In this document: piece by piece, positions 1-64,000 of the stretch
Position numbering within the stretch: position 1 is the stretch's first letter
Layout: every line of letters begins with the position of its first letter
Source of the DNA: Chiloscyllium plagiosum
Taxonomy: Eukaryota
DNA: 64,000 nucleotides
NCBI RefSeq assembly: GCF_004010195.1
Contig: NC_057715.1
Span: forward strand, 106,516,824-106,580,823
Reading direction: 5' to 3'
Notes under the pieces: generated by a model
What the model was told of the DNA's origin: nothing
Databases searched by the model: none
The model's input: only the letters and a program-made list of their open reading frames with translations
Made by a program: the position numbers and the translations under genes

Positions 1-405
1 TTGGTGTACTGTGTGCAGTTCTGGTCGCCTCGCTTTAGGAAAGATGTGGAAGCTTTGGGGAGGGTGCAGAGAAGATTTACCAGGATGTTGCCTGGAATGG
101 AGAATAGGTCGTACGAGGATAGGTTGAGAGTGCTAGGCCTTTTCTCATTGGAACGGCGAAGGATGAGGGGTGACTTGAAAGAGGTTTATAAGATGATCAG
201 AGGAATAGATAGAGTAGACAGGCAGAATCTTTACCCAGAGAGTGGTGGGGGCATGGAATGCGCTGCCTGTGGGAGTGGCAGAATCAGAATCATTGGCGAC
301 CTTTAAGTGGCAATTGGATAGTTACATGGATAGGTGCTTAAGCTAGGACAAATGTTCGGCACAACATCGTGGGCCGAAGGGCCTGTTCTGTGCTGTATTG
401 TTCTA
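1..405 (+). mobile_element. CR1/HER1-type LINE 3' end
   Basis: YCVQFWSP...RVQRRFTRMLPGM...LGLFSLERRRMRGDL followed by a tgttcta tail. Confidence 0.9.
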
Positions 406-655
406 TCTCCCCTTAATCTTCTAAACTCCAATGAATACAATCACAGTATCCTCAGCCGTTCCTCCTATGTTAGACCTACCATTCCAGGGATCATCCGTGT
501 GAATCTCCGCTGGACACGCTCTCGTGCCAGTATGTCCTTCCTGAGGTGTGGGGACCAAAACTGGACACAGTACTTCAAATGGAGCCTAACCAGAGCTTTA
601 TAAAGTCTCAGTACCATACTGTTGCTTTTATATTCCAACCCTCTTGAGATAAATT
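406..655 (-). mobile_element. CR1 LINE fragment
   Basis: RGLEYKS...[21 protein letters not shown]. Confidence 0.85.
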
Positions 656-957
656 TCTCAGTTATTTTTCTGAAGATGTCTATTTGGATCACCTTTTCAG
701 TTCAGTCTGGTAGAGTCAATAATACTTAGGACATAGTTTTCTATTTCCTGAGCTTCCAAGAGCTGCCCAGGAAGCTTTCAAGTTTACAGACTGTGGCATC
801 AATAACTAGATGCTTTCTCACTCTGTCAAAAACGTAATTCAAACTCTGATCACTTCTGACATATTGACCATCTCCTCCACAATGTCCCAGTTACCATTCA
901 AAATCTGACATCTACTTGAGCTCAAAGTCTTCTCCAGACTGACTGGAGCCAATTCCG

Positions 958-1840
958 CACACACACTATGAGGCATGCACACACGTACACACACTCTCGC
1001 ACGCGCGCACTCTCTCGCACGCACACACTCCTCTCTCCCCTCTCTCACCCACTCACTCACATGCACGCATACACACACACACACTCTATCCATAAGACCA
1101 TAAGACATAGGAGCGGAAGTAAGGCCATTCGCCATTCAATCATGGCTGATGAGCATTTCAACTTCACTTACCCGCATTCTCCCCGTAGCCCTTAATTCCT
1201 TGTGACATCAAGAATTTATCAATCTCTGCCTTGAAGACATTTAGCGTCCCTCTCACACACACTCACCCACTCTCTCTCCCTCTCTCTCTCTCTCTCTCAC
1301 CCTCTCACACACACTCACTCACACATTCTCTCTCTCTTTCTTTCTCACTCACATTCACACTTCTCAGTCTATGGGGTGAATTTGCATTTTCAGATTTGTA
1401 TTTGCAGATACACTCTATTTTGTTCAAAAAGCACACAGTCTGTAGCCAATCAGTCCATGTGACATGTTATAAATTCCTACATTGGAAATAGAATCAGTCC
1501 GACTCAAGGTTGGAACACAGACCGACTCTAACCTCACACCTTTAATGTCTTGTCTGAGCTAAGGTGTCACCTTTTTTTATAAAACCTTAATTTATCTCGC
1601 GAATGAGACTTGAAAGAAGTTCTGGGAATGAATCGAAACCTGCAACCATTCTAAGTGATTAAAGACTTAAACGCAATCAAGGTTTGTTCAATGCATCGCA
1701 TCAGTTGTATGACACTTTGATCTTTTGCTATAAATTCTGTGTCCTATGACCCTGCCCTACGAGCTATCTGATGAAGGAGCAGCACTCCGAAAGCTAGTAC
1801 TTCCAAATAAACCTGTTGGACTATAACTTGATTTTTAACT
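958..1840 (+). mobile_element. PLE family B 3' region with (CA)/(CT) microsatellite; a CR1 3' fragment (1088-1246, minus) is nested in it
   Basis: Ends in a hammerhead plus aaataaacctgttggactataac, shared with 57669-57758 and 62245-62368. 5' limit uncertain. Confidence 0.6.
1768..1796 (+). ncRNA. Minimal hammerhead ribozyme, PLE family B
   Basis: CTGATGA-A-GGAG(cagca)CTCC-GAAA-GC-TA; helix III is the palindrome AGCT. Confidence 0.75.
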
Positions 1841-2093
1841 CTTCCCAGGTATGGACCTTGTTAATAGCCAACTCTGCTAAGTTAACCTTAATGCTTTTCC
1901 CCAAGTGATGAAGGTTCGTAGAAACTTATGATCAGGAACCAACCTGCAATTAACTTCCAGGCTGGGTCTTTTGAATAAATAAAAGCTTGTTTGGTCTGTT
2001 TCCCTTTTCACACAAGATGTTACCCAGAGTCCAAAGTAATCTTTTGGTCACAGTTCCCAGTTCCCAGCTCCAAACCAAAAGTTATGAAATTTG

Positions 2094-2467
2094 TGGGCGG
2101 CACGGTGGCTCAATGGGCGATAGGGTAGCTTGATGGTTAGCACTGCTGCCTCCCAGCGCCAAGGATTCGGATTCAATTCCATCCTCTGGCGATTGGCTGT
2201 GTGGAGTTTGCACATTCTCCTTATGTCTGTGCAGGTTTCCCCCAAGTGCTCCAGTTCCTTTCCAGAGTCCAACGAAGTGTAGGTTGTGTGGATTGATCAT
2301 GGTGAATTACTCATAGTGTTCAGGGACATGTAGGTCAAGTGCAGCAGCCATGGGAAACGCAGGGTTACAAGCATAAGATAAGGGGATGGTTCTGGTTGGG
2401 ATGCTCTTTGGAGGTTCAATGTGGACCCCGCTGAATGGCCTGTTTCCACACTCTAGGGATTCTATGG
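2094..2467 (+). mobile_element. HE1-like V-SINE
   Basis: gggcggcacggtggctca tRNA-like head, tgtgtggagtttgcacattctcc V-domain, CR1-like tail. Confidence 0.85.
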
Positions 2468-2499
2468 ATCCAAAAGGGAAATAATGAGCCTTCAAACAG

Positions 2500-5400
2500 C
2501 ACAAAAATAGATCAGCAAGTAAATTGCATAGTGATCATAAGGAGGCTGCAAATGCGTTTTACATAGATTAAGTGAATGATCAAAAATTTGGTAGATCGAG
2601 TTTAATGAATTGTGAGCATGTTTACATTGGGGCATGAATTAAAATGTTGTATATCATTTAAATAGAGACATTGAAGCACTTTGAGGTACAGAGGGATCCA
2701 TATATCCTAGAGATAGAATAGAACAATACAGCCCAGAACAGGCCCTTTGGCCCTCGATGTTGCACTAACCTGTGAACTAATCTAAGCCCATCCCCCTACA
2801 CTATCCCATCCTCATCCATGCGCTTATCCAAGAATTGTCTAAATGCTCCTAATGTGGCTGAGTTAACTATGTTGGCAGGCAGGGCATTGCACGCCCTTAC
2901 CACTCTCTGAGTAAAGAACCTGCCTCTGACATCTGTCTTAAATCTATCACCCCTCAATTTGTAGCTATGCCCTCTTGTACTAGGAAAAAGACTTTCACTG
3001 TCTACCCTATCTCATCCTCTGATCATCTTGTATATCTCTTAAATTCCCCCTTAACCTTCTTCTTTCCAATGAGGGCAGACCCAAGTCTCTTAGCCTTTCT
3101 TAAGACCTTCGCTCCAGGCCAGGAAACATCCTGGTAAATCTCCTCTGCACCTTTTCCAATGCTTCCACATCCTTCCTGTAATGGGGCGACCAGAACTGTA
3201 CACAATATTCCAAGTGCAGCCACACTAGTGTTTTGTATAGTTGCAGCATGATATTACAGCTCTGGAACTCAATCCCTCTACCAATAAAGCCTAACACACC
3301 GAATGTCTTCTTAACAGCACTATCAACCTGGGTGGCAACTTTCAGGGATCTATGTACATGGACTCCAAGATCCCTCTGCGCATCCACACTACCAAAAATC
3401 TTTCCATTGACCCAGTATTCTATCTTTCTGTTATTGTTCCCAAAGTGATTCACCTCACATTTATATGTACTGAACTCCATTTGCCACCTCTCAGCCCAAT
3501 TCTGCAGTTTATCCAAGTTCCCCTGCAACCTGTAACATTCTTCCACACTGTCCACTACTCCACCAACTTTAGTGTCGTCTGCAGATTTACTAATTCATCC
3601 ACCTATGCCTGCATCTGAGTCATTTATAAAAATGAGAAACAGTAGTGGTCCCAAAACAGATCCTTGTGGCACACCACTAGTAACTGGACTCCAGGCTGAA
3701 TATTTTCCATCAACCATCACTCGCTGCCTTCTTTCAGAAAGCCAGTTTCTAATCCAAACTGCTAAATCACCCTCAATCCCATGCCTCTGCATTTTCTCCA
3801 ATAACCTACCATGTGGAACCTTGTCAAAGGCTTTATTGAAGTCCATGTACACCACGTCAACTGCCCTACCGTCATCCACATGCTTGATCACCTTCTCAGA
3901 AAACTCACTGAGGTTTGTGAGACATGATCTACCCGTGATGAAACCATGTTAACTATCTGCAATTAAATTGTTTCTTGCTAGATGATTATATATCTTTCAT
4001 AATCCTTTCCAAAACTTTTCCCACAGGTCTACAATTACCTGGGTCATCTCTATTGCCCTTCTTAAGCAAGGGCACAACATTTGCAACCCTCTAGTCCTCT
4101 GGTACTAAACCTGTAGACAATGATTGCTCAAAGATCAAAGCCAGAGACTCCAACATCTCCTCCCTAGCTTCCCAGAGAATCCTCTGATAAATTCCATCTG
4201 GGGACTTGTCTACTTTCACTTTTTCTAGAATTGGTACCACCTCTTCCTTTACTAACTTCGATCCTATCTAGTCTAATACCTTGTATCTCATTTTTCTCAT
4301 CTACAATATTCTCCTTTTCCTGAGTGAAAACTGATGAGAAATATTCATTTAGCCCCTTTCCGATCTCCACAGGGTCCACGCACAACTTCCCACTTCTGTC
4401 TTTGACTGGCCCTATTCCTACCCTAGTCATCTTTTTATTCCTCACATACCTATAGAAAGCTTTAAGGTTCTCCTTTATTCTACCTGCTAAAGATTGCTTA
4501 TGTCCTCTCTTTGCTCTTCTTAACTCTCTCTTTAAATCCTTCCTCGCTAATCTGTAACTCTCCATCACCCCATCTGAACCATTCATCTCATCATCACAAA
4601 AGCCTCCTTTTTCCGCTTACCAAGAGATGCAATTTCTGCAGTAAACCATGGTTCCCTTACCTTATCACTTCCTCCCTGACTGACAGGGACATACCTATCA
4701 AGGACACGCAATATCTGTTCCTTAAACCAGCTCCACATTTCGATTGTTCCCAACCCCTGCATTTTGCTACCCCATTCTATGCATTCTAAGTCTTGCCTAA
4801 TTGCATTATAATTGCACTTCCACCATCGATAACTCTTGCCCTGTGGCATGTACCTATCCCTTTCCATCGCTAAACTAAACGTTACGGAATTATGGTCACT
4901 CTCTCTAAAGTGCTCACCTACCACTAAATCAAACACCTGGCCTGATACATTACCAGCACCAGATCCAGTGTGGCCTCCCCTCCTGATATATGAATAGCAA
5001 AACGTTAGTATGCAGATTTAGCAAGAGATTAGAAAGGCGAAGGGAATGTTATCTTTTATTACAAAGGAATGGAATATAAAAATTGGAATTCTTTGCTGCC
5101 ATTATATAGGGCACTGGTGAGATATGCATTGAGGGTGCTGCAGTTTTAGTCTCCTTAATTAAGAAAGAATATGATTATATTAAACACAGTCCAGAGGAAG
5201 TTTACCTAAGTGTTGCCTGGGCTGGACAGGATTTTATAATAAGGTTGAACAAATACCTTTTTTGCATTGGATGGTGAAAGAATGAGTGGTAATCTTATTG
5301 CAACATGTAAGATCCTGAGGGGACCAGATGGGGTGGATGCTAAAAGAATGTTTCCATTTGTGGGAAAAATTGACGTAGGGGTCGTTATTTAAAAACGAGT

Positions 5401-5630
5401 GCCACATTTAAGGTGGAGATGAGGAAAAACAAATCTGCAGACTCTCTTCTGCAGAAAGAAGGGCTACTGAATATTTTTGAGGCAGAGATAGATAGATTTG
5501 TGATTCACAAGGAAGTCAAAGTGTTAAGGGGTTGACAAGGCAGCAGTGTTGAGGCCACAAATAAATCAATCATTATGGTGGATCAGGTTCAGAGACAGAA
5601 TGGCCCATGTATGCTATCATCTCAGAATCT
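2500..5630 (+). mobile_element. Old degraded CR1 LINE split by a younger antisense LINE
   Basis: RT C-terminal sequence at 2500-2710 resumes collinearly at about 4985. Confidence 0.6.
2712..4984 (-). mobile_element. HER1/CR1 LINE, 5'-truncated ORF2
   Basis: ORFs 4583-4936, 4164-4586, 3595-3891 ([39 protein letters not shown]) and 3100-3555; (ttcta) tail. Confidence 0.92.
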
Positions 5631-5637
5631 GCTCTTT

Positions 5638-5795
5638 CATAGGATCTCTACAATGTGGAAGCAAGACATTCGGCCCATTGAGTCCAACAAACCCTCCGAA
5701 CAGCACCCCACCCAGATTCACCTCGCCTGTAACCCTACATTTTCCATAGCTAATTCATCTCGCCTGCACATCCCTGGCCACTATGGGCAATTTAT
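5638..5795 (-). mobile_element. HE1-like SINE 3' fragment
   Basis: Reverse complement of the 3' half of the 2094-2467 copy. Confidence 0.65.
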
Positions 5796-6581
5796 CCCAT
5801 ATGTTTGCGATTGTATGTTCAGACGTGTGTGTTTGTAAGTCCTGACTTGCTGTCTTGGTTTCAAGATCCAAAAGGAGCACCTTTAAATGACTAAACTGCA
5901 GTCCTGAAACAAAATTAACTTGTTTTTACTACTTTCCAACCTCTCTGCATTGAAATTCCCCTTCTGTTTTTGCAGTGTTTTCTTGTTACTGATATGTGGG
6001 TGTTTACAACCATTTCTTGCCAGACAAAGAGAAGAAAAGTGTACTCAAGAACTTGTGTTGCCTTGTGATATTTCTGTCATCTCACAGGCTGAAGGTCATG
6101 GTTTCATGTGCAGAGACTAGCACACACAAAAATCAAGACTAACACATCAGCATTGAGGGTGTGCTGCACTATCAGAGGTATCACCTTTTCGGTGAAAATT
6201 TATTTAAAGCAAGACTCTTGTCAGTGGACCTCAAAGATTCCATTGCACCATGTCGAAAATCAGCAGGGGAGTCTGCGTCACTCTCCTGCCTAACATCATC
6301 TTTTGACCAACATCACACAAACAGCTTTACTGATCGTTATTCCACAGCTGTCTCCTTGACTGACCTCTGGCAGGATCTGTCAAAGTGCGGCTCCCTAAAT
6401 ACCATCAATGATTGCAATATTGAAACTATGCAACTGGCAGCAAAGCTCACTGTAGTGAGCTCATGAAAGGTATAGCGTTAAGTCTTTCTTTACTTCCGAG
6501 ATGTAGAGGGTGATACTGGCAGAAAGCTCAAATCATGTCGAATTAGAAGGGAAATGGAGCAGGTTTGAGGAAACCTAACCG

Positions 6582-6730
6582 CTTCAGGCTCTCTGCCTGT
6601 ATTCCTGGTGAAGGGCTTTTGCCTGAAACGCCGATTTTACTGCTTCTCGGATGCTGCCTGAACTGCTGTGCTCTTCCAGCACCACTAATCCAGAATCTGG
6701 TTTCCAGCATCTGTAGTCATTGTTTTTGCC
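6582..6730 (+). mobile_element. PLE family A-related 3' terminus with decayed hammerhead
   Basis: attcctggtgaagggcttttgcctgaaacgccg...tccagcatctgtagtcattgttttt; same end as 50245-50381. Confidence 0.75.
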
Positions 6731-6969
6731 ACAAATATAATTACATAACAATGGGACCAATAGCTAATTTTAAACCACCCCCTTGTGTCGAAAACAACTT
6801 TTCTGAAGTGGGGATTCTTATGAAGCAGGGAGATGTAGTTTTTTAATTCACTCATAGGACATGGGCACCGCTGACTAGGCCAGCATTTATTGCCCATTCC
6901 TAGTTGCCCTTAAGGTGGTGGTGAGCTGTTTTCATGAACCGCTGCAGTCCATTTGGAGCAGGTACACAC

Positions 6970-8290
6970 ACATAGAACATAGAACATATAACATTACAGC
7001 GCAGTACTGGGCCTTTGGCCCTCGATGTTGCGCCGCACTGTCATACTAATCTGAAACCCATCCCACCTACACTATTCCATGTACGTCCACTTGCCTATCC
7101 AATGACGACTTAAACTTGGCGAATCTACTACCAATGCAAGCAAAGCATTCCATACCCTTACTACTCTCTGAGTAAGGGTAAAGAAACTACCTCTGACATC
7201 TGTCTTATACCTATCTCCCCTCATTTTAAAGTTGTGTCCCCTCGTGTTTGCCATCCTTGGAAAAAGGCTCTCCCTGTCCACCCTATCTAACCCTCTGATT
7301 ATCTTGTATGTCTCTATTAAGTCATCTCTCAACCTACTTCTCTCTAACGAGAACAGCCTCAAGGCCCTCAGCCTTTCCTCGTAAGACATTCCTTTCATAC
7401 CAGGCAACATCCTCTGCACCCTTTCCAAAGCTTCCACATCCTTCTTATAATGCGGTGACCAGAATGTCCACAATACTCCAAATGTGGCCATACCAGAGCT
7501 TTGTACAGCTGCAGCATAACCGCCTGGCTCCGGAACTCAATCCGTCTATTAATAAGGGCCAAAACACTGTATGCCTTCTTAACAACCTGTCAATCTGGGT
7601 GGCAACTTTCAGGGATCTGTGTACATGGACACCGAGATCTCTCTGCTCATCTGCACTCCCCAAGAATATTACCATTAGCCCAGTACTTTGCATTCTGGTT
7701 ATTCCGACCAAAGTGAATCACCTCACACTTGTCCGCATTAAACTCCATTTGCCACCTCTCAGCCCAGCTCTGCATCCTATCTATGTCTCTCCCATGTCTC
7801 CTCCTGGCTCTTCTGAGCTCTCTTTTTAGGTCTTTCCTGACTTCCTTGTAACCCTCAAGCCTAACTGAGTTTTCACATTTTGTCCTAACATAAGCCTTCT
7901 TCTTGACCAGGGATTCCACTTCCTTAATAAACCACGGCTCACGCGTTCTATATCTTCCTCCCTGCCTGACAGGTACATACTTATCTAGGACACACAAGAG
8001 CTTTTCCATGAATAAGATCCACATTTTTAATGGGCTCAACCCCTGCAGTTTCCTTCCCCATTCTGCGCTTCCTAAATCTTTCCTCATTGCATCGTAATTT
8101 CCCTTCCCCCAGCTGTAAGTCTTGCTCGGTGGAGTACACCTATCCCTTTCCATCACTAAAGTAAACTTGACAGAATTGTGATTGCTGTCTCCAAATTGCT
8201 CACCTACTTCCAAATCTAACACCTGGTCAGGCTCATTATCCAGTACTAAACCTTAAGTGGCTTCGCCCCTTGTAGGCCTGTCTACATACA
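6970..8290 (-). mobile_element. HER1/CR1 LINE with a large internal deletion (junction near 7790)
   Basis: ORF 7647-8222 fuses LKRELRRARRRH directly to DIDRMQSWAERWQMEFN, skipping the RT core. Confidence 0.88.
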
Positions 8291-8291
8291 C

Positions 8292-8820
8292 AATGCTATT
8301 AAGGAGGGATTTCCAGGATTGTAACCCATTGACACTAAAGGTACAGTGATATATTTAAAAGTCAAGATGGTGGGTCACTTGGAAGGGAACTTGCAGGTGG
8401 TGGTGCTCCCATGTACCTGCTGCGCTTGGCCTTCTGGATGTAAGTAGTCATGGATTTGGAAGGTGCTTCAGAAGGAGCCTTTGTGGATTTCTGCAGTGCA
8501 TCTTACAGTTGATGCATACTAATGTGACTGAGTGTTGATGATGGAGGGAGTGGATGTGGTGCCAGTCAAGAGGAATGCTTTGTCCTGGATGGTACAAACT
8601 GCTTGCGTGTTGTTGGAGCTCCAAACAAGTGGGGAGTATTCCATTACAATCCTGACTTGTACCTTGTAGATGGTATACAGGCTTTGGTGAGTCAGGAGAT
8701 GAGTTACGAGCTGCACTATTCTTAGCCTTTGACTTGCTCTTGTAGCTACTTGTTTTTTGTGGTGAGCCCAGTTCAGTTTTTGGTCAATGGCTAATCCCAG
8801 GATGTTAATAGTGGGGGATT
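8292..8820 (-). mobile_element. Second LINE family (CR1/L2 group) 3' fragment; its tail continues at about 6850-6965
   Basis: TIYKVQVRIVMEYSPLVWS...TIQDKAFLLTGT; homologous to 39720-40625 and 44445-45375. Confidence 0.7.
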
Positions 8821-9182
8821 TGCCTCAAGGCCAGAAGCCTCAGTACAAGTCACAACGCCTCCAGAGATGTGGCTTGACATGTCTGGAAAGATTGCATACA
8901 ACTATCTAAACCTGCTGCAGCTTTACCTTTTGCTCTGTTCCTGTCTATTCATGAATTATCATCTGTGTAGTATTTCTTTTGGCAGTTGAATTGATCAATT
9001 GGAATCCTACAATGTCAGCTGCAACTTCTTTCACTCCAAATTATTCAGGTCAAAACACGATTGGACTCTAATAGATGCTGAATGTTCAGACTTATGGCTT
9101 ATTCACCTGGAATTCATTGATTTAACATCTTTTTCTTGAGCTATAACCACTGATAAATCACAGTCTCAGCATACAGCATTGG

Positions 9183-9664
9183 AGTGTTGAGTAAAGAGCT
9201 CCGGCCCGAAACGTCGATTTTCCTCCTCCTTGGATGCTGCCTGACCTGCTGTGCTTTTCCAGCAAACACACTCTCAACATTGTACTTAAGAGCCGAGTTC
9301 TATATTAAAAGGAATAATGAGGGCCATGAATAAGGTGAACAGCCAAGGTCTTTTCTCCAGGAGAGGAGAGTCCAAAACTAGAGGGCATAGGTTTAAGGTG
9401 AGAAGGGAAAGATTTAAAAGGGACCTAAAAGGCAATTTTTTTCATGAAGAGGGTGGTGCGTGTATGGAATAAGCTGCCAGAGGAGATAGCGGAGGCTGGT
9501 GCAATTACATTTAAAAGGCAACTGGATGGGTACATGAATAGGAAGGGTTTAGAGGGATATGAGCCAAATACTGATAAGTGGGACTAAGTAATTTAGGATA
9601 TCTGGTTTGCATGGATGAGTTGGACCAAAGAGTCTGTTTCTGCGCTGTACGACTCTATGACTCT
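9183..9664 (+). mobile_element. Decayed PLE family A terminus (9183-9278) followed by a CR1 3' end (9318-9664)
   Basis: gcccgaaacgtcgattttcct...ggatgctgcctgacctgctg, then ctagagggcataggtttaaggtgaga...ctctatgactct tail. Confidence 0.8.
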
Positions 9665-11452
9665 AAAAGGCCACATTTTGGTACATTTGTGCCTTGGTAT
9701 TCAATAGCACCCTCAATACCATTAGAGCATGGTGGGCGCTGTGGGGCCTGGAAGCTGTCCCTCCAACACCATTTCAATTTAACTCCTTCCTTGTTTTCCC
9801 ACTTTTTTTTGTTGCTGTGACAATGTCCCTGGTGTGCAGTGTTTGTAATTTAGACTTTGTTTAGTTCGCAGATTGGAATTTGAGTGATTTGTTGTGTTGC
9901 TGCATTTGCAGTTTGTAATTTGTTCACTGGCTGATTGGATAATTTGCCGCTGAGTTCTTTTTCACGTTAATTGGGCATTGCAGCAGCTGGAATGTCTTAC
10001 CTCCCCTCCACATGATCATTTCATTTGAGGTTCTTGTGGGTGTGTCCCAAACTCTGAGCCAAGAGATCCTGGTACAAGTCCCATCTGCTCCAGAGGTGTG
10101 CAATAATATCTCTGAACAGATTCATTAGAAAATATTATAAAGATTTGATTTAAATTTCTTTAGTTTTTCCCTCTTTTTGTAGTTAACATTAAGATCTGCC
10201 CCATGGGTGTTTTTTGTGTCTGTTAATTTGGAATTGAGTTTAATTTTAAAAAGTGAGCTGAGTTCTTCTCTAATTGAGAGTTGACTTCTGGAGGGAGAAA
10301 GGTTCCAGAAGGTACTGGTGATGGACGGAGGATTGGCTGACGACAGAAGGCAGGGATTTAGGGATAAAGGGATTGTAGTGATGACTAGTGGAGTTCTGTA
10401 GGGGTCATTGTTGGGACCACAACTGTTCATGTTATACATTAATGATCTGAACGAAGGAACTGAAGAATTGTTCCTAGGTTTGCAAGTGACACAAAGATTG
10501 ATGGAAAGACAGTTTGTGTTGGGGAATCGGGGAGGCTGCAGAGGCCTTGGGCAGACTGGGAGAGTAGACAAAGAGGCAGATGTAATATAATGTGGGAAAG
10601 TGTGAGGTTATGCATTTTGATAGGAAGAATAAAGATGCAGACTATTTTCTAAATAGGGAAACGCTTTGAAAATCTGAAGCACAAAAGAACCTGGCAGTCA
10701 ATTCATGATTCTCATAAGATTAACATGCAGGTTAGGAAGGCAAATGCAACATTAGAATTCATTTTAAGAGTGTTAGAATACAAGAGCAGAGATATACTGC
10801 TGAGACTGTATAAGGCTCTGATCAGATTGCATTTGGAATATTGTGAACAGTTTTGGACCCAGCATCAAAGAGATGGTTCGTTGGCACTGAACAGGATCCA
10901 AAGGAAGTTTACAGAACATGATCCTGGGATGAGGGGGCTGTCATATGAGGAGTGGTTGAGAACCTTGGGTCTATACTTTGTACAATTTAGAAGGCGGAGG
11001 TGTGAGGATCTCATTAAGACTTACAGAATGCAGCGAGGTCTGGATAGAGTGTAAATGGAGATTGTGTTTCAATTAGTGGAACAGGGAGAACTAGCCATTT
11101 GGATACAGAACTGGCTCAAAGGTACAAGACAGAGGGTGGTGGTGGAAAGTTGTTTTTCAGACTGGAGGCCTGTGACCAGTGGAGTGCCACAAAGATTGGT
11201 GCTGGGTCCCCTACTGTTCGTCATTTACATAAATGATTTGGATCCGAGTATAAGAGGTACAGTTAGTAAGTTTGCAGATGACACCAAAATTGGAGGTGTA
11301 GTGGACAGCGAAGAGGGTTACCTCAGATGACAACAGGATCTTGATCAGATGGGTCAATGGACTGAGAAGTGGCAAATGGAGTTTAATTCAGATAAATGTG
11401 AGGTGCTGCATTTTGGGAAAGCAAATCTTAGCAGGACTTATACACTTAATGG

Positions 11453-11592
11453 AGAAAGTGAGGTCTGCAGATGCTGGAGATCAGAGCTGAAAATGTGTTC
11501 CTGAAGAAGGGCTTATGCCCGAAACATCGATTCTCCTGTTCCCTGGATGCTGCCTGACCTGCTGCGCTTTTCCAGCAACACATTTTCAGCCG
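11453..11592. mobile_element. 140-bp hammerhead mini-PLE (family A) with inverted arm
   Basis: 15-bp TSD TTATACACTTAATGG at 11438-11452 and 11593-11607; ribozyme core at 11501-11528. Confidence 0.9.
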
Positions 11593-11697
11593 TTATACAC
11601 TTAATGGTAAGGTCCTAGGGAGTGTTGCTGAACAAAGAGATCTTGGAGTGCATGTTCATAGCTCCTTGAAAGTGGAGTCGCAGATAGATAGGATAGT

Positions 11698-12630
11698 TCA
11701 AAGTTTGTGCGAAGATTTGTAGCTCGGGTGCTCATTGCTGTGGTTCTGTTCGCCGAGCTGGAAGTTTTTGTTGCAAAAGTTTCATCCCCTGGCTAGGCGA
11801 CATCATCAGTGCTTGGGAGCCTCCTGTGAAGTGCTTCTTTGATGTTTCCTCCGGTGTTTATAGTGGTCTGTCCCTGCTGCTTCCGGTTGTCAGTTTCAGC
11901 TGTCCGCTGTAGTGGTTGGTATATTGGGTCCAGGTCGATGTGTTTGTTGATGGAGTTTGTGGACGAATGCCATGCCTCTAGGAATTCCCTGGCTGTTCCC
12001 TGTCTGGCTTGCCTGATGATACATACCATACATACCATACCACACTACCATACATCAGGAGCATCTCGGAACTGACAGCCAGACTACTGCGACCCCTAGG
12101 ACTCATAACGGCACACAAACCAACAGCCACGCTCAGACAACAACTCACCAGAACGAAGGCAAAACTAATGTAGTGTTCTAAATACCATGCAAGGACTGCA
12201 CAAAACACTATATAGGACAAACAGGAAGACAACTAACAATCCGCATATATGAACATCAACTAGCCACGAAACGCCACGACCAGCTATCCTTCGTAGCCAC
12301 ACACGCAGACAACAAGCAACATGAATTCGACTGGGACAACACTACTATCATAGGGCAAGCCAGACAGAGAACAGCCAGGGAATTCCTAGAGGCATGGCAT
12401 TCATCCACAAACTCCATCAACAAACACATCGACCTGGACCCAATATACCAACCACTACAGCAGACAGCTGAAACTGATAACCGGAAGCGGCAGGGACAGA
12501 CCACTATAAACACCGGAGGAAACATCAAAGAAGTGCTTCACAGGAGGCTCCCAAGCACTGATGATGTCGCCTAGCCAGGGGACGAAACGTTTGCAACAAA
12601 AACTTCCAGCTCGGCGAACAGAACCACAGC
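11698..12630 (+). mobile_element. PLE family C (Penelope/Poseidon-like), 5'-truncated, with inverted pLTR
   Basis: TLPYIRSISELTARLLRPLG...IPCKDCTKHYIGQTGRQLTIRIYEH...REFLEAWHS (GIY-YIG domain). Inverted copy at 11698-12016. 12-bp TSD AGATAGGATAGT at 11686-11697 and 12631-12642. Confidence 0.92.
12555..12594 (+). ncRNA. Minimal hammerhead ribozyme, PLE family C
   Basis: gca-CTGATGA-T-GTCGCCT(agcc)AGGGGAC-GAAA-CG-TT-tgc; helix I gca/tgc. A mutated inverted copy lies at 11773-11812. Confidence 0.75.
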
Positions 12631-13653
12631 AGATAGGATAGTGAAGAAGACGTTTGGTATGCTTTCCTTTATTGGTCAGAGTATTGAGTACAGGAGTTGG
12701 GAGGTCATGTTGTGGCTGTACAGGACATTGGTTAGGCCACTGTTGGAATATTGCATCCAATTCTGGTCTCCTTCCTATCGGAAAGATGTTGTGAAACTTG
12801 AAAGGGTTCAGCAAAGATTTACAAGGATGTTGCCAGAGTTGGAGGATTTGAGCTATAGGGAGAGATTGAACAGGCTGGGGCCGTTTTCCCAGGAGCGTCA
12901 GAGGCTGAGGGGTGACCTTATAGAGGTGTACAAAATTATGAGGGGCGTGGATAGGGTAAATAGACAAAGTCTTTTCCCTGGGGTCAGGGAGTCCAGAGTT
13001 CGAAGGCATAGGTTTAGGGTGAGAGGGGAAATATATAAAAGAGACTTTGCGGGGCAACCTTTTCATGCAGACAGTGGTACGTGTATGGAATGAGCTGCCA
13101 GAGGAAGTGGTGGAGGCTGGTACAATTGCAATATTTAAGAGGCATTTGGATGGGTATATGAATAGGAAGGGTTTGGAGGGATATGGGCCGGGTGCCGGCA
13201 GGTGGGACTAGATTGGGTTGGGATATCTGGTCGGCATGGACGGGTTGGAACGAAGGGTGTGTTTCCATGCTGTACATCTCTATGACCCTATGACTCTACA
13301 AACAGACTTGAACCTAAGCGCATAGCCTCAGAATTAAGAAGAAAGATGAGGAGGGATTTCTTTAGTTAGAGAGTGGTAAATCTGTGAAACCCATTGCTGC
13401 AGAAGGCTATGGAGGCCAAGTCATTGAATGTATTTAAGACAGAGATAGATAGGTTCTTGATTAGTAAGGGAATCTAGGGTTAAAGGGAGAAGGCAGGAGA
13501 ATGGAGTTGAGAAACATATCCACCTTGATCGAATGTGGAGCAAACTTGATAAGCTGAATGGCCTAATTGCTCTTCTATTTTATGGTCAAAGGGAAATGTA
13601 GAAATTGATGCTTGTGTGAAACTATAGACTAACAACAAATCCCTTACATACCT

Positions 13654-13868
13654 CTGAGAGATTTTGCTGCCTAATTCAACGTATCAATTTCGATACATGA
13701 ACCTCTATAAACTGAGCCACCAGCTTACACTGAACCGGAGAATGAGAAAGGATGTGGGTGATGGAGATTTGGATTTATAGCAACACGTACATTTGAGATT
13801 CATGGACTTCTAATCTGTCAATATTTGTTCATCCACCTGTTTTTGTAATAATGTTAAAGACTCATAAT
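13654..13868. repeat. About 215-bp diverged direct repeat, copy 1
   Basis: Collinear with 14959-15172 from ctgagagattttgctgcctaattcaa to aatgttaaagactcataat. Confidence 0.88.
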
Positions 13869-14718
13869 ACCTTGGTTTCAGAAAAATCAAGTGTGAATAT
13901 TTATTCAAAGGATGTGGTAACTCCAAAACAGAAAATCAGTAATGCAGTACTGGAAACAGCCATAATCAAGATCCTGAGAAACATTTTGCACCTTTATCAG
14001 TTCTCCTGCTCGCTCCAGGCCAATGGACAGGAGTAGAATGATGTCGCCATTGGGATGAATAAATTCCAGGCCACAAAACCAGATTCAGAGTAAAACTTTG
14101 TTCAACCATACACTATCATGTACATTTTCTAAAAAAAATACAACATTATTCCAAAAGATTGCTCAACTGTTAGTTCCATAAGGAATATTTTGTTAAAGTA
14201 TAGGGTAAATGCTGCGGAGTTGATGTCAGTGTTTTTTTGAACAATACACCATTGTCTGCTCAGGATGAATTTTCTTTACAATCTTTTACCATAAATTTAT
14301 GCAATGTTTCTTTAAAATCTAGAATTTGCATAACGTTGAAGTTTCAGTCTTAATGCTTTGGTGAAAACAAACAGGCAAATTATGGGTCCTTGGATAGGAA
14401 TGTGAGTGAATTACTAACCATTCAGAACACAAATGCTGACACTATCATGAGTTTCCTTTTCAAATAACTGTATTCATAAATACATATATATACACGCACA
14501 CATAATGTTATTACATATATACATATCTGATATGATCATTTGTTATTTTTGGTGTTTTTGGAATTAGGGTGAGCAAGAGAAGAACAGCAGAATATGGATG
14601 AACGTTTATTAACCATATAATTGCGTCAAAGGAAAATTATCTTGAACATAAGTGCAAGAATTTTGGAAAGCCCATCAGAGCCAACAGATGTAAAGTAAAT
14701 TTGGTACTGATATTCAGG

Positions 14719-14882
14719 GCTGAAAATATGTTGCTGGAAAAGCGCAGCAAGTCCTGAAGAAGGGCTTATGCCCAAAACGTCGATTCTCCTACTCCTTGGA
14801 TGCTGCCTGACCTGCTGTGCTTTTCCAGCAACACATTTTCAGCTCTGATCTCCAGCATCTGCCAGTCCTCACTTTCTCCTAA
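14719..14882. mobile_element. 164-bp hammerhead mini-PLE (family A) with inverted arm
   Basis: 13-bp TSD ACTGATATTCAGG at 14706-14718 and 14883-14895; core GAAA mutated to AAAA. Confidence 0.9.
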
Positions 14883-14958
14883 ACTGATATTCAGGCACCT
14901 TCTCATTGACACATTGATCAACACTGAATTTCCACATGGGGTACTGGAGTCAATTCCA

Positions 14959-15172
14959 CTGAGAGATTTTGCTGCCTAATTCAATGCATAGATTTCAGTG
15001 CATGAAACATTATTGACTGAGCCACAGCTAATCCTGAGACAGAGAATGAGGGAGGGTGAGGGTGACGTAGATTTGGATGTTTAGCAACAGGCATATTTGA
15101 GATTCATGAATTTCAAATCTGTCAATGTTGGCTCATCCACCTGCTTTTTTAGTAATGTTAAAGACTCATAAT
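14959..15172. repeat. About 215-bp diverged direct repeat, copy 2
   Basis: Collinear with 13654-13868. Confidence 0.88.
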
Positions 15173-15227
15173 TGGCTGCTTGTTGGAGAAGATATTGTGC
15201 TAATCGCCTTGTTCAGAGATTGCTATT

Positions 15228-15310
15228 ACACACTTTTGGGGTAGGTGGGACTTGAACCCTGGTCTTCTGGCCTAGAGGCAGGGACACTACCACTGTACCA
15301 CACTAGCCCT
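15228..15310 (-). mobile_element. Short tRNA-derived SINE
   Basis: A box TGGTACAGTGG and B box GGTTCAAGTCC; related copies near 8820-8905, 10030-10120 and 40665-41200. Confidence 0.6.
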
Positions 15311-17089
15311 GTGTTAGGTGGGAGCAGGGGGGAGTTGGAGGAGGATAAGAAAGATTGAGGTGGTCCTGATTGGAAAAATAATTGTCAAGCCTACATTCCT
15401 TCTACACAATGTTTATGGAAACTCATGAACCTCGTTCAGAAATTATAAATCTCAGCCGCGCATTTTCTTGCCGTTCTGAAAAGAATCAAAGAAAAATTGC
15501 AAAATAAGGTGAAGCAATCTCTCAAGACCAAGCCCTTCTCCTCTGGTTGGGGTCCAGCTGTTGTTATCTTTTATTTGTTGCTCCATAAAAGCAATCACCA
15601 ACTCACTTCATTTCCACCTTTCCACTTGACAGAAATCCTGCAGCATAGGAATAAGAGTGACATTCTCCATCCAGAATGCTGGGACAATGTTGCCTGGATC
15701 TCCAGACAGCCCACGGGAAAGGTCAGACGTTGTTGGTCGGTGTGTGAGTTCGGTGGGGTGGAATATGAGGAAAGATGGGTCAGGAGGTCCAAAGCAAAGC
15801 CCTAGATCCAGCCTCTCAATCATGTACAGATTGCATGGATTGAGGGAATGTTATTTCCCCAACAAAATAACAGCCTACATGCACTGGATAACCATTCATG
15901 TAGGCCCATTCTTTCTCATCTTTGCCTGGAGCTGGAATAACTGCAGCTTAGTTTGGCCACGGTGGTCAGTAACTACTTATGGTTTAGCACCATCAAATTT
16001 AATTGAGTTCACTTCAGCATTGAGGCTTTGCGTTTTGGATCTGTGGCCATCTTTGGATTGCAGTGCTGTTAGCAATTCCTTCATCATCATTACTTTCAGT
16101 GACATTTTTTATTCTTATTCTCCACTTAATCAGTATTGACAGGTACAGAGGAGAAGCATAAGATGATTAAATACATGTCCTGCACCACACACAGGCCATA
16201 TGGTTTCATGCACTGGATAACGCACACGTTTATTCTGTACGTATACTTGATGACGCATATGGCACAAACAGATTAATACATAAATTGGCATGTGGTACAT
16301 TGCCAGAGGAGATGAGGAGAATGGTTTAATACAGGTGATTGTTAAGACCCAGAAACTGCAATGAAAGCAGATTTAATAATTGAAACATTGCCCACACTGC
16401 TCAACTTGGGAAGCCAAATAAGACCATTTTTTGAAGTCAATTTTAAATGTCACCAACTACTTTGTTGGTGAATCTGCGTAATCCCAAGTTTTGCAACCTC
16501 CTGTCCTACAGCCACAACAGAACTCATAGTGTACCTCATGAAATGAGCTTAAACAAATGACAACAGCAACAAAAAATAGGGAGGTATTAGCAATGAGTGA
16601 AAATTAAATTAATATACAAATTCAAAAACATAGATGCTTAGGGGAAGATATATGAACTTGCACATCAGATCAGATTCAATAACCTCAAATTTGATCTCAT
16701 GATCTGTGATGTCATTGACCTTTAACTATGTTGTTGGTTCTGTAAGCTTCCACACTGTTTATAGATAAAGGTATTATTACTCCTGTAGCAGGTTTGTTGC
16801 TGATGGACAATGAGAGAAAATATTGGTCTGATGGACTTTTTCAAATGCTTAATTCACCCTCTGATTATGTTGAGTCTTTACCAACTACCTATCCCCAAGT
16901 TTGGTTCAATCACTGGAGGGAATCTATCCCTCTTCGTTCAGATGGAGCAAAAATATAATCTCTGCACAAAGCACCTTTAGACACTTCAACGGTGCACTGT
17001 ATTACTTTAGGGATGGTGTAACCTCTGCTGTGTACATTAGGCCAATCAACCATTTAGGATAACTTTCATTGATGAAAACTGTGCCATTG

Positions 17090-17930
17090 CAAGATATCCA
17101 GTGCTAAAGATGTGGGCATTCATTGCTCGCCCATAATGACCCTTGAGAAGGGGATGGTCCATTTCTTTCTTGAACTGCTGCAGTCTGTGAGATGTACATG
17201 GGAGGAGTGGTATAGACATATTGGGCTGAAGGACCTGCTTACATGCTATAAACTTCGATGACTCTACATGCTTCCACAGTGCTGTTAGACTGGGACTTTC
17301 AGAATTTTGACTCAGTGATAACTTATGATGGCTGTGACTTTCCGGGGAATTTTCATTTGGTTTTTTTTTATACAAAAAGAATCATTCATGGGATGTGAGA
17401 ATCATCGGCTGAGTGACCATTTATTGCCCATCCTTAACTGTTGAAAGTCCACCAAGTTGCTGTGAGTCTGGAATCATATGGGCCAGAACAGGTAAGAACA
17501 GCACATTTCTGTTCTTTAAAGGACATGAGTGAACCAGATGGAATTTGCTCTCGAAAGCCAACAATCAACAGTCATCAAATTATTTTGGATTTTATGAAAT
17601 TCAAGTGTCATCATCTGTCATGGGTTTATCAGGATTAGCTAGTCCTGTGACATTACCACTACACCACCATCTCTTCCACGTTCCTGATCAACTTGTTCTT
17701 TCTCCACTTGTCTGAAAGGTATTGCCAGATAGTGAGTTTCTGCAATGCATCTTGGAGAAGGTACATGCTTCTGATGCTAAACTGATGCTGGAGGCAATGA
17801 ATGTTTAAGGTGATCTATGGAGGGACAATGGTGGTGAGTATTATTGGAGCTGCATTCATCCAAGCAAGTGGGGAATATTCTATCACACTTTTGATTTGTG
17901 CCTTCTAAATATTGGACAGGCTTTGTGAAA
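17090..17930 (-). mobile_element. Cluster of degraded SINE and CR1/L2-group LINE fragments
   Basis: catttattgcccatcc tails and homology to 55176-55505 and 44445-45375. Confidence 0.55.
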
Positions 17931-18834
17931 ACAGCAGTACAAACAGCAATATCAACATATTCTCCAGTTCCTTCAATAACGGAATGAAATTAGCCTTCAG
18001 TATCTGGACATCTATGTGGAATTAAGATTAGTGCGCTTCTATAATAGATTAGCACCAGGCTACTTTATAAGTAGTGAAGGTAGGAATTATCTCAAAGTAA
18101 AGTTTTGCAAATAAAAATGCTTACGGAAATCAATTGTAAGTTGAACTTGAGCTGTGAAAAATAGTTCTCTGCAAAGTAACAGCAACATAATAGAATTCTA
18201 AACTGCTGTGTATATTCCCACCTTTAGCATCATATAAGGTCATCAGAATGAATGGAGGTGAACCTTACCCGAATCGTATTCAAGTGCCTGTGTATACTGT
18301 CAGGAGCTGAAATGTGCCACTTGGAAATAGGCAAACATTAAGGTGTGGAATACACTGCCTGGAAGTGTGGTGGAGGCAGGTTCAATTGAGGCATTCAGGA
18401 GGGCAATGGATGATTGTTCGGATATGAATGGTGTGCAGGGACATTGGGAAATGACAGGAGATTGGCACTACATAATAGAGCTGGCACAGGCAGATGGGCT
18501 GTATGACCTCCTTCTGCACTGTAATAATCCTGTGACTCTGTGAAATATCTTGTTTATAGTAAGGTTCAGATTGATTCCAATACGTCAACTGATCAAACGT
18601 TTGTTTTACCACTGGATAAAATGGACAAATGAAGGATGTGTAGATGATAAGGAATTTTTAGAATTGATTTGATTATTTTTTAAATTCCTATCCTGGCCTT
18701 TCTTTGGGATATGATTTTCAGGCTTCAACTCTTTCCTCCATGCAGAAACTTGCGTGGAGAGTGCAGACAATACAACTGATTTTAATTTGCACCATCCTAT
18801 TCAACCTTGCTCTTACTGAACTATAACAGCTCAC

Positions 18835-18922
18835 ATTCTGGATTAGTGGTGCTGGAAGAGCACTGCAGTTCAGGCAGCATCCGAGGAGCTTCGAAATCGG
18901 GCAAAAGCCCTTCATCAGGAAT
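18835..18922 (-). mobile_element. PLE family A-related terminus, ribozyme partly deleted
   Basis: tattcctgatgaagggcttttgcccga...cctcggatgctgcctgaactgc on the minus strand. Confidence 0.75.
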
Positions 18923-19535
18923 AAAGATACAACACCATCAATCTAAAAAATGCATCCTTGTTTTCAAATCCCTCAATCTTTTTTCACTCAGCATTGCTAA
19001 CCTCTTCTTGCCCTACAAACCGATTGGGCTGGGAGATCTTTGCTCTCCCCAAGCCTAGCTTTTTGCGTGGCCCCAATTTCAACCATTCCGTTTCTGAAGG
19101 TTTCCTAGGCCCCAAGAATGGGAAATTCCTTCCTCAGCTTGGCCTCTTGCCCACCTGTCTCTTCTTCTCAAAGACACCCCTTTAATCATATTTCTTTGAT
19201 TAAGCTTTGGTCCCCTTTCCTAATGTCTCCTAATGCAGCCTGGTGTCGAAGGCTGCCTGATAACACTTCCATGAAGGAGTGTTGCAATGTTTTCATGAGA
19301 TTAAAGGAGTTACTGGTTCCTTGTGACAATACAGCTAATTCAGTCATTTTTGCATTCTCCAACAAGCAACACTGGGCAGCTGGGTCTTTCCTCCCTAATC
19401 CAAAGAAAGAAGCATCCTTTTGGATTTGACAATTCAGAATGAATTCAGAATGAATTGGCTAATTTATTTCCGTGTCATGAAGTGGGCAGTGTGATGATAC
19501 TTCAGTTTACACTTGGGTATCCCATGAAATGATTT

Positions 19536-19541
19536 TTTATT
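19536..19541 (-). terminator. Candidate poly(A) signal for P2RY8 (about 1 kb 3' UTR)
   Basis: AATAAA on the minus strand at the end of an AT-rich, largely repeat-free stretch; a second AATAAA at 19463-19468. Confidence 0.3.
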
Positions 19542-20555
19542 TCACTTGGAATCTGTTCATTGCTGACTTTTTCCGATATATTTGTGTTGATTTAGAGTTA
19601 GGATACGTCAGAAACATGCATGCAACAAATATTCCCACTATTACACTGTACTATGAAAGAAATGAAGGACCTCCTGAATATACAACAACACTACAATAAT
19701 GAATTGTATTTATAACTATCTCTTAATTATGCTATGCCTTCTGCAAATTACAAGAATTCCAAATCCGAAATTATATATAACAATGGAATTCCTGCAAAAA
19801 ACTTTATGAATATACAACAGGAAGATTTACTGAACTGAGCAGCATCAAAAGTTCCATATTGCTTATTGATTCCTGAGAAAAGTGTTAACCTGGGGTTTGG
19901 AAAATGGCAAAAAGCAAAATATCTGATAGAATTCTATAATAAAAACAGAAAGTGCTATAAACTACTCAACAGATCAAGCAAGCAGTTGCAGAGAGAAGGA
20001 GGTGGGAGTTAACTTAATGGTTCATGAGTCTTGATTGGAAACATTGGCAGATTATTAAGAGCTAAAAATGAAAAGCAAATCCTCCCCTTTCACTCCATCA
20101 AAGGGATTTAGATCCATGCATGTTCCCTTTGCTACATTCATCTTTCAACGGAGAGCTCAAGTTGTCTGTAGATCGTTATCCGACCATTTTCAATGGCATT
20201 CAGCAGTTGGTCATGTTGCTGCCTGTGGAACCCATTGCAAATGATTTTCAAATCTCCACCTTCTCACTCCTCAAAACCGAGGGGGAACCTCAACGGCTTC
20301 TGGCTGGAAATCATAACTGTGAACTAGGGAAACCATGGAATTAATGTGACAAGTTTTAAATACGTATCAAATCTGAGAACTACTCTCAGACTTGTGGCTT
20401 TGGAATTTTTCCATCTGCTTCCAGAGATGCATGAGCTCAAAGTTGGTTTCATGCTTAATATCTTAAGTCTGCAATCGAACAATCAGGAAACCTTCCTATC
20501 AGTTATAGGTTTGCTTTCAGTATACTACATCGCACTGTCTTCTGCCAACTTTAGT

Positions 20556-21596
20556 CTATACTGAATCATTTGTTGAATTCAAAGAGAGATGCATCTCCAA
20601 AGCTTGATGATTTTGTAAGCCCGACCGCATTGAGAACATGCTTTCCCTTCTGCATTCGGTTAGACTTCCTTGGCTTGAGATTATTGCTATCCCCAAGTAT
20701 GTTCTGAGCTTCTTACGAAACTCTTTGGAGGCAAAATAATAAATGAATGGGTCAAGGCAGCTATTTAAGCAGCTCAGGGTGAGCGTGACTTTGTAGGCTG
20801 TGTAAACCCCTCTGTTGAAAAAGATCCGTTTGATTATATGAACCAGAAGGATAAGGTTGTTGGGTGCAAAACACGTTACAAACACCAGCAGCACAATTAA
20901 AGCTAAACCAATAGCTCTCCTCTTTTGTGCACTGACATAACTTGAAGAGGTATTGATCAGCTTGGCAATGATCCGAATGTAACAATACACAGTCACACTA
21001 AATGGAATTAAGAACAGGATCATAAATAAAGTGAAAAGAAAAGCTGCCCAAGCTCCTTTGGAAGGTAGCATGTCCATCTTCAGAATGTCAAAGCACGTGG
21101 TAATATTGAGTTCATGAACGTCATATGTCAAATCCTTCATCTCCAGTGGCAGTAAGACAACCAACATGATTGCCCACATTCCTAGGCAAATTGCAATTGC
21201 ATGCTTCTTTGTCCGCCATCTGACACAGTGCATTGTGAGCACTACTCCTACATAGCGGTCCAAGCTAATACATGTCATCGTTAAGATGGAGCAGTACATG
21301 TTCGCGTAGAATAGCACAGTAACTACATTACACAGTTCAATTCCAAAGATCCAATTGTTACCGTTCCAGTGGTATGCACTCTGAAAAGGCAAGAAGATGG
21401 CCAGTAGAAGATCAGTGAGGGTGAGGTTGATCATGAAGATGATGGAAGGCGTCTTAGGTTGTGCTCGGCAGAGAAGAAACAATGAGAACCCATTCCCAGG
21501 CAGGCTGATGGTTGCAACAATGATGTAAAAGATTGGAAGAGTAGTCTTAATAGTTTGATTTGATAGCATTTCCAGAGTCTCATTATCCACTGCCAT
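20556..21596 (-). CDS. P2RY8: P2Y receptor family member 8 (class A GPCR), single coding exon, 346 aa from the conserved Met
   Basis: Intact 7TM ORF: MAVDNETLEMLSN..., PGNGFSL, PSIIFMINLTLTDLL, LCNVVTVLFYANMYCSILTMTCISLDRY, ITTCFDILKMDMLPS, VFVTCFAPNN, LSCLNSCLDPFIYYFASKEF, RRESMFS. These match human P2RY8 as I recall it (DNATLQML, CFDVLKW, RRESLFS). The ATG at 21596 has a strong Kozak context (ATCATGG); the ORF-track start at 21614 is a TTG. Confidence 0.93.
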   Translation of the reverse strand: MAVDNETLEMLSNQTIKTTLPIFYIIVATISLPGNGFSLFLLCRAQPKTPSIIFMINLTLTDLLLAIFLPFQSAYHWNGNNWIFGIELCNVVTVLFYANMYCSILTMTCISLDRYVGVVLTMHCVRWRTKKHAIAICLGMWAIMLVVLLPLEMKDLTYDVHELNITTCFDILKMDMLPSKGAWAAFLFTLFMILFLIPFSVTVYCYIRIIAKLINTSSSYVSAQKRRAIGLALIVLLVFVTCFAPNNLILLVHIIKRIFFNRGVYTAYKVTLTLSCLNSCLDPFIYYFASKEFRKKLRTYLGIAIISSQGSLTECRRESMFSMRSGLQNHQALEMHLSLNSTNDSV

Positions 21597-21643
21597 GATG
21601 AACTGGCACCTCAAATCGAAACCACTACGAGTGGATGGGTTTT

Positions 21644-21668
21644 CTTAAGAGAAGGAAAGAGCAGAACA
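21644..21668 (-). other. P2RY8: Splice acceptor of the P2RY8 coding exon (exon starts 21643, 47 nt before the ATG)
   Basis: Minus strand reads tgttctgctctttccttctcttaag|AAAACCC. Mammalian P2RY8 also has an intron just 5' of its ATG. Confidence 0.75.
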
Positions 21669-22487
21669 TTATTAATCAGAAATCAGAAATGGACTACCTA
21701 AAAAGAATGCTTTTGTCATAAGGGGAAATCAAATCTGCTTTTGAATGAGTGAATGTAGCAGTTCAAGAAGTCGGCACAATGCTACATTTTTGAAGGGCAA
21801 CTTGGAATAGACAAACAATGCCAGCCTTGTCAGTGATGCCCACAAAGCAAGAATGAATGACACAAATAACCTTGATTGAAATGGGTGGATGTAGAACTAG
21901 GAATCAAATCTTATTTTCTTGCTACTCTCAAATTTTAAAGCAGACTGCCGTTTTAAGCAGAATAATTAACTGTTGCAATGTGATGCCAGGGATTTATGAT
22001 TGGAAAAGGTGACTGCACAAACAACAAGTTGCATTTCTTTCACATGCTGTAACATCTGAAGACTCTCCACAGGAACAGCATCAGACTGAATTTGACACCG
22101 AGCTATAGAGAGTATCATACATAGAGCTTTGGGTAGCTTGGTGAAAGAGATTGGTGAGATGGAGTGTGGGAGAATGAAAGGAATTTAAGGGAGGAATTCC
22201 TAAGTTCAGAACCTAGGCATCTGAAGGCACAGCTACCAGTGTGGGAAGATGAAAATTAGGGATTTACAAGAGATATTTGGCTCAGTCATGCACCTATTTC
22301 TTACCTTTTTATGCTCCTATGCATGACTGAATAAGTTCTATTCAGTGGAGACCTTGGAGACTTGTTGGGACAAAACATGTTGTAGGAGTTGAGGCAATGA
22401 TGGCATGGAGGGATTTGAAAATAAAGATGAAATTGAGATGCTGTCAGACAGGGAATAAAACACAGGTCAGCAAATACAGGAATGAGC

Positions 22488-22590
22488 AAAGAGTGTGGTG
22501 CTGGAAAAGTACAGCAAGTCAGGCAGTATCCGAGGAGCAGCAGAATCGACATTTCAGACAAAAGCCCTTCATCAGTCCTCACTTTCACCT
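22488..22590 (-). mobile_element. Decayed hammerhead mini-PLE
   Basis: Minus-strand arm starting at ctgatgaagggc, joined to the forward tail remnant gtcctcactttcacct. Confidence 0.75.
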
Positions 22591-22685
22591 AAATGTAGGA
22601 CTGAATGGGATTAGTTTCACATTGGGCAATAGGCAGGAGGATGGTCAGATGTGCTTAAGTCTATATTGGTTGCTAGGAGAAACAG

Positions 22686-23123
22686 AGTCGAGAGTGTGGA
22701 ACTGGAAGGATTAGATTAGATTCCCTATACTGTGACCCAATCAATCTACACTGACCCTCTGAAGAGTAACCCACCCAGACCCATTTCCCTCTGATGAAAG
22801 CACCTAACACTATGGGCAATTTAGCATGGCCAATTCACCTGACTTGCACATCGTTAGACTATGGGAGGAAACCGGAGGCAAACCCAGGCTGACACGGGGA
22901 GAATGTGCAAACTCCACGCAGACAATCACCCGAGGCTGGAATTGAACCTGGGACCCTGGTGCTGTGAGGCAGCAGTGCTAACCACTGAGCCACCATGTCT
23001 GATGAAGGGCTTTTGCTCGAAACTTTGATTCTCCTGTGTCTCGGATGCTGCCTGACCTGCTGTGTCTTTTCAGCACCACACTCTCCACTCTGACCTCCAG
23101 CATCTGCAGTGCTCACTTGCTCC
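22686..23123. mobile_element. Hammerhead mini-PLE interrupted by an HE1-like SINE (22710-22997, minus)
   Basis: 15-bp TSD with one mismatch, TGC(T/G)AGGAGAAACAG, at 22671-22685 and 23124-23138; inverted arm 22686-22707, forward arm 22998-23123. Confidence 0.8.
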
Positions 23124-23489
23124 TGCGAGGAGAAACAGTTAAGTCCAGGGGGTATGTCTGTGTTCACAAGTGGAGGAGCATCTCTAAGCATAATAAATTA
23201 GATTTAGACTGCTTATTCTCAGTTGCTATACATTTCCTTCATGCTGTAATTTTGTTTCAGATTTATAGCATTTGCAAAGTTCTCATTAATCACTGTTCTA
23301 TGCCAAACATAATTTCAACAAAACATCTTTAGTTGCGTGAACATGTATGCTTCCACTTCCTGACCAACCATCTCATGCCTTTTCTGGTGTTGAGTCATAT
23401 TTGGGATGAAGTAAGACTGCAACTAATTTAACAATATATTTTTATCAGAATGAATTGAGTTAAGAGAGGAAAACAGTGAACCATGATAA

Positions 23490-23588
23490 ATAAATAAAGA
23501 AGTTGCTGGAAAAGCTCAGCAGGTCTGGCAGCATCTGCGAAGAGAAATCAGACTTAGCGTTTTGAGTTCGGTGACCCTTCCTCAGGAC
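23490..23588 (-). mobile_element. PLE family D terminus
   Basis: ttgctggaaaagctcagcaggtctggcagcatct...gacccttcctcag; homologous to 47015-47105 and 63795-63862. Confidence 0.7.
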
Positions 23589-24119
23589 TGGGATAGTTAT
23601 TATTCAGATTGGATGATGATCGACAACAATGTTCCCCAATTGTCAATGCTAAGGACCACTGTTTTTATCAAGATATGACTCGTAAATTGGAATAAAGAGT
23701 ATAATGTCAAAACATACCAAAAATAGCAAACTTGGTGTTGTGATAGATAGCAATCAACTGCAATAGGAGTTACAGGGAGTGAGCAGATTTGGCAGACGAA
23801 TGATGGGCAAATGGAAATTAAGACAGAGCAGTACGAGGTGTTGTATTTTTAATGAAGATTTAGGAAGAGCTGATACAGGCTTAATGATGTAAGGTACACC
23901 TGGACAGCAGTTTTTGAGGGTTGATGTGCACAGATCTATTAAGATCTTGAATCATGTTGAGGCGTTAAAGCAAATGGGATCTAGGACTTTTTTTTAAAAA
24001 GGCACTGAGTACAGAAGTTATGCTGAACAGGTGATGGAGTGGATGCTGCCCTTTATGGTGGAGTTTGAAACTATTGTGAAAACTGCACTGAGATGAGGAG
24101 AAATATTTTCCTCTCGGCG

Positions 24120-24730
24120 ATGAGTACAGGGGTTGGGAGGTCATATTGCAGCTGCACAGAAAACTGGTTAGGCCACTGTTGGAATATTGCATGCAGTTCT
24201 GGTCTCCTTCCTATCAGAAAGATGTTGTGAAACTTGAAGGGGTTCAGAAAAGATTTACAAGGATGTTGCCAGGGTTGGAGGATCTGAGCTACAGGGAGAG
24301 GCTGAACAGGCTGGGGCTGTTTTCCCTGGAGCGTCGGAGGCTGAGGGGTGACCTTATAGAGGTTTACAAAATTATGAGGGGCATGGATAGAATAAATAGA
24401 CAAAGTCTTTTCCCTGGGGTCGGGGAGTCCAGAACTAGAGGGCATAGGTTTAGGGTGAGAGGGGAAAGATATAAAAGAGACCTAAGGGGCAAGTGTTTCA
24501 TGCAGAGCGTGGTATGTGTATGGAATAAGCTGCCAGAGGAAGTGGTGGAGGCTGGTACAATTGCAACATTTAAGAGGCATTTGGATGGGTATATGAATAG
24601 GAAGGGTTTGGAGGGATATGGGCCGGGTGCTAGCAGGTGGGACTAGATTGGGTTGGGAATCTGGTCGGTATGGACGCGTTGAACCGAAGGGTCTGTTTCT
24701 ATGCTGTGCATCTCTATGACTCTATGACTC
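24120..24730 (+). mobile_element. Young HER1/CR1 3' end inside an older CR1 relic (about 23590-24955)
   Basis: ORF 24146-24646 is nearly identical to 12690-13210; ctctatgactctatgactcta tail. Confidence 0.92.
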
Positions 24731-26857
24731 TATTTGTTGGCCTGTGGAGCTCGTTTCCACAGAGATTTTTCCAGATTGTTCCATTGAACATATTTGGGCC
24801 TGTGTTTGGTAGATATTTTAACTGGCATGGAAAGGTAGGGTGGAGGGAGCAGACAGTAGAGATGACGAAATAAGGCTGCACTCAGATCACCATGGTCTTG
24901 TTAGGTCATGAAGGACAATGGGCTAAGAGGCCTACTCTTGCTTATAATTCTTGCATTCTTCCATTCTTGAACCAGAGTTCTCCAAAGTTCTCAACTATGA
25001 TCCATCTCATTTTCAAAGCCTCCGTCTCCTTCCTCACTATCCAGAAGGAGTTGGGGCCGGAAGAACTCCAGCTCAAAGTTGATGATCTGGAACCTGAGCT
25101 TCAAACACTGTGGCACATCGGGAGCGGGAGAGTTACCTGGACACTTTGTTTCAGGAGGCAGTCACATCTGGTCGATTAAGTAATTCAAATTCAGTTAGTG
25201 ACCAGGACAACAGGGTGTGATTATAAGTGAGGCAGGTAGGGGGATCCTGGGATCAGAGTGCAGGAACCTCAGTTTTTGACCTCATCCAACAGGTATGAGG
25301 TACTTCCACTTTGTGTGGGTAGGAAAAGGACTGCAGGATGAGCCAGCTGACCACAATACCATGTTGCAGAAGGCCATTCAAGAGGGGGAAGCAAAAAGAC
25401 AAGTGGTAGTTATACGGGATTCTATAATTAGGGTGACAGTTAGTATCCTTTGTGAGCCGGATCAGGAGTCCCGCATGGTGTGTTGCCTGCCCGGTGCCAG
25501 CATGCAGGACATCTCTGACCGGCTTGAAAGGATATTGGAGCAGGAAGGGGAGGGTCCAGTTGTTGTGATCCACATTGGGATTATCACCATAGGCAAGGAT
25601 AGGATGGAGGATCTGTTTGGGGATTATCAAGCACTAGGAATGAAATCAAGGAACAGGTGTTTGAGGGTCATAATCTCCAGATTACTGCCTGAGCCACGTG
25701 CATATTGGCTCAGGGATTAGAAAATTGGCAAAGTACACCCGTGGATAAGGGAATAGTGTGGGAAAGAGGGGTTCCATTTCATGGGGCACTGGCATCAGTT
25801 TTGGAACCAGGAGGATCTGTACCGATGGGATGGTCTTCACCTGAACCAATCTGGAACCAGTGTTCGAGTGAAAAGGATAAAGGGGGTGGTCACTAGGACT
25901 TTACACTAGTGAGTCAGGGAAATGCCAAGGGAAATGACAGGAAGTATGATGGCAAATAAAAAGGTAATCAGCGGGTTAGCATGTGTGCAGGAGGGTTTAA
26001 GTTCAAGGCAGACTATGAGAGAAGTAAAAAGGAAGGAATTGGCCATACTAAATTGCCCATACTGTTAGGTGCATTAGTCAGGGGTAAATAAGGAGAATGA
26101 GTCTGGGTAGATTACTCTTCGGAGGGTCAGTGTGGACTTGTTGGGCCAAAGGGCCTGTTTCCATACTGTAGGAAATCTAATCTAAAATAACTCTGGACAT
26201 ATTATTGGAGATGTTGGAAATCATGAGGGTAAGAAAGCTTGCATAAAGGCACTTTACCTGAATGCTTGTAGCATTCGCAACAAGGTAAATGAGTTAACAG
26301 CACAAATCATCAAAAATGGATATGATGTGGTAGCCATAACGAAGACATGGTTACAGGATGGTCACAACTGTGAATTAAATGCTCAGGAGTACCAGACTAT
26401 TCAGAAGGACAGACAGGAAGGCAAGGGAGGTGGTGTAGCTCTGATATTCAAGAACGACATCAGGGTGGCGCTGAGAGATGATATAGGTTCTATGGAGTAT
26501 AAGGTTGAATCTATTTGGGTGGAAATTAGAAATTCTAAGGGGAAGAAGTCACTGATAGGCGTAGTCTATAGGCCACTAAATAATAGCACCACATTGGGGT
26601 AGGCAACAAACAAAGAAATAACTAATGCCTGTAAAAATGGGACAGCAATTATCAATAGGAACGTTAATCTACACATTGATTGTTCAAACCAGCTTGGTCA
26701 GGTAACCATCAGGAGGAGTTCACTGAGTTTATCCATGATAGCTTTCTTGAATAGCATGTAATGGAACCGATGAGGCAACAAACTATCCTAGATCTGGTCC
26801 TGTGTAATGAGACAGGAATAATTAATAACCTCATAGTTAGGGATCCTCTTAGAAGGG

Positions 26858-26999
26858 AAAGTGAGGTCTGCAGATGCTGGAGATCAGAGCTGGAAACCTG
26901 AAGAAGGATTCCTGAAGAAGGGCTTATGCCCGAAACGTCGATTCTCCTGTTCCCTGGATGCTGCCTGACCTGCTGCGCTTTTCCAGCAACACATTTCCA
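26858..26999. mobile_element. 142-bp hammerhead mini-PLE (family A) with inverted arm
   Basis: 16-bp TSD GATCCTCTTAGAAGGG at 26842-26857 and 27000-27015. Confidence 0.92.
26908..26943 (+). ncRNA. Minimal hammerhead ribozyme, PLE family A (intact core)
   Basis: attc-CTGAAGA-A-GGGC(ttat)GCCC-GAAA-CG-TC-gatt. Confidence 0.8.
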
Positions 27000-28809
27000 G
27001 ATCCTCTTAGAAGGGGCGATCACAGTATGGTTGAATTTAGAACACAGATGGAGAGTGTGAAGGTAAAATCCACACCATGGTCCTGTGCTTAAATGAGGGA
27101 GACCACAATAGAATGAGGGCGGACTTGGCTAAACTAGACTAGAAACAAAGACTTTATGGTGGGACAGTTGACAAGCAGTGGAGGAGTTTCAAAGCAATTT
27201 TTCAAAGTACTCAGCAAAAATATATTCCAGTGAAAAGGAAGGAACGTAAGAAATGGGGAAATCTGCCTTGTGTGTCTAAGGAAATAAAGAAGACTATCAA
27301 ACTGAAAGAGAAGATATACAAAGTGGCCAGAAACAGCATGAAACATGGGAAAACTTTAAAGGTCAACAGAAAGCCACAAAAAAGAGCTATAAAGAAAAGT
27401 AAGATAGAACATGAGAAAAAACTAGCACAGAATATAAAGTTTCTAAAAATGTATAAAATGAAAAAGAGTGCCTAAAGTAAATGTTAGTCCTTTAGAAGAT
27501 GAGATGGGGCATTTAGTTATGGGTTATGAGGAAATGGTCAAGGCATTGAACAGGTATTTTGTATTGTTCTTCACAGTGAGGACACTAATAACATGCCAAT
27601 AAGTGACAAAGAGACGAAGGTAGGTGAGGATCTGGAAACAATCATTATTACGGAAGAGGTAGAGTTGAGCAGCTAATGGAGCTAAGGATAGAGAAGTCTC
27701 CTGGCCCTGATGGAATGCAACCCAGGGTACTAAAAGAGATAGCGAGAGAAATAGCAGGTGATAGTTGAAAGATGATTTGGAGTTGGAGACCATGCGTAGG
27801 GTCTCAAAATTTGTAGATGATATGAAGATGAGTGGCAGAGCAAAGTGTGCAGAGGACTGTTAAACTTTGCAGAGGGACATTGATATATTGAGTGAGTGGG
27901 CAAAGGTCTGATAGATGGAATACAATGTTAATAAATGTGAAGTCATACATTAATAAAAAGGATTATTACTTGAATGGTAAAAAGTTGCAGCATGCTGCTA
28001 TACAGAGGGTGTCCTTGTGCATGAATCACAGAAGGTTGGTCTGCAGGTACAACAAGTAATTAGGAAGGCAAATGGCATTTTGTCTTTCATTGCTAAAGGG
28101 ATTGAGTTTAAAAGCAGGGAGGTAATATTACAGCTGTACAGGGTGCTGGTGAGGCCAATCCTGGAGTACTGTGTGCAGAATTGGTCTCCTTACTTGAGAA
28201 AGAGTGTACTGACACTGGAGGAGGTGCAGAGGAGGTTCACTAAGTTGATCCCAGAGTTGAGAGGGTTGGTTTATGAGGAGAGACTGAGTAGACTGTGATT
28301 ATATTCATTGGAATTCAGAAGAATGAGGGGGATCTCATGGAAACATATAAAATTACGAAGGGAAAAGATAAGATGGAAGTAGAGAGGATGTTTCCACTGG
28401 CAGGTGAAGCTAGGACAAGAGGGCATAGCCTCAAGATTAGAGGAAGCAGATTTCGGACTGAATTGGGAAGGACTTCTTTACCCAGAGGGTTGTAAATCTA
28501 TGGAATTCCTTGCCTAGTGAAGTAGTTGATGCTACTTCAGTAAACGATTTTAAAGCTGAGGTGGATTTTTTTGAACAATAAAGGAATTAAGGGATACACT
28601 GAGAGCGTGGGTAAGTGGATCTGAGTCCGCGAAAAGATCAGCCATGATCTTATTGAGCGACAGAGCAGGCTCGAAGGGACGGATCCTAGTTCTTATGTTC
28701 TTATATCCTAAGATTCAATCCCATCATTCTATGAGGAGGTGTTTCTAATGCCATGAGTATGGTTTGATTTAGGAACAAAGTAAAAGTAGGAGGTTACTTA
28801 ACCTCTTAG

Positions 28810-29531
28810 TTGAAACTTTATTGCTGGAACAGCACAGCAGGTCAGGCAGCATCCAGGAAACTTCCATATCCGCCACAGATTCACCTGCACCTCCACCCAC
28901 ATCATCTACTGCATCCGCTGCAGCCGGTGTGGCCTCCTCTATATTGGGGAGACAGGCCGCCTACTTGCGGAGCGATTCAGAGAGCACCTCTGGGCCACCC
29001 GGACGAACCAACCCAACCACCCTGTAGCACAGCATTTCAACTCCCCCTCCCACTCCACCGAGGATATGCAGGTCATTGGACTCATCCACCGCCAAACCAC
29101 AACAACGCGACGGTCGGAGGAGGAGCGTCTTATCTTCCGACTGGGAACCCTCCAACCACAGGGGATGAACTTGGACTTCACCAGTTTCTTCATCCCCCCT
29201 CCCCCCACCTTGTCTCAGCCGAATCCCTCCAGCCCAGCACCGCCCTCCTGACCTGCAGTCTTCTTCTTGACCTCTCCGCCTCCATCCTACTCCGACCTAT
29301 CACCCTCACCTTGACCTCTTTCCACCTATCACATTTCCAACGCCCCTCCTCCAAGTCCCTCCTCCCTACCTTTTATCTTCTCCTGCTGAACACTCTCTGC
29401 TCATTCCTGAAGAAGGGCCTGTGCCCGAAACGTCGAATCTCCTATTCCCTGGATGCTGCCTGACCTGCTGTGCTGTTCCAGCAATAAAGTTTCAACTTTG
29501 ATCTCCAGCATCTGCAGACCTCACTTTCTCC
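28810..29531 (+). mobile_element. PLE family A (Neptune-like), 5'-truncated, with an open GIY-YIG frame at 28862-29251
   Basis: FTCTSTHIIYCIRCSRCGLLYIGETGRLLAERFREH...RLIFRLGTLQPQGMNLDF; inverted arm 28810-28857; 15-bp TSD TACTTAACCTCTTAG at 28795-28809 and 29532-29546. Confidence 0.93.
29403..29438 (+). ncRNA. Minimal hammerhead ribozyme, PLE family A (intact, perfect helix I)
   Basis: attc-CTGAAGA-A-GGGC(ctgt)GCCC-GAAA-CG-TC-gaat; predicted cleavage after the GUC ending at 29434. Confidence 0.85.
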
Positions 29532-29714
29532 TACTTAACCTCTTAGGTTTGATCCAGAATTCAGTCAAATCCCAGTCGATCTGTATCTTGACTCCAATTG
29601 CACTTGGTTTAGTATCTCATTACTACCTAATAGAAATCTAATTAAATCATCCCTGATGTTTTGTGTTGAACCCTGGCCTCAACAGCATTTTTAGGAAAGT
29701 GAGTTCCAATGTTC

Positions 29715-30525
29715 ACAGAAACTAGATCAATACAGCAGAGCAACAGGCCCTTCAGTCTATGATGTTGTGTAGAACATGACACTAAATCAAACTTCCGTCT
29801 GGTCTTGGTCGATGTCCCTCCATTCCTTGCTTATTCATGTGCTTATCTAAAAAGCCCTCATTGTATCTGCCTCCACCACTATTCCCTGGTAGCATGGGAT
29901 ACCTACCACTATCACTAATATCCTTACATACAGGTGGGAAAGACACCACTTTAACTGGGGCAACGCATCCATCCTAGGACAAGCCAAATTGAAACACGCA
30001 CAAGAATTCCAAGAAGCATGGCATTCCAACCAGAACTCTATCAACAAACACATTGATTTGGACCCCATCTATCACCCCCTGAGAAAATAAACAGGAAATG
30101 GCATCACTAACACAGGAAATGACATCACCAACCCAAAGAAACCTGAACACATAAATTGAAAGTGGGACATAACACCAGCGCTTCACCGGAGGCTCATTTA
30201 TGATGTTACCTATTGTGCTGACAAAACATCTGAAAACGAACCTTCCAGCTCAGCAAGCAAACTTACATCCAGGGATACCTACCACTCTCTTTGTAATAAA
30301 GTTGCCCGTCACATCTCCTTTGAACTTTCCCCCCTCACCTTAAATACATACCCCTTAGTATTAGATATTTCAATTCTGGAAAAAAGGATTCTGACTGCAA
30401 ACCCTGTCAAATGCATCTCATAATTTTATATATTTCAATCAAGTCTTCCCTCAGCCTCTGCCCCCTCCACCGAAAGCAACTCTAGTATTTCTAGCCTCTC
30501 CTTTTGGCTCATACCCTCTAATCCA
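29715..30525 (-). mobile_element. CR1 3' fragment interrupted by a PLE
   Basis: CR1 3' sequence on both sides of 29911-30271. Confidence 0.75.
29911..30271 (+). mobile_element. PLE family C-related 3' fragment with decayed ribozyme
   Basis: HHFNWGNASILGQAKLKHAQEFQEAWHSNQNSINKHIDLDPIYHPL; 15-bp TSD GGGATACCTACCACT at 29896-29910 and 30272-30286. Confidence 0.85.
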
Positions 30526-30714
30526 GAATTCTTCAAACTCTATCCTTTGTGTGAAGAAGTGTTTCCTGACAGCATCTGTCATTGGCCCAGCACTAATTTT
30601 AAAGCCATTGTATCTTTGTCCCAATTCCCTATCAAATAAAATATTCTGTCAACCCATGTAACTATCTTAATCAGCTCAACTGGATTCCTGCTTAAACCCA
30701 CAACCATAGAACTG

Positions 30715-31215
30715 CTATGGTGCAGGAGGATGTTAAAACCTGGAGAGAGTGCAAAGAAGATTTACTGAAGTGATACCAGGAATGCTGAGATTTAGGTACA
30801 AGGAAGGTTGGGAGAAATTGAGCTTTCTCCTTGGAACAGGGAAGATTAAGAAGTGACCTTACTGACATGTTCAACACTATAAGCAGTTTTGACAGGGAGA
30901 GAAGGATATTGTATTTCCATCAGCTGGTATGTCAGCAACTAGGCATTGCAATTTCATGATTGTCAGCAAGAGAGCTAGGAGTGAGATGAGGAGAAACTTC
31001 TGCACTCAGAGAATTGTTAGGATTTGGAATGCGTTGCCTGGGAGAGTGGTGGAGGTGGATTCAATACCAAGGTTCAACACAGGGCTGGAGATATATTTGA
31101 AAGTGATTAATTTAGAGGGCTACAGAGATAGGGCTGGAAAACGGGAAGCTGGGTAGCTCTTTTGGGAATTGGGCTGAATGGTCTCCTTCTGTACTGTAAA
31201 ATTCTGTGATTCTAT
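30715..31215 (+). mobile_element. Old CR1 3' fragment
   Basis: RRNFCTQRIVRIWNALPGRVVEVDSI and an attctgtgattct tail. Confidence 0.75.
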
Positions 31216-32497
31216 AATTCAGCCCATTGTGTTTGAATCAGAGAGAAGACAAGCCATTTCTTTGATCCCTGAACTCTTTTTGTCATATTGTTTCAATCTT
31301 GAGAATCTGCCCTGGACTTTCACCAGGATCCCAGTGACGAGGAGTGTTCAAATTTGAAAATGAATACTTTTTTATAAATTAATAAATAAATGCAACTAAT
31401 ATCTGAAGTGCTAACATTTTAGAACACTTTGCTTCACTTTACCTTTCAGTTAGGTGTTTGTTTTTAATGAGTGGGAATGCGATGGGCCAAAGAGCCTTTT
31501 CCTGTGCTGTAAATCTCTATGACGGTATGACCTTGCCCCACACCTTGAGGATGCTGGACAAACCAACAGACTCCGATATTTTCTGGAATTCTTCCCGCAC
31601 TGTTATTTAAGCTTCTTCAGACTCCATGGTGACTTTGGTCCGACCCTTTATCTCAATGAGCCTAAGGTACACAAAATACATTTCTTTTAGATGAGCAGAA
31701 GTTGAACATAGAAATTGAAAGTGTGCTTTATAAATGTCAGTCCTTCCTTTGCTTCTCTTTAACTGAGACATTTACTTGGTAAAGTTTATGCAATACAGAC
31801 CCTGCCAAAATGTACGATGTGTCCAAACATGTTTACAGTTAGGATATCAGATGCGAAACATTTGTTAGTGACTGATTGCTTGGCAATCTAGTTTAACATT
31901 GAGGGAATATGTTATAGTCAGAGATCATTATCTCTTCCACACATATGTATTCACTGGGAGCCCCGATGTGTTCACCAAGATTCCTCAGTTATTTAATTAG
32001 TAACCAAACAACTGAAAATTGTTATCTTTTTTGATGAAATGTTTGCTATATTTGCTCTGAAAGCAATGCATTGGATTTTATGGTACACCGTGTTTTTCCC
32101 TAACGTCCCCGCCTCAATTGAGAAGTCAGTGGAGAGGCACACACAGGATAGAGCTGGTTACTTCACACCTCCTACTTATCCTGAACCTCAATACCTTTAA
32201 GCACACTGATGGAGGAGTGCAGAATCCATGCTGATAATAACTAATCTCTTAAATAATAAGGCAGAGAATGTGAGCTCACTTCTCACTTCCCTGGATTAGT
32301 AAGTAGCAAATCTGAAATGAAAAGTTGGCAACAGTCAAAATGAAGATGTAGGCACATAGAAAGACCATTAACTTTAAGTTCCCGACCAAGTTACATAACA
32401 TCCCGATTCTGGCATATATCTCCAATTCTTCATTGGATCCAAGTTTCTAGAATTTCTGACTTGATAGCACCATAAGCATTTTTTCACTGTGAATCAC

Positions 32498-33142
32498 TGG
32501 GGCAGCAAGGTGGCTCAGTGGTTAGCACTACAGTCTCACAGCACCAGGGACCCAGGTTCAATTCCAGCCTTGTGTGACTGTCTGTGTGGAGTTTGCACAT
32601 GCTCCCCGTGTCTGTGTGGGCTTTGTCTGGGTGCTCTGGTTTGTTCCCACAGTCCAAAGATGTGCAGGTCAGGTAGATTGGCCATGCTAAATTGCCCATA
32701 GTATCAGGTGCATTAGTCAGAAGGGAATGGGTCTGGGTGGGGTTACTCTTCGGAGGGTCGGTGTTGGGCCAAATGGCCTGTTTCCATACTCGAGGAATCT
32801 AATCTAATAATATCAAAGGCTAGTTAATAGCACTGGTATCTCACAGTGTTAGGGACCCGAGTTCGATTCCAGCCTCGGGCAGCTGTCTGTGTGGGGTTTG
32901 TGCGTCCTCCCTGTGTCTGCGAGGGTTTCCTCCAGGTACTCTGGTTTCCTCCCATAATCCAAAGATGTTAGGTGGATTGGCCATGCTAAATTGCCCATAG
33001 TGTTCAGGGATGTGTAGGTTAGGTGCATTAGTCAGGGGTGAATATAGGGTAGGGAAATGGTCCTGGGTGGGTTACTCTTTGGAGGGTCGGTGTGACCTGT
33101 TGGGCCAAAGGGCCTGTTTCCACGCTGTAGGGATTCTATTCT
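32498..33142 (+). mobile_element. Two tandem HE1-like V-SINEs (32498-32805 and about 32820-33142)
   Basis: Two successive tRNA-head, V-domain, tail units. Confidence 0.88.
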
Positions 33143-33639
33143 ATACGTATCCTGCAACATGCGCCTTACCTCCTGACTTTCTAAAGCTTGTCCTCCATCT
33201 ATAAGGCACAAGTCAGTAGTGTGATGGAATATTCCCCAGTTGTTTGGGTGGGTGCAACTACAACAAATACAAAGCTTGACACCACCCAACTCAAAGCAGC
33301 TTGTTCTCACCAATACCACACCCAAAAACCTTCAATTCCTGTACCATTGACACTCTAGGTAGCAGCATCTATAAAATGCACTGCAGGAATTCACCAATGT
33401 TTTTCTACAGTAGTTTACAAATCCATTACCACTTCCAGTTAGAAGGGCGAGAGCAGCAAATACAAACAAATACCAACACATGCAAGTTCCCAATCACAAT
33501 TTACAATTTTATCATCATTCCTTTACTGTTGCTGGGTCAAAATCCTGGAACTTGCTCCTTAACAGAATTGTGGATGTACCTACAGTAAATGGACTGTAGT
33601 GGTTCAAGAAGGCAGCTCATCACTGCCTTCTCACCTGGG

Positions 33640-36245
33640 TAGCTGCAGAAAAGGAGGCTGTTGAGGAGGGTTTCTTTACTGAGTCAGTATGAGTGGAAGT
33701 CAGTCACAGGAAAGGGGTAGTTACTTTATTAGGTGTTCTCTATAGACCCCCCCAATAGCAGCAGAGAGATGGAAGAACAGATTGGATAGCAGATCTTGGA
33801 AAGGTGCAGATTCAACAGAGTTGTTGTTATGGATGACTTCAACTTCCCCAATATTGATTGCAACCACCTTAGTGTAGATGGTCTGGATGGAACTGATTTT
33901 GTCAGGTGTGTCCAGGAAGGATTCCTGACTCATATGTAGATAAGCCGATTAGGGGTGAGGCCATATTGGATGTAGTGCTAGGCCACATGCCAGGCCAGGC
34001 CAGGTGTCAGACCTCTCGGTGGGAGAGCATTTCGGTGACATTTACCATAACTGCCTCACCTTTACCATAGCCATGGAGAAGGGCAGTGTAGGAAGGTATT
34101 TAATTGGGGGAGGGGAATTTATACTGCTATGAGACAGGATCTGTGGAGTGTAAATTGGCAACAATTGTTCTACAGGAAATGCACAACAGAAATATAAAGG
34201 TTGTTTAAGGGGCACTTGTTGTGAGTGTTGGAAAACTTTGTTCCACTGACACAGGCAAGGAATGGTAAGGTGAAAGAACATTTGGATGACAAGAGAAGAG
34301 GAGCTTCTCATCAAGAGGAAGAACGAAGCTTACTGAAGGTTAAGGAAGCAAGGATCTGGCACAGCTTTAGAGGATTACAGGGGAGCTAGGAAACAACTCA
34401 AAAATGGTTGGAGGAGAGCGAGGAGAGGGCACGTAAAAGCCTTGACAGGAAGGATTAGAGAAAACCCAAAGGCGTTCTACACTTACGTGAGGAATAACAG
34501 AATGATCAGAGAGAGGGTAGGGCTGATCAGGAATAGTGGAGAGAACTTGTGTCTGGAGTCTGAAGTGGTAAGGGAGGCCCTAAATTAGATTTTGCTTCAG
34601 TATTCATGAGAGAGAGAAGGACCTTGTTGATACTGAGAAATCATGGACCAGGTTAATAGGCTTCAGCAGATTGATAATAAGAAAGAGGATGTGCTAGAAA
34701 TCTGGGGAAGCATCAAGATAGATAAGTCCCCAGGGCCGGACCAGATATATCCAAGGTTACTACGGGAAGCAAGGAATGAGATTTCCGTGCCTCTGTAAAT
34801 GATCTTTGAATCCTCACTCTCCATGGGAACAGTACCAGATGATTGGAGGGAGGCGAATGTTGTTCCTCTATTCAAGGAAGGGAGTAGGGAAATCCTTAGG
34901 AATTACAGACCGGTCAGTCTGGGTGTATGGGTAAACAAGGTATTGGAAAGGATTCTGAGATATAGGATTTATGACTATTTGGAACAACCTAGTTTAATTA
35001 AAGATAGTCAGAATGGCTTTGTGAGGGACAGGACATGCTTCACAAGTCTTACTGAGTTTTTTGAGGGTGTGGCGAGACAAGTTGATGAAGGTCAAGCAGT
35101 GGATATGGTATATATGGATTTCAGTAAAGCATTTGATGTGATTCCCCATGGTAGGCTCATGTAGAAAGTTAGCAAGTATGGGATACAGGGAAATTTGGCT
35201 GTCTGGAAACAGAATTGGCTGGCCAAATGAAGATAGCGAGTGATAGTGGATGGAAAGTATTCTGACTGGAAGTTGGTGACCAGTGGTGCCCCGCAGGAAT
35301 CTGTTCTTAGGTTTTTGCTCTTTGTAGTTTTATAAATGACTTGGATGAAGAAGTGGAAGGGTGGGTTTGTATGTTTGCCAATGACACAAAGATTAGTGGT
35401 GTTGTAGATAGTGCTGCAGGCTACAACAAGATATTGACAAATGCTAAGCTGGAGTGAGAAGTGGCAGATAGAGTTCAACCTGGATAAATGCAAAGTGTTT
35501 CATTTTGTAAGGTTGAATTACAATGCTGAATACAGCGTTAAAGACAGGATTCTTGACAGTGTGGAGGAACAGAATTTTTGGTGTCCATGTAGATAGATAC
35601 CTCAATGTTGATAGAAGGTGTATGGTGTTTTGGGTTTCATTAACAGGGGGATTGAGTTTAAGAGCCGCGAGGTTTTGCTGCAGCTCTATGAAATCCTGGT
35701 TATACCACACTTCGAATATTGTGTCCAGTTCTAGTTGCCTCATGATAGGAAGGATGTAGATGCTTTATAGAGGGTGCAGAGGAGATTTACCAGGATGCTG
35801 CCTGGTTTGGAGGGCACATTTTATGAAGAGACGTTGAGTGAGCTGTGGCATTTCACATTGGAGAGTAGAAGGAAGAGAGGTAGCTTGGTAGAGGTATACA
35901 AGGTAATGAGAGGCATAGATCGTGTAGATAGCCAGAGACTTTTCCCCAAGGCAGAAATGGCTGTCATGAGGGATCATAATTTTTAGTTAATGGGAGGAAC
36001 ATTTGGGGAGATGTCAGAAGTAGGTTCTTTACGCAGAGATTGGTGGGTGCATGGAATGTACTGCCAATTGTTGTAGTAGAGCCAGAGACATTGGGGACAT
36101 TTAAACAACTACTGGACAAGCAGATGGAAGGCAATAAATTGAGGGGTGTGTAGGTTTGGTTCATTTTAGATTAAGATAAATGTTTAACACAACATCATGG
36201 GCTGAAGGGCCTATACTGTGCTGTAATATTCTATGTTTTGTGTTC
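33640..36245 (+). mobile_element. HER1/CR1 LINE, endonuclease C-terminus to 3' tail, degraded
   Basis: VPDDWREANVVPLFKEG...NYRPVSL...VDMVYMDFSKAFD; inserted in the tail of a CR1/L2-group fragment (33150-33640, resuming about 36245). Confidence 0.9.
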
Positions 36246-39200
36246 TCAAAGGCAATCAAGGATAGACAATAAATGCTGGCTTCCTGGAGTAGGGGAGTTT
36301 GTTTTTATGCTTTCCTGTGGGATGTGGATATTGCTGGCTTGGCAGCATTTATTGTCTGTCCCTAGGTGCCCATGAGGAGGTGGGGGTGAGCTGCCTTCTT
36401 GAACTTCTGCAGTCCACATGCTGTAGGTTGACCTACAATGCCCTTAGGGAGGTCTCAGTAAAATACCAATACTGAAGCCCTTCTGGGAGGCCTTATTTGT
36501 CCTAATTGCTGCCTGCCTCCACATAGCAGACAGCCAATCTGGCTTCCAATCTGTCCTTGCAAACATCCACTGGTGGTACATCAGGCAGCCATCCTGTTAT
36601 AGGCTCCTCCCCCATTTTCCAGTTCTGCCTCCCTGTGGAGCTGGGAAATTACAGCCCATAGTCTTGAACCTGTTCTGCATCAGATCACAATACCAATTGC
36701 CCACACAGCTCCAAATGCAGCAAATCTCGGTGAATGTAAAACAGCTAACCTGAAAGTCCAGAGCTGATTCAGGTTTACTAAAGTTTAGGAGCGAGCAATG
36801 CTAGTGGTGACTAAGTACGTTGCAGTTCTTCACAAGGCATGATCAGAGCATTCTGATGGCCTGCTCTCCTGTTCTAGTTCACAACTGACTGTTTTGAATT
36901 TTCAGTGCAGTTTACTCCTGAGTAAGATTTGCGTCATCTGCATTGGAATTCCCCTCTCCTTCATGACACTGGGGGAATTTCACACTGCTCTTTATTGTCA
37001 TCAAACCACTTTCATTTTCAAAACGTGATGTCTGAAGAAACTGGTTGCCCCCTATGCTGACAAACATTTACCTTTTCATAACGTGGTGCTACGCGGTGTT
37101 TCACTACTCATACCAAATCTGTAGGTATGCTTTGACATCCCCAGTCATTCCTGGTTACAATAAAATAAACAACTTTCATTGGACCTTTGAGAGTCCCCAT
37201 CAACTTCTCTTTCTGTGTGACCTTCCCTTGTCACTTTATGTTATCCACACCACAAAGGGAAGATGAAAGTCTTCAACATTCCTTCCCAATTGTCCCAAAG
37301 CTGAGATGGTGCCAGAGTATTCTAAATGCTTTAGCTGATGAAGTAAGAATGGGGCAGAATATTTTACTTACGTCAGATGGGCGAAAGTTTACCACGAGAC
37401 AAGCAAAGTTTGGGTGGTAAAATGTACAAATATTGTGGTCTGACTCAGTTGTGGATGTAGGGTAGGAAAAGGTTCAATGAGCAAACCTGAGTTGTTATGA
37501 GGTCTTTCATTCATGGTCAGGTCATTGTCAGAACATTGCTTACAGCACTTTACTGTAACAGCACCACTGAATAACATGAAACTCCCTTCACTTGCAGAGT
37601 CATACAGCAAGGAAGCATACCGTTCAGTCCAACTAGTGCATGTCAAGCATAATCCCAAACTAAACTAATGCTGCACTTGACCCATATCCCTCCAAACTGA
37701 TCTATTATTAAACTTATCCAAATGTCTTTTAAATGTTGTAATTGTACCTGCATCCACCACTTTCTCTGGCAGTTCATTCCACATATGAACCAGTCAAAAA
37801 AGTTGCTCCTTTACAAATATTTCTCCTGTCACCTTAAAAATATGCCCTCTATTTTTGAACTGCCCTACCCAAGGGAAAGGACCCTTGTCATTCACCTTAT
37901 ATACCCCTCATGATTGTATGAACCTCAATAAGGTCACCTCTCAACCTCCAACCTCCAATGCAAAACGTACCATTTTCAGTCTATTTTCTATCTCAAAACC
38001 CCATACCAGGCAACAACCAGAACCCCCTCCAGTTTAATACTTCTCTTATCCTGTCATTGAAACACCCTTCAGAGAGCCGTACACACTGCAACAGCCAAGC
38101 ACTGAGACCGATCTGAGTCTTTAGGTAATGGCGCTGTCTGTCACTTAGAACAAGTCAGCAGATGAATGATAATAGTGCCTCCTGCAGGTTGACTTCTGAG
38201 TCACAGGTCATCCTGACCTGGATCCATGTCATCATTCTTTCGAGAGCCAAAATCATGAAAAAGTATCTTTTTCAACAGCATTGAGAGGATGCTTACACCA
38301 CAGCAACTGCACTGGTACAAGGAAGACTCTCACCTCAACATTCTCAGGGGGAATCAAAAATAGACAATAAATGTTGGCTTTTCTCTTGATGCCTGGGTCC
38401 AAAAAATAAGATTGATATTCCCTGTGCAGTACTGAAGGATAGCTACACTGTTGGAGGTGCCATTTTTGGTGTATGCGATGTTAAATCAATGCTCTCAGGA
38501 AGGTTTAAGGATCCTATTTCAAAGAAGAGGAGACAAGTTTTCCTGGGGCATCGTGGCTGGTACTTATCCCTCAATCATCCCATTCCCCCCAAAAATTAAC
38601 AGGTCATTACAGTCTGTGGAATCTTGCAGTGCATTGAGTGCATTATTGCTTTACAACAAGTGATCACATTTCAAAAGTTCTAACTCGCTGTGAGATCCTG
38701 ACAGTCTGAAGGGGTGCTTTAGAAATAAAAGTATTCATTTATCTTTTTGCCTCTAGCAGTTTCACCTCCAAGTCACAGGCCATCCTGACTTGGATCCATG
38801 TCATCAATACTTCATTCTTGTACGAGTCAAAATTATGAAAGTATCTTCAAACACAGCACTGAGAGGATGCCTATACCACAGGAACTGCAGTTTACTGGAG
38901 ATTACTGGGGACACAGGAGCTTTACACCATCCAGGACAAAGCAGCTGCTTGATTGGCACCACATCCTCAAGCATCCACACTGTCCCATCCCAGACACTCA
39001 GCAGCAGCAGGGTGTACTATCTGCAGGATGCACTGTAGACATTCACCAAAGTAGCTCCTTACTACAAATCAATGTCTACATTTCTTCTTTCCAGGTCTTT
39101 AAGAACTCCCTGGTAGCAGAGAGCTAAGGTGATGTTGGGGGATGAGAAAGATGATCAGAGTAAGACTTGGCCAGTCTCAGTAGAGATTTTCAGAGACTAC

Positions 39201-39719
39201 AAGAGGGACTAGTACCACTTGCGAATGACACATATGGTCTGACTTGTCTTGTATATCTTAAAAGAGAACTACAGTATGATCAGAACAAACATTTCCAGTA
39301 TGTCTGGTTTTTGACTGGTTTTTCCCTCTCAGAACGAACAAATTTTTGACAGTCAGTTTTATTACTTTCCAAACACCATAACTGTTTTCACCAATTGTTG
39401 ACCTTAAACTTTCTTCTTGGACTTAATTTTCAGCCATCATCAAAGACTCTTTGTAGACTTAGGGAGACCAGGAGCAGTTGAATGCCACATCCCAATTGTT
39501 TAACACCAATTGCTTAACAGACTAATATCCCTACATTGAATTAGGCAGCAAAAGATATTCAAAAGGAATTATAAGGGCTTTTTTTTTGTAAATCTACAGT
39601 TTCGCCCAAATACCAGTTTTCACACTTCCCTTCTGGCTCCTTTCCCTTTTTAGAAACCAACTGTCTCTTTCCCTGTCCCTTTCCAGGAAATTGGAGGTCA
39701 GTCCTCTTAGCTTCAAAAC

Positions 39720-40625
39720 ATCTCTTCAGGGCAGTGGCCTAGGTCCAACCATCTTCAGCTGTTTCATCTTTCACCTTCCCTCCATCATAAGGTTAGAAGA
39801 GCAGATATTTTCTGACAAATGTATAATGTTCAGTACTATTTACGACTCCTCAGATATTGAGACAGTCCATGTGCAAATACAATAAGATTGGTACAATATT
39901 CGGGCTTGGGCTGATAAGTGGCAAGTGCCACACTAATGTCAGAAAATGTTCATCTCCAATAAGTGACAATCTAGCAAACCCCCCTTGATACTCAATAACG
40001 ATACCATCACTGAATGCTCTATGGTCAACATGTTGGGATTACAATCGACCAGAAACTGAACTGGACTTGCCATATAAACACAATGACTCCAAGAGCAGGT
40101 CAGAGGCGGAGGAATATTGCAGCAAGTAACTCAGCTTCTGTCAATCCGAAGCCTTTCCATTATCCACAAGGCACAAGACAGGATCGTGATGAAATACTTC
40201 CCACTTGCCTGGATGGGTATGACTCCATCAATATTCAGAAAGTTGACACCATCCAGGACAAAGCAGCCTGTGTGATTGGTGCCACATCAACAAGCATCCA
40301 CTCCCTCCACTGACATCCAGAAGAAACAGTATTTACTGTATTGCAGACATTCACTAAAGTTCCTTAGACAGCACCTTCCAAACGCATGACCACTTCCATC
40401 TAGAAGGACAAGGGCAGTAGATATACGGGAACATCACCAGCTGCATGTTCCCGTTCAACCCACTAATCATCCTGACTTGGAAATATATCGCTGTTCCTTC
40501 ACTGTCTCTGGGTCAAAATCCTGCAATTCCTTCCCATCAGCATTTTGGACTTTTCACTGTTCTACAGCACATGAATTGCAAAGGTTCAAGAAGATCCAGC
40601 CAGTGAAATCCACGTACCAAAAATG
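39720..40625 (+). mobile_element. CR1/L2-group LINE RT 3' portion
   Basis: QGSGLGPTIFSCFI...; GITIDQKLNWTCHINT; VDTIQDKAACVIG. Confidence 0.8.
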
Positions 40626-40719
40626 AATGAACAAAAACCCCCTACTTGTCTTGTAACCAACATGTTCAGACATGTTATGACATACCTCTGGAATAAGAAA
40701 GCAGCTTCTTCATTCTTTT

Positions 40720-41130
40720 TAAAAAAAATATAATAACCACCAAATCACCAATTTAAGCACTCAAACAAATAAGTCACAAACACTACCCACCAAGGGCAAT
40801 ACAATAATAACAAAAGTCAAGGAATAGTGGGAAAAGGGGGAGGAACTAGATTAATATGGAGTTGGAAGTGGCAGATATGCACTTCAACCCCTGCAGTGAC
40901 CACCATTGTCTCAATGTCTCGAGCATGCTAGAGGACATAGTGTGCCAACTCTTCAAGAATACCTGGGTGTAAACACGAGGAGCTCAACACAAAGGAGGGA
41001 AGTAAATCAAAACATTGCCAGAGAGGAAAATAATGCAATATAGCTTCCACCACCTCCCCACTAGCAGCCCACCCCCCACAATGTCCCCGTCTCTTCAGAA
41101 ATCTAACTCTTGACATTTCCTAATCAACTT
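40720..41130 (-). mobile_element. Possible degraded Tx1/L1-like 3' end inserted in a short SINE
   Basis: Resembles, from memory, a Tx1-type ORF2 C-terminus and T-rich UTR. It splits a SINE whose halves are at about 40665-40695 and 41138-41200. Confidence 0.3.
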
Positions 41131-43329
41131 GGTCAGAGATGGAGCAGGTGGGACTTGAACACTAGCTCAGAGCTATGGACACTACCTCACAAAAGCCCAT
41201 ACATGATCACAGCCATTTTCTATATCTTTTTCCCACCACTAAACCACCCATGTCTCTAATTAAAGTAAAGCATTGTAATGGGGGGAGGAACTCAGCTCTT
41301 TTCTTTCTTATATCCAGAATTGTTATCACATAGAACTGAACAGCTTTTTCCCATCACCAAACCTTTTTTTTCCTTCCGTATCTAGAAGTGTTCTTAGACA
41401 CAACTGAATATTTTTTATCTTTCTATCACCCAACCACCTGAGGATTTCCTTCTATTAATCACCATTAGTAAAATCAACAGTGATTTCTAATTGACTAACC
41501 TACATGCAGAGCTCATGAGGGACAACGCAGAACATCGAATGCGAAAGCGAGAGAGCAAGAGAGGAGGAAAAATCAAAATGGAGTTGGAAGGGGTGATAAA
41601 GCACTCCGGCCCCTCCGGTGCCATCCTTTCTGTAAGACCATTGACCCTCTCCATGAGTGGACATCATCTGCTCCCTTCTCTGATAACACCCAGGCACAAT
41701 CATAACCACAGAAGAAGGGCAGACAATCAGCAACCTGGACCTGTTAACGGCCAACTTAGCCAGGAACTCAGTTCTTTTTTTTTGAGATGGTAGGAACTTA
41801 GGTCCTAAATACAAAGTGCAATGGCCCTATCACATGCTCTGAATCAAATCCGGAACTGCCCTGCTTTACCCTGACACAGACCTGCATTTCTAACACTAAC
41901 ACATTGAACCTGTTCTGACATTTATCAAGGCAAAGTTGAAAAGCATAAACTTTCTATCAAAAAGAAGATGAGCCTAACTTGTCGGTTCAGGCCCTCATTA
42001 GAATTTCATGGCATGATTATCATTCAGCACTTCGTTGGGGTTCATTTCCTACATTGGGATCAACAGAAGTGGAGGAAAACAAATTTCTACCTTATTTTTT
42101 TAAAATTTGTATCTGGCCTCTGTATCATATCCTGTATAGATTTTTATCTGAAAGAAGATTCAGATATTTTCTACTTCTTCACTTAGTGTTGAAGCTTATC
42201 TAATGTGCAAACTATCCACTGAACTGGATTGCTGTAAGAATTTAACAACAATATGAGGAGGACCATTGTGACACTACTTTTCATATTGAGATTAACAAGG
42301 ACAAAAGTGCTCACAATTCAAGACTCAGCTTAACTGTAGTCTAGTCATTTACTTAACTTCCAACATTTTTAATTGTAGAGTTTTTTGTGGCTTATAATTT
42401 TAAAGGATAATTCTTCTTACCTTCAGAACTTGGAACATAGCTTCAGAGAGACATTTCATAGCATCATTGCCCATTATTATTGAAACTTCCAACTCAGTGA
42501 GACACCAGCTCAGAAATCCTCTCGCCAGTTTCCTCTATTTAACAATGAAACTGCTTAAACATTTAGCTCACACAAAAAAAAACCTGGGTCTTTCCAAAAT
42601 GGGAGTTAACAGTCATCCTCAGCAAACTGGCATGGGTTTTTTTTGTATGGTTCTAGCCTGGGGGAGTTATTTTGACACTTTCCATCTAACTAGAAATGCA
42701 AATTGATCATGTGGTCTGATCAGCCTGAAGCATTAACATTGAACTACAAACTTCCAGTATCCTCAATTCCCCCCTACCCTCCTAACCAACAAAATACTCC
42801 TGCCCTTGCTCCCTGTCACATTCTGATTCACAATTTATTAGTTTTTTGCCGATATTCCATCCATATTGTTCACTTCATCGACCATTTTCCTATTTTCCAT
42901 TATCAATACCCATATTCACTTTCTGGAGGACCAAAACTCATCTTACTTACTCTTTTTCCCTTTTTAAATACTGCAGAAACTCTTACTATCCCTTTGTACT
43001 TTTTTTAGCTAGCTATCTCGCATGCACTAATTTTCCCTTTCTTATTAATCATTTAGTCTTTCATTGCTGTCCTTTATGTTCTGTTCAATCTTTTCACCTG
43101 TCACACATCTTTATCTTCTACAATTCAGCATGTCGTTCTCCAGGATCTTTTTCTCTCACTAGGATCTACCTCTTCTAAGTATTCTGAGAATTCTCCTAAA
43201 ATGTCTGACAGTTCACTTTAACTACCTCTTCATACCGTCATAATTATTCTTTTTGAGTTTAAAATGCTGGTGTTCAATCCATCTCCTCTCCCTCAATTGG
43301 AATATAAATGCAATGTTATGATCACTGTT

Positions 43330-43486
43330 GAAAATGTGTTGCTGGAAAAGTGCAGCAGGTCAGGCAGCATCCAAGGAACAGGAGAATCGACGTTTCGGAC
43401 ATAAGCCCTTCTTCAGGACCTGCTGCGCTTTTCCAGCAACACATTTTCAGCTCTGATCTCCAGCAACTGCAGTCCTCACTTTCTCC
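43330..43486. mobile_element. 157-bp hammerhead mini-PLE (family A) with inverted arm, inside an old antisense CR1 relic
   Basis: 14-bp TSD TTATGATCACTGTT at 43316-43329 and 43487-43500. Confidence 0.92.
43385..43418 (-). ncRNA. Minimal hammerhead ribozyme, family A
   Basis: tc-CTGAAGA-A-GGGC(ttat)GTCC-GAAA-CG-TC-gatt on the minus strand. Confidence 0.75.
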
Positions 43487-44444
43487 TTATGATCACTGTT
43501 ACCAATGGGAGCCATTACTATAAGATTGCTGATTAATTTGGTCACATTGTACATTTCCAGGTCGCATGTAAACAGCTCTCTAGTTGGTTCTACAACATTT
43601 TTTTAAAAACTGCCCCAAATACCCCCTATGAACTCCTGATCCAGAGTACCATTGCCCGTTGATTCACCCAATCTGTATGTAGATCAAAATCAAGTTAAGT
43701 TCATCATCAGAATCCTCACTGTTTTATATTGGCTGTCAGTTCCTCTTATTTTAAATTTAAAATTCTCATCCGTTTGTTCAATTCTCTCCGGGTCCCTGAT
43801 CTTCCTTCATTCTGTAGTCTGCAGTAGTGCTAAAAAAATCCTCTTGGTCTCTTATTGAATCTAATATATCTGCTCCCGCTTTTGCCCACTTTTAGCCACT
43901 TAGGTATCATTATGGTTTAGAAATTTTCTTCCTAAGTTCCTCCATCTCTTCTAGGTGTGTCAAAGCACCCTTAAATCCTGTCTCTCTTCCAGACACCCCT
44001 CTTGATTTTCCCTGTTTGACTGGGCAGCCATTACCCTTACAACTCTGTGAGATGGCTCACAATAATTTGCATCAATCACTACCCATATGATGTTTGCTTT
44101 AGTTAGTTATCACCCACGTGTTCACTCAATTTCTTTGGGCCAAGTACAGCAACGTCTGTTATAAAATCCTCACCTTTTTTTTGAGTTCATACTCACACCT
44201 CTGCTCCACTATCTCACCCCCTCATGATGCAATTTAGCATGTGTGCTCACCACTTACCTGTTCTCTGCTGCTTTAAGAAACCCTCTGAAACCTATCTCTT
44301 TGAATAAACTTTCGACTACCCATTCCAAAATCTTCTTAGGCAATATAACATTTTGACGATTGTCCAATAACGGACCTTGGAATATGTTAAAGGTGCATTA
44401 AAAATGCAAGAAATTGCTGTATAAAAACTTTCTTTAATTCTCTG

Positions 44445-45375
44445 CAGGAGTTCCTCAGGGTAGTGCCCTAAGCCCAACCATCCTCAGCTGCTTCATCAAT
44501 GACCTTCCCTCAATCATAAGGTCAGGACTGCAATTGTTCACTGATGATTACATAATGTTCAGCACCATTTCTGACTCCTCAGATACTGAAACAGTCCATG
44601 TTCAAATGCAACAATATCTGGACAATGTCCAGATGTGGGCTGACAAGTGGCAAGTAATATTGGTGCCACACAAATGCCAAGCATCGACTATCTCCAATAC
44701 AAGATAGTCATTGACATTCAATGGTGTTACCATCACTGAATACCTCACACTCAACATCCTTGGGGTTATATTAACAAGAAACTCTCCTGGACACACCACA
44801 TAACAGTGCGGCTACAAGAGCAGGTCAGAGGCTAGGAATACTGCGACAAGTAACTCCCTTCCTGACTCCCCAAAGTCTGTCTACCATCTACAAGACACAA
44901 GTCTGAACTGTGATGGATTTCTGTCCAATTGCCTGCAGCTCCAATAACACTCAAAAGGCGTGGCACCATCTGGGACAAAGCAGCCTGTTTGATTAGCACC
45001 ACATCCACAAGCATCCACTCCCTCCACCACCAGCACTCAGTCGTAGCAGTGTGAATAATGAGTCAGTACTGCACTGCAGGAATTCATCAAAAGATCCCGA
45101 GACAGCATCTTCCACAACTACATCCATCAAGAAGGACAAGGGCAACAGATACATGGGAATTCCACCACCTGCAAAGCTCCCCTCTAAGACACTCATCATC
45201 CTGACTTGGAAATATATCAACAGTTGCTGAGTCAAAATCCTGGAATTCTCTCCAGAATGGCATTCTGGGTCAACTGCAGCAGTCCAAGAAGGCAGCTCAC
45301 CATCACCTTCTCAAGGGCAACTAGAGACGGGCATTAGATGCTGACACAGCCAGTGACATTCATGACGCACGACTG
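44445..45375 (+). mobile_element. CR1/L2-group LINE RT 3' portion
   Basis: GVPQGSALSPTILSCFINDLPSIIR...FTDD; homologous to 39720-40625. Confidence 0.82.
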
Positions 45376-45849
45376 AATTGTAAAAAATAAAATTCTGTCT
45401 CTGTTCTTCTGGCAACTTTGGTTTCATGCGTTGGTAGAACACCAAGGGCCAAAGGGCCTGTACTGAGCTGTAATGTTTGATGTTCTATGTTCTATATGCC
45501 ATCTATACTGAAAGTCCCACATTTTAATGTTAATCAAAATGAACTAAGGTTTGGCTTGGGGATATTATTAGGAGAAAAAAACACACAAATTAAGATGTAG
45601 CTGGAAGTCAATAATTTCAGCTGGTGTAAAACGGAAGCAATGCCTCAAGAACTTGTTACAGAATTATATGTAACAATTGCACCAGATCATGAAGGCAATG
45701 AAGGTATTGAGAAATAAAATTAAAGGATTGACTGTTGAACCAAGCACTCTTGATATGCATTTTGACAAAGTCAATCAATTCGCTCTAAAGTGAGCGTGGC
45801 TTGCCATTGTGAGGATTCGGGGTTTTATTAGTGGGTTTGATTACTTCCG

Positions 45850-46410
45850 GCTGCAATTGTACAAAATGTTAGTGTGGCCTCACTTGGAATATTGTGTACA
45901 GTTCTGGTCACCCCATTACAGGAAGGATGTGGAAGCATTGGAAACGATGCAGAGGAGATTTACCAGGAGGTTGTCTGGTCTGGAGGGAGGGTCTTTGAGG
46001 AAAGGCTAAAAGACTTGGGTCAGTTCTCATTGGAAAGAAGAAGGCTAAGAGGGGATTTGATAGAGACACACAAGATGATCAGAGGATCAGATAGAATAGA
46101 CAGGGAAAGTTGGTTTCCTCGGATGATGATGTTAGCTTGTACTTGAGGGTATAGCAACAAATTGAGGGGTGATAGATTTAAGACAAATGTCAGAGGCAAG
46201 TTCTTTACTCAGAGATTTGTAAAGGGCATGGAATGCCCTGCCTGCCAATGTAATTAACTCAGCCACATTAGGGAGATTTAAACAATCCTTGGATAAGCAC
46301 ATGAATGATGATGGGATAGTGTAGGGGGATGAGCTTAAATTAGTTCACAGGTTGGTGCAACACCGAGGGGCAAAGGGCCTGTTCTGCGCTGTATTGTTCT
46401 ATGTTTTATA
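45850..46410 (+). mobile_element. HER1/CR1 3' end
   Basis: [31 protein letters not shown] and a ttgttctatgtt tail. Confidence 0.9.
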
Positions 46411-47879
46411 GCTCAAGTCCAGTAGCAATTGATTTCAGTCTCTCTGGGGCTTTAGGGCAGAATGGCAACATTTTCTGCAGATTCCACGCAACTCTGTTAG
46501 ATGTGTTCCCTTTTGAGATGTAGGATAGGCAGATAATTTGTCATCACCCAATCTTTTAGAATTTAACGGAGCACTTCAGCTGAGGCAAACAAAAGCCGAG
46601 AGCACATGAATTGCGCCACCCTCATCAGAGCAGGTGTGGTCTTTCCCAGGCCCGCTCTGACCCCAGGAAACTGAGGATTGGGGTCCATTATACACAAGGA
46701 CTGACTGCAATAATCAGAATATTCTGCAAGCCCTAACATAGCAGTGAACTAAGAGCCTTGGCTTTAAATTGTTCCCAGTCTCTCATCAGTCCAACTACTT
46801 GCTGGAGTGGAATGTCATTACAATGATTTTTTTTGAGAATTAAGAAACAAAGTTTGCTAAGGGTGAAGCAATTGGAAGACACCAAAGCTGGAATTGCCTC
46901 ATTAAATCTGTAATTGCACATTTTCATGAGTCTTCTCTTATAGATAAAAAAAATTACAAAGAGCAGACTGGTGTTGTAAGAAATCTTTGTATTTTCCTTT
47001 TGTACATTATTCCAAAAACAGGAATCGCTGGAAAAGCTCAGCAGGTCTGGCAGCATCTTTGGAAAGAAAGTGAAGTTAATCTTTTGAGTCCAATGATCCT
47101 TACACATTATTACTTAGAAAGTGACTGAGATGTTACACAACACTATGAGCTTATGATAAAGTTTCGGAGATAGGTTGAAGAAATGAAGAGTGAAGATATT
47201 TTTCATTTTAACTCCCTCAGAACCTTAATGGGAATTAAAAGTGGACCCAAAGCATATGCAAGAGTTGATATTTATTGATTGATTTAGTTGATGTCAGCTA
47301 CTGTCACTGATATTATGTAAATCCTTTGAACTTCATGCTCTTCATAAGCTTCAGAAAATTTAAAAGAGGCTTCTTTTAACCAAACAGCAGGAAGAAATCA
47401 TTACCACAGAGTATGGTTGAAGCAAATAATATGGATAAATAAACAAGAGTGCTTACCAATTCAGGAGGGCAAAAGGAATTGAGGATTATGTTGATAGATT
47501 TAGACGAGGAAAGATGCAAGAGAGTTGGAAAGGAGCGTAAACATCAGCATGGACTAGTGGGCCAAGTGGCCTGTTTATCTGCTGTAATAACCTAATCTAG
47601 ATTCTTTGTTCAACACCTTAAAGAAGGCATGGAAATTGAAGAGGAAGGCACTTGATACAATCTCTTCAAATGTTCTGTTGATAATATTAACATCAAGTAT
47701 TTGGAAACTTGCTTGGTGAGAACAACAGTTAAATATAAAGGGTGAGACATAACATTGGACTGGTAGATCAGTGACATTGAAAATTGGATAATTCCTGAAA
47801 CAGGTGCTTGGTTTACCTGGTGGTGAGGGTGTGAATCAGACCTTATTTGCAAAGGGAGTACTACTTGTTGCACTCATCA

Positions 47880-50800
47880 GTGTCTGAATGCTCATAACAC
47901 TCAAAGCAAAATTGATGAACTCACAGCACAAATAGAAATGAATTAGTATGATCTAGCATCTGTTATGGAGACATGGTCTAGGATGGTATGGTTGGGACTG
48001 GAGTTTTGAAGGGTACAGAAAGTATGTGAAGTAGAAACGGTGGTTGCATTAGTTAGTAATGATATCAGTACAATTGATCTGAACAGGCTGAGGTTACCAT
48101 GATAATTTCACCTTCTCAATCTCACCCTGTACCTGAGGTATGGTGTACCTTAGGTTAAGATTACCATGAGATGTCTCTCTCTCTCTCTTTCTCTAATTAG
48201 AAATTAGCTCCATGGTCCTCTGGGACTATGGCAAATTTACCTTTTTTTTGTCATAATAGAGAGGAATAACCTAGCATAAGAAAACTAAGATTTGAAGGTA
48301 GTTTGGGCAGAAATGAAAAATGACAAAAGCAAAAAGTCACTTGTGGGAGTGGAGTAAGTGCCTCTAACAGTAACCACACAAGAGGGTGGAGTAAAAAGGA
48401 AGAAGTCATGAGAAGTTGTCAGACAGGCAGATTGATAATCAGAGATTTTAATCTGCGATTTACATCAATTGAATAAATCAGAAATGCAAAAGTAGCCTGA
48501 GTAATGTGTTCATAGAGTGTTTCATGAGATAGTTTCTTAGAACAGAATTTTCAGGAGCTGACCAGAGAGCAGGTATTACTAGATATGGTATTTTGATGAG
48601 ATAGGATTAATTAATAATCACATTGTGAAGACACCACTAGGTAACAGTGTCTATAGTATAATTAAATTTAACATTCAGTTTGAGGGACAGAGGAGTGGGG
48701 ACTGAGACTACTTTATAAAACTTAAATAAGGGCATGACAGTCTGAAAGCAAAGATGACTCAAGTGAATTGTCAAATTAGGTTAATGTTTAGGTCAATAGC
48801 GATGCTATGGCAACCATTGAAGGGATATTTCAGAATACAAAGAATAGATACATTCCAACAAGTAAGAAATGTTGAAGATTGTAAAATAATTTAAAAACAC
48901 ATGGCAAGTGGCATGTTAGAAGATTGGAGAGAATATGAAAAAAAGCAAAGAATGGCCAAAAATTTAATAAGGCGGATATAATTAGAGAGATATTTGATAA
49001 AGTGCCACATCTAAAATTATTGCACAAAATAAACATTCATGGTGTAGGAGGGATCATATTAGCAAGGACATAAGAGTAGTAGGCAAACAGGAAGCAGAGA
49101 GTAGGGATAAATCAGGTGGAAAGTTGTAACCAGAGGTGTGCCAAAAGGATCAGTGCTGGGTCCTCAACTATTTAAAATTTATATAAGCAACTTGGATGAA
49201 ATGGCAGAAGGTATGGTTGTCAGGTTTGCTGATGACATGCAGATAGGCAAGAAAGTAAGTTGTGAAAACATAAAGAGGTTCCAAAAAAAAGGTATAGATC
49301 GATTAAGTGAATGGATAAAGCTCTGGAAAATGGGATACATTGTGGAAAAAAGTAAAATTGTCCATTTTGGCAGGAAGAATAAAAAAACATACAATTTAAA
49401 TGGCAAGAGATTGCAGTGATCAGATGCTAGAGGTTCTGGGTGTTCTCAAATATGGATCAATTGCAGACACAGCAAGTCATTAGGAATCCAAAGTTATCAT
49501 TTGGTGTGAGAGGAATTAAATATAAAAGTTGGGATGTTATGCTTCAGTTACACAGAGTACTGATAAGACCACATCGAGAGTACTGAGCACTGTATTGGTC
49601 TCCTTATTAAAAGAGGGATGTAAATTCATTAACGTGGTACAGGTTTACCAGACTAACACCTGGAATTAGTGGGTTGTCTTATATACCAGGTTACCATAGA
49701 ATCTCTACAGGCCATTCCTCCACACCCAGACCCATCCCACTAGACTATAACCTTGTATTTCCTATGGCTTATTCACCTCGCCTGCACATTGCAGGCAATT
49801 TTTAGCATGGCCAATCCATCTAACCTATTGTATCCGTTGCTCCTGATGCGGTCTCCTCTACATTGGGGAGACAGGATGCCTCCTAGCAGAGCGCTTTAGG
49901 GAACATCTCTGGGACACCCACACCAATCAACCCCACCGCCCTGTGTCCCAACATTTCAACTCTCCCTCCCACTCTGCCGAGGACATGGGGGTCCTGGGCC
50001 TCCTTCACCGCCGCTCCCTCAACACCAGTTGCCTGGAGGAAGAATGCCTCATCTTCTGCCTCGGAACACTTCAACCCCAGGGTATCAATGTGGACTTCAA
50101 CCGTTTTCAACCCTAGGGCATCAATGTGGACTTCAACAGTTTCCTCATTTCCCCTTCCTCTACCTCACCCCAGTTCCAAACTTCCAGCTCAGCACTGTTC
50201 CCATGACCTTTCTCCCCACCCCCCTCTCATTTATCTCTCCACCCTTCAGGCACTCTGCCTGTATTCCTGATGAAGGGCTTTTGCCCGAAACATCGATTTA
50301 ACTGCTCCCCGGATGCTGCCTGAACTGCTTTGCTTTTCCAGCACCACTGGTTTCCAGCATCTGCAGTCATTGTTTTTACCTAATCCATCTAACCTGTACA
50401 TCTTTAAACTGTGGGAGGAAACACATACAGACATGAGAAGAACATGCAAACAGCACACAGATAGTTGCCCAAGGCTAAAATTGAACCCAGGTCCCTGGTA
50501 CTGTGAGGCAGCAGTGATAACCACTGAGCCACAGTACCATCTAAGCTGGACAGGCTAAGCTTATATCTCCTGTTCTTTCAAAGATTAGGGGAGGACTTGA
50601 TTTAAACTTATAAAATTCTGTCGGGTCATGACAGAATAGGTGTGGTGAGGATATTTGTTCTTATTGGAGAATCTTGAATTAGGGGTCACTGTTTGCTAAC
50701 CAGGTGCCATCCATTTTAAACAGAAATTAGGAAAATTATCTTTTTTTTCAAAGGTTTTTAAATCTGAAAATTTGGAGGGAGCAGAGTGCTTGAATATTTT

Positions 50801-50940
50801 TAAGGCAGAGGTAGATTCTTGTTAAACAAAGGGATGAAGGATTATTAGGGATAGATAGGAATGTGGATTTGAGGTTCAGTCAGATTAGCCATTTCATTGA
50901 GATGCTGAATGACCTTTCCCTGCCCCTGATTTGCATACTC
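47880..50940 (+). mobile_element. Old CR1 LINE relic hosting an HE1-like SINE (49694-50540, minus)
   Basis: PKGSVLGPQLFKIYISNLDE...RFADDMQIG; endonuclease remnants from 47880. Confidence 0.8.
49827..50381 (+). mobile_element. PLE (family A-related) 5'-truncated in GIY-YIG, inserted in the SINE
   Basis: YCIRCS*CGLLYIGETG...RFREHL; hammerhead at 50267-50294; 14-bp TSD AATCCATCTAACCT at 49813-49826 and 50382-50395. Confidence 0.9.
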
Positions 50941-51218
50941 AGATTTCACAATCTCATTTATTTTGATATGTTGCACTGTGGCCTACAGTGTATTTCTGCT
51001 TCCTGCTCAGCTTATTCAAGAGTACAGATGCCAATCAGTCCTTGAGAAACAGGAACTGATTGGTCTAATTTCCAGACCTACACCTATACAGAATAGCTTG
51101 TATTTATGTAGCACTTTTCCCAATCTCAAGACACTCCAAAGCACTTTATAATAAATTAAGCACCTTGGAAAAGAAGTCACTCATCTGATTTGGCCATCAT
51201 TGAATGTAATTGAAGATA

Positions 51219-51343
51219 GGAGAAAGTGAGGTCTGCAGATGCAGGAGATCAAGCTGAAAATGTGTTGCTGGTAAAGCACAGCAGGTCAGGCAGCATCCAA
51301 GGAACAGGAGAATCGACGTTTCGGGCATAAGCCCTTCATCAGG
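51219..51343 (-). mobile_element. 125-bp solo hammerhead mini-PLE (family A), no inversion
   Basis: 11-bp TSD AATTGAAGATA at 51208-51218 and 51344-51354; the element begins at cCTGATGA. Confidence 0.92.
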
Positions 51344-51346
51344 AAT
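51311..51346 (-). ncRNA. Minimal hammerhead ribozyme, family A (intact core)
   Basis: attc-CTGATGA-A-GGGC(ttat)GCCC-GAAA-CG-TC-gatt on the minus strand. Confidence 0.8.
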
Positions 51347-51460
51347 TGAAGATATGCAGTTTGATCTCGATAACTTAGAACAAATAATTAGAAACCACTC
51401 TAATGCACCACTTGATTGCTACTCCTTCTGTATTTTTGCTGCACTGTGTACATTAGAAGC

Positions 51461-51500
51461 CAGGATGTGGACTATAACCTGGTATTGTGTGATTTTTAGC
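51461..51500 (+). mobile_element. 40-bp family B terminal insertion
   Basis: ggactataacctggtattgtgtgattttt flanked by the 12-bp TSD TACATTAGAAGC (51449-51460 and 51501-51512). Confidence 0.8.
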
Positions 51501-52455
51501 TACATTAGAAGCTATCAGATTTAAATTGCTTCTGTGCAATTTTGACATTATAAAGCCAAATCAAGAAAAGATTAAGGGCAAAATTATACGTGCAGAGAGA
51601 GGGCTGAAAGATCAAATGATGGAATAAATGCTGACATGAATTTCAAATTTGCCCTCCATGTTCCTTAGCAATTTGTTTGATGCTCTTATAATTATCATAG
51701 AGATCTAAACAAATGCTACAAAAGGAAGCTTTAATCCACCAGAATAAAGTGATATTTTGTGGGGAAACAATTCCTAGATAAGGCAGCATGTCCCTCAACG
51801 AAATGATGAGCGAAATGACCAGGAGAAAGAATTTGGTTAACAAGTTGCTTCACACAGAGGGTGGGGGGGGTCGTTTGGAACTCGTTGCCAGCAAGGGTGG
51901 CACGGTAGATTCATTTAAGATGCGTCTGGATAAATGCATGAGTAGGTGGGGAGCAGAAGGATACAGATGCTTAGGAATTGACCGACAGGTTTAGACAGTA
52001 CATTTGGATTGGCTCAAGCTCGGAGGGCCGAAGAGCCTGTTCCTGAGCTGTAAATTTTCTTTGTTCTTTGTTCTTTCTTGCTGTATGAAATCCCTGATTA
52101 GTAATGGTCAAGTGGTTCAGACATAAATTGGGTGAATCAAGCCGCAGATTCGGATTGATGGGAGGGATACCTAAGTTCCGCTTTCAATCAGCAGAAGGTG
52201 CAGATATACTGCAAGGTTTAAACTGATGCAAAGATTATACTCTGAGGCTTTGGTGCACATTTGCTGCAAGCCCTTCTCACTAAACCCACCAAACTTGGAA
52301 TAATACCTGGATTGTGCAGTTTTCTTGTTATATTTGTCTTTGAAGAATCCAGATTTGTAGGCAAAATATCCAGTAACAGGGCAACTTGTGGATGGATTAA
52401 CCTAGAGGGATAAATGTAACAGATTCAAGGGATTACCACCCTCTGCTGCAAGTCA

Positions 52456-52700
52456 CACAGAGTGTGGTGTGGTGCTGGAAAAGCACAGCCAGTCAGGCAG
52501 TGTCCGAGGAGCAAGAGAGTCAATGTTTTAAGCATAAGCTCTTCATCAGGAATGACTCTTCTCCTCATCATATTGATAAAAGGCTTATCCTTGAAACTTC
52601 GATTGTCCTGCTCCTCGGATGCTGCCTGACCGGCTGTGCATTTCCAGTGCCACACTTTTTGACTCTGATCTCCAGCACTTGCAGTCCTCATTATCTCGTA
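52456..52700. mobile_element. Older palindromic mini-PLE with two decayed hammerheads back to back
   Basis: Inverted arm about 52456-52553, forward arm about 52570-52700. Confidence 0.8.
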
Positions 52701-53214
52701 GATGGTCAATAAATGCTGCTCTGGCCAACGATGCCCAGTTATCTAGGAACTGTTTCCCCACAAAAGGCTGCTTTATTCAGATGGATTAAATCTTCCTTTC
52801 TAGCATTTATTCAGATCCCTATGATAATTGTATGAGCATCAAACCAATAGAAAAAAGATAAAGGTTAGTAATAATAATAATGTATGGAAGATTCAGACTA
52901 CAAGAATATCCATGACCTAGTGACCTTTTCATCAGCCTACCTTGTGCAATTATCTATCGTTGTCGCAATCAATTTGAGAGATTGATTACTTTATCTCAGA
53001 GCAGGCAGATGGATATAAAGGAGAAATCCAGAAGGAAAGCACTGCCGAAGGTAACTTGGAAAAGATGTATGCAATACGGAGCTTTGGTCCTAAAGAGAGT
53101 TACCATTTTTAACTACACCGTTTTGAATCCAGTGGGTCTTCTTTGGTCAGAAAAAGAGCTGGTGGAATTGAAATGCTAATCAGACACATTCAAGATGGCA
53201 GTCTCTTCCTAGGA

Positions 53215-53905
53215 GGTGATGTAATTAATCCAGATAAATGAAAGGTGATACGTTTTGGAAGATCTCATGCAACAGACAAGTATATGATAAATGGCAAAAC
53301 CCTTAGTAGCATCAACATACAGAGGGATCTAGATGCACACATCCACGGTTCCCTGAAAGTGGCAACACAAGTGGATAGGTGGCCAAGAGGCATATAGCAT
53401 GCTTGACCTTCATTGGGCATAGAATATAAAAATTGGCAAGTCATGTTGCAGATGTTTTGAACTTTAATTCGGCCACATTTAGAATATTGTGTGTAGTTCT
53501 AGTCTCAACACAACCAGAAGGATGTGGAGATTTTGGAGAAGGTATAGAAACAGTTTACCAGGATGTTGCCTGGTTTAGAGGGGATTAGTTGTCAGGAGAA
53601 ATATGAGAAACTTGTATTGTTTTCACTTGAATATCAAGGGATGAGGGGCACCTTGAGAGAAGTTTACAAAATTCTGAGGGGCATGGAATAATCAGAGTCT
53701 TTTCTCCAAGTAGAAATGTTGATTACCAGGGGACTAACATTTATGGTAAAAGGATTACGTTTAAAGAAGACATGAGAGGCAGGTTTTTTACACAGAGAGT
53801 GGTAAGCGCCTGGAATGTGCTGCTACAGGAGGTGGACACAATAGCAATGTTTTAGAGACATCTTGACAAATATATGAAATGTTGAGGAAGAGAGGAATAC
53901 AGACC
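53215..53905 (+). mobile_element. Degraded CR1 RT C-terminus
   Basis: cacggttccctgaaagtggcaacaca...tttaccaggatgttgcctgg. Confidence 0.78.
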
Positions 53906-54569
53906 ACAAAAGGCTTTGAGCTTACTAGAGGCAGAATATGTTACTGTGTAGTCTTACTGTCACATCCAGGCTGTTAATGAACATGGTTTTGAAGTTACCT
54001 GGAGGTTTGGCTTGAACTTGTATGGAGATACAAAGAAGCCTTACAAGAAAACCTCTTTTGCAGCTGAATACCTAATCTTTAGTGGGCGAAATTCAAACTT
54101 GTTGAATACATTGCTGCTGGTCCAAATTACGACGTCGTCCAAGAATTCAGTGTGACTTGAGAATGTCAATGGTTCAACTGTTTTCAGTGGATGCCCATAT
54201 GAGCACAAAGTGCCAGCAGTAAGGCACAGTAATCACTCCCCAGGGTGGCAACTAGCAGAGTTAACACTCCAGCTATGAAATTTATATTCCCAGTCTCTGA
54301 TATAAGTACTCTAAACATTCTCACGACACCAACAAAAAATACTACATTTACCGGGTTATTCAAAAAGGCCGCCCACTTTTAATTAGAAATGACTTCAATA
54401 CTAGAAAGGCGTCACTTTGTTTATTAATTATGTGGCCATGGGAATTCATGTTGATAACACAAACCACATTGTGGTGAAGGGACAGTCCAAAGCATGAAAA
54501 GTTCTTCCCCAAGAGTTTCATGTGTGTAATTGAGCAGAAGGTAATGTCAAGTATAAAATGCATTCCTGG

Positions 54570-56345
54570 TTCATGTGATGACAACATTGCTTTAGGCCAA
54601 CATTTATTGCCCATCCCTTAGTGCACTTCATCTGAGTTCCATGCTGGGCAATTTCAGAGTGCAGTTAAGAGTCAACCATATTGCTCTGGGTCACATGTAG
54701 GCAAGTTAAGGATAAGAGATTTCATTCCCTAAAGGACATTTGTGGACCTGATTAGCTTTTACAACAATTAACAATAGATCAGCATTTTATTCCAAATTTT
54801 CATTGAATTCAAATTTTATCATCTGTCATGATGGGATCCAAATCCCACACTTCCTGGAGTTCTGGACTCTGATTCATTGACATTTCCACAACACCAACAT
54901 CTCCCCACAATTGATAATAGACTGGTTTTCAATTTCAGTTTGATTAGATTGAAATTCCACCAGCTGGCATAATAGATTTGAGCCTGTTGCTCCAGAGAGT
55001 TATCCTAGGCCTACTAGAGTACGCAGCCCTGGGGCATTTACTACCACACCACCATCTACTGCACAACTGAGGGCATCACAGACAGGTGCAAGTTCATTTG
55101 CTCATTCTGTGGAGTGACAACAGGAAAAGAAAATCCAGTGAAAGTTTCTTTGGATTAATAACATCAGCAAAATTGAGGAGGTGGTGGCCAAGTGGAATTA
55201 TCTAGACTACCAATCCAGAAATTCAGCTCCTGTTCTGGACACCATGGCAGATGGTGGAATTTGAATTCTGTCAAGAGTCTGGAATTAAGGGTCTAATGGC
55301 GACCATGAAACGATTGTCAATTGTCAGAAAAATCCACCTAATTCACTAATGTCCTTTAGGGAGGAAAACTGACATCCTTACCTGGTCTGGCCTAGATGAA
55401 ATTCCAGACCCACAGCAATGTGATTAACTCTTAACTGCCCTCTGGGCAATTAGGGATGGGCAATAAATGCTGTTCCAGCCAGAGATGGCCACATCTCACA
55501 AGTAAATTTAAAAAAACATAAATACACACAAAGGGAAATACTGAATGCAAACAAATAAGCAAATCATACAACACAGAAGGCGTCCCAATGTATCTGAGCT
55601 CATTCTTTGGATGAACTATATGGGATTAGTCCCATTCCTGTCTTCCATCTGCCATAGCCCTGCAAATATTCCCTTTGCAAGTATCCACCCAATTCCCTTT
55701 TCCAGTTACTATTAAATATGCTTTCACTGCTCTTTCAATTAGGGCAGTTCAGATCATAATAACTTCCTACATAAAAAAAACACTTCTCATCTACCTTCCA
55801 GTTCTTTTGCCCATATTTGAGATGTGTGCCCTCTGGTTACCAGCCTTGTGTCATTGGACAGTCACTGATGAGGCAGGCTAATACCCACCTGATGGGTAGC
55901 CTGAAGGAAACTGAAAGTCAATTGGTGACACCAAAAAATGAGTCTATTAGATTGGATGTCCTAGGGGATTGGGAGTACGTAACAGAGGATGGGGTAGAGA
56001 CAGGGGTGGAGGGGCCAATGTCTTAGTGCTATTATTGCTAGACTATTAATCCTGAGACCCAGGTGATGTTCTGGGGACCTAGGCTCAAATCCCACTGGGG
56101 CTGATGGTGGAATTTGAATTCAGTAAAAATCTGAAATTAAGAGTCTAATGATGACTGTGAAACCATTGTCAATTGTCAGGAAAAATCCATCCAATTTACT
56201 AAAGTCCTTTAGGGAAGGAAGTCTGCTGTTCTTACCTGGTCTGGCCTCCATGAGATGTGGGTTAAATCTTAACTTCCCTCTGGGCAATTAGGGATGGGCA
56301 ATAAATGCTGCCTAGCCAGGGGCAACTTCATCCCATGAATGAATA
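54570..56345. mobile_element. Three copies of a tRNA-derived SINE (54570-54905 minus, 55176-55505 plus, about 56000-56345 plus)
   Basis: Shared body gatggtggaatttgaattc...gtcctttagggaaggaa...cttacctggtctggcct and tail agggatgggcaataaatgc. Confidence 0.78.
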
Positions 56346-57668
56346 AAGAAAAACCTTCAAAAATGGAGAGGCTGAGTAAGATGCATCCAGGTGTTTGGAC
56401 GAAAGAGTTCACATGAAGAGTGATACGTGGTCCTTACCCAGTAAAGTAGGCCTTGGTTGTGGACTGGTCTTGAGAAGGTGAGCATGGAAAGGCTGTTTGC
56501 TCTAATGGCTGACTCCAGAACTGGAGGGAACCGTTTAAAATGACAAAGATGGTGGGAAATATTTCATCACTGACAGTTATGAGACTATGCCTCAGAAGGC
56601 AGTGGAGTCATGGTTATTGAGTATGTTTTAAGACAAAGTTGATAGATTCTTGTTAGACAGTAGAATCCGAGGTTATCGCGGATGGATGGTAATGTGGAAT
56701 TCAGAGGACAAACAGATCAGCCATGATCGTATTGAATGGTGGAACAGATTTGATGGGCAGAATCACCTACTTCTGCTCATAATTCATATGGCAAACAGTG
56801 AGTGAGAAATCAGGGATCAGGAGCTTGGAGAAGAATTGGAGCAATCAGTTATTGGAGGAATAGGTTCTGAGAGAGGATCTACGCAAGAAAGATCACATAG
56901 TTCTTCAGAGAATGAGAAACGGCAATTATGTTTAGTGCAGACAAGCTGGAAGAACTCAGCAAGCCAAGCAGCATCAGGAAGGTGGAGCAGGAGACAGGGG
57001 TCAGAGTGGGTACAGCACATATAAGGAAGGGGGGGGGGGGTTTAAGCAAGTTAGGGTTTACTCCATGACTTGTTAGTTGGGAGAGGAAGCTTCCGTGAGC
57101 CAGGAGGTGGGTCTTTGAGAAATCACCATCTCTAAACCTCATTCTGGCCTGGGATGTTAGCCGCTTCACTCTAAGGAATCTGGAGATGAATCAGATGATT
57201 ACTTACTGAGCGAGAAAAGGAGATACAATGCACCACAGGGATCATAAGAGAGATAAGGAAACAGATAAATCAAACTTTTCAAATCCCAATGAAGGAATAA
57301 CAAATGAGCTGAATGACAGGAAGGAAGTATGATAAAAAGAGTCAAATCAGGTGTGTAAAAGAAATAAGAGAAGGGAAAAGAGATTAGATTGGGAGAAATG
57401 ACAAAAAAGGATGAAACCAGGTATTCTGACTTCCTTTGGGTATGATTTGCAGGTAAAGAATCTCTCTCTCTCTCTGAGTGCCAGCTAACTAGCAGCTAGA
57501 CAAAGGGAAGTAGGATAGCAAAAGGCTTGTCTCTCATCCTGAATGCTCGAAATCAATCAGAATAGAAAGGAATCAGAACTACAACATCTCAAAAAAGCTG
57601 TAGAATGAAGTGGCATAAAATTGACTGTTCAACTACCAACATCAATGCTAACGAGGACCTTTACTGCA

Positions 57669-57758
57669 CACAGCCACCTGATGAAGGAGCGGCGCTCTGA
57701 AAGCTAGTGTTTCCAATGAAACCTGTTGGACTATAACTTGGTGTTGTGTGATTTTTAA
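57669..57758 (+). mobile_element. 90-bp solo hammerhead mini-PLE (family B)
   Basis: 10-bp TSD CTTTACTGCA at 57659-57668 and 57759-57768. Confidence 0.85.
57675..57709 (+). ncRNA. Minimal hammerhead ribozyme, family B
   Basis: cac-CTGATGA-A-GGAGC(ggc)GCTCT-GAAA-GC-TA-gtg; helix I cac/gtg. Confidence 0.8.
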
Positions 57759-58679
57759 CTTTACTGCAAAGGATGCAATGTTTGCTCTTGTGAACTATTC
57801 AGAAACTGATCTGTATAATTCATTGATCAAGATTGTTTATACTTTTGGATTTAATTTTTAATTCTAATCTGCTTATATGTTTGTTGTATTAGTGTTTAGT
57901 AATTAACAAACTCAGTTAACTTAAGAAAGCTTGGTTAAATTGGCTCTGTTTAAAATGCAAGTTAATTTAGGTGTGGAAGAAAGGTACCCACAAAGGAAGG
58001 GATTGATTGCTAAGTCAGCCTTGTTGCCATCTTCCAAGGCTGGGGGCGCATAATGAAGGGGACCAGGTAAATCACTCCTCACTGAGAACTTTACATGTTG
58101 GAGGAAAGCAACCAATACTTCAGCATTAGCCAGCTCTGAACCACTGTGGCAGAGCGGGATAGTGGGGTAGAACTTGTGTGCTTTGCTCAAGGTGGTTCTT
58201 CCTCTTCAAACACATCAAAACAGACAAAGATGGTAACAGGTAGACAGGAGATCAAAACTGAAACTCCTGGTTTTGTACTGTTGAGGCAGCCAGTTTAATG
58301 CCTTTCCTTTGCCTGCCTGTCCCCAGTTCAACCAACATATTCTGACATTAGACAGCTGTCTCCACCAGATCAAGAGGTCAAAACACAGAGCACAGTCTCA
58401 CTCAATCACTGGATCCTACCTGGCACTTATACACATTTCCTGGAAGAAAGATGGCAGTCTGATTTCCCCCAACACCAGCGTTGGGCTCATAAATCTAGAG
58501 CAGGAGAGGTCATTCAGTGTTAGGGTCTACCTGTCTATGAGCATGAAGGAGTGGAGAAAAGGTTCAGTCTTCACATGTGCCATGAATAATCCCACCTCCA
58601 ACTCTCAAACCAGACAAACTGTGAAGGACGTGTAGGTAAGGTCTGGCCCTGACTCATACATTGACAAGGCATATAAGGG

Positions 58680-59263
58680 GAGACAGGCCGCCTACTTGCG
58701 GAGCGTTTCAGAGAACACCTCTGGGACACCCGGACCAACCAACCCAACCACCCTGTAGCCCAACATTTCAATTCCCCCTCCCACTCCACCAAGGATATGC
58801 AGGTCTTTGGAATCCTCCATCGTCAGACCACAACAAAACAACGGTTGGAGGAAGAACGCCTCATCCTCCGGCTAGGAACCCTCCAACCACAAGGGATGAA
58901 CTCGGGTTTCACCAGTTTCCTCATTTCCCCTCCCCCCACCTTGTCTCAGTCAAATCCATCGAATTCAGCACCGCCTTCCTAACCTGCAATCTTCTTCCCG
59001 ACCTCTCCGCCCCCACCCCCGTCTGACCTATCACCCTCACCTTGACCTCTTTCCACCTATCACATTTCCGACGCCCCTCCCCCAAGTCCCTCCTCCCTAC
59101 CTTTTATCTTAGCCTGCTGGACAAACTTTCCCCATTCCTGAAGAAGGGCTTATGCCCGAAACGTCGATTCTCCTGTTCCCTGGATGCTGCCTGACCTGCT
59201 GCGCTTTTCCAGCAACATATTTCCAGCTCTGATCTCCAGCATCTGCAGACCTCACTTTCTTCT
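58680..59263 (+). mobile_element. PLE family A, 5'-truncated in GIY-YIG
   Basis: ETGRLLAERFREHLWDTRTNQPNHPVAQHFNSPSH...RLGTLQPQGMN; 15-bp TSD CAAGGCATATAAGGG at 58665-58679 and 59264-59278. Confidence 0.93.
59134..59169 (+). ncRNA. Minimal hammerhead ribozyme, family A (intact core)
   Basis: attc-CTGAAGA-A-GGGC(ttat)GCCC-GAAA-CG-TC-gatt, downstream of a GIY-YIG ORF fragment. Confidence 0.82.
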
Positions 59264-62179
59264 CAAGGCATATAAGGGCCAAGTGCTGGAAAATAGGATT
59301 CAAATAGCTACATGCTTGATTCTGACTGGCACAGACATGACGGACTGAAGGGCCTTTATCTGTGCGGTAGACCTCAATGATCGTGGGACCTTAATGAAAA
59401 ATGATGGAAAGATGCAAATGATCATGCAACCACAACTTCTCCCTCCACTTAATGCAATGAGAGTCTCTATTATTCTCCCAGCAGGCTTTGATGCCTCATT
59501 TCTTTTTATTGGTATTGTTTCAAAAATAGTATGTGTTGACTGGGATAAAAAGATTTCACCTTCCTCTCACTCCCATGGCCTGACATCCATCAAAATCTAG
59601 ACAGAGACCTTTTGCTACAACAATCAACAGGCTATGAGACCACGGTTACACATATCTGGCCCTGCCACCCACTGCTTTGCTTTGTGGGACCAATTTTCAT
59701 CCAGATCCCTACACCCAGTGGGCCTGGCAGCAATCAGCAGCAAAGGTGGTCACACAGGGCTGTACCTTGTGATTGTCAGAGACATTACGGGGAGCCAGGA
59801 ACATCTGCTGGTGTGGCCTGAAACAAACTAAACCCAAACAGGCGCAGAACTACCTGAACTCGCCCACACACGAGGACCACAACATTGACACATCCCCCAC
59901 CACCGCAGCCAAAACAAAGGATAGTGGCAATTGCAAACTGCTATCTCATTGATGCAAGAAGCAAAACCTCAGAACACCAGCTGGTGGTACATTCAAGTGC
60001 TCGCAGAATCGGCTGTTACCTAGGGTCCACCTCAGCTCCTCAGGGCTAGGATAGAGAGATGACAGTGCCAGCTGGTTTTGCTGGTACCTGGTGATCTCTC
60101 ACACCCAACCACCCGCAGCCCCCTCCCATCCCACCCACAGCCCCACATGTGAATGGAAGCAGAAATGGGAAACCCTGGAGAATTGATCAGTGTCCCATGG
60201 GGAGGTACTGCGGTTGGGGAATAGCTAGCATTTCCACACAGAGGAAGCTTTTGAACAAATGGCAGGCACCAGGAATCATAGTGAAGGAACAAAGCGAGAA
60301 ACCAGAAACAAAACATAGCAAAAGTCATTTTTATTGAAATGGGAACAGAAGATTTCATCTAAAATTATTAAAGTAAAGGTGGCTCCAGGAAACTGTAGAA
60401 CACTGAGTCGAATGATGACATGCCATTTCTTTAGCTTGCATTGAGCTACATTGGGACACTGCCACAGGATAAGGACAGAGAGGTCCGTATGGGAGCATGG
60501 TGGAGATTTCTAATGACTGGTACCTGGATACATGCTTACACTACTGTATTCACTATTTACACAATGGTCCTTTCTATGTTCGTGAGAAGGCATGCAAGAC
60601 TGGTTGACTGCTTTGTAGAACACTCTTCATAGTGCTGCCAGCTATTTTCTTTTGATAACTAATTTAGGTAATGCGAGAGATTAATATATGCACTAGGCCC
60701 CACAACCAACAATTGGGATAATGACCAGGCTTTCTGGTTTTCTTTAGTGATATTGGTTGAGGATTTAAATTGGTCTATAAACAGTGGAGACCTCCTGCAC
60801 TCATTTTAAAATTATGTCATGGGACTTTCTGTGTCCACCTGAGAGGGAAGTCAGAATATTAAAGCAAAAGATGGCATCTCCGACGGATGGCATACTCTTG
60901 GTGTCACACTGGAGAATCAGTATGGAATATGAACTCAAGTCACTGGAGCCTAGATTTAGCTCATCATGTTCTGACTCATTTATCTCCTTCAACAGCATCT
61001 TCTGACCTGCAATCTCTCCCATCTAAAAGGACAAGGATAGAAGATGCATTCGAACACCACTGCTTGCAAATTCCCTTGGAGCCACTCACCATCCTGACTT
61101 GGAATTATATCACTGTTAATTCACTTTCACAAGGTCAGAATCCTGAAAGCACCCTCCACTCCCCTCCCCACCCCACCGCCCCCAACCCATACCCCAACAA
61201 CACTACACTGCCACTGCATTCGCAAGGATTGCAGTAATTTGAGAAGACACCTCATCATTGTCTTCTCAAGGGCAACCAGGAATGGGGAATAGATGCTGGG
61301 CCCAGCTAGCAATGCCCACATCCTACGTGCTCACCGCCCTTGGCAAGCTTTCAGACGCACGAAACTAGAGAAGACGCACATGTTAAGTCAAAATGTGAGA
61401 CTTGTCACAATGTGTGCACAACCGCTATCTCGCCATGAAATTGTGGCTGCGGATTGCATCGTGGTGACTTCCTTTTCTTTCAGCTGTGGGCAGGGTAAGC
61501 ACGCAAGCTTCTATCAGAACAGGATTTTACTAGTGAAAGACAAAGGAAAGTCAGGGTGTGACAGCCCGTCAGAGTGTGCTGCAAAGGCTACTGACCAAAA
61601 ACCTGCTCTTGAAAGAATCAACGCATCGCATCAGGAGCAGAGGATATCTTAGTATCAAAACTAGGCACATTCAATTAGCACCCTGCTCACAGCTCAGACA
61701 CTAATACATGACATAAATTAAAACCCTATTAAACAGAAATTAATATCTTGAGACAAAAAAAAGTTATTACCAGTTTGGTGTTTTACAGCTAAAATAAGGT
61801 TAAACTGTTTTCACTTATCCACCAATAGGGACTGTCCTACACTAGAGCTTTCCACGTGGTTACTATGCAATAAATGTTTATACAACTCACGCACCAAGAA
61901 ATATAAGAAAAAAGCAGGTTGTGATTAAAAGCAGTGAGCCAAGTCTGCTACATATAGTGAAAGCCTTTCGCCCATGTGTGTGCAATGTGCAACATATTTG
62001 ACTAGATTCCACCCTTTCCCCTGATACGTTACATTATCAAGTGCAGATCTAAACAGGAACTCCTGCTGTTATTTCAATCAAGAATTCCAATAACAGAAAA
62101 TAAAGTAAAAGCAATCACACAAAGCAGAAATATCGCTCAAAGAGGTACATATGAGATGGTCTGCTTTTCTACCACCCAG

Positions 62180-62368
62180 GTCAGAAGTCACACAACACGA
62201 GGTTATCGTCCAACAGGTTTATTTGAAATCATATTTGAAGGAGTTTCACCTGATGAAGGAGCAGAGGTCTGAAAGCTTATGATTTCAAATAAACCTGTTG
62301 GACTATAACCTGGTGTCGTGTGACCTCTGACTTTGTTGACCCCAGTCCAACACCAGCATGTCCACATC
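62180..62368. mobile_element. Family B mini-PLE with inverted arm
   Basis: Inverted arm 62180-62232, decayed hammerhead 62250-62278, forward arm extends about 37 nt further. Confidence 0.8.
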
Positions 62369-62511
62369 TTTTTGACCAGCTCAGATGTAAATAATAAAAA
62401 TGTGACAGAAAGAGGAATTTGAAGGACAGAAATTCCATTTTTTTTACAAGAGCACAGAGAGCTTTTACATCACAAGATAAAATTAGAGAATAAAATGCTG
62501 GGAAAACTCAC

Positions 62512-62598
62512 CTAGCAAGTTTGAGATTGACCAGTACACGATAGAACTGCAGCATCTCTGCATTGTTGCGTGATCCTTTTGAGAATTATATGATGTAC
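62512..62598 (-). other. Candidate upstream exon of P2RY8 with an in-frame ATG at 62563
   Basis: Consensus donor TAG|gtgagt (GT at 62511-62510) and possible acceptor tcatttccttacag|G. The ATG plus 17 codons plus 1 nt joins in frame to the exon at 21643. Confidence 0.42.
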
Positions 62599-62676
62599 CT
62601 GTAAGGAAATGACGCTTCAGAAGGAAGTACTTGGTTTCGTTGCCAGCTTATTTCAGAAGTTGAGCGCTAAAAAGTC
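62599..62676 (-). promoter_or_regulatory. Candidate promoter/enhancer motif cluster next to the putative upstream exon
   Basis: AGGAAATGACG (ETS plus CRE half-site), AGGAAGT (ETS) and GGTTTCG (IRF-like) within about 40 bp. Motif presence only. Confidence 0.25.
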
Positions 62677-63375
62677 TCACACACACACAGACACACCCAC
62701 GCACGTACCCACAACCACACACACTCTCTCACACACATTCATACACAAACAGACACACTCACACATAGACACACAGACACATGCACACACTCTTACGCAG
62801 ACACACACTCTTACGCAGCCACACCCACATACATACCTCACCCACACACGCTCACACACAGAAACACATATGTATTCATGCACACACAGGCACACATACG
62901 CACTCATGAACACACACATGCACACAGACACTCATGCAAACAAATGCACACGTAATATAAACTCACACAGAGGCAAACACACACACGCATGCACTGACAC
63001 GTGTACACATAGAACATAGAATAGAAAAATACAGCACACAACAGGCCCTTCAGCCCATGATGTTGTGCCGAGGATTATTCTCTAATCTAAAATAAAATAA
63101 CCTAACCTACAGACCCCTCAATTCACTGCTGTCCATATGCATGTCCAGCAGTTGCTTAAATGTCCCTAATGACTCTGCTTCCACACACATAATGCACAAG
63201 GACACATGCACACAAACACACATACATGCACACTCAGAAGCACACATATACACATATACACATGCACACATCAACACACGAACATATACATGCACATGCA
63301 CAGACACACAAATACACACAGATACACATGAAAACAAACATGCATGTGTATACATGCACACACAAACACACACAT
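62677..63375. repeat. Degenerate (CA)n tract with a CR1 3' end (about 63006-63183, minus) inserted
   Basis: Direct reading; acatagaacatagaatag tail followed by CR1 3' UTR. Confidence 0.9.
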
Positions 63376-63824
63376 CAAATTAGAATTGTCAATCACAGCT
63401 CCACTTCTACAATTTATTCTTAATTTCTTTTGCAACAGCTTGCTTTCTAAAACAATAGTCACTGGGATGTAACACCTTTTAAAAAGTGAGGGAAAGCATC
63501 AAACTTGAGCAAAAAGCATTGAATGGCACAAAGATGAGTGGCAGGTCAGATGACTAATCAGATTGTAAGGTATGGCATAGAATGACATAAGATCAACCAG
63601 GAGGAAGAAAATAAAATACGATAGGAATGTAAAATTGAACAGCAAGAGTTACTGCAGGATGCTGAAAAGGAAAAGAATAGGTAAAGTGAGCGTTAGTCCT
63701 CTAAAGACTGTGAATAGGAAATTAAAAGGAAATAATAAAGAAATGTTAGATGAAATGAACAAATATTTTGTTTCAGAAATGGAAATTACAACATATCTGG
63801 CAGCACCTCTGCAGAGAAATCAGC

Positions 63825-63860
63825 GTAAACATTTCGGGTCCAGTGACCCTTCCTCAGAAC
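63825..63860 (-). ncRNA. Minimal hammerhead ribozyme, family D (slightly decayed)
   Basis: gtt-CTGAGGA-A-GGGTC(actg)GACCC-GAAA-TG-TT; related decayed copies at 23556-23585 and about 47075-47105. Confidence 0.65.
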
Positions 63861-64000
63861 TGATGGGATTTTGTTTCTCTGTTCATTCTAGAGAACAAGA
63901 AATATTCTATTAATCACTATAAATGAAGAGGTGGAAGGGAGGGAGGAAGTTATTGAAATTGCAATCATACAGTAAGTGATATGAAACAAACAGTGAAGCT

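What the first reader, a model, noticed from the sequence alone, without database searches (positions are those of the whole stretch)
1768..63860. Four distinct minimal hammerhead families share one unusual architecture
Seen: family A CTGAWGA-A-GGGC/GCCC-GAAA-CG-TC (26912, 29407, 43389, 51315, 59138); B CTGATGA-A-GGAG/CTCC-GAAA-GC-TA (1768, 57678); C CTGATGA-T-GTCGCCT/AGGGGAC-GAAA-CG-TT (12558); D CTGAGGA-A-GGGTC/GACCC-GAAA (63828, 23556). Stem II sequences differ but keep pairing. All have one extra nucleotide after A9, only 3-4 bp of helix I, and in intact copies a loopless palindromic helix III (ACGT or AGCT). Established: this is the minimal type I hammerhead of PLEs, thought to cleave as a dimer. 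Inference: the covariation indicates selection for the fold, and ACGT versus AGCT could restrict which families can dimerise.
Basis: partly seen in the sequence, partly recalled or inferred. Interest (0 to 1): 0.75.

Follow-up and report, generated by a model that had tools for sequence, protein, structure and literature searches.

The report
Shark Penelope retroelement minimal hammerheads
The motifs are real, but they are the small RNA motifs, predicted to cut themselves, that are already known from the end repeats of Penelope-like jumping genes, here mostly broken leftovers of four element families in a shark genome; the fresher points are that one family's motif holds its gene's start codon and that this family's closest named non-shark relatives are in parasitic flukes, which would fit an old transfer between parasite and host.

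Summary
All 10 motifs are at the stated places (12 strict hits versus 0.15 by chance). They are the minimal hammerheads of Penelope-like element (PLE) end repeats. The extra nucleotide, short helix I, palindromic helix III and several families per genome were all described by Cervera and De la Pena 2014. A, B and D are tails of Neptune-type PLEs (A and D are relatives); C is Poseidon/Cercyon-type, with full two-hammerhead elements elsewhere in the genome. About 170,000-190,000 intact cores are estimated genome-wide; most copies are solitary and decaying. Covariation between subfamilies is real. The ACGT/AGCT idea holds only partly: it excludes B, while A, C and D share ACGT and differ at helix I's closing pair. 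In C the extra U is the middle of the ORF's start codon, as in Anolis PAc, and C's protein groups with fluke PLEs (99/99; AU p=0.025, post hoc; no other-vertebrate Poseidon in the tree). A and D copies start at the core, not at the cut site. This scan has noted shark PLE hammerheads, the 5' pile-up and the start/stop overlap before on other DNA; the fluke link was not in its index. New member of a known kind.

The parts
28808..29533 (+). Family A: 5'-truncated Neptune-type PLE copy. Inverted tail piece 28808-28861, GIY-YIG end, 3' region, hammerhead, tail; 15-bp target-site duplication
   Evidence: 149,539 first-look candidates for this protein in G000, 150 scored, 97-100% identical
28862..29248 (+). 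GIY-YIG endonuclease C-terminus of family A (Pfam PF01541, E 4.8e-05 for frame 28814-29248)
   Evidence: a longer copy L015 adds RT (RVT_1) and a CX4CxxC linker
29407..29434 (+). Family A min-HHR, C3 to C17, structurally intact (4-bp helix I, ACGT)
26912..26939 (+). Family A min-HHR in a short copy joined to its inverted tail (unit 26853-27003, 16-bp TSD)
43389..43416 (-). Family A min-HHR in a short inverted unit 43320-43487 (10-bp TSD); helix I 5' strand comes from the inversion joint
51315..51342 (-). Family A min-HHR in short copy 51217-51346 (11-bp TSD), starting 4 nt before C3
59138..59165 (+). Family A min-HHR at the end of a 5'-truncated copy 58677-59263 (15-bp TSD; 88% like 28946-29532)
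11451..11590 (+). Unlisted family A stub: inverted tail plus hammerhead at 11501 (ACAT, decayed), 15-bp TSD. Further unlisted, decayed A copies have C3 at 6605+, 14754+, 18918-, 22575-, 22999+, 50267+, 52549-, 52573+
1768..1796 (+). Family B min-HHR (AGCT, A17) at the end of a PLE 3' region that runs from about 1400 to 1830
   Evidence: Neptune-type EN remnants upstream in L023, L025, L035
57678..57706 (+). Family B min-HHR (stem II G.U at pair 1) in short copy 57662-57762
62250..62278 (+). Unlisted family B copy (helix I closing pair broken), with inverted tail 62180-62231
12182..12574 (+). Family C: end of Poseidon/Cercyon-type PLE ORF (GIY-YIG-like), stop codon TAG at 12572-12574 inside loop II of the hammerhead
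12558..12591 (+). Family C min-HHR (ACGT, U17, G.G in stem II). ATG at 12564-12566 is A9, the extra U and G10.1, and is the ORF start of the element
11696..12021 (-). Inverted 5'-truncated partner of the family C copy, with decayed hammerhead 11776-11809
29954..30268 (+). Older, decayed family C piece
63828..63857 (-). Family D min-HHR, decayed (ATGT, helix I closing pair lost); copy 63789-63868
23556..23585 (-). Family D min-HHR, dead (G12 and U16.1 changed); copy 23488-23590
47013..47101 (-). Third family D piece lacking the start of the core

Best explanation
The motifs are minimal type I hammerheads in the end repeats (pLTRs) of four Penelope-like retrotransposon families, scattered as mostly dead, 5'-truncated insertions, and they are predicted to cut only as a protein-assisted dimer inside the transcript of a tandem element. 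Shown: the motifs, their link to PLE ORFs, 10-16 bp target duplications, inverted 5' pieces, full family C elements with two hammerheads about 2.5 kb apart, compensatory changes between subfamilies, and neutral decay of B, C and D copies. Inferred from published PLE work: the tandem element's RNA carries two hammerheads. They swap strands, so each ACGU or AGCU pairs with its twin to make a 4-bp helix III, each helix I forms between the two copies, and cutting follows base 17. The fold is too weak alone and likely needs the element's own protein, as shown for Anolis PAc. Reverse transcription starts in the tail about 75-125 nt past C3 and mostly uses uncut RNA, so most insertions keep one whole core and have no partner in cis. 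In family C the upstream cut would fall 28 nt after the A of the start codon and would part the AUG from the ORF, so cutting would end translation of that RNA (inferred, untested). Family identity in a dimer is set by helix III plus the helix I closing pair, likely as a by-product of each lineage drifting while keeping its pairs.
For: GIY-YIG ORF upstream of A (Pfam E 4.8e-05) and RT in longer copies; CX4CxxC linker in A, D and B relatives and none in C, matching Neptune/Nematis versus Penelope/Poseidon in Craig et al. 2021. Four of six family C stretches fetched show hammerhead-ORF-hammerhead on one strand, with the ORF aligning from residue 1 at the in-hammerhead ATG to a fluke PLE protein at 42-53% (L209, L210, L213, L214). 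TSDs found for 7 of 10 units tested. Published consensus identical in architecture. Covariation: C pair 2.3-1.3 is GC 12, UA 7, CG 4 of 26 distinct rows, covariation score 0.230 versus 0.166, 0 of 500 shuffles as high; B 2.3-1.3 CG 26, UA 5 of 38; A versus D 2.1-1.1 CG versus UA and stem II pair 4 CG versus UA. Core versus tail substitution: B 0.074/0.082 (p 0.68), C 0.055/0.059 (p 0.86), D 0.122/0.098 (p 0.36). Of 147 random copies with a whole core, 23 have a same-family, same-strand neighbour within 4 kb. Modelled homodimers are marginal (-4.3 to +6.3 kcal/mol against two free stem II hairpins). PAc's hammerhead cuts only with protein, and uncut RNA is the main insertion substrate.
Against: No cleavage was measured here. 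In family A the core is better kept than the tail (20/855 versus 224/3417, p 3.6e-07). I attribute this to search bias (the core had to align) and to subfamily splits in the tail, but selection on some A copies is not excluded. Two of the five whole-structure measures (pairs with a double change; further pair types) did not beat shuffles. No full two-hammerhead element was recovered for A, B or D (L215 and L216 show none; long copies fall in assembly gaps). PAc is reported to be cleaved in a single-motif RNA with protein, so a dimer may not be needed. Eight of nine Xenopus retrozyme dimers did not cut in vitro.
Confidence: 0.9

Rival explanations
1. The palindrome and the helix I closing pair are a selected self-recognition code that keeps co-resident PLE families from cutting each other's RNA.
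For: With both helices counted, homodimers form 4+3-4+3-4 pairs, while A-C and C-D form no helix I and B pairs only 2 of 4 in helix III with all others (+4 to +19.5 kcal/mol). The three ACGT families use three different closing pairs (CG, AU, UA).
Against: Dimers would form in cis, so partner choice is set by proximity. A-D can still form one helix I. With four palindromes and four closing pairs most random family pairs are incompatible. CG dominates across animals (29 of 41, my count). A has many subfamilies sharing one code.
Confidence: 0.12
2. The hammerhead works as a monomer on the element's protein. The palindrome folds as a tight turn or pairs only transiently, and the motif's main job is to control translation or mark the RNA start, not to cut unit-length RNA.
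For: PAc RNA with one motif is cut when protein is added, and cutting is not needed for insertion. In C the motif holds both the stop and the start codon. In A, 64 of 109 copies that reach the core end within 10 nt of C3, and only 2 of 139 start exactly at the cut site.
Against: 15.2-16.2 stays self-complementary across lineages (CG, GC here; also UA, AU), which a dimer explains directly. Dimers and trimers, not monomers, of the S. mansoni motif cut without protein.
Confidence: 0.3
3. The short hammerhead-plus-tail units are independent non-autonomous elements (retrozyme monomers or SINE-like) that copy themselves, not truncation products of full PLEs.
For: Many units are 130-250 bp, start at the core and have their own TSD. 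Li et al. 2026 report retrozymes derived from pLTRs, including in one cartilaginous fish.
Against: 5' ends are spread over about 20 nt and joints with the inverted tail differ from copy to copy. No tandem array of the units is in the window. Sequences match the ends of ORF-bearing copies.
Confidence: 0.15
4. Some copies have been taken over by the host to cut or regulate host transcripts.
For: 8 of 21 window copies are structurally intact; reads from one RNA run cover the motif; A cores look better kept than tails.
Against: B, C and D decay neutrally and CpG positions decay in all families. 92% of laid RNA reads run on into unlike flanks, as expected of scattered copies in other transcripts, and no common read start or end was seen (low-power test).
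Confidence: 0.04

Closest known systems
[quoted passage not shown]
   Same: Same core, one base between 9 and 10.1, G10.1-C11.1, short helix I, palindromic 15.2-16.2, several families per genome, mostly solitary and truncated, some in inverted pairs. Fig. S3 rows for Clonorchis (Cercyon) closely resemble family C, and Acropora (Neptune), Nematostella and turtle rows resemble A and B.
   Different: No cartilaginous fish in Table S1 or Fig. S3. Numbers here (about 54 strict cores per Mb) are far above the 4,000-9,000 per genome given for coelacanth and Xenopus.
Poseidon element PAc of Anolis carolinensis (Frangieh et al. 2024, PMC11167929; search passages and second half of main text read)
   Same: ORF starts at stem II, cut site 26 nt past the start codon (28 nt in family C), two reverse-transcription start sites that define the tail (family C copies end near C3+74 and C3+111).
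   Different: PAc was tested in vitro; nothing here was. The passages I read do not mention a stop codon inside the PAc motif. PAc's sequence was not in hand for the tree.
Neptune/Nematis and Penelope/Poseidon PLE clades (Craig et al. 2021, PMC8557442; 12 of 29 search passages read)
   Same: C-terminal GIY-YIG, 5' truncation, inverted 5' copy, 30-40 bp tail, linker zinc finger in A, B, D and absent in C.
   Different: Neptune versus Nematis was not resolved by a tree.
Non-LTR retrozymes (Li et al. 2026, bioRxiv 10.64898/2026.07.22.740005; parts 1-3 of 5 read, supplements closed)
   Same: Type I hammerheads derived from PLE pLTRs; present in the one cartilaginous fish sampled.
   Different: Retrozymes are defined as tandem repeats with a hammerhead in each unit; the window's copies are solitary or head-to-head.

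Membership tests
PLE minimal type I hammerhead | Core CUGANGA ... GAAA ... UH with stem II closed by G10.1-C11.1 | tested here: met
   intact 11-nt core in 57/86 A, 16/38 B, 9/22 C, 5/20 D sampled copies
PLE minimal type I hammerhead | One extra base between 9 and 10.1 | tested here: met
   31 of 31 strict hits, offset left free
PLE minimal type I hammerhead | No stable helix III; palindromic 15.2-16.2 | tested here: met
   Majority CG in A and C, GC in B; in D CG 6, CA 8, TG 4 of 20, i.e. CpG decay of CG
PLE minimal type I hammerhead | Lies in the pLTR of a PLE | tested here: met
   C: both ends of full elements. A, B, D: 3' of GIY-YIG ORFs or remnants; upstream pLTR not recovered
PLE minimal type I hammerhead | Self-cleavage (low, as dimer or with protein) | not testable with these tools
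   Only folding energies and read-end scans without signal
Neptune/Nematis PLE (A, B, D) | RT, then CX2-5CxxC linker, then C-terminal GIY-YIG | tested here: met
   A: RVT_1, CX4CxxC and GIY-YIG in L015. D: same linker in L107, 45% identical to A. B: CX4CxxC in L035, 27-31% to A
Neptune/Nematis PLE (A, B, D) | RT phylogeny within Neptune | not tested
   No named Neptune reference fetched
Penelope/Poseidon PLE, Cercyon-like (C) | C-terminal GIY-YIG without linker zinc finger; single ORF between pLTRs | tested here: met
Penelope/Poseidon PLE, Cercyon-like (C) | Groups with trematode PLEs | tested here: met
   Shark plus fluke clade 99/99 in a 30-row tree. The name Cercyon is taken from Table S1's label for Clonorchis and Schistosoma PLEs; I did not check that the fetched fluke proteins are that family
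Non-LTR retrozyme | Head-to-tail tandem units, each with a hammerhead | tested here: not met
   No such array among 13 tandem-repeat rows; same-strand neighbours in the random sample are mostly different subfamilies
Canonical type I hammerhead (Rfam models) | Match to an Rfam hammerhead model; 6-bp helix I | tested here: not met
   No hammerhead among 13 matches at E<=10; helix I is 2-4 bp

The most novel reading that the evidence does not exclude
Family C is a fluke retrotransposon that jumped into the ancestor of carpet sharks, bringing a hammerhead whose extra base doubles as the start codon. It then grew to tens of thousands of copies, and its ribozyme is a protein-triggered switch that shuts off translation of its own mRNA.
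Probability: 0.4. Interest if true: 0.6.

Novelty: new member of a known kind. Interest (0 to 1): 0.28.

Why it matters
The architecture itself adds little. Three by-products could matter. (1) If the fluke link holds with fuller sampling, it is a parasite-host transfer of a ribozyme-bearing retrotransposon into a vertebrate lineage; my searches found no report of it (held library only). (2) Family C gives young, full-length elements with natural compensatory variants and a start codon inside the ribozyme, so the open question of what PLE hammerheads do (process RNA, gate translation, or nothing) can be tested directly. (3) The pile-up of 5' ends at the core in A and D, and not at the cut site, is a genomic record that templates were mostly uncut.

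Tried and rejected
Rfam scan: no hammerhead model matched. Very long open frames in G000 hits (up to 2477 aa) were runs of N, not giant ORFs. A fossil of cleavage at the cut site in family A: 2 of 139 copies start exactly at +28 and 7 at +28 to +30; of the six young ones printed, two keep the core start upstream and are internal deletions, so I do not count a peak. My first 5'-end histogram used one reference per family and was inflated by subfamily differences; it was redone with 16 references. B and D upstream references remain thin, so their peaks are less sure. A spliced-template explanation for A (acceptor-like AG 29 nt before C3) got 1 end at -29. An ATG in family A loop II opens only a short frame by my reading of the sequence and is absent from the 29407 subfamily. 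Sequencing runs: no RNA holder listed in the index; one single-cell polyA run (X21, about 2 in 100 reads read) gave no common read start or end on A or C, and X22 laid no reads; this is no evidence either way on cutting. G000_C3_L209 was badly stitched (long branch) and left out. The careful 46-row tree and its clade test did not finish; the 30-row tree dropped most unnamed rows and two long-branch arthropod groups. No structure prediction or complex job was run. A full-length A element was sought and not recovered.


Full report
Observation. A strict scan finds 12 in the window against 0.15 (maximum 1) in 60 Markov simulations. Family C's stem II has a G.G mismatch, and 57678 has a G.U in place of G10.1-C11.1. 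Rfam does not score these motifs.

Host and abundance. The window lies in G000, 3.56 Gb. Family C proteins are 88-91% identical to predicted proteins of Chiloscyllium punctatum and Hemiscyllium ocellatum, so the host is inferred to be a carpet shark. I took 100 stretches of 10 kb at round coordinates on contigs C1-C36. In the first 60 (572,526 non-N bases) there are 31 strict cores against 2-5 in simulations; all 31 have exactly one extra base and U16.1, neither required. That extrapolates to about 170,000-190,000 per genome. In all 100 (958,744 bases) there are 272 tail-bearing pieces (A 139, B 66, D 44, C 23; inverted partners count twice), 147 with a whole core.

What carries them. Family A at 29407 ends a 726-bp insertion with a 15-bp target duplication, an inverted tail piece and a GIY-YIG ORF end. 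A longer copy adds RT and a CX4CxxC linker. A D relative has the same linker and 45% identity to A; B relatives have frameshifted remnants 27-31% identical to A with the linker. By the criteria in Craig et al. 2021 (passages) these are Neptune/Nematis-type. Family C lacks the linker and is Penelope/Poseidon-type. Four of six C stretches fetched show two same-strand hammerheads 2.3-2.5 kb apart around the ORF. So the four families are three Neptune-type lineages, two of them close, and one Poseidon-type.

Is the architecture unusual? No. Cervera and De la Pena 2014 list the base between 9 and 10.1, G10.1-C11.1, the short helix I, the palindromic 15.2-16.2 and several covarying families per genome. 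Their Fig. S3 has 41 loopless rows: 29 CG, 5 GC, 5 UA, 1 AU, 1 CA by my count, and S. mansoni has both CG and GC families. No cartilaginous fish is in their Table S1 or Fig. S3. One paper in the held library has Penelope, hammerhead ribozyme and shark, and there shark refers only to the name. Li et al. 2026 sampled one cartilaginous fish for retrozymes; their supplements are closed and may list such families.

Covariation and selection. Between related subfamilies the pairs change together. In C the helix I pair 2.3-1.3 is GC in 12, UA in 7 and CG in 4 of 26 distinct rows; percentage paired and covariation score beat all 500 shuffles, while the two measures that count pairs or types did not. 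In B the same pair is CG 26, UA 5 of 38; A and D differ by CG versus UA at 2.1-1.1 and at stem II pair 4. After insertion the copies decay: core and tail substitution rates are equal in B, C and D (p 0.68, 0.86, 0.36), and CG at 15.2-16.2 goes to CA or TG. A is the exception (0.023 versus 0.066, p 3.6e-07), probably from search bias and tail subfamily splits, though this was not shown. The fold is therefore selected in the transposing lineages, as the 2014 paper argued.

The dimer code. In a strand-swapped dimer both helix III and both helices I are intermolecular (established geometry). Modelled on real copies: B pairs 2 of 4 in helix III with every other family; A, C and D pair 4 of 4 with each other; A-C and C-D(L104) form no helix I; A-D forms one of two. 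Homodimers are only -4.3 to +6.3 kcal/mol against two free hairpins and were not the lowest-energy fold in the three cases printed. Since dimers would form in cis and most random combinations clash, I see no sign that exclusion is selected.

Family C's coding overlap. A9, the extra U and G10.1 spell ATG (12564-12566). The frame aligns from residue 1 with a Dicrocoelium PLE protein (16 of 36 identical, E 1e-04) and runs on into the ORF in junction copies: 7 of 15 loci kept a core start, 6 of them in frame. The previous ORF's stop codon lies in loop II. PAc of Anolis has the same start arrangement, cuts only with protein, and inserts from uncut RNA. The cut would fall 28 nt after the A of AUG, so cutting would remove the start codon; that this is a switch is inference.

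Where copies begin. With 16 references, 64 of 109 A copies that reach the core end within 10 nt of C3 (38 joined to an inverted tail, 26 to unique flank): 0.29 per 10 nt against about 0.03 further up. Among young, unpaired, unique-flank copies it is 12 of 36 (0.17 against 0-0.09). D gives 20 of 24, B 16 of 44, C only 4 of 22. Summed contig depth in run X15 rises about threefold at C3 for A and shows no such step for C; for A, subfamily differences upstream contribute. There is no clear peak at the cut site. The likeliest reading is run-off at the 5' end of an uncut RNA after reverse transcription began at the upstream tail, helped by fold-back at the short inverted repeat around the core; neither is shown. 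Several earlier notes of this scan report the same pile-up.

Fluke link. Among the best 120 of 546 hits to a C RT-thumb segment, the named non-shark proteins are all flatworm: Trichobilharzia 65%, Clonorchis 64%, Opisthorchis and Dicrocoelium 63%, Schistosoma 61%, tapeworms 47-58%, against 69% for Stegostoma. In a 136-row quick tree the shark rows sit in a clade (SH-aLRT 97) whose other named members are flukes. In a 30-row careful tree sharks plus flukes get 99/99, with tapeworms outside; holding flukes and tapeworms together costs 23 log units, AU p 0.025. Limits: the group was named after the tree was seen; many neighbours are unnamed (only 13 of 30 looked up had an organism name, none a non-shark vertebrate); no teleost, lamprey or lizard Poseidon was in hand. 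The C hammerhead also resembles the Clonorchis rows of Fig. S3. Six literature searches found no report of such a transfer (of the papers listed I read only passages of PMC5055719, on shrimp), and the scan's index had none.

Verdict. A correct catch of a known feature in a new host group. Interest 0.28, carried by the fluke lead and the testable start-codon overlap, not by the architecture.

Noticed in passing
window 20559-21644 (-): Intact single-frame 362-aa rhodopsin-type GPCR ORF (Pfam 7tm_1, E 3e-49). Decayed A and D copies (22575-, 23585-) lie 0.9-1.9 kb upstream on the same strand.
   Followed up: no
P0003: A predicted Chiloscyllium punctatum MAP3K7 isoform ends in a family C endonuclease fragment (90% identical): possible exonisation or a gene-model artefact.
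   Followed up: no
window 1755-1767, 57665-57677; L105, L106 upstream of C3; window 29365-29406: Pyrimidine-rich tract plus AG (splice-acceptor-like) just before helix I in many B (4 nt before C3) and D (about 12 nt) copies and about 29 nt before C3 in one A subfamily, recalling the D. virilis intron that ends at helix I.
   Followed up: partly
L058, L096, L087, L122, L066, L075; window 11451-11590, 14714-14883, 43320-43487: Head-to-head pairs whose joint lies in or next to the core; 63 of 147 whole-core copies have an opposite-strand same-family neighbour within 4 kb.
   Followed up: partly
L013 about 490-1260: A 30-bp unit of the family A 3' region expanded into a long tandem run between the endonuclease stop and the hammerhead.
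   Followed up: no
L037 1045 (+): A further min-HHR type (GGGCG/GACCC stem, different tail) not matching A-D: more families exist in the genome.
   Followed up: no
window-wide (e.g. 2713-4212, 12685-13298, 24121-24732): Many fragments of a CR1/L2-like LINE RT, into which several PLE stubs are inserted (clade name recalled, not tested).
   Followed up: no
L205: Family A RT frame jumps directly into the hammerhead region (internal deletion of thumb and endonuclease) with an inverted tail at the 5' side.
   Followed up: no

Follow-up and report, generated by a model that had tools for sequence, protein, structure and literature searches.

The window analysed here, 64,000 nt of the Chiloscyllium plagiosum genome (NC_057715.1:106,516,824-106,580,823, forward strand; assembly GCF_004010195.1), contains a series of short, TSD-flanked, non-coding insertions with hammerhead ribozyme sequence, and raises the question of whether these form a mobile family in their own right or are products of the Penelope elements (PLEs) whose termini they resemble. 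An insert consisting only of pLTR sequence is here called a stub, one copy of the terminus an arm, and two arms within one insert a pair; element positions are counted from the 3' end of a family A reference copy, and the 5' stop at about -135 is called the wall. The features discussed are as follows.

11453-11592, no strand: family A head-to-head pair, inverted tailed arm (-68 to -7) and forward tailless arm (-134 to -42, from the wall); hammerhead core at 11501; TSD 11438-11452/11593-11607, 15 bp, exact
14719-14882, no strand: family A pair, short inverted tailless arm and forward tailed arm from the wall (-133); TSD 14706-14718/14883-14895, 13 bp, exact
22686-23123, no strand: older family A pair, 438 bp, enclosing a tRNA-headed SINE of ~290 nt (minus strand) between its arms; single TSD 22671-22685/23124-23138, 11 bp exact or 15 bp with one mismatch
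26858-26999, no strand: family A pair, short inverted tailed arm, repeat of the 5' end of ~11 nt, forward tailless arm from -135; core at 26912; TSD 26842-26857/27000-27015, 16 bp, exact
43330-43486, no strand: family A pair, inverted tailless arm from the wall (-133) and forward tailed arm (-76 to -6); core at 43416, minus strand; TSD 43316-43329/43487-43500, 14 bp, exact
51219-51343, minus strand: solo family A stub, whole pLTR and tail, from the wall; core at 51342, minus strand; TSD 51208-51218/51344-51354, 11 bp, exact
57669-57758, plus strand: solo stub of family B (a second GIY-YIG PLE), tailless, beginning at the family B wall; core at 57678; TSD 57659-57668/57759-57768, 10 bp, exact
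28810-29531, plus strand: 5'-truncated family A copy with GIY-YIG part, 3' UTR, pLTR and tail, and a short inverted tailless arm at its left end; 15-bp TSD; stub-like in architecture, but with a longer arm
58680-59263, plus strand: 5'-truncated family A copy, tailed, without inverted arm; pLTR and tail at 59134-59263; 15-bp TSD
49827-50380, plus strand: 5'-truncated family A copy of an older subfamily; TSD of 14-16 bp with one mismatch; newly recognised here
52456-52700, no strand: decayed family A head-to-head pair, ~78% identity
22488-22592, no strand: decayed family A inverted arm from the wall and a scrap of tail
62180-62368, no strand: decayed family B head-to-head pair, tailless inverted arm and tailed forward arm
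18832-18926, minus strand: decayed solo family A stub from -135; newly recognised here
1700-1833, plus strand: family B copy retaining upstream 3' UTR with a TATAAA box

An earlier note, made from the sequence alone, had proposed the first seven of these as inserts with TSDs of 10-16 bp; all seven are present where it placed them, with the TSDs confirmed, and TSDs of at least 9 bp arose by chance at only 2 of 300 random spans. Its description of each insert as a hammerhead plus the element terminus needs amending: PLE minimal hammerheads are present, but the inserts at 11453, 14719, 22686, 26858 and 43330 are head-to-head pairs, and only those at 51219 and 57669 are solo. Likewise, the insert at 22686 has its TSD but is too long for the plain 90-250 bp class to which it had been assigned. 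The SINE inside it is multicopy in the window and showed no TSD of its own by eye; its position between the arms likely reflects template-switch capture. Decayed arms or pairs do occur at 22488, 52456 and 62180, but a search for TSDs at these three inserts found none. The minimal-hammerhead descriptor matches 9 sites in the window, as compared with a mean of 0.01 and a maximum of 1 in 100 shuffles; a scan against Rfam matched no hammerhead family at E<=1, and the hammerheads are therefore called from the minimal descriptor.

The near-identity of family A to the end of GIY-YIG-coding elements was borne out, as the stubs are 92-98% identical to 59134-59263 and the coding copy at 28814-29248 contains the Pfam GIY-YIG domain PF01541 (a further locus, L177, matches PF01541 just below the cut-off). 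Most of the listed inserts are indeed family A, but the stretch does not hold a single family: the inserts at 57669 and 62180 derive from the second PLE family, B, whose hammerhead and tail are unlike those of family A.

Family A is shown to be an element with RT, a CxxC linker and GIY-YIG. Among the 120 listed of 165 homologues, most carry PF00078 and many PF01541; the RT motif YIDD is found in locus L180, though this RT fragment returned no Pfam or PDB match, and a C-x4-C-x2-C linker lies ahead of GIY-YIG. The Neptune clade is defined by a Zn-finger-like CxxC linker between RT and EN (PMC8557442), and by its own linker family A would be Neptune-type. The terminus, which matches the descriptor for a minimal type I hammerhead, is present both 3' of the ORF and ahead of its start; where copies retain body, the pLTR-plus-tail sequence continues straight into the ORF start, the ORF beginning ~35 nt after the tail. 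Family A combines a single ORF for RT and C-terminal GIY-YIG, two pLTRs with hammerhead, and a tail, inverted copy and TSD, the structure of EN+ PLEs. Walking upstream by DNA search recovered truncated or gapped copies only, with no intact full-length family A copy in one piece. In family B, GIY-YIG lies upstream of the terminus in locus L304 (tblastn E 1e-14), and hammerhead, tail and inverted pairs are also present; no RT or 5' body was seen, and five rows examined after the tail had no common continuation.

Most TSD-flanked stubs are head-to-head pairs, and their construction is highly regular. All 59 family A pairs are head-to-head, and 58 of the 59 have exactly one tailed and one tailless arm; family B, with 29 pairs and likewise two 3' ends, has exactly one tail in 27. 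The two 3' end sites lie 35 nt apart, the tail being these 35 nt, and among 106 3' ends 56 are tailed, 48 tailless and 2 other. Young family A pairs carry TSDs of 9-18 bp in 33 of 33 cases, mostly 13-16 bp; the TSDs are 65% AT. Arms of the same pair differ at 1/237 subfamily cells, as against 1702/4503 for arms of different loci, a match that two RNAs per pair would give as well as one if only a single subfamily were active at any given time. Locus-private variants are common to both arms 3 times and confined to one arm 47 times, and pair junctions vary from locus to locus. Assembly error as a source of the palindromes was rejected on the TSDs and the one-tail asymmetry, and additionally on like opposite-strand joints present in the contigs of two further public runs.

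The earlier note had further held that the inserts form a discrete, abundant size class rather than random truncations, a view that the distribution of 5' ends supports. In a census of 1.26 Mb of the genome, 54 of the 73 young arms long enough to reach -129 end inside one 10-nt interval, -138 to -129, as compared with 4.6-6.2% per 10 nt elsewhere; the remaining 19 run seamlessly past the wall. (Counts of young arms leave out arms below 86% or 88% identity, and 9 loci matching -92 to -50 alone, which belong to another family, were dropped from density and end counts.) The ends accumulate at A(-135), with 45/106 within 3 nt of -134. The peak that had been anticipated at the ribozyme therefore exists but lies at the element's own 5' end: the wall falls on an initiator-like site and precedes the hammerhead cut site by ~30 nt, whereas only 3/106 arms begin within 3 nt of the cut itself. 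A BLAST artefact was rejected as the origin of the wall: in 27 of 33 young pairs one arm ends at this point and is delimited by its partner and a TSD, and long copies of several subfamilies align across it.

The wall is also the start of copies that carry the ORF start. Among 52 body-linked 5' pLTRs, 22 start at -137 to -129 (mode -135, 8 copies), 5 extend further and 25 are shorter; the wall-stopping fraction is similar in these 5' arms (22/27) and in the census arms (54/73), a similarity that an RT stall model predicts likewise. At 37 of 60 body-linked loci the sequence jumps from the body into a second terminus, and 23 of these 37 restart at -139 to -132. At seven junctions the wall is preceded by a single base not accounted for by the body; five of these bases are a cap-like G, although one pair of the G junctions is identical and may represent one event, and two are the native C. 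A broad tally, in which this class is mixed with native flanks of older subfamilies, found no G excess before the wall (25/100). TTTATC, a weak TATA match, occurs in 17 copies ~31 nt upstream of the wall (-28 to -33), in subfamilies whose spacers differ. In family B a TATAAA box lies 32 nt ahead of the wall, which is broader there (34/102 arms within 15 nt). From these sequence features we infer that transcription starts at A(-135), the site itself supplying an initiator-like motif and the 3' UTR ahead of it a TATA-like box; in PLEs the pLTR carries a promoter and start site (PMC2377424). Of 2,534 raw RNA reads, from a poly(A) single-cell library of related label that is a poor test of starts or of short or circular RNA, 92% continue into unlike sequence, without piles of starts or ends, a pattern compatible with passive read-through.

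Whether the short copies form a lineage can be judged from their variants. Recurrent variants in 65 short loci are shared with 127 ORF- or body-linked termini in 34 of 37 cases, the other three being low-frequency variants confined to short copies; among 83 short and 20 long arms of the 1.26 Mb sample, no diagnostic substitution of short copies was found over 130 columns (smallest p 0.012). After insertion the ribozyme core shows neutral decay (13/662 changes vs 72/3388 downstream, p=0.88). No tandem hammerhead array occurs among 92 intact cores in 1.26 Mb: on the same strand, cores lying within 1 kb of each other make up five pairs but never a run of three. The stubs begin downstream of the TATA-like box, though they may contain a downstream promoter element. 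Short copies are nonetheless abundant: 87/106 young arms begin at the wall or within it, no match to the initial 400 nt of the body occurs in 1.26 Mb, and the census density of family A, 160 loci per Mb, extrapolates to roughly half a million loci genome-wide. The claim of a new retrozyme family accordingly does not hold, since the short copies in this sample have no common substitution private to them, an unconserved core, no tandem arrays and no TATA-like box; its other half, mobilisation by the PLE protein, stands, as the inserts must have been inserted by that protein.

We consider it probable that the inserts are the 5'-terminal 95-130 nt (the pLTR, its minimal hammerhead and, in some, the 35-nt tail) of two EN+ PLE families, and are by-products, likely of run-off in the parent's own insertion reaction and likely dead on arrival. 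PLE RNA would start at A(-135); the PLE protein would nick both target strands ~14 bp apart and prime cDNA on each, with each strand using one of two internal start sites, probably on one RNA. As these sites lie 95 and 130 nt from the cap, RT would run off there, and the cDNA ends would be joined mutually (often by microhomology) or to the target. Alternatively, RT might jump back into the body or onto another RNA. Longer copies would result from priming at the downstream pLTR of a tandem (or circular) transcript, and the hammerhead would be carried along uncut.

Other readings explain parts of these data. The wall could be an RT stall at the 5' edge of a folded or protein-bound hammerhead, or a preferred ATT site of cutting or joining, on a longer transcript, in which case the stubs would be ordinary 5' truncations with a hot spot. 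It coincides with the 5' strand of hammerhead stem I, the anole endonuclease favours ATT near its own ORF-pLTR junction (PMC11167929), and both the 19 arms that pass the wall and the like stop fractions are as a stall would have them. We judge this unlikely, however, given that two unrelated families have an initiator-like motif with a box ~31-32 nt ahead of the wall, and given the extra G at 5/7 informative junctions, single-strand folding at the wall of no unusual stability (z -1.4 to +0.7), and the stronger stem II that RT would have traversed without stopping. Slightly less credible still is an independent non-autonomous retrozyme- or SINE-like family with an internal promoter, re-copied by the PLE protein. 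The discrete size class, far commoner than ORF-bearing copies, and the three variants restricted to short copies would suit it, as would two loci with one common body-to-pLTR junction; additionally, pLTRs have internal promoters (PMC2377424) and suffice for mobilisation in trans (PMC3846280), and PLE-derived retrozymes of vertebrates have been published (10.64898/2026.07.22.740005). Beyond the variant, core and TATA-box results above, this reading is opposed by the junctions that vary by locus, the arms that seldom share private changes, the jumps mapped in body-linked loci (a set selected for body), which land in the body, and the requirement of an anole PLE for ORF sequence downstream of the tail (PMC11167929).

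Recombination between the pLTRs of longer copies, analogous to the formation of solo LTRs, would yield TSD-flanked solos from -135, and short pLTR-body-pLTR precursors do exist. Such precursors are rare, however, to judge from the lack of body-start matches in 1.26 Mb; copies more than 95% identical are already stubs, and head-to-head pairs, trimmed arms and the one-tail rule go unexplained, making this origin very improbable. We give as little credence to stubs being cDNA of hammerhead-cut monomers or small circles, as in non-LTR retrozymes: the minimal hammerheads are intact and pLTR-body-pLTR loci have two same-strand hammerheads ~200-700 nt apart, but only 3/106 ends lie at the cut site, the 92 cores include five same-strand pairs and no run of three, and single minimal hammerheads were without cleavage in vitro (PMC4209133).

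On the run-off reading, the stub ends would inform on how PLEs build pseudo-LTRs, tails and head-to-head repeats; they are compatible with a simple model of two-strand priming and run-off. A bolder version, which we put forward tentatively and think doubtful as a whole, would make the stubs a genome-wide fossil record of a PLE strong-stop step, in which a protein dimer would nick each strand, start cDNA at the two internal sites of a single capped RNA and, after run-off at the cap, have to jump. Palindromes and stubs would then be failed jumps, pLTR-body-pLTR minis (possible retrozyme seeds) short jumps, and full-length copies with two pLTRs the outcome of a jump to the RNA 3' end or of a hammerhead-closed circle; if true, PLE terminal repeats would be regenerated in a retrovirus-like manner.

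Inverted pLTRs, tails and dispersed minimal hammerheads are already published; no published description of the wall or of near-obligate pairing was found. Neptune EN+ PLEs (PMC8557442, PMC3846280) resemble family A in RT, CxxC linker and C-terminal GIY-YIG, pLTR hammerhead, initiator-like motif, inverted copy, TSD, and a tail on one end only (30-40 bp in Neptune). Their structures are described qualitatively, with self-priming on antisense templates suggested for the palindromes, whereas family A shows a pLTR-only majority, a sharp wall and near-obligate one-tail pairing. In Anolis carolinensis Poseidon (PMC11167929), two internal RT start sites bound the tail in vitro and both strands are nicked and extended; ~172 nt of ORF are required in the RNA, and hammerhead cleavage is unnecessary. 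Poseidon shares with the shark families AT-rich targets and, on the run-off reading, would also share the adjacent start sites that define the tail, two-strand nicking and a hammerhead that need not be cut, but belongs to another clade, and its ORF starts inside the hammerhead rather than ~35 nt after the tail. No report of the two start sites being paired in one insertion was found in the accessible parts of that paper.

The metazoan minimal hammerheads (PMC4209133) are like those of the stubs in the extra base after A9, G10.1-C11.1, palindromic 15.2-16.2 and lack of helix III; they are mostly single motifs, with some close opposite-strand pairs, and are interpreted there as truncated PLEs. 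That text contains neither 'shark' nor 'Callorhinchus', and no mapped ends were found in its accessible portion. Counts of hammerheads and 'monomeric retrozymes' in fish genomes may consist mostly of dead PLE stubs. Non-LTR retrozymes, reported in one chondrichthyan (10.64898/2026.07.22.740005; PMC7229834), are like the stubs non-coding and related to PLE pLTRs, with type I hammerheads, large TSDs and dispersed monomers. They differ in forming tandem units of ~150-450 bp, each with a hammerhead, and circular RNAs, whereas the stubs are shorter, occur solo or inverted, carry minimal hammerheads and have ends that bear no relation to the cut site.

Short inserts of the Penelope-like element (PLE) terminus, comprising a pLTR and minimal hammerhead with or without a 35-nt tail ("stubs"), are real, abundant, and discrete, but are likely by-products of known PLE biology. 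All seven TSD-flanked inserts described in the earlier note are present in the window, with exact TSDs of 10–16 bp; when 300 random spans were examined, 2 had a TSD of at least 9 bp. With a descriptor for the minimal type I hammerhead, nine sites match in the window, whereas 100 shuffles average 0.01, and an Rfam scan of the window returned no family matching the hammerheads. Not every insert is a single stub: five of the seven are pairs, with two copies of the terminus (arms) head-to-head inside one TSD, and the insert at 22686–23123 also contains a SINE. Other features of the window include:

22708–22997, tRNA-headed SINE, possibly V-SINE/HE1, with A and B boxes recognized by eye, between two PLE arms inside one TSD
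57669, start of an insert belonging to a second PLE family (family B)
20556–21644, minus strand, unbroken 362-aa rhodopsin-family GPCR frame (PF00001, E 3e-49) with stubs around it
11736–12631, third PLE family: inverted arm, GIY-YIG-like fragment (12182–12574; no match in a Pfam search), plus a hammerhead-like motif of a different kind near 12555
23492–23590 and 47014–47101, fourth family with a hammerhead-like core, having a ~32-nt motif in common with the family A terminus

The SINE likely reflects SINE RNA captured by the PLE RT. A second capture is found ~34 kb upstream of the window in census stretch C6 (joined position 165970–166506): one 16-bp TSD encloses a tailed inverted arm and a forward arm, with 204 nt of sequence foreign to the element between them.

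The census covered 1,264,000 bases from 13 contigs (1,224,928 excluding N), with sites picked regardless of the element except for the window itself; the query was a natural copy of the terminus, with positions numbered backward from its 3′ end. For family A, 264 terminal matches gave 205 loci, of which nine were removed as matches to another family's common motif, leaving 196 (72 young); the removed matches, at −86 to −55, derive from the fourth family. Density is about 160 per Mb, or roughly half a million across the 3.56 Gb assembly containing the window provided that the sample is representative. Family B yielded 71 loci.

The 3′ ends of 106 young arms cluster at two sites separated by 35 nt: 56 arms are tailed, 48 are tailless, and 2 end elsewhere. 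Their 5′ ends pile up at a "wall" near A(−135): 54 of the 73 young arms reaching −129 end at −138 to −129, a count to which the two arms of a pair do not contribute independently, as compared with 4.6% (downstream) and 6.2% (upstream) per 10 nt elsewhere. Only 3 of the 106 start near the predicted hammerhead cut site (−104/−103), so that the peak sought at the ribozyme lies instead at the wall. The class is therefore discrete, as the earlier note had argued against random truncation, and its ends are not set by the ribozyme.

In family A, each of the 59 two-armed loci has its arms head-to-head, and exactly one arm is tailed in 58; 27 of 29 family B pairs also have one tailed arm. A TSD flanks each of 33 young pairs (9–18 bp, mode 14), at least one arm is at the wall in 27, and pair junctions, which vary by locus, show a short overlap or an insertion of up to 19 bases. 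Arms within a pair agree in 236 of 237 subfamily cells, as compared with 62% between loci. The same kind of opposite-strand joints appears in contigs of two other public runs.

These data do not bear out the independent lineage of short copies that had been proposed: common private variants are lacking, the hammerhead core mutates at the neutral rate (13/662 vs. 72/3388), and no arrays occur among 92 hammerhead cores in the census (5 same-strand pairs). No column differed between 83 short and 20 long arms once 130 tests were allowed for (smallest p 0.012). Among variants present in at least 3 of 65 short loci, 34 of 37 recur among 127 termini linked to an ORF or body and the remaining three in three loci each; substitutions specific to short copies are thus not common. 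Private changes number 3 in both arms and 47 in one arm alone, and templates therefore lay near the masters. One RNA run, a weak test for short RNA, gave read-through only.

The family A terminus does end GIY-YIG-coding elements, as previously noted: it closes a gene encoding a CxxC linker and a GIY-YIG domain, the linker suggesting a Neptune-type PLE. Among protein matches listed, homologues of this gene carry an RT, and the closest named one is from Chiloscyllium punctatum (79% across half the query). Stepwise upstream walking reached the N-terminus; at two loci (L208 and L225) the same pLTR-plus-tail leads directly into the start of the body, the ORF-bearing part, and the ORF opens at an ATG ~35 nt past the tail. 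At 59134–59263 a 26-codon frame has its ATG in hammerhead loop II and, in most subfamilies, its stop close to the tailless 3′ end; an ORF start in stem II is also seen in the anole PLE. The family B terminus lies downstream of a GIY-YIG domain (E 1e-14, L304) and a long 3′ UTR. Sequencing runs under three organism labels contain a family A terminus-plus-body stretch, which is therefore probably common to related species.

From sequence, we infer that the wall may be a transcription start; alternatively, it could reflect a reverse-transcription stall. A(−135) lies within an initiator-like motif, TTTATC occurs at −28 to −33 relative to this site in 17 copies whose spacers differ, and in family B a TATAAA box lies 32 nt upstream of that family's own, broader wall. 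Among 60 loci found via the body start, a biased set taken from best matches in which two rows overlap one locus pair, a 5′ terminus adjoins the body in 52, starting at −137 to −129 in 22 (8 at −135), further in 5, and shorter in 25; in 37 of the 60 a second terminus follows after 65–592 nt of body, restarting at −139 to −132 in 23. The 27 junction rows comprise 7 seamless, 6 uninformative, 7 accounted for by body, and 7 others, the last with G in five and the native C in two; a broader tally of bases ahead of the wall gave G in 25 of 100, no excess.

According to the accessible text of PMC11167929, the protein of the anole PLE nicks both target strands and extends them, starting at two internal sites bounding the tail, and requires downstream ORF sequence but not hammerhead cleavage; Penelope is described as having its promoter and start site within the pLTR (PMC2377424, available portion). 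In the proposed mechanism, both target strands would be primed, at one internal start site per strand, and RT would run off at the cap, which would lie 95 and 130 nt from the two start sites; cDNA ends would then be joined or RT would switch template. Long copies would require a downstream pLTR in tandem or circular RNA, and a circular-RNA route was put forward in PMC4209133.

In the accessible parts of these sources, inverted truncated PLE copies bearing a tail at one end have already been described (PMC8557442, PMC3846280), and dispersed and opposite-strand minimal hammerheads are interpreted as truncated PLEs (PMC4209133). The accessible literature, outside Dfam, Repbase, and subscription journals, held no account of such stubs in sharks, nor of the wall and one-tail rule. 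The value of the stubs lies in their end statistics, by which the PLE insertion mechanism becomes testable.

Retrozymes are described, in the available text, as tandem units expressed as circles (PMC7229834), and have been traced to PLE pLTRs in a sample with one chondrichthyan (10.64898/2026.07.22.740005). Pairs of same-strand hammerheads ~200–700 nt apart occur in pLTR-tail-body-pLTR minis (L233, L243, L254, L264–L266, L269, L272–L274, L276, L278, L279, L283–L286), which, judged by sequence, is the layout a retrozyme seed would be expected to have. L233 and L243 have one junction in common, yet their pLTR loops differ.
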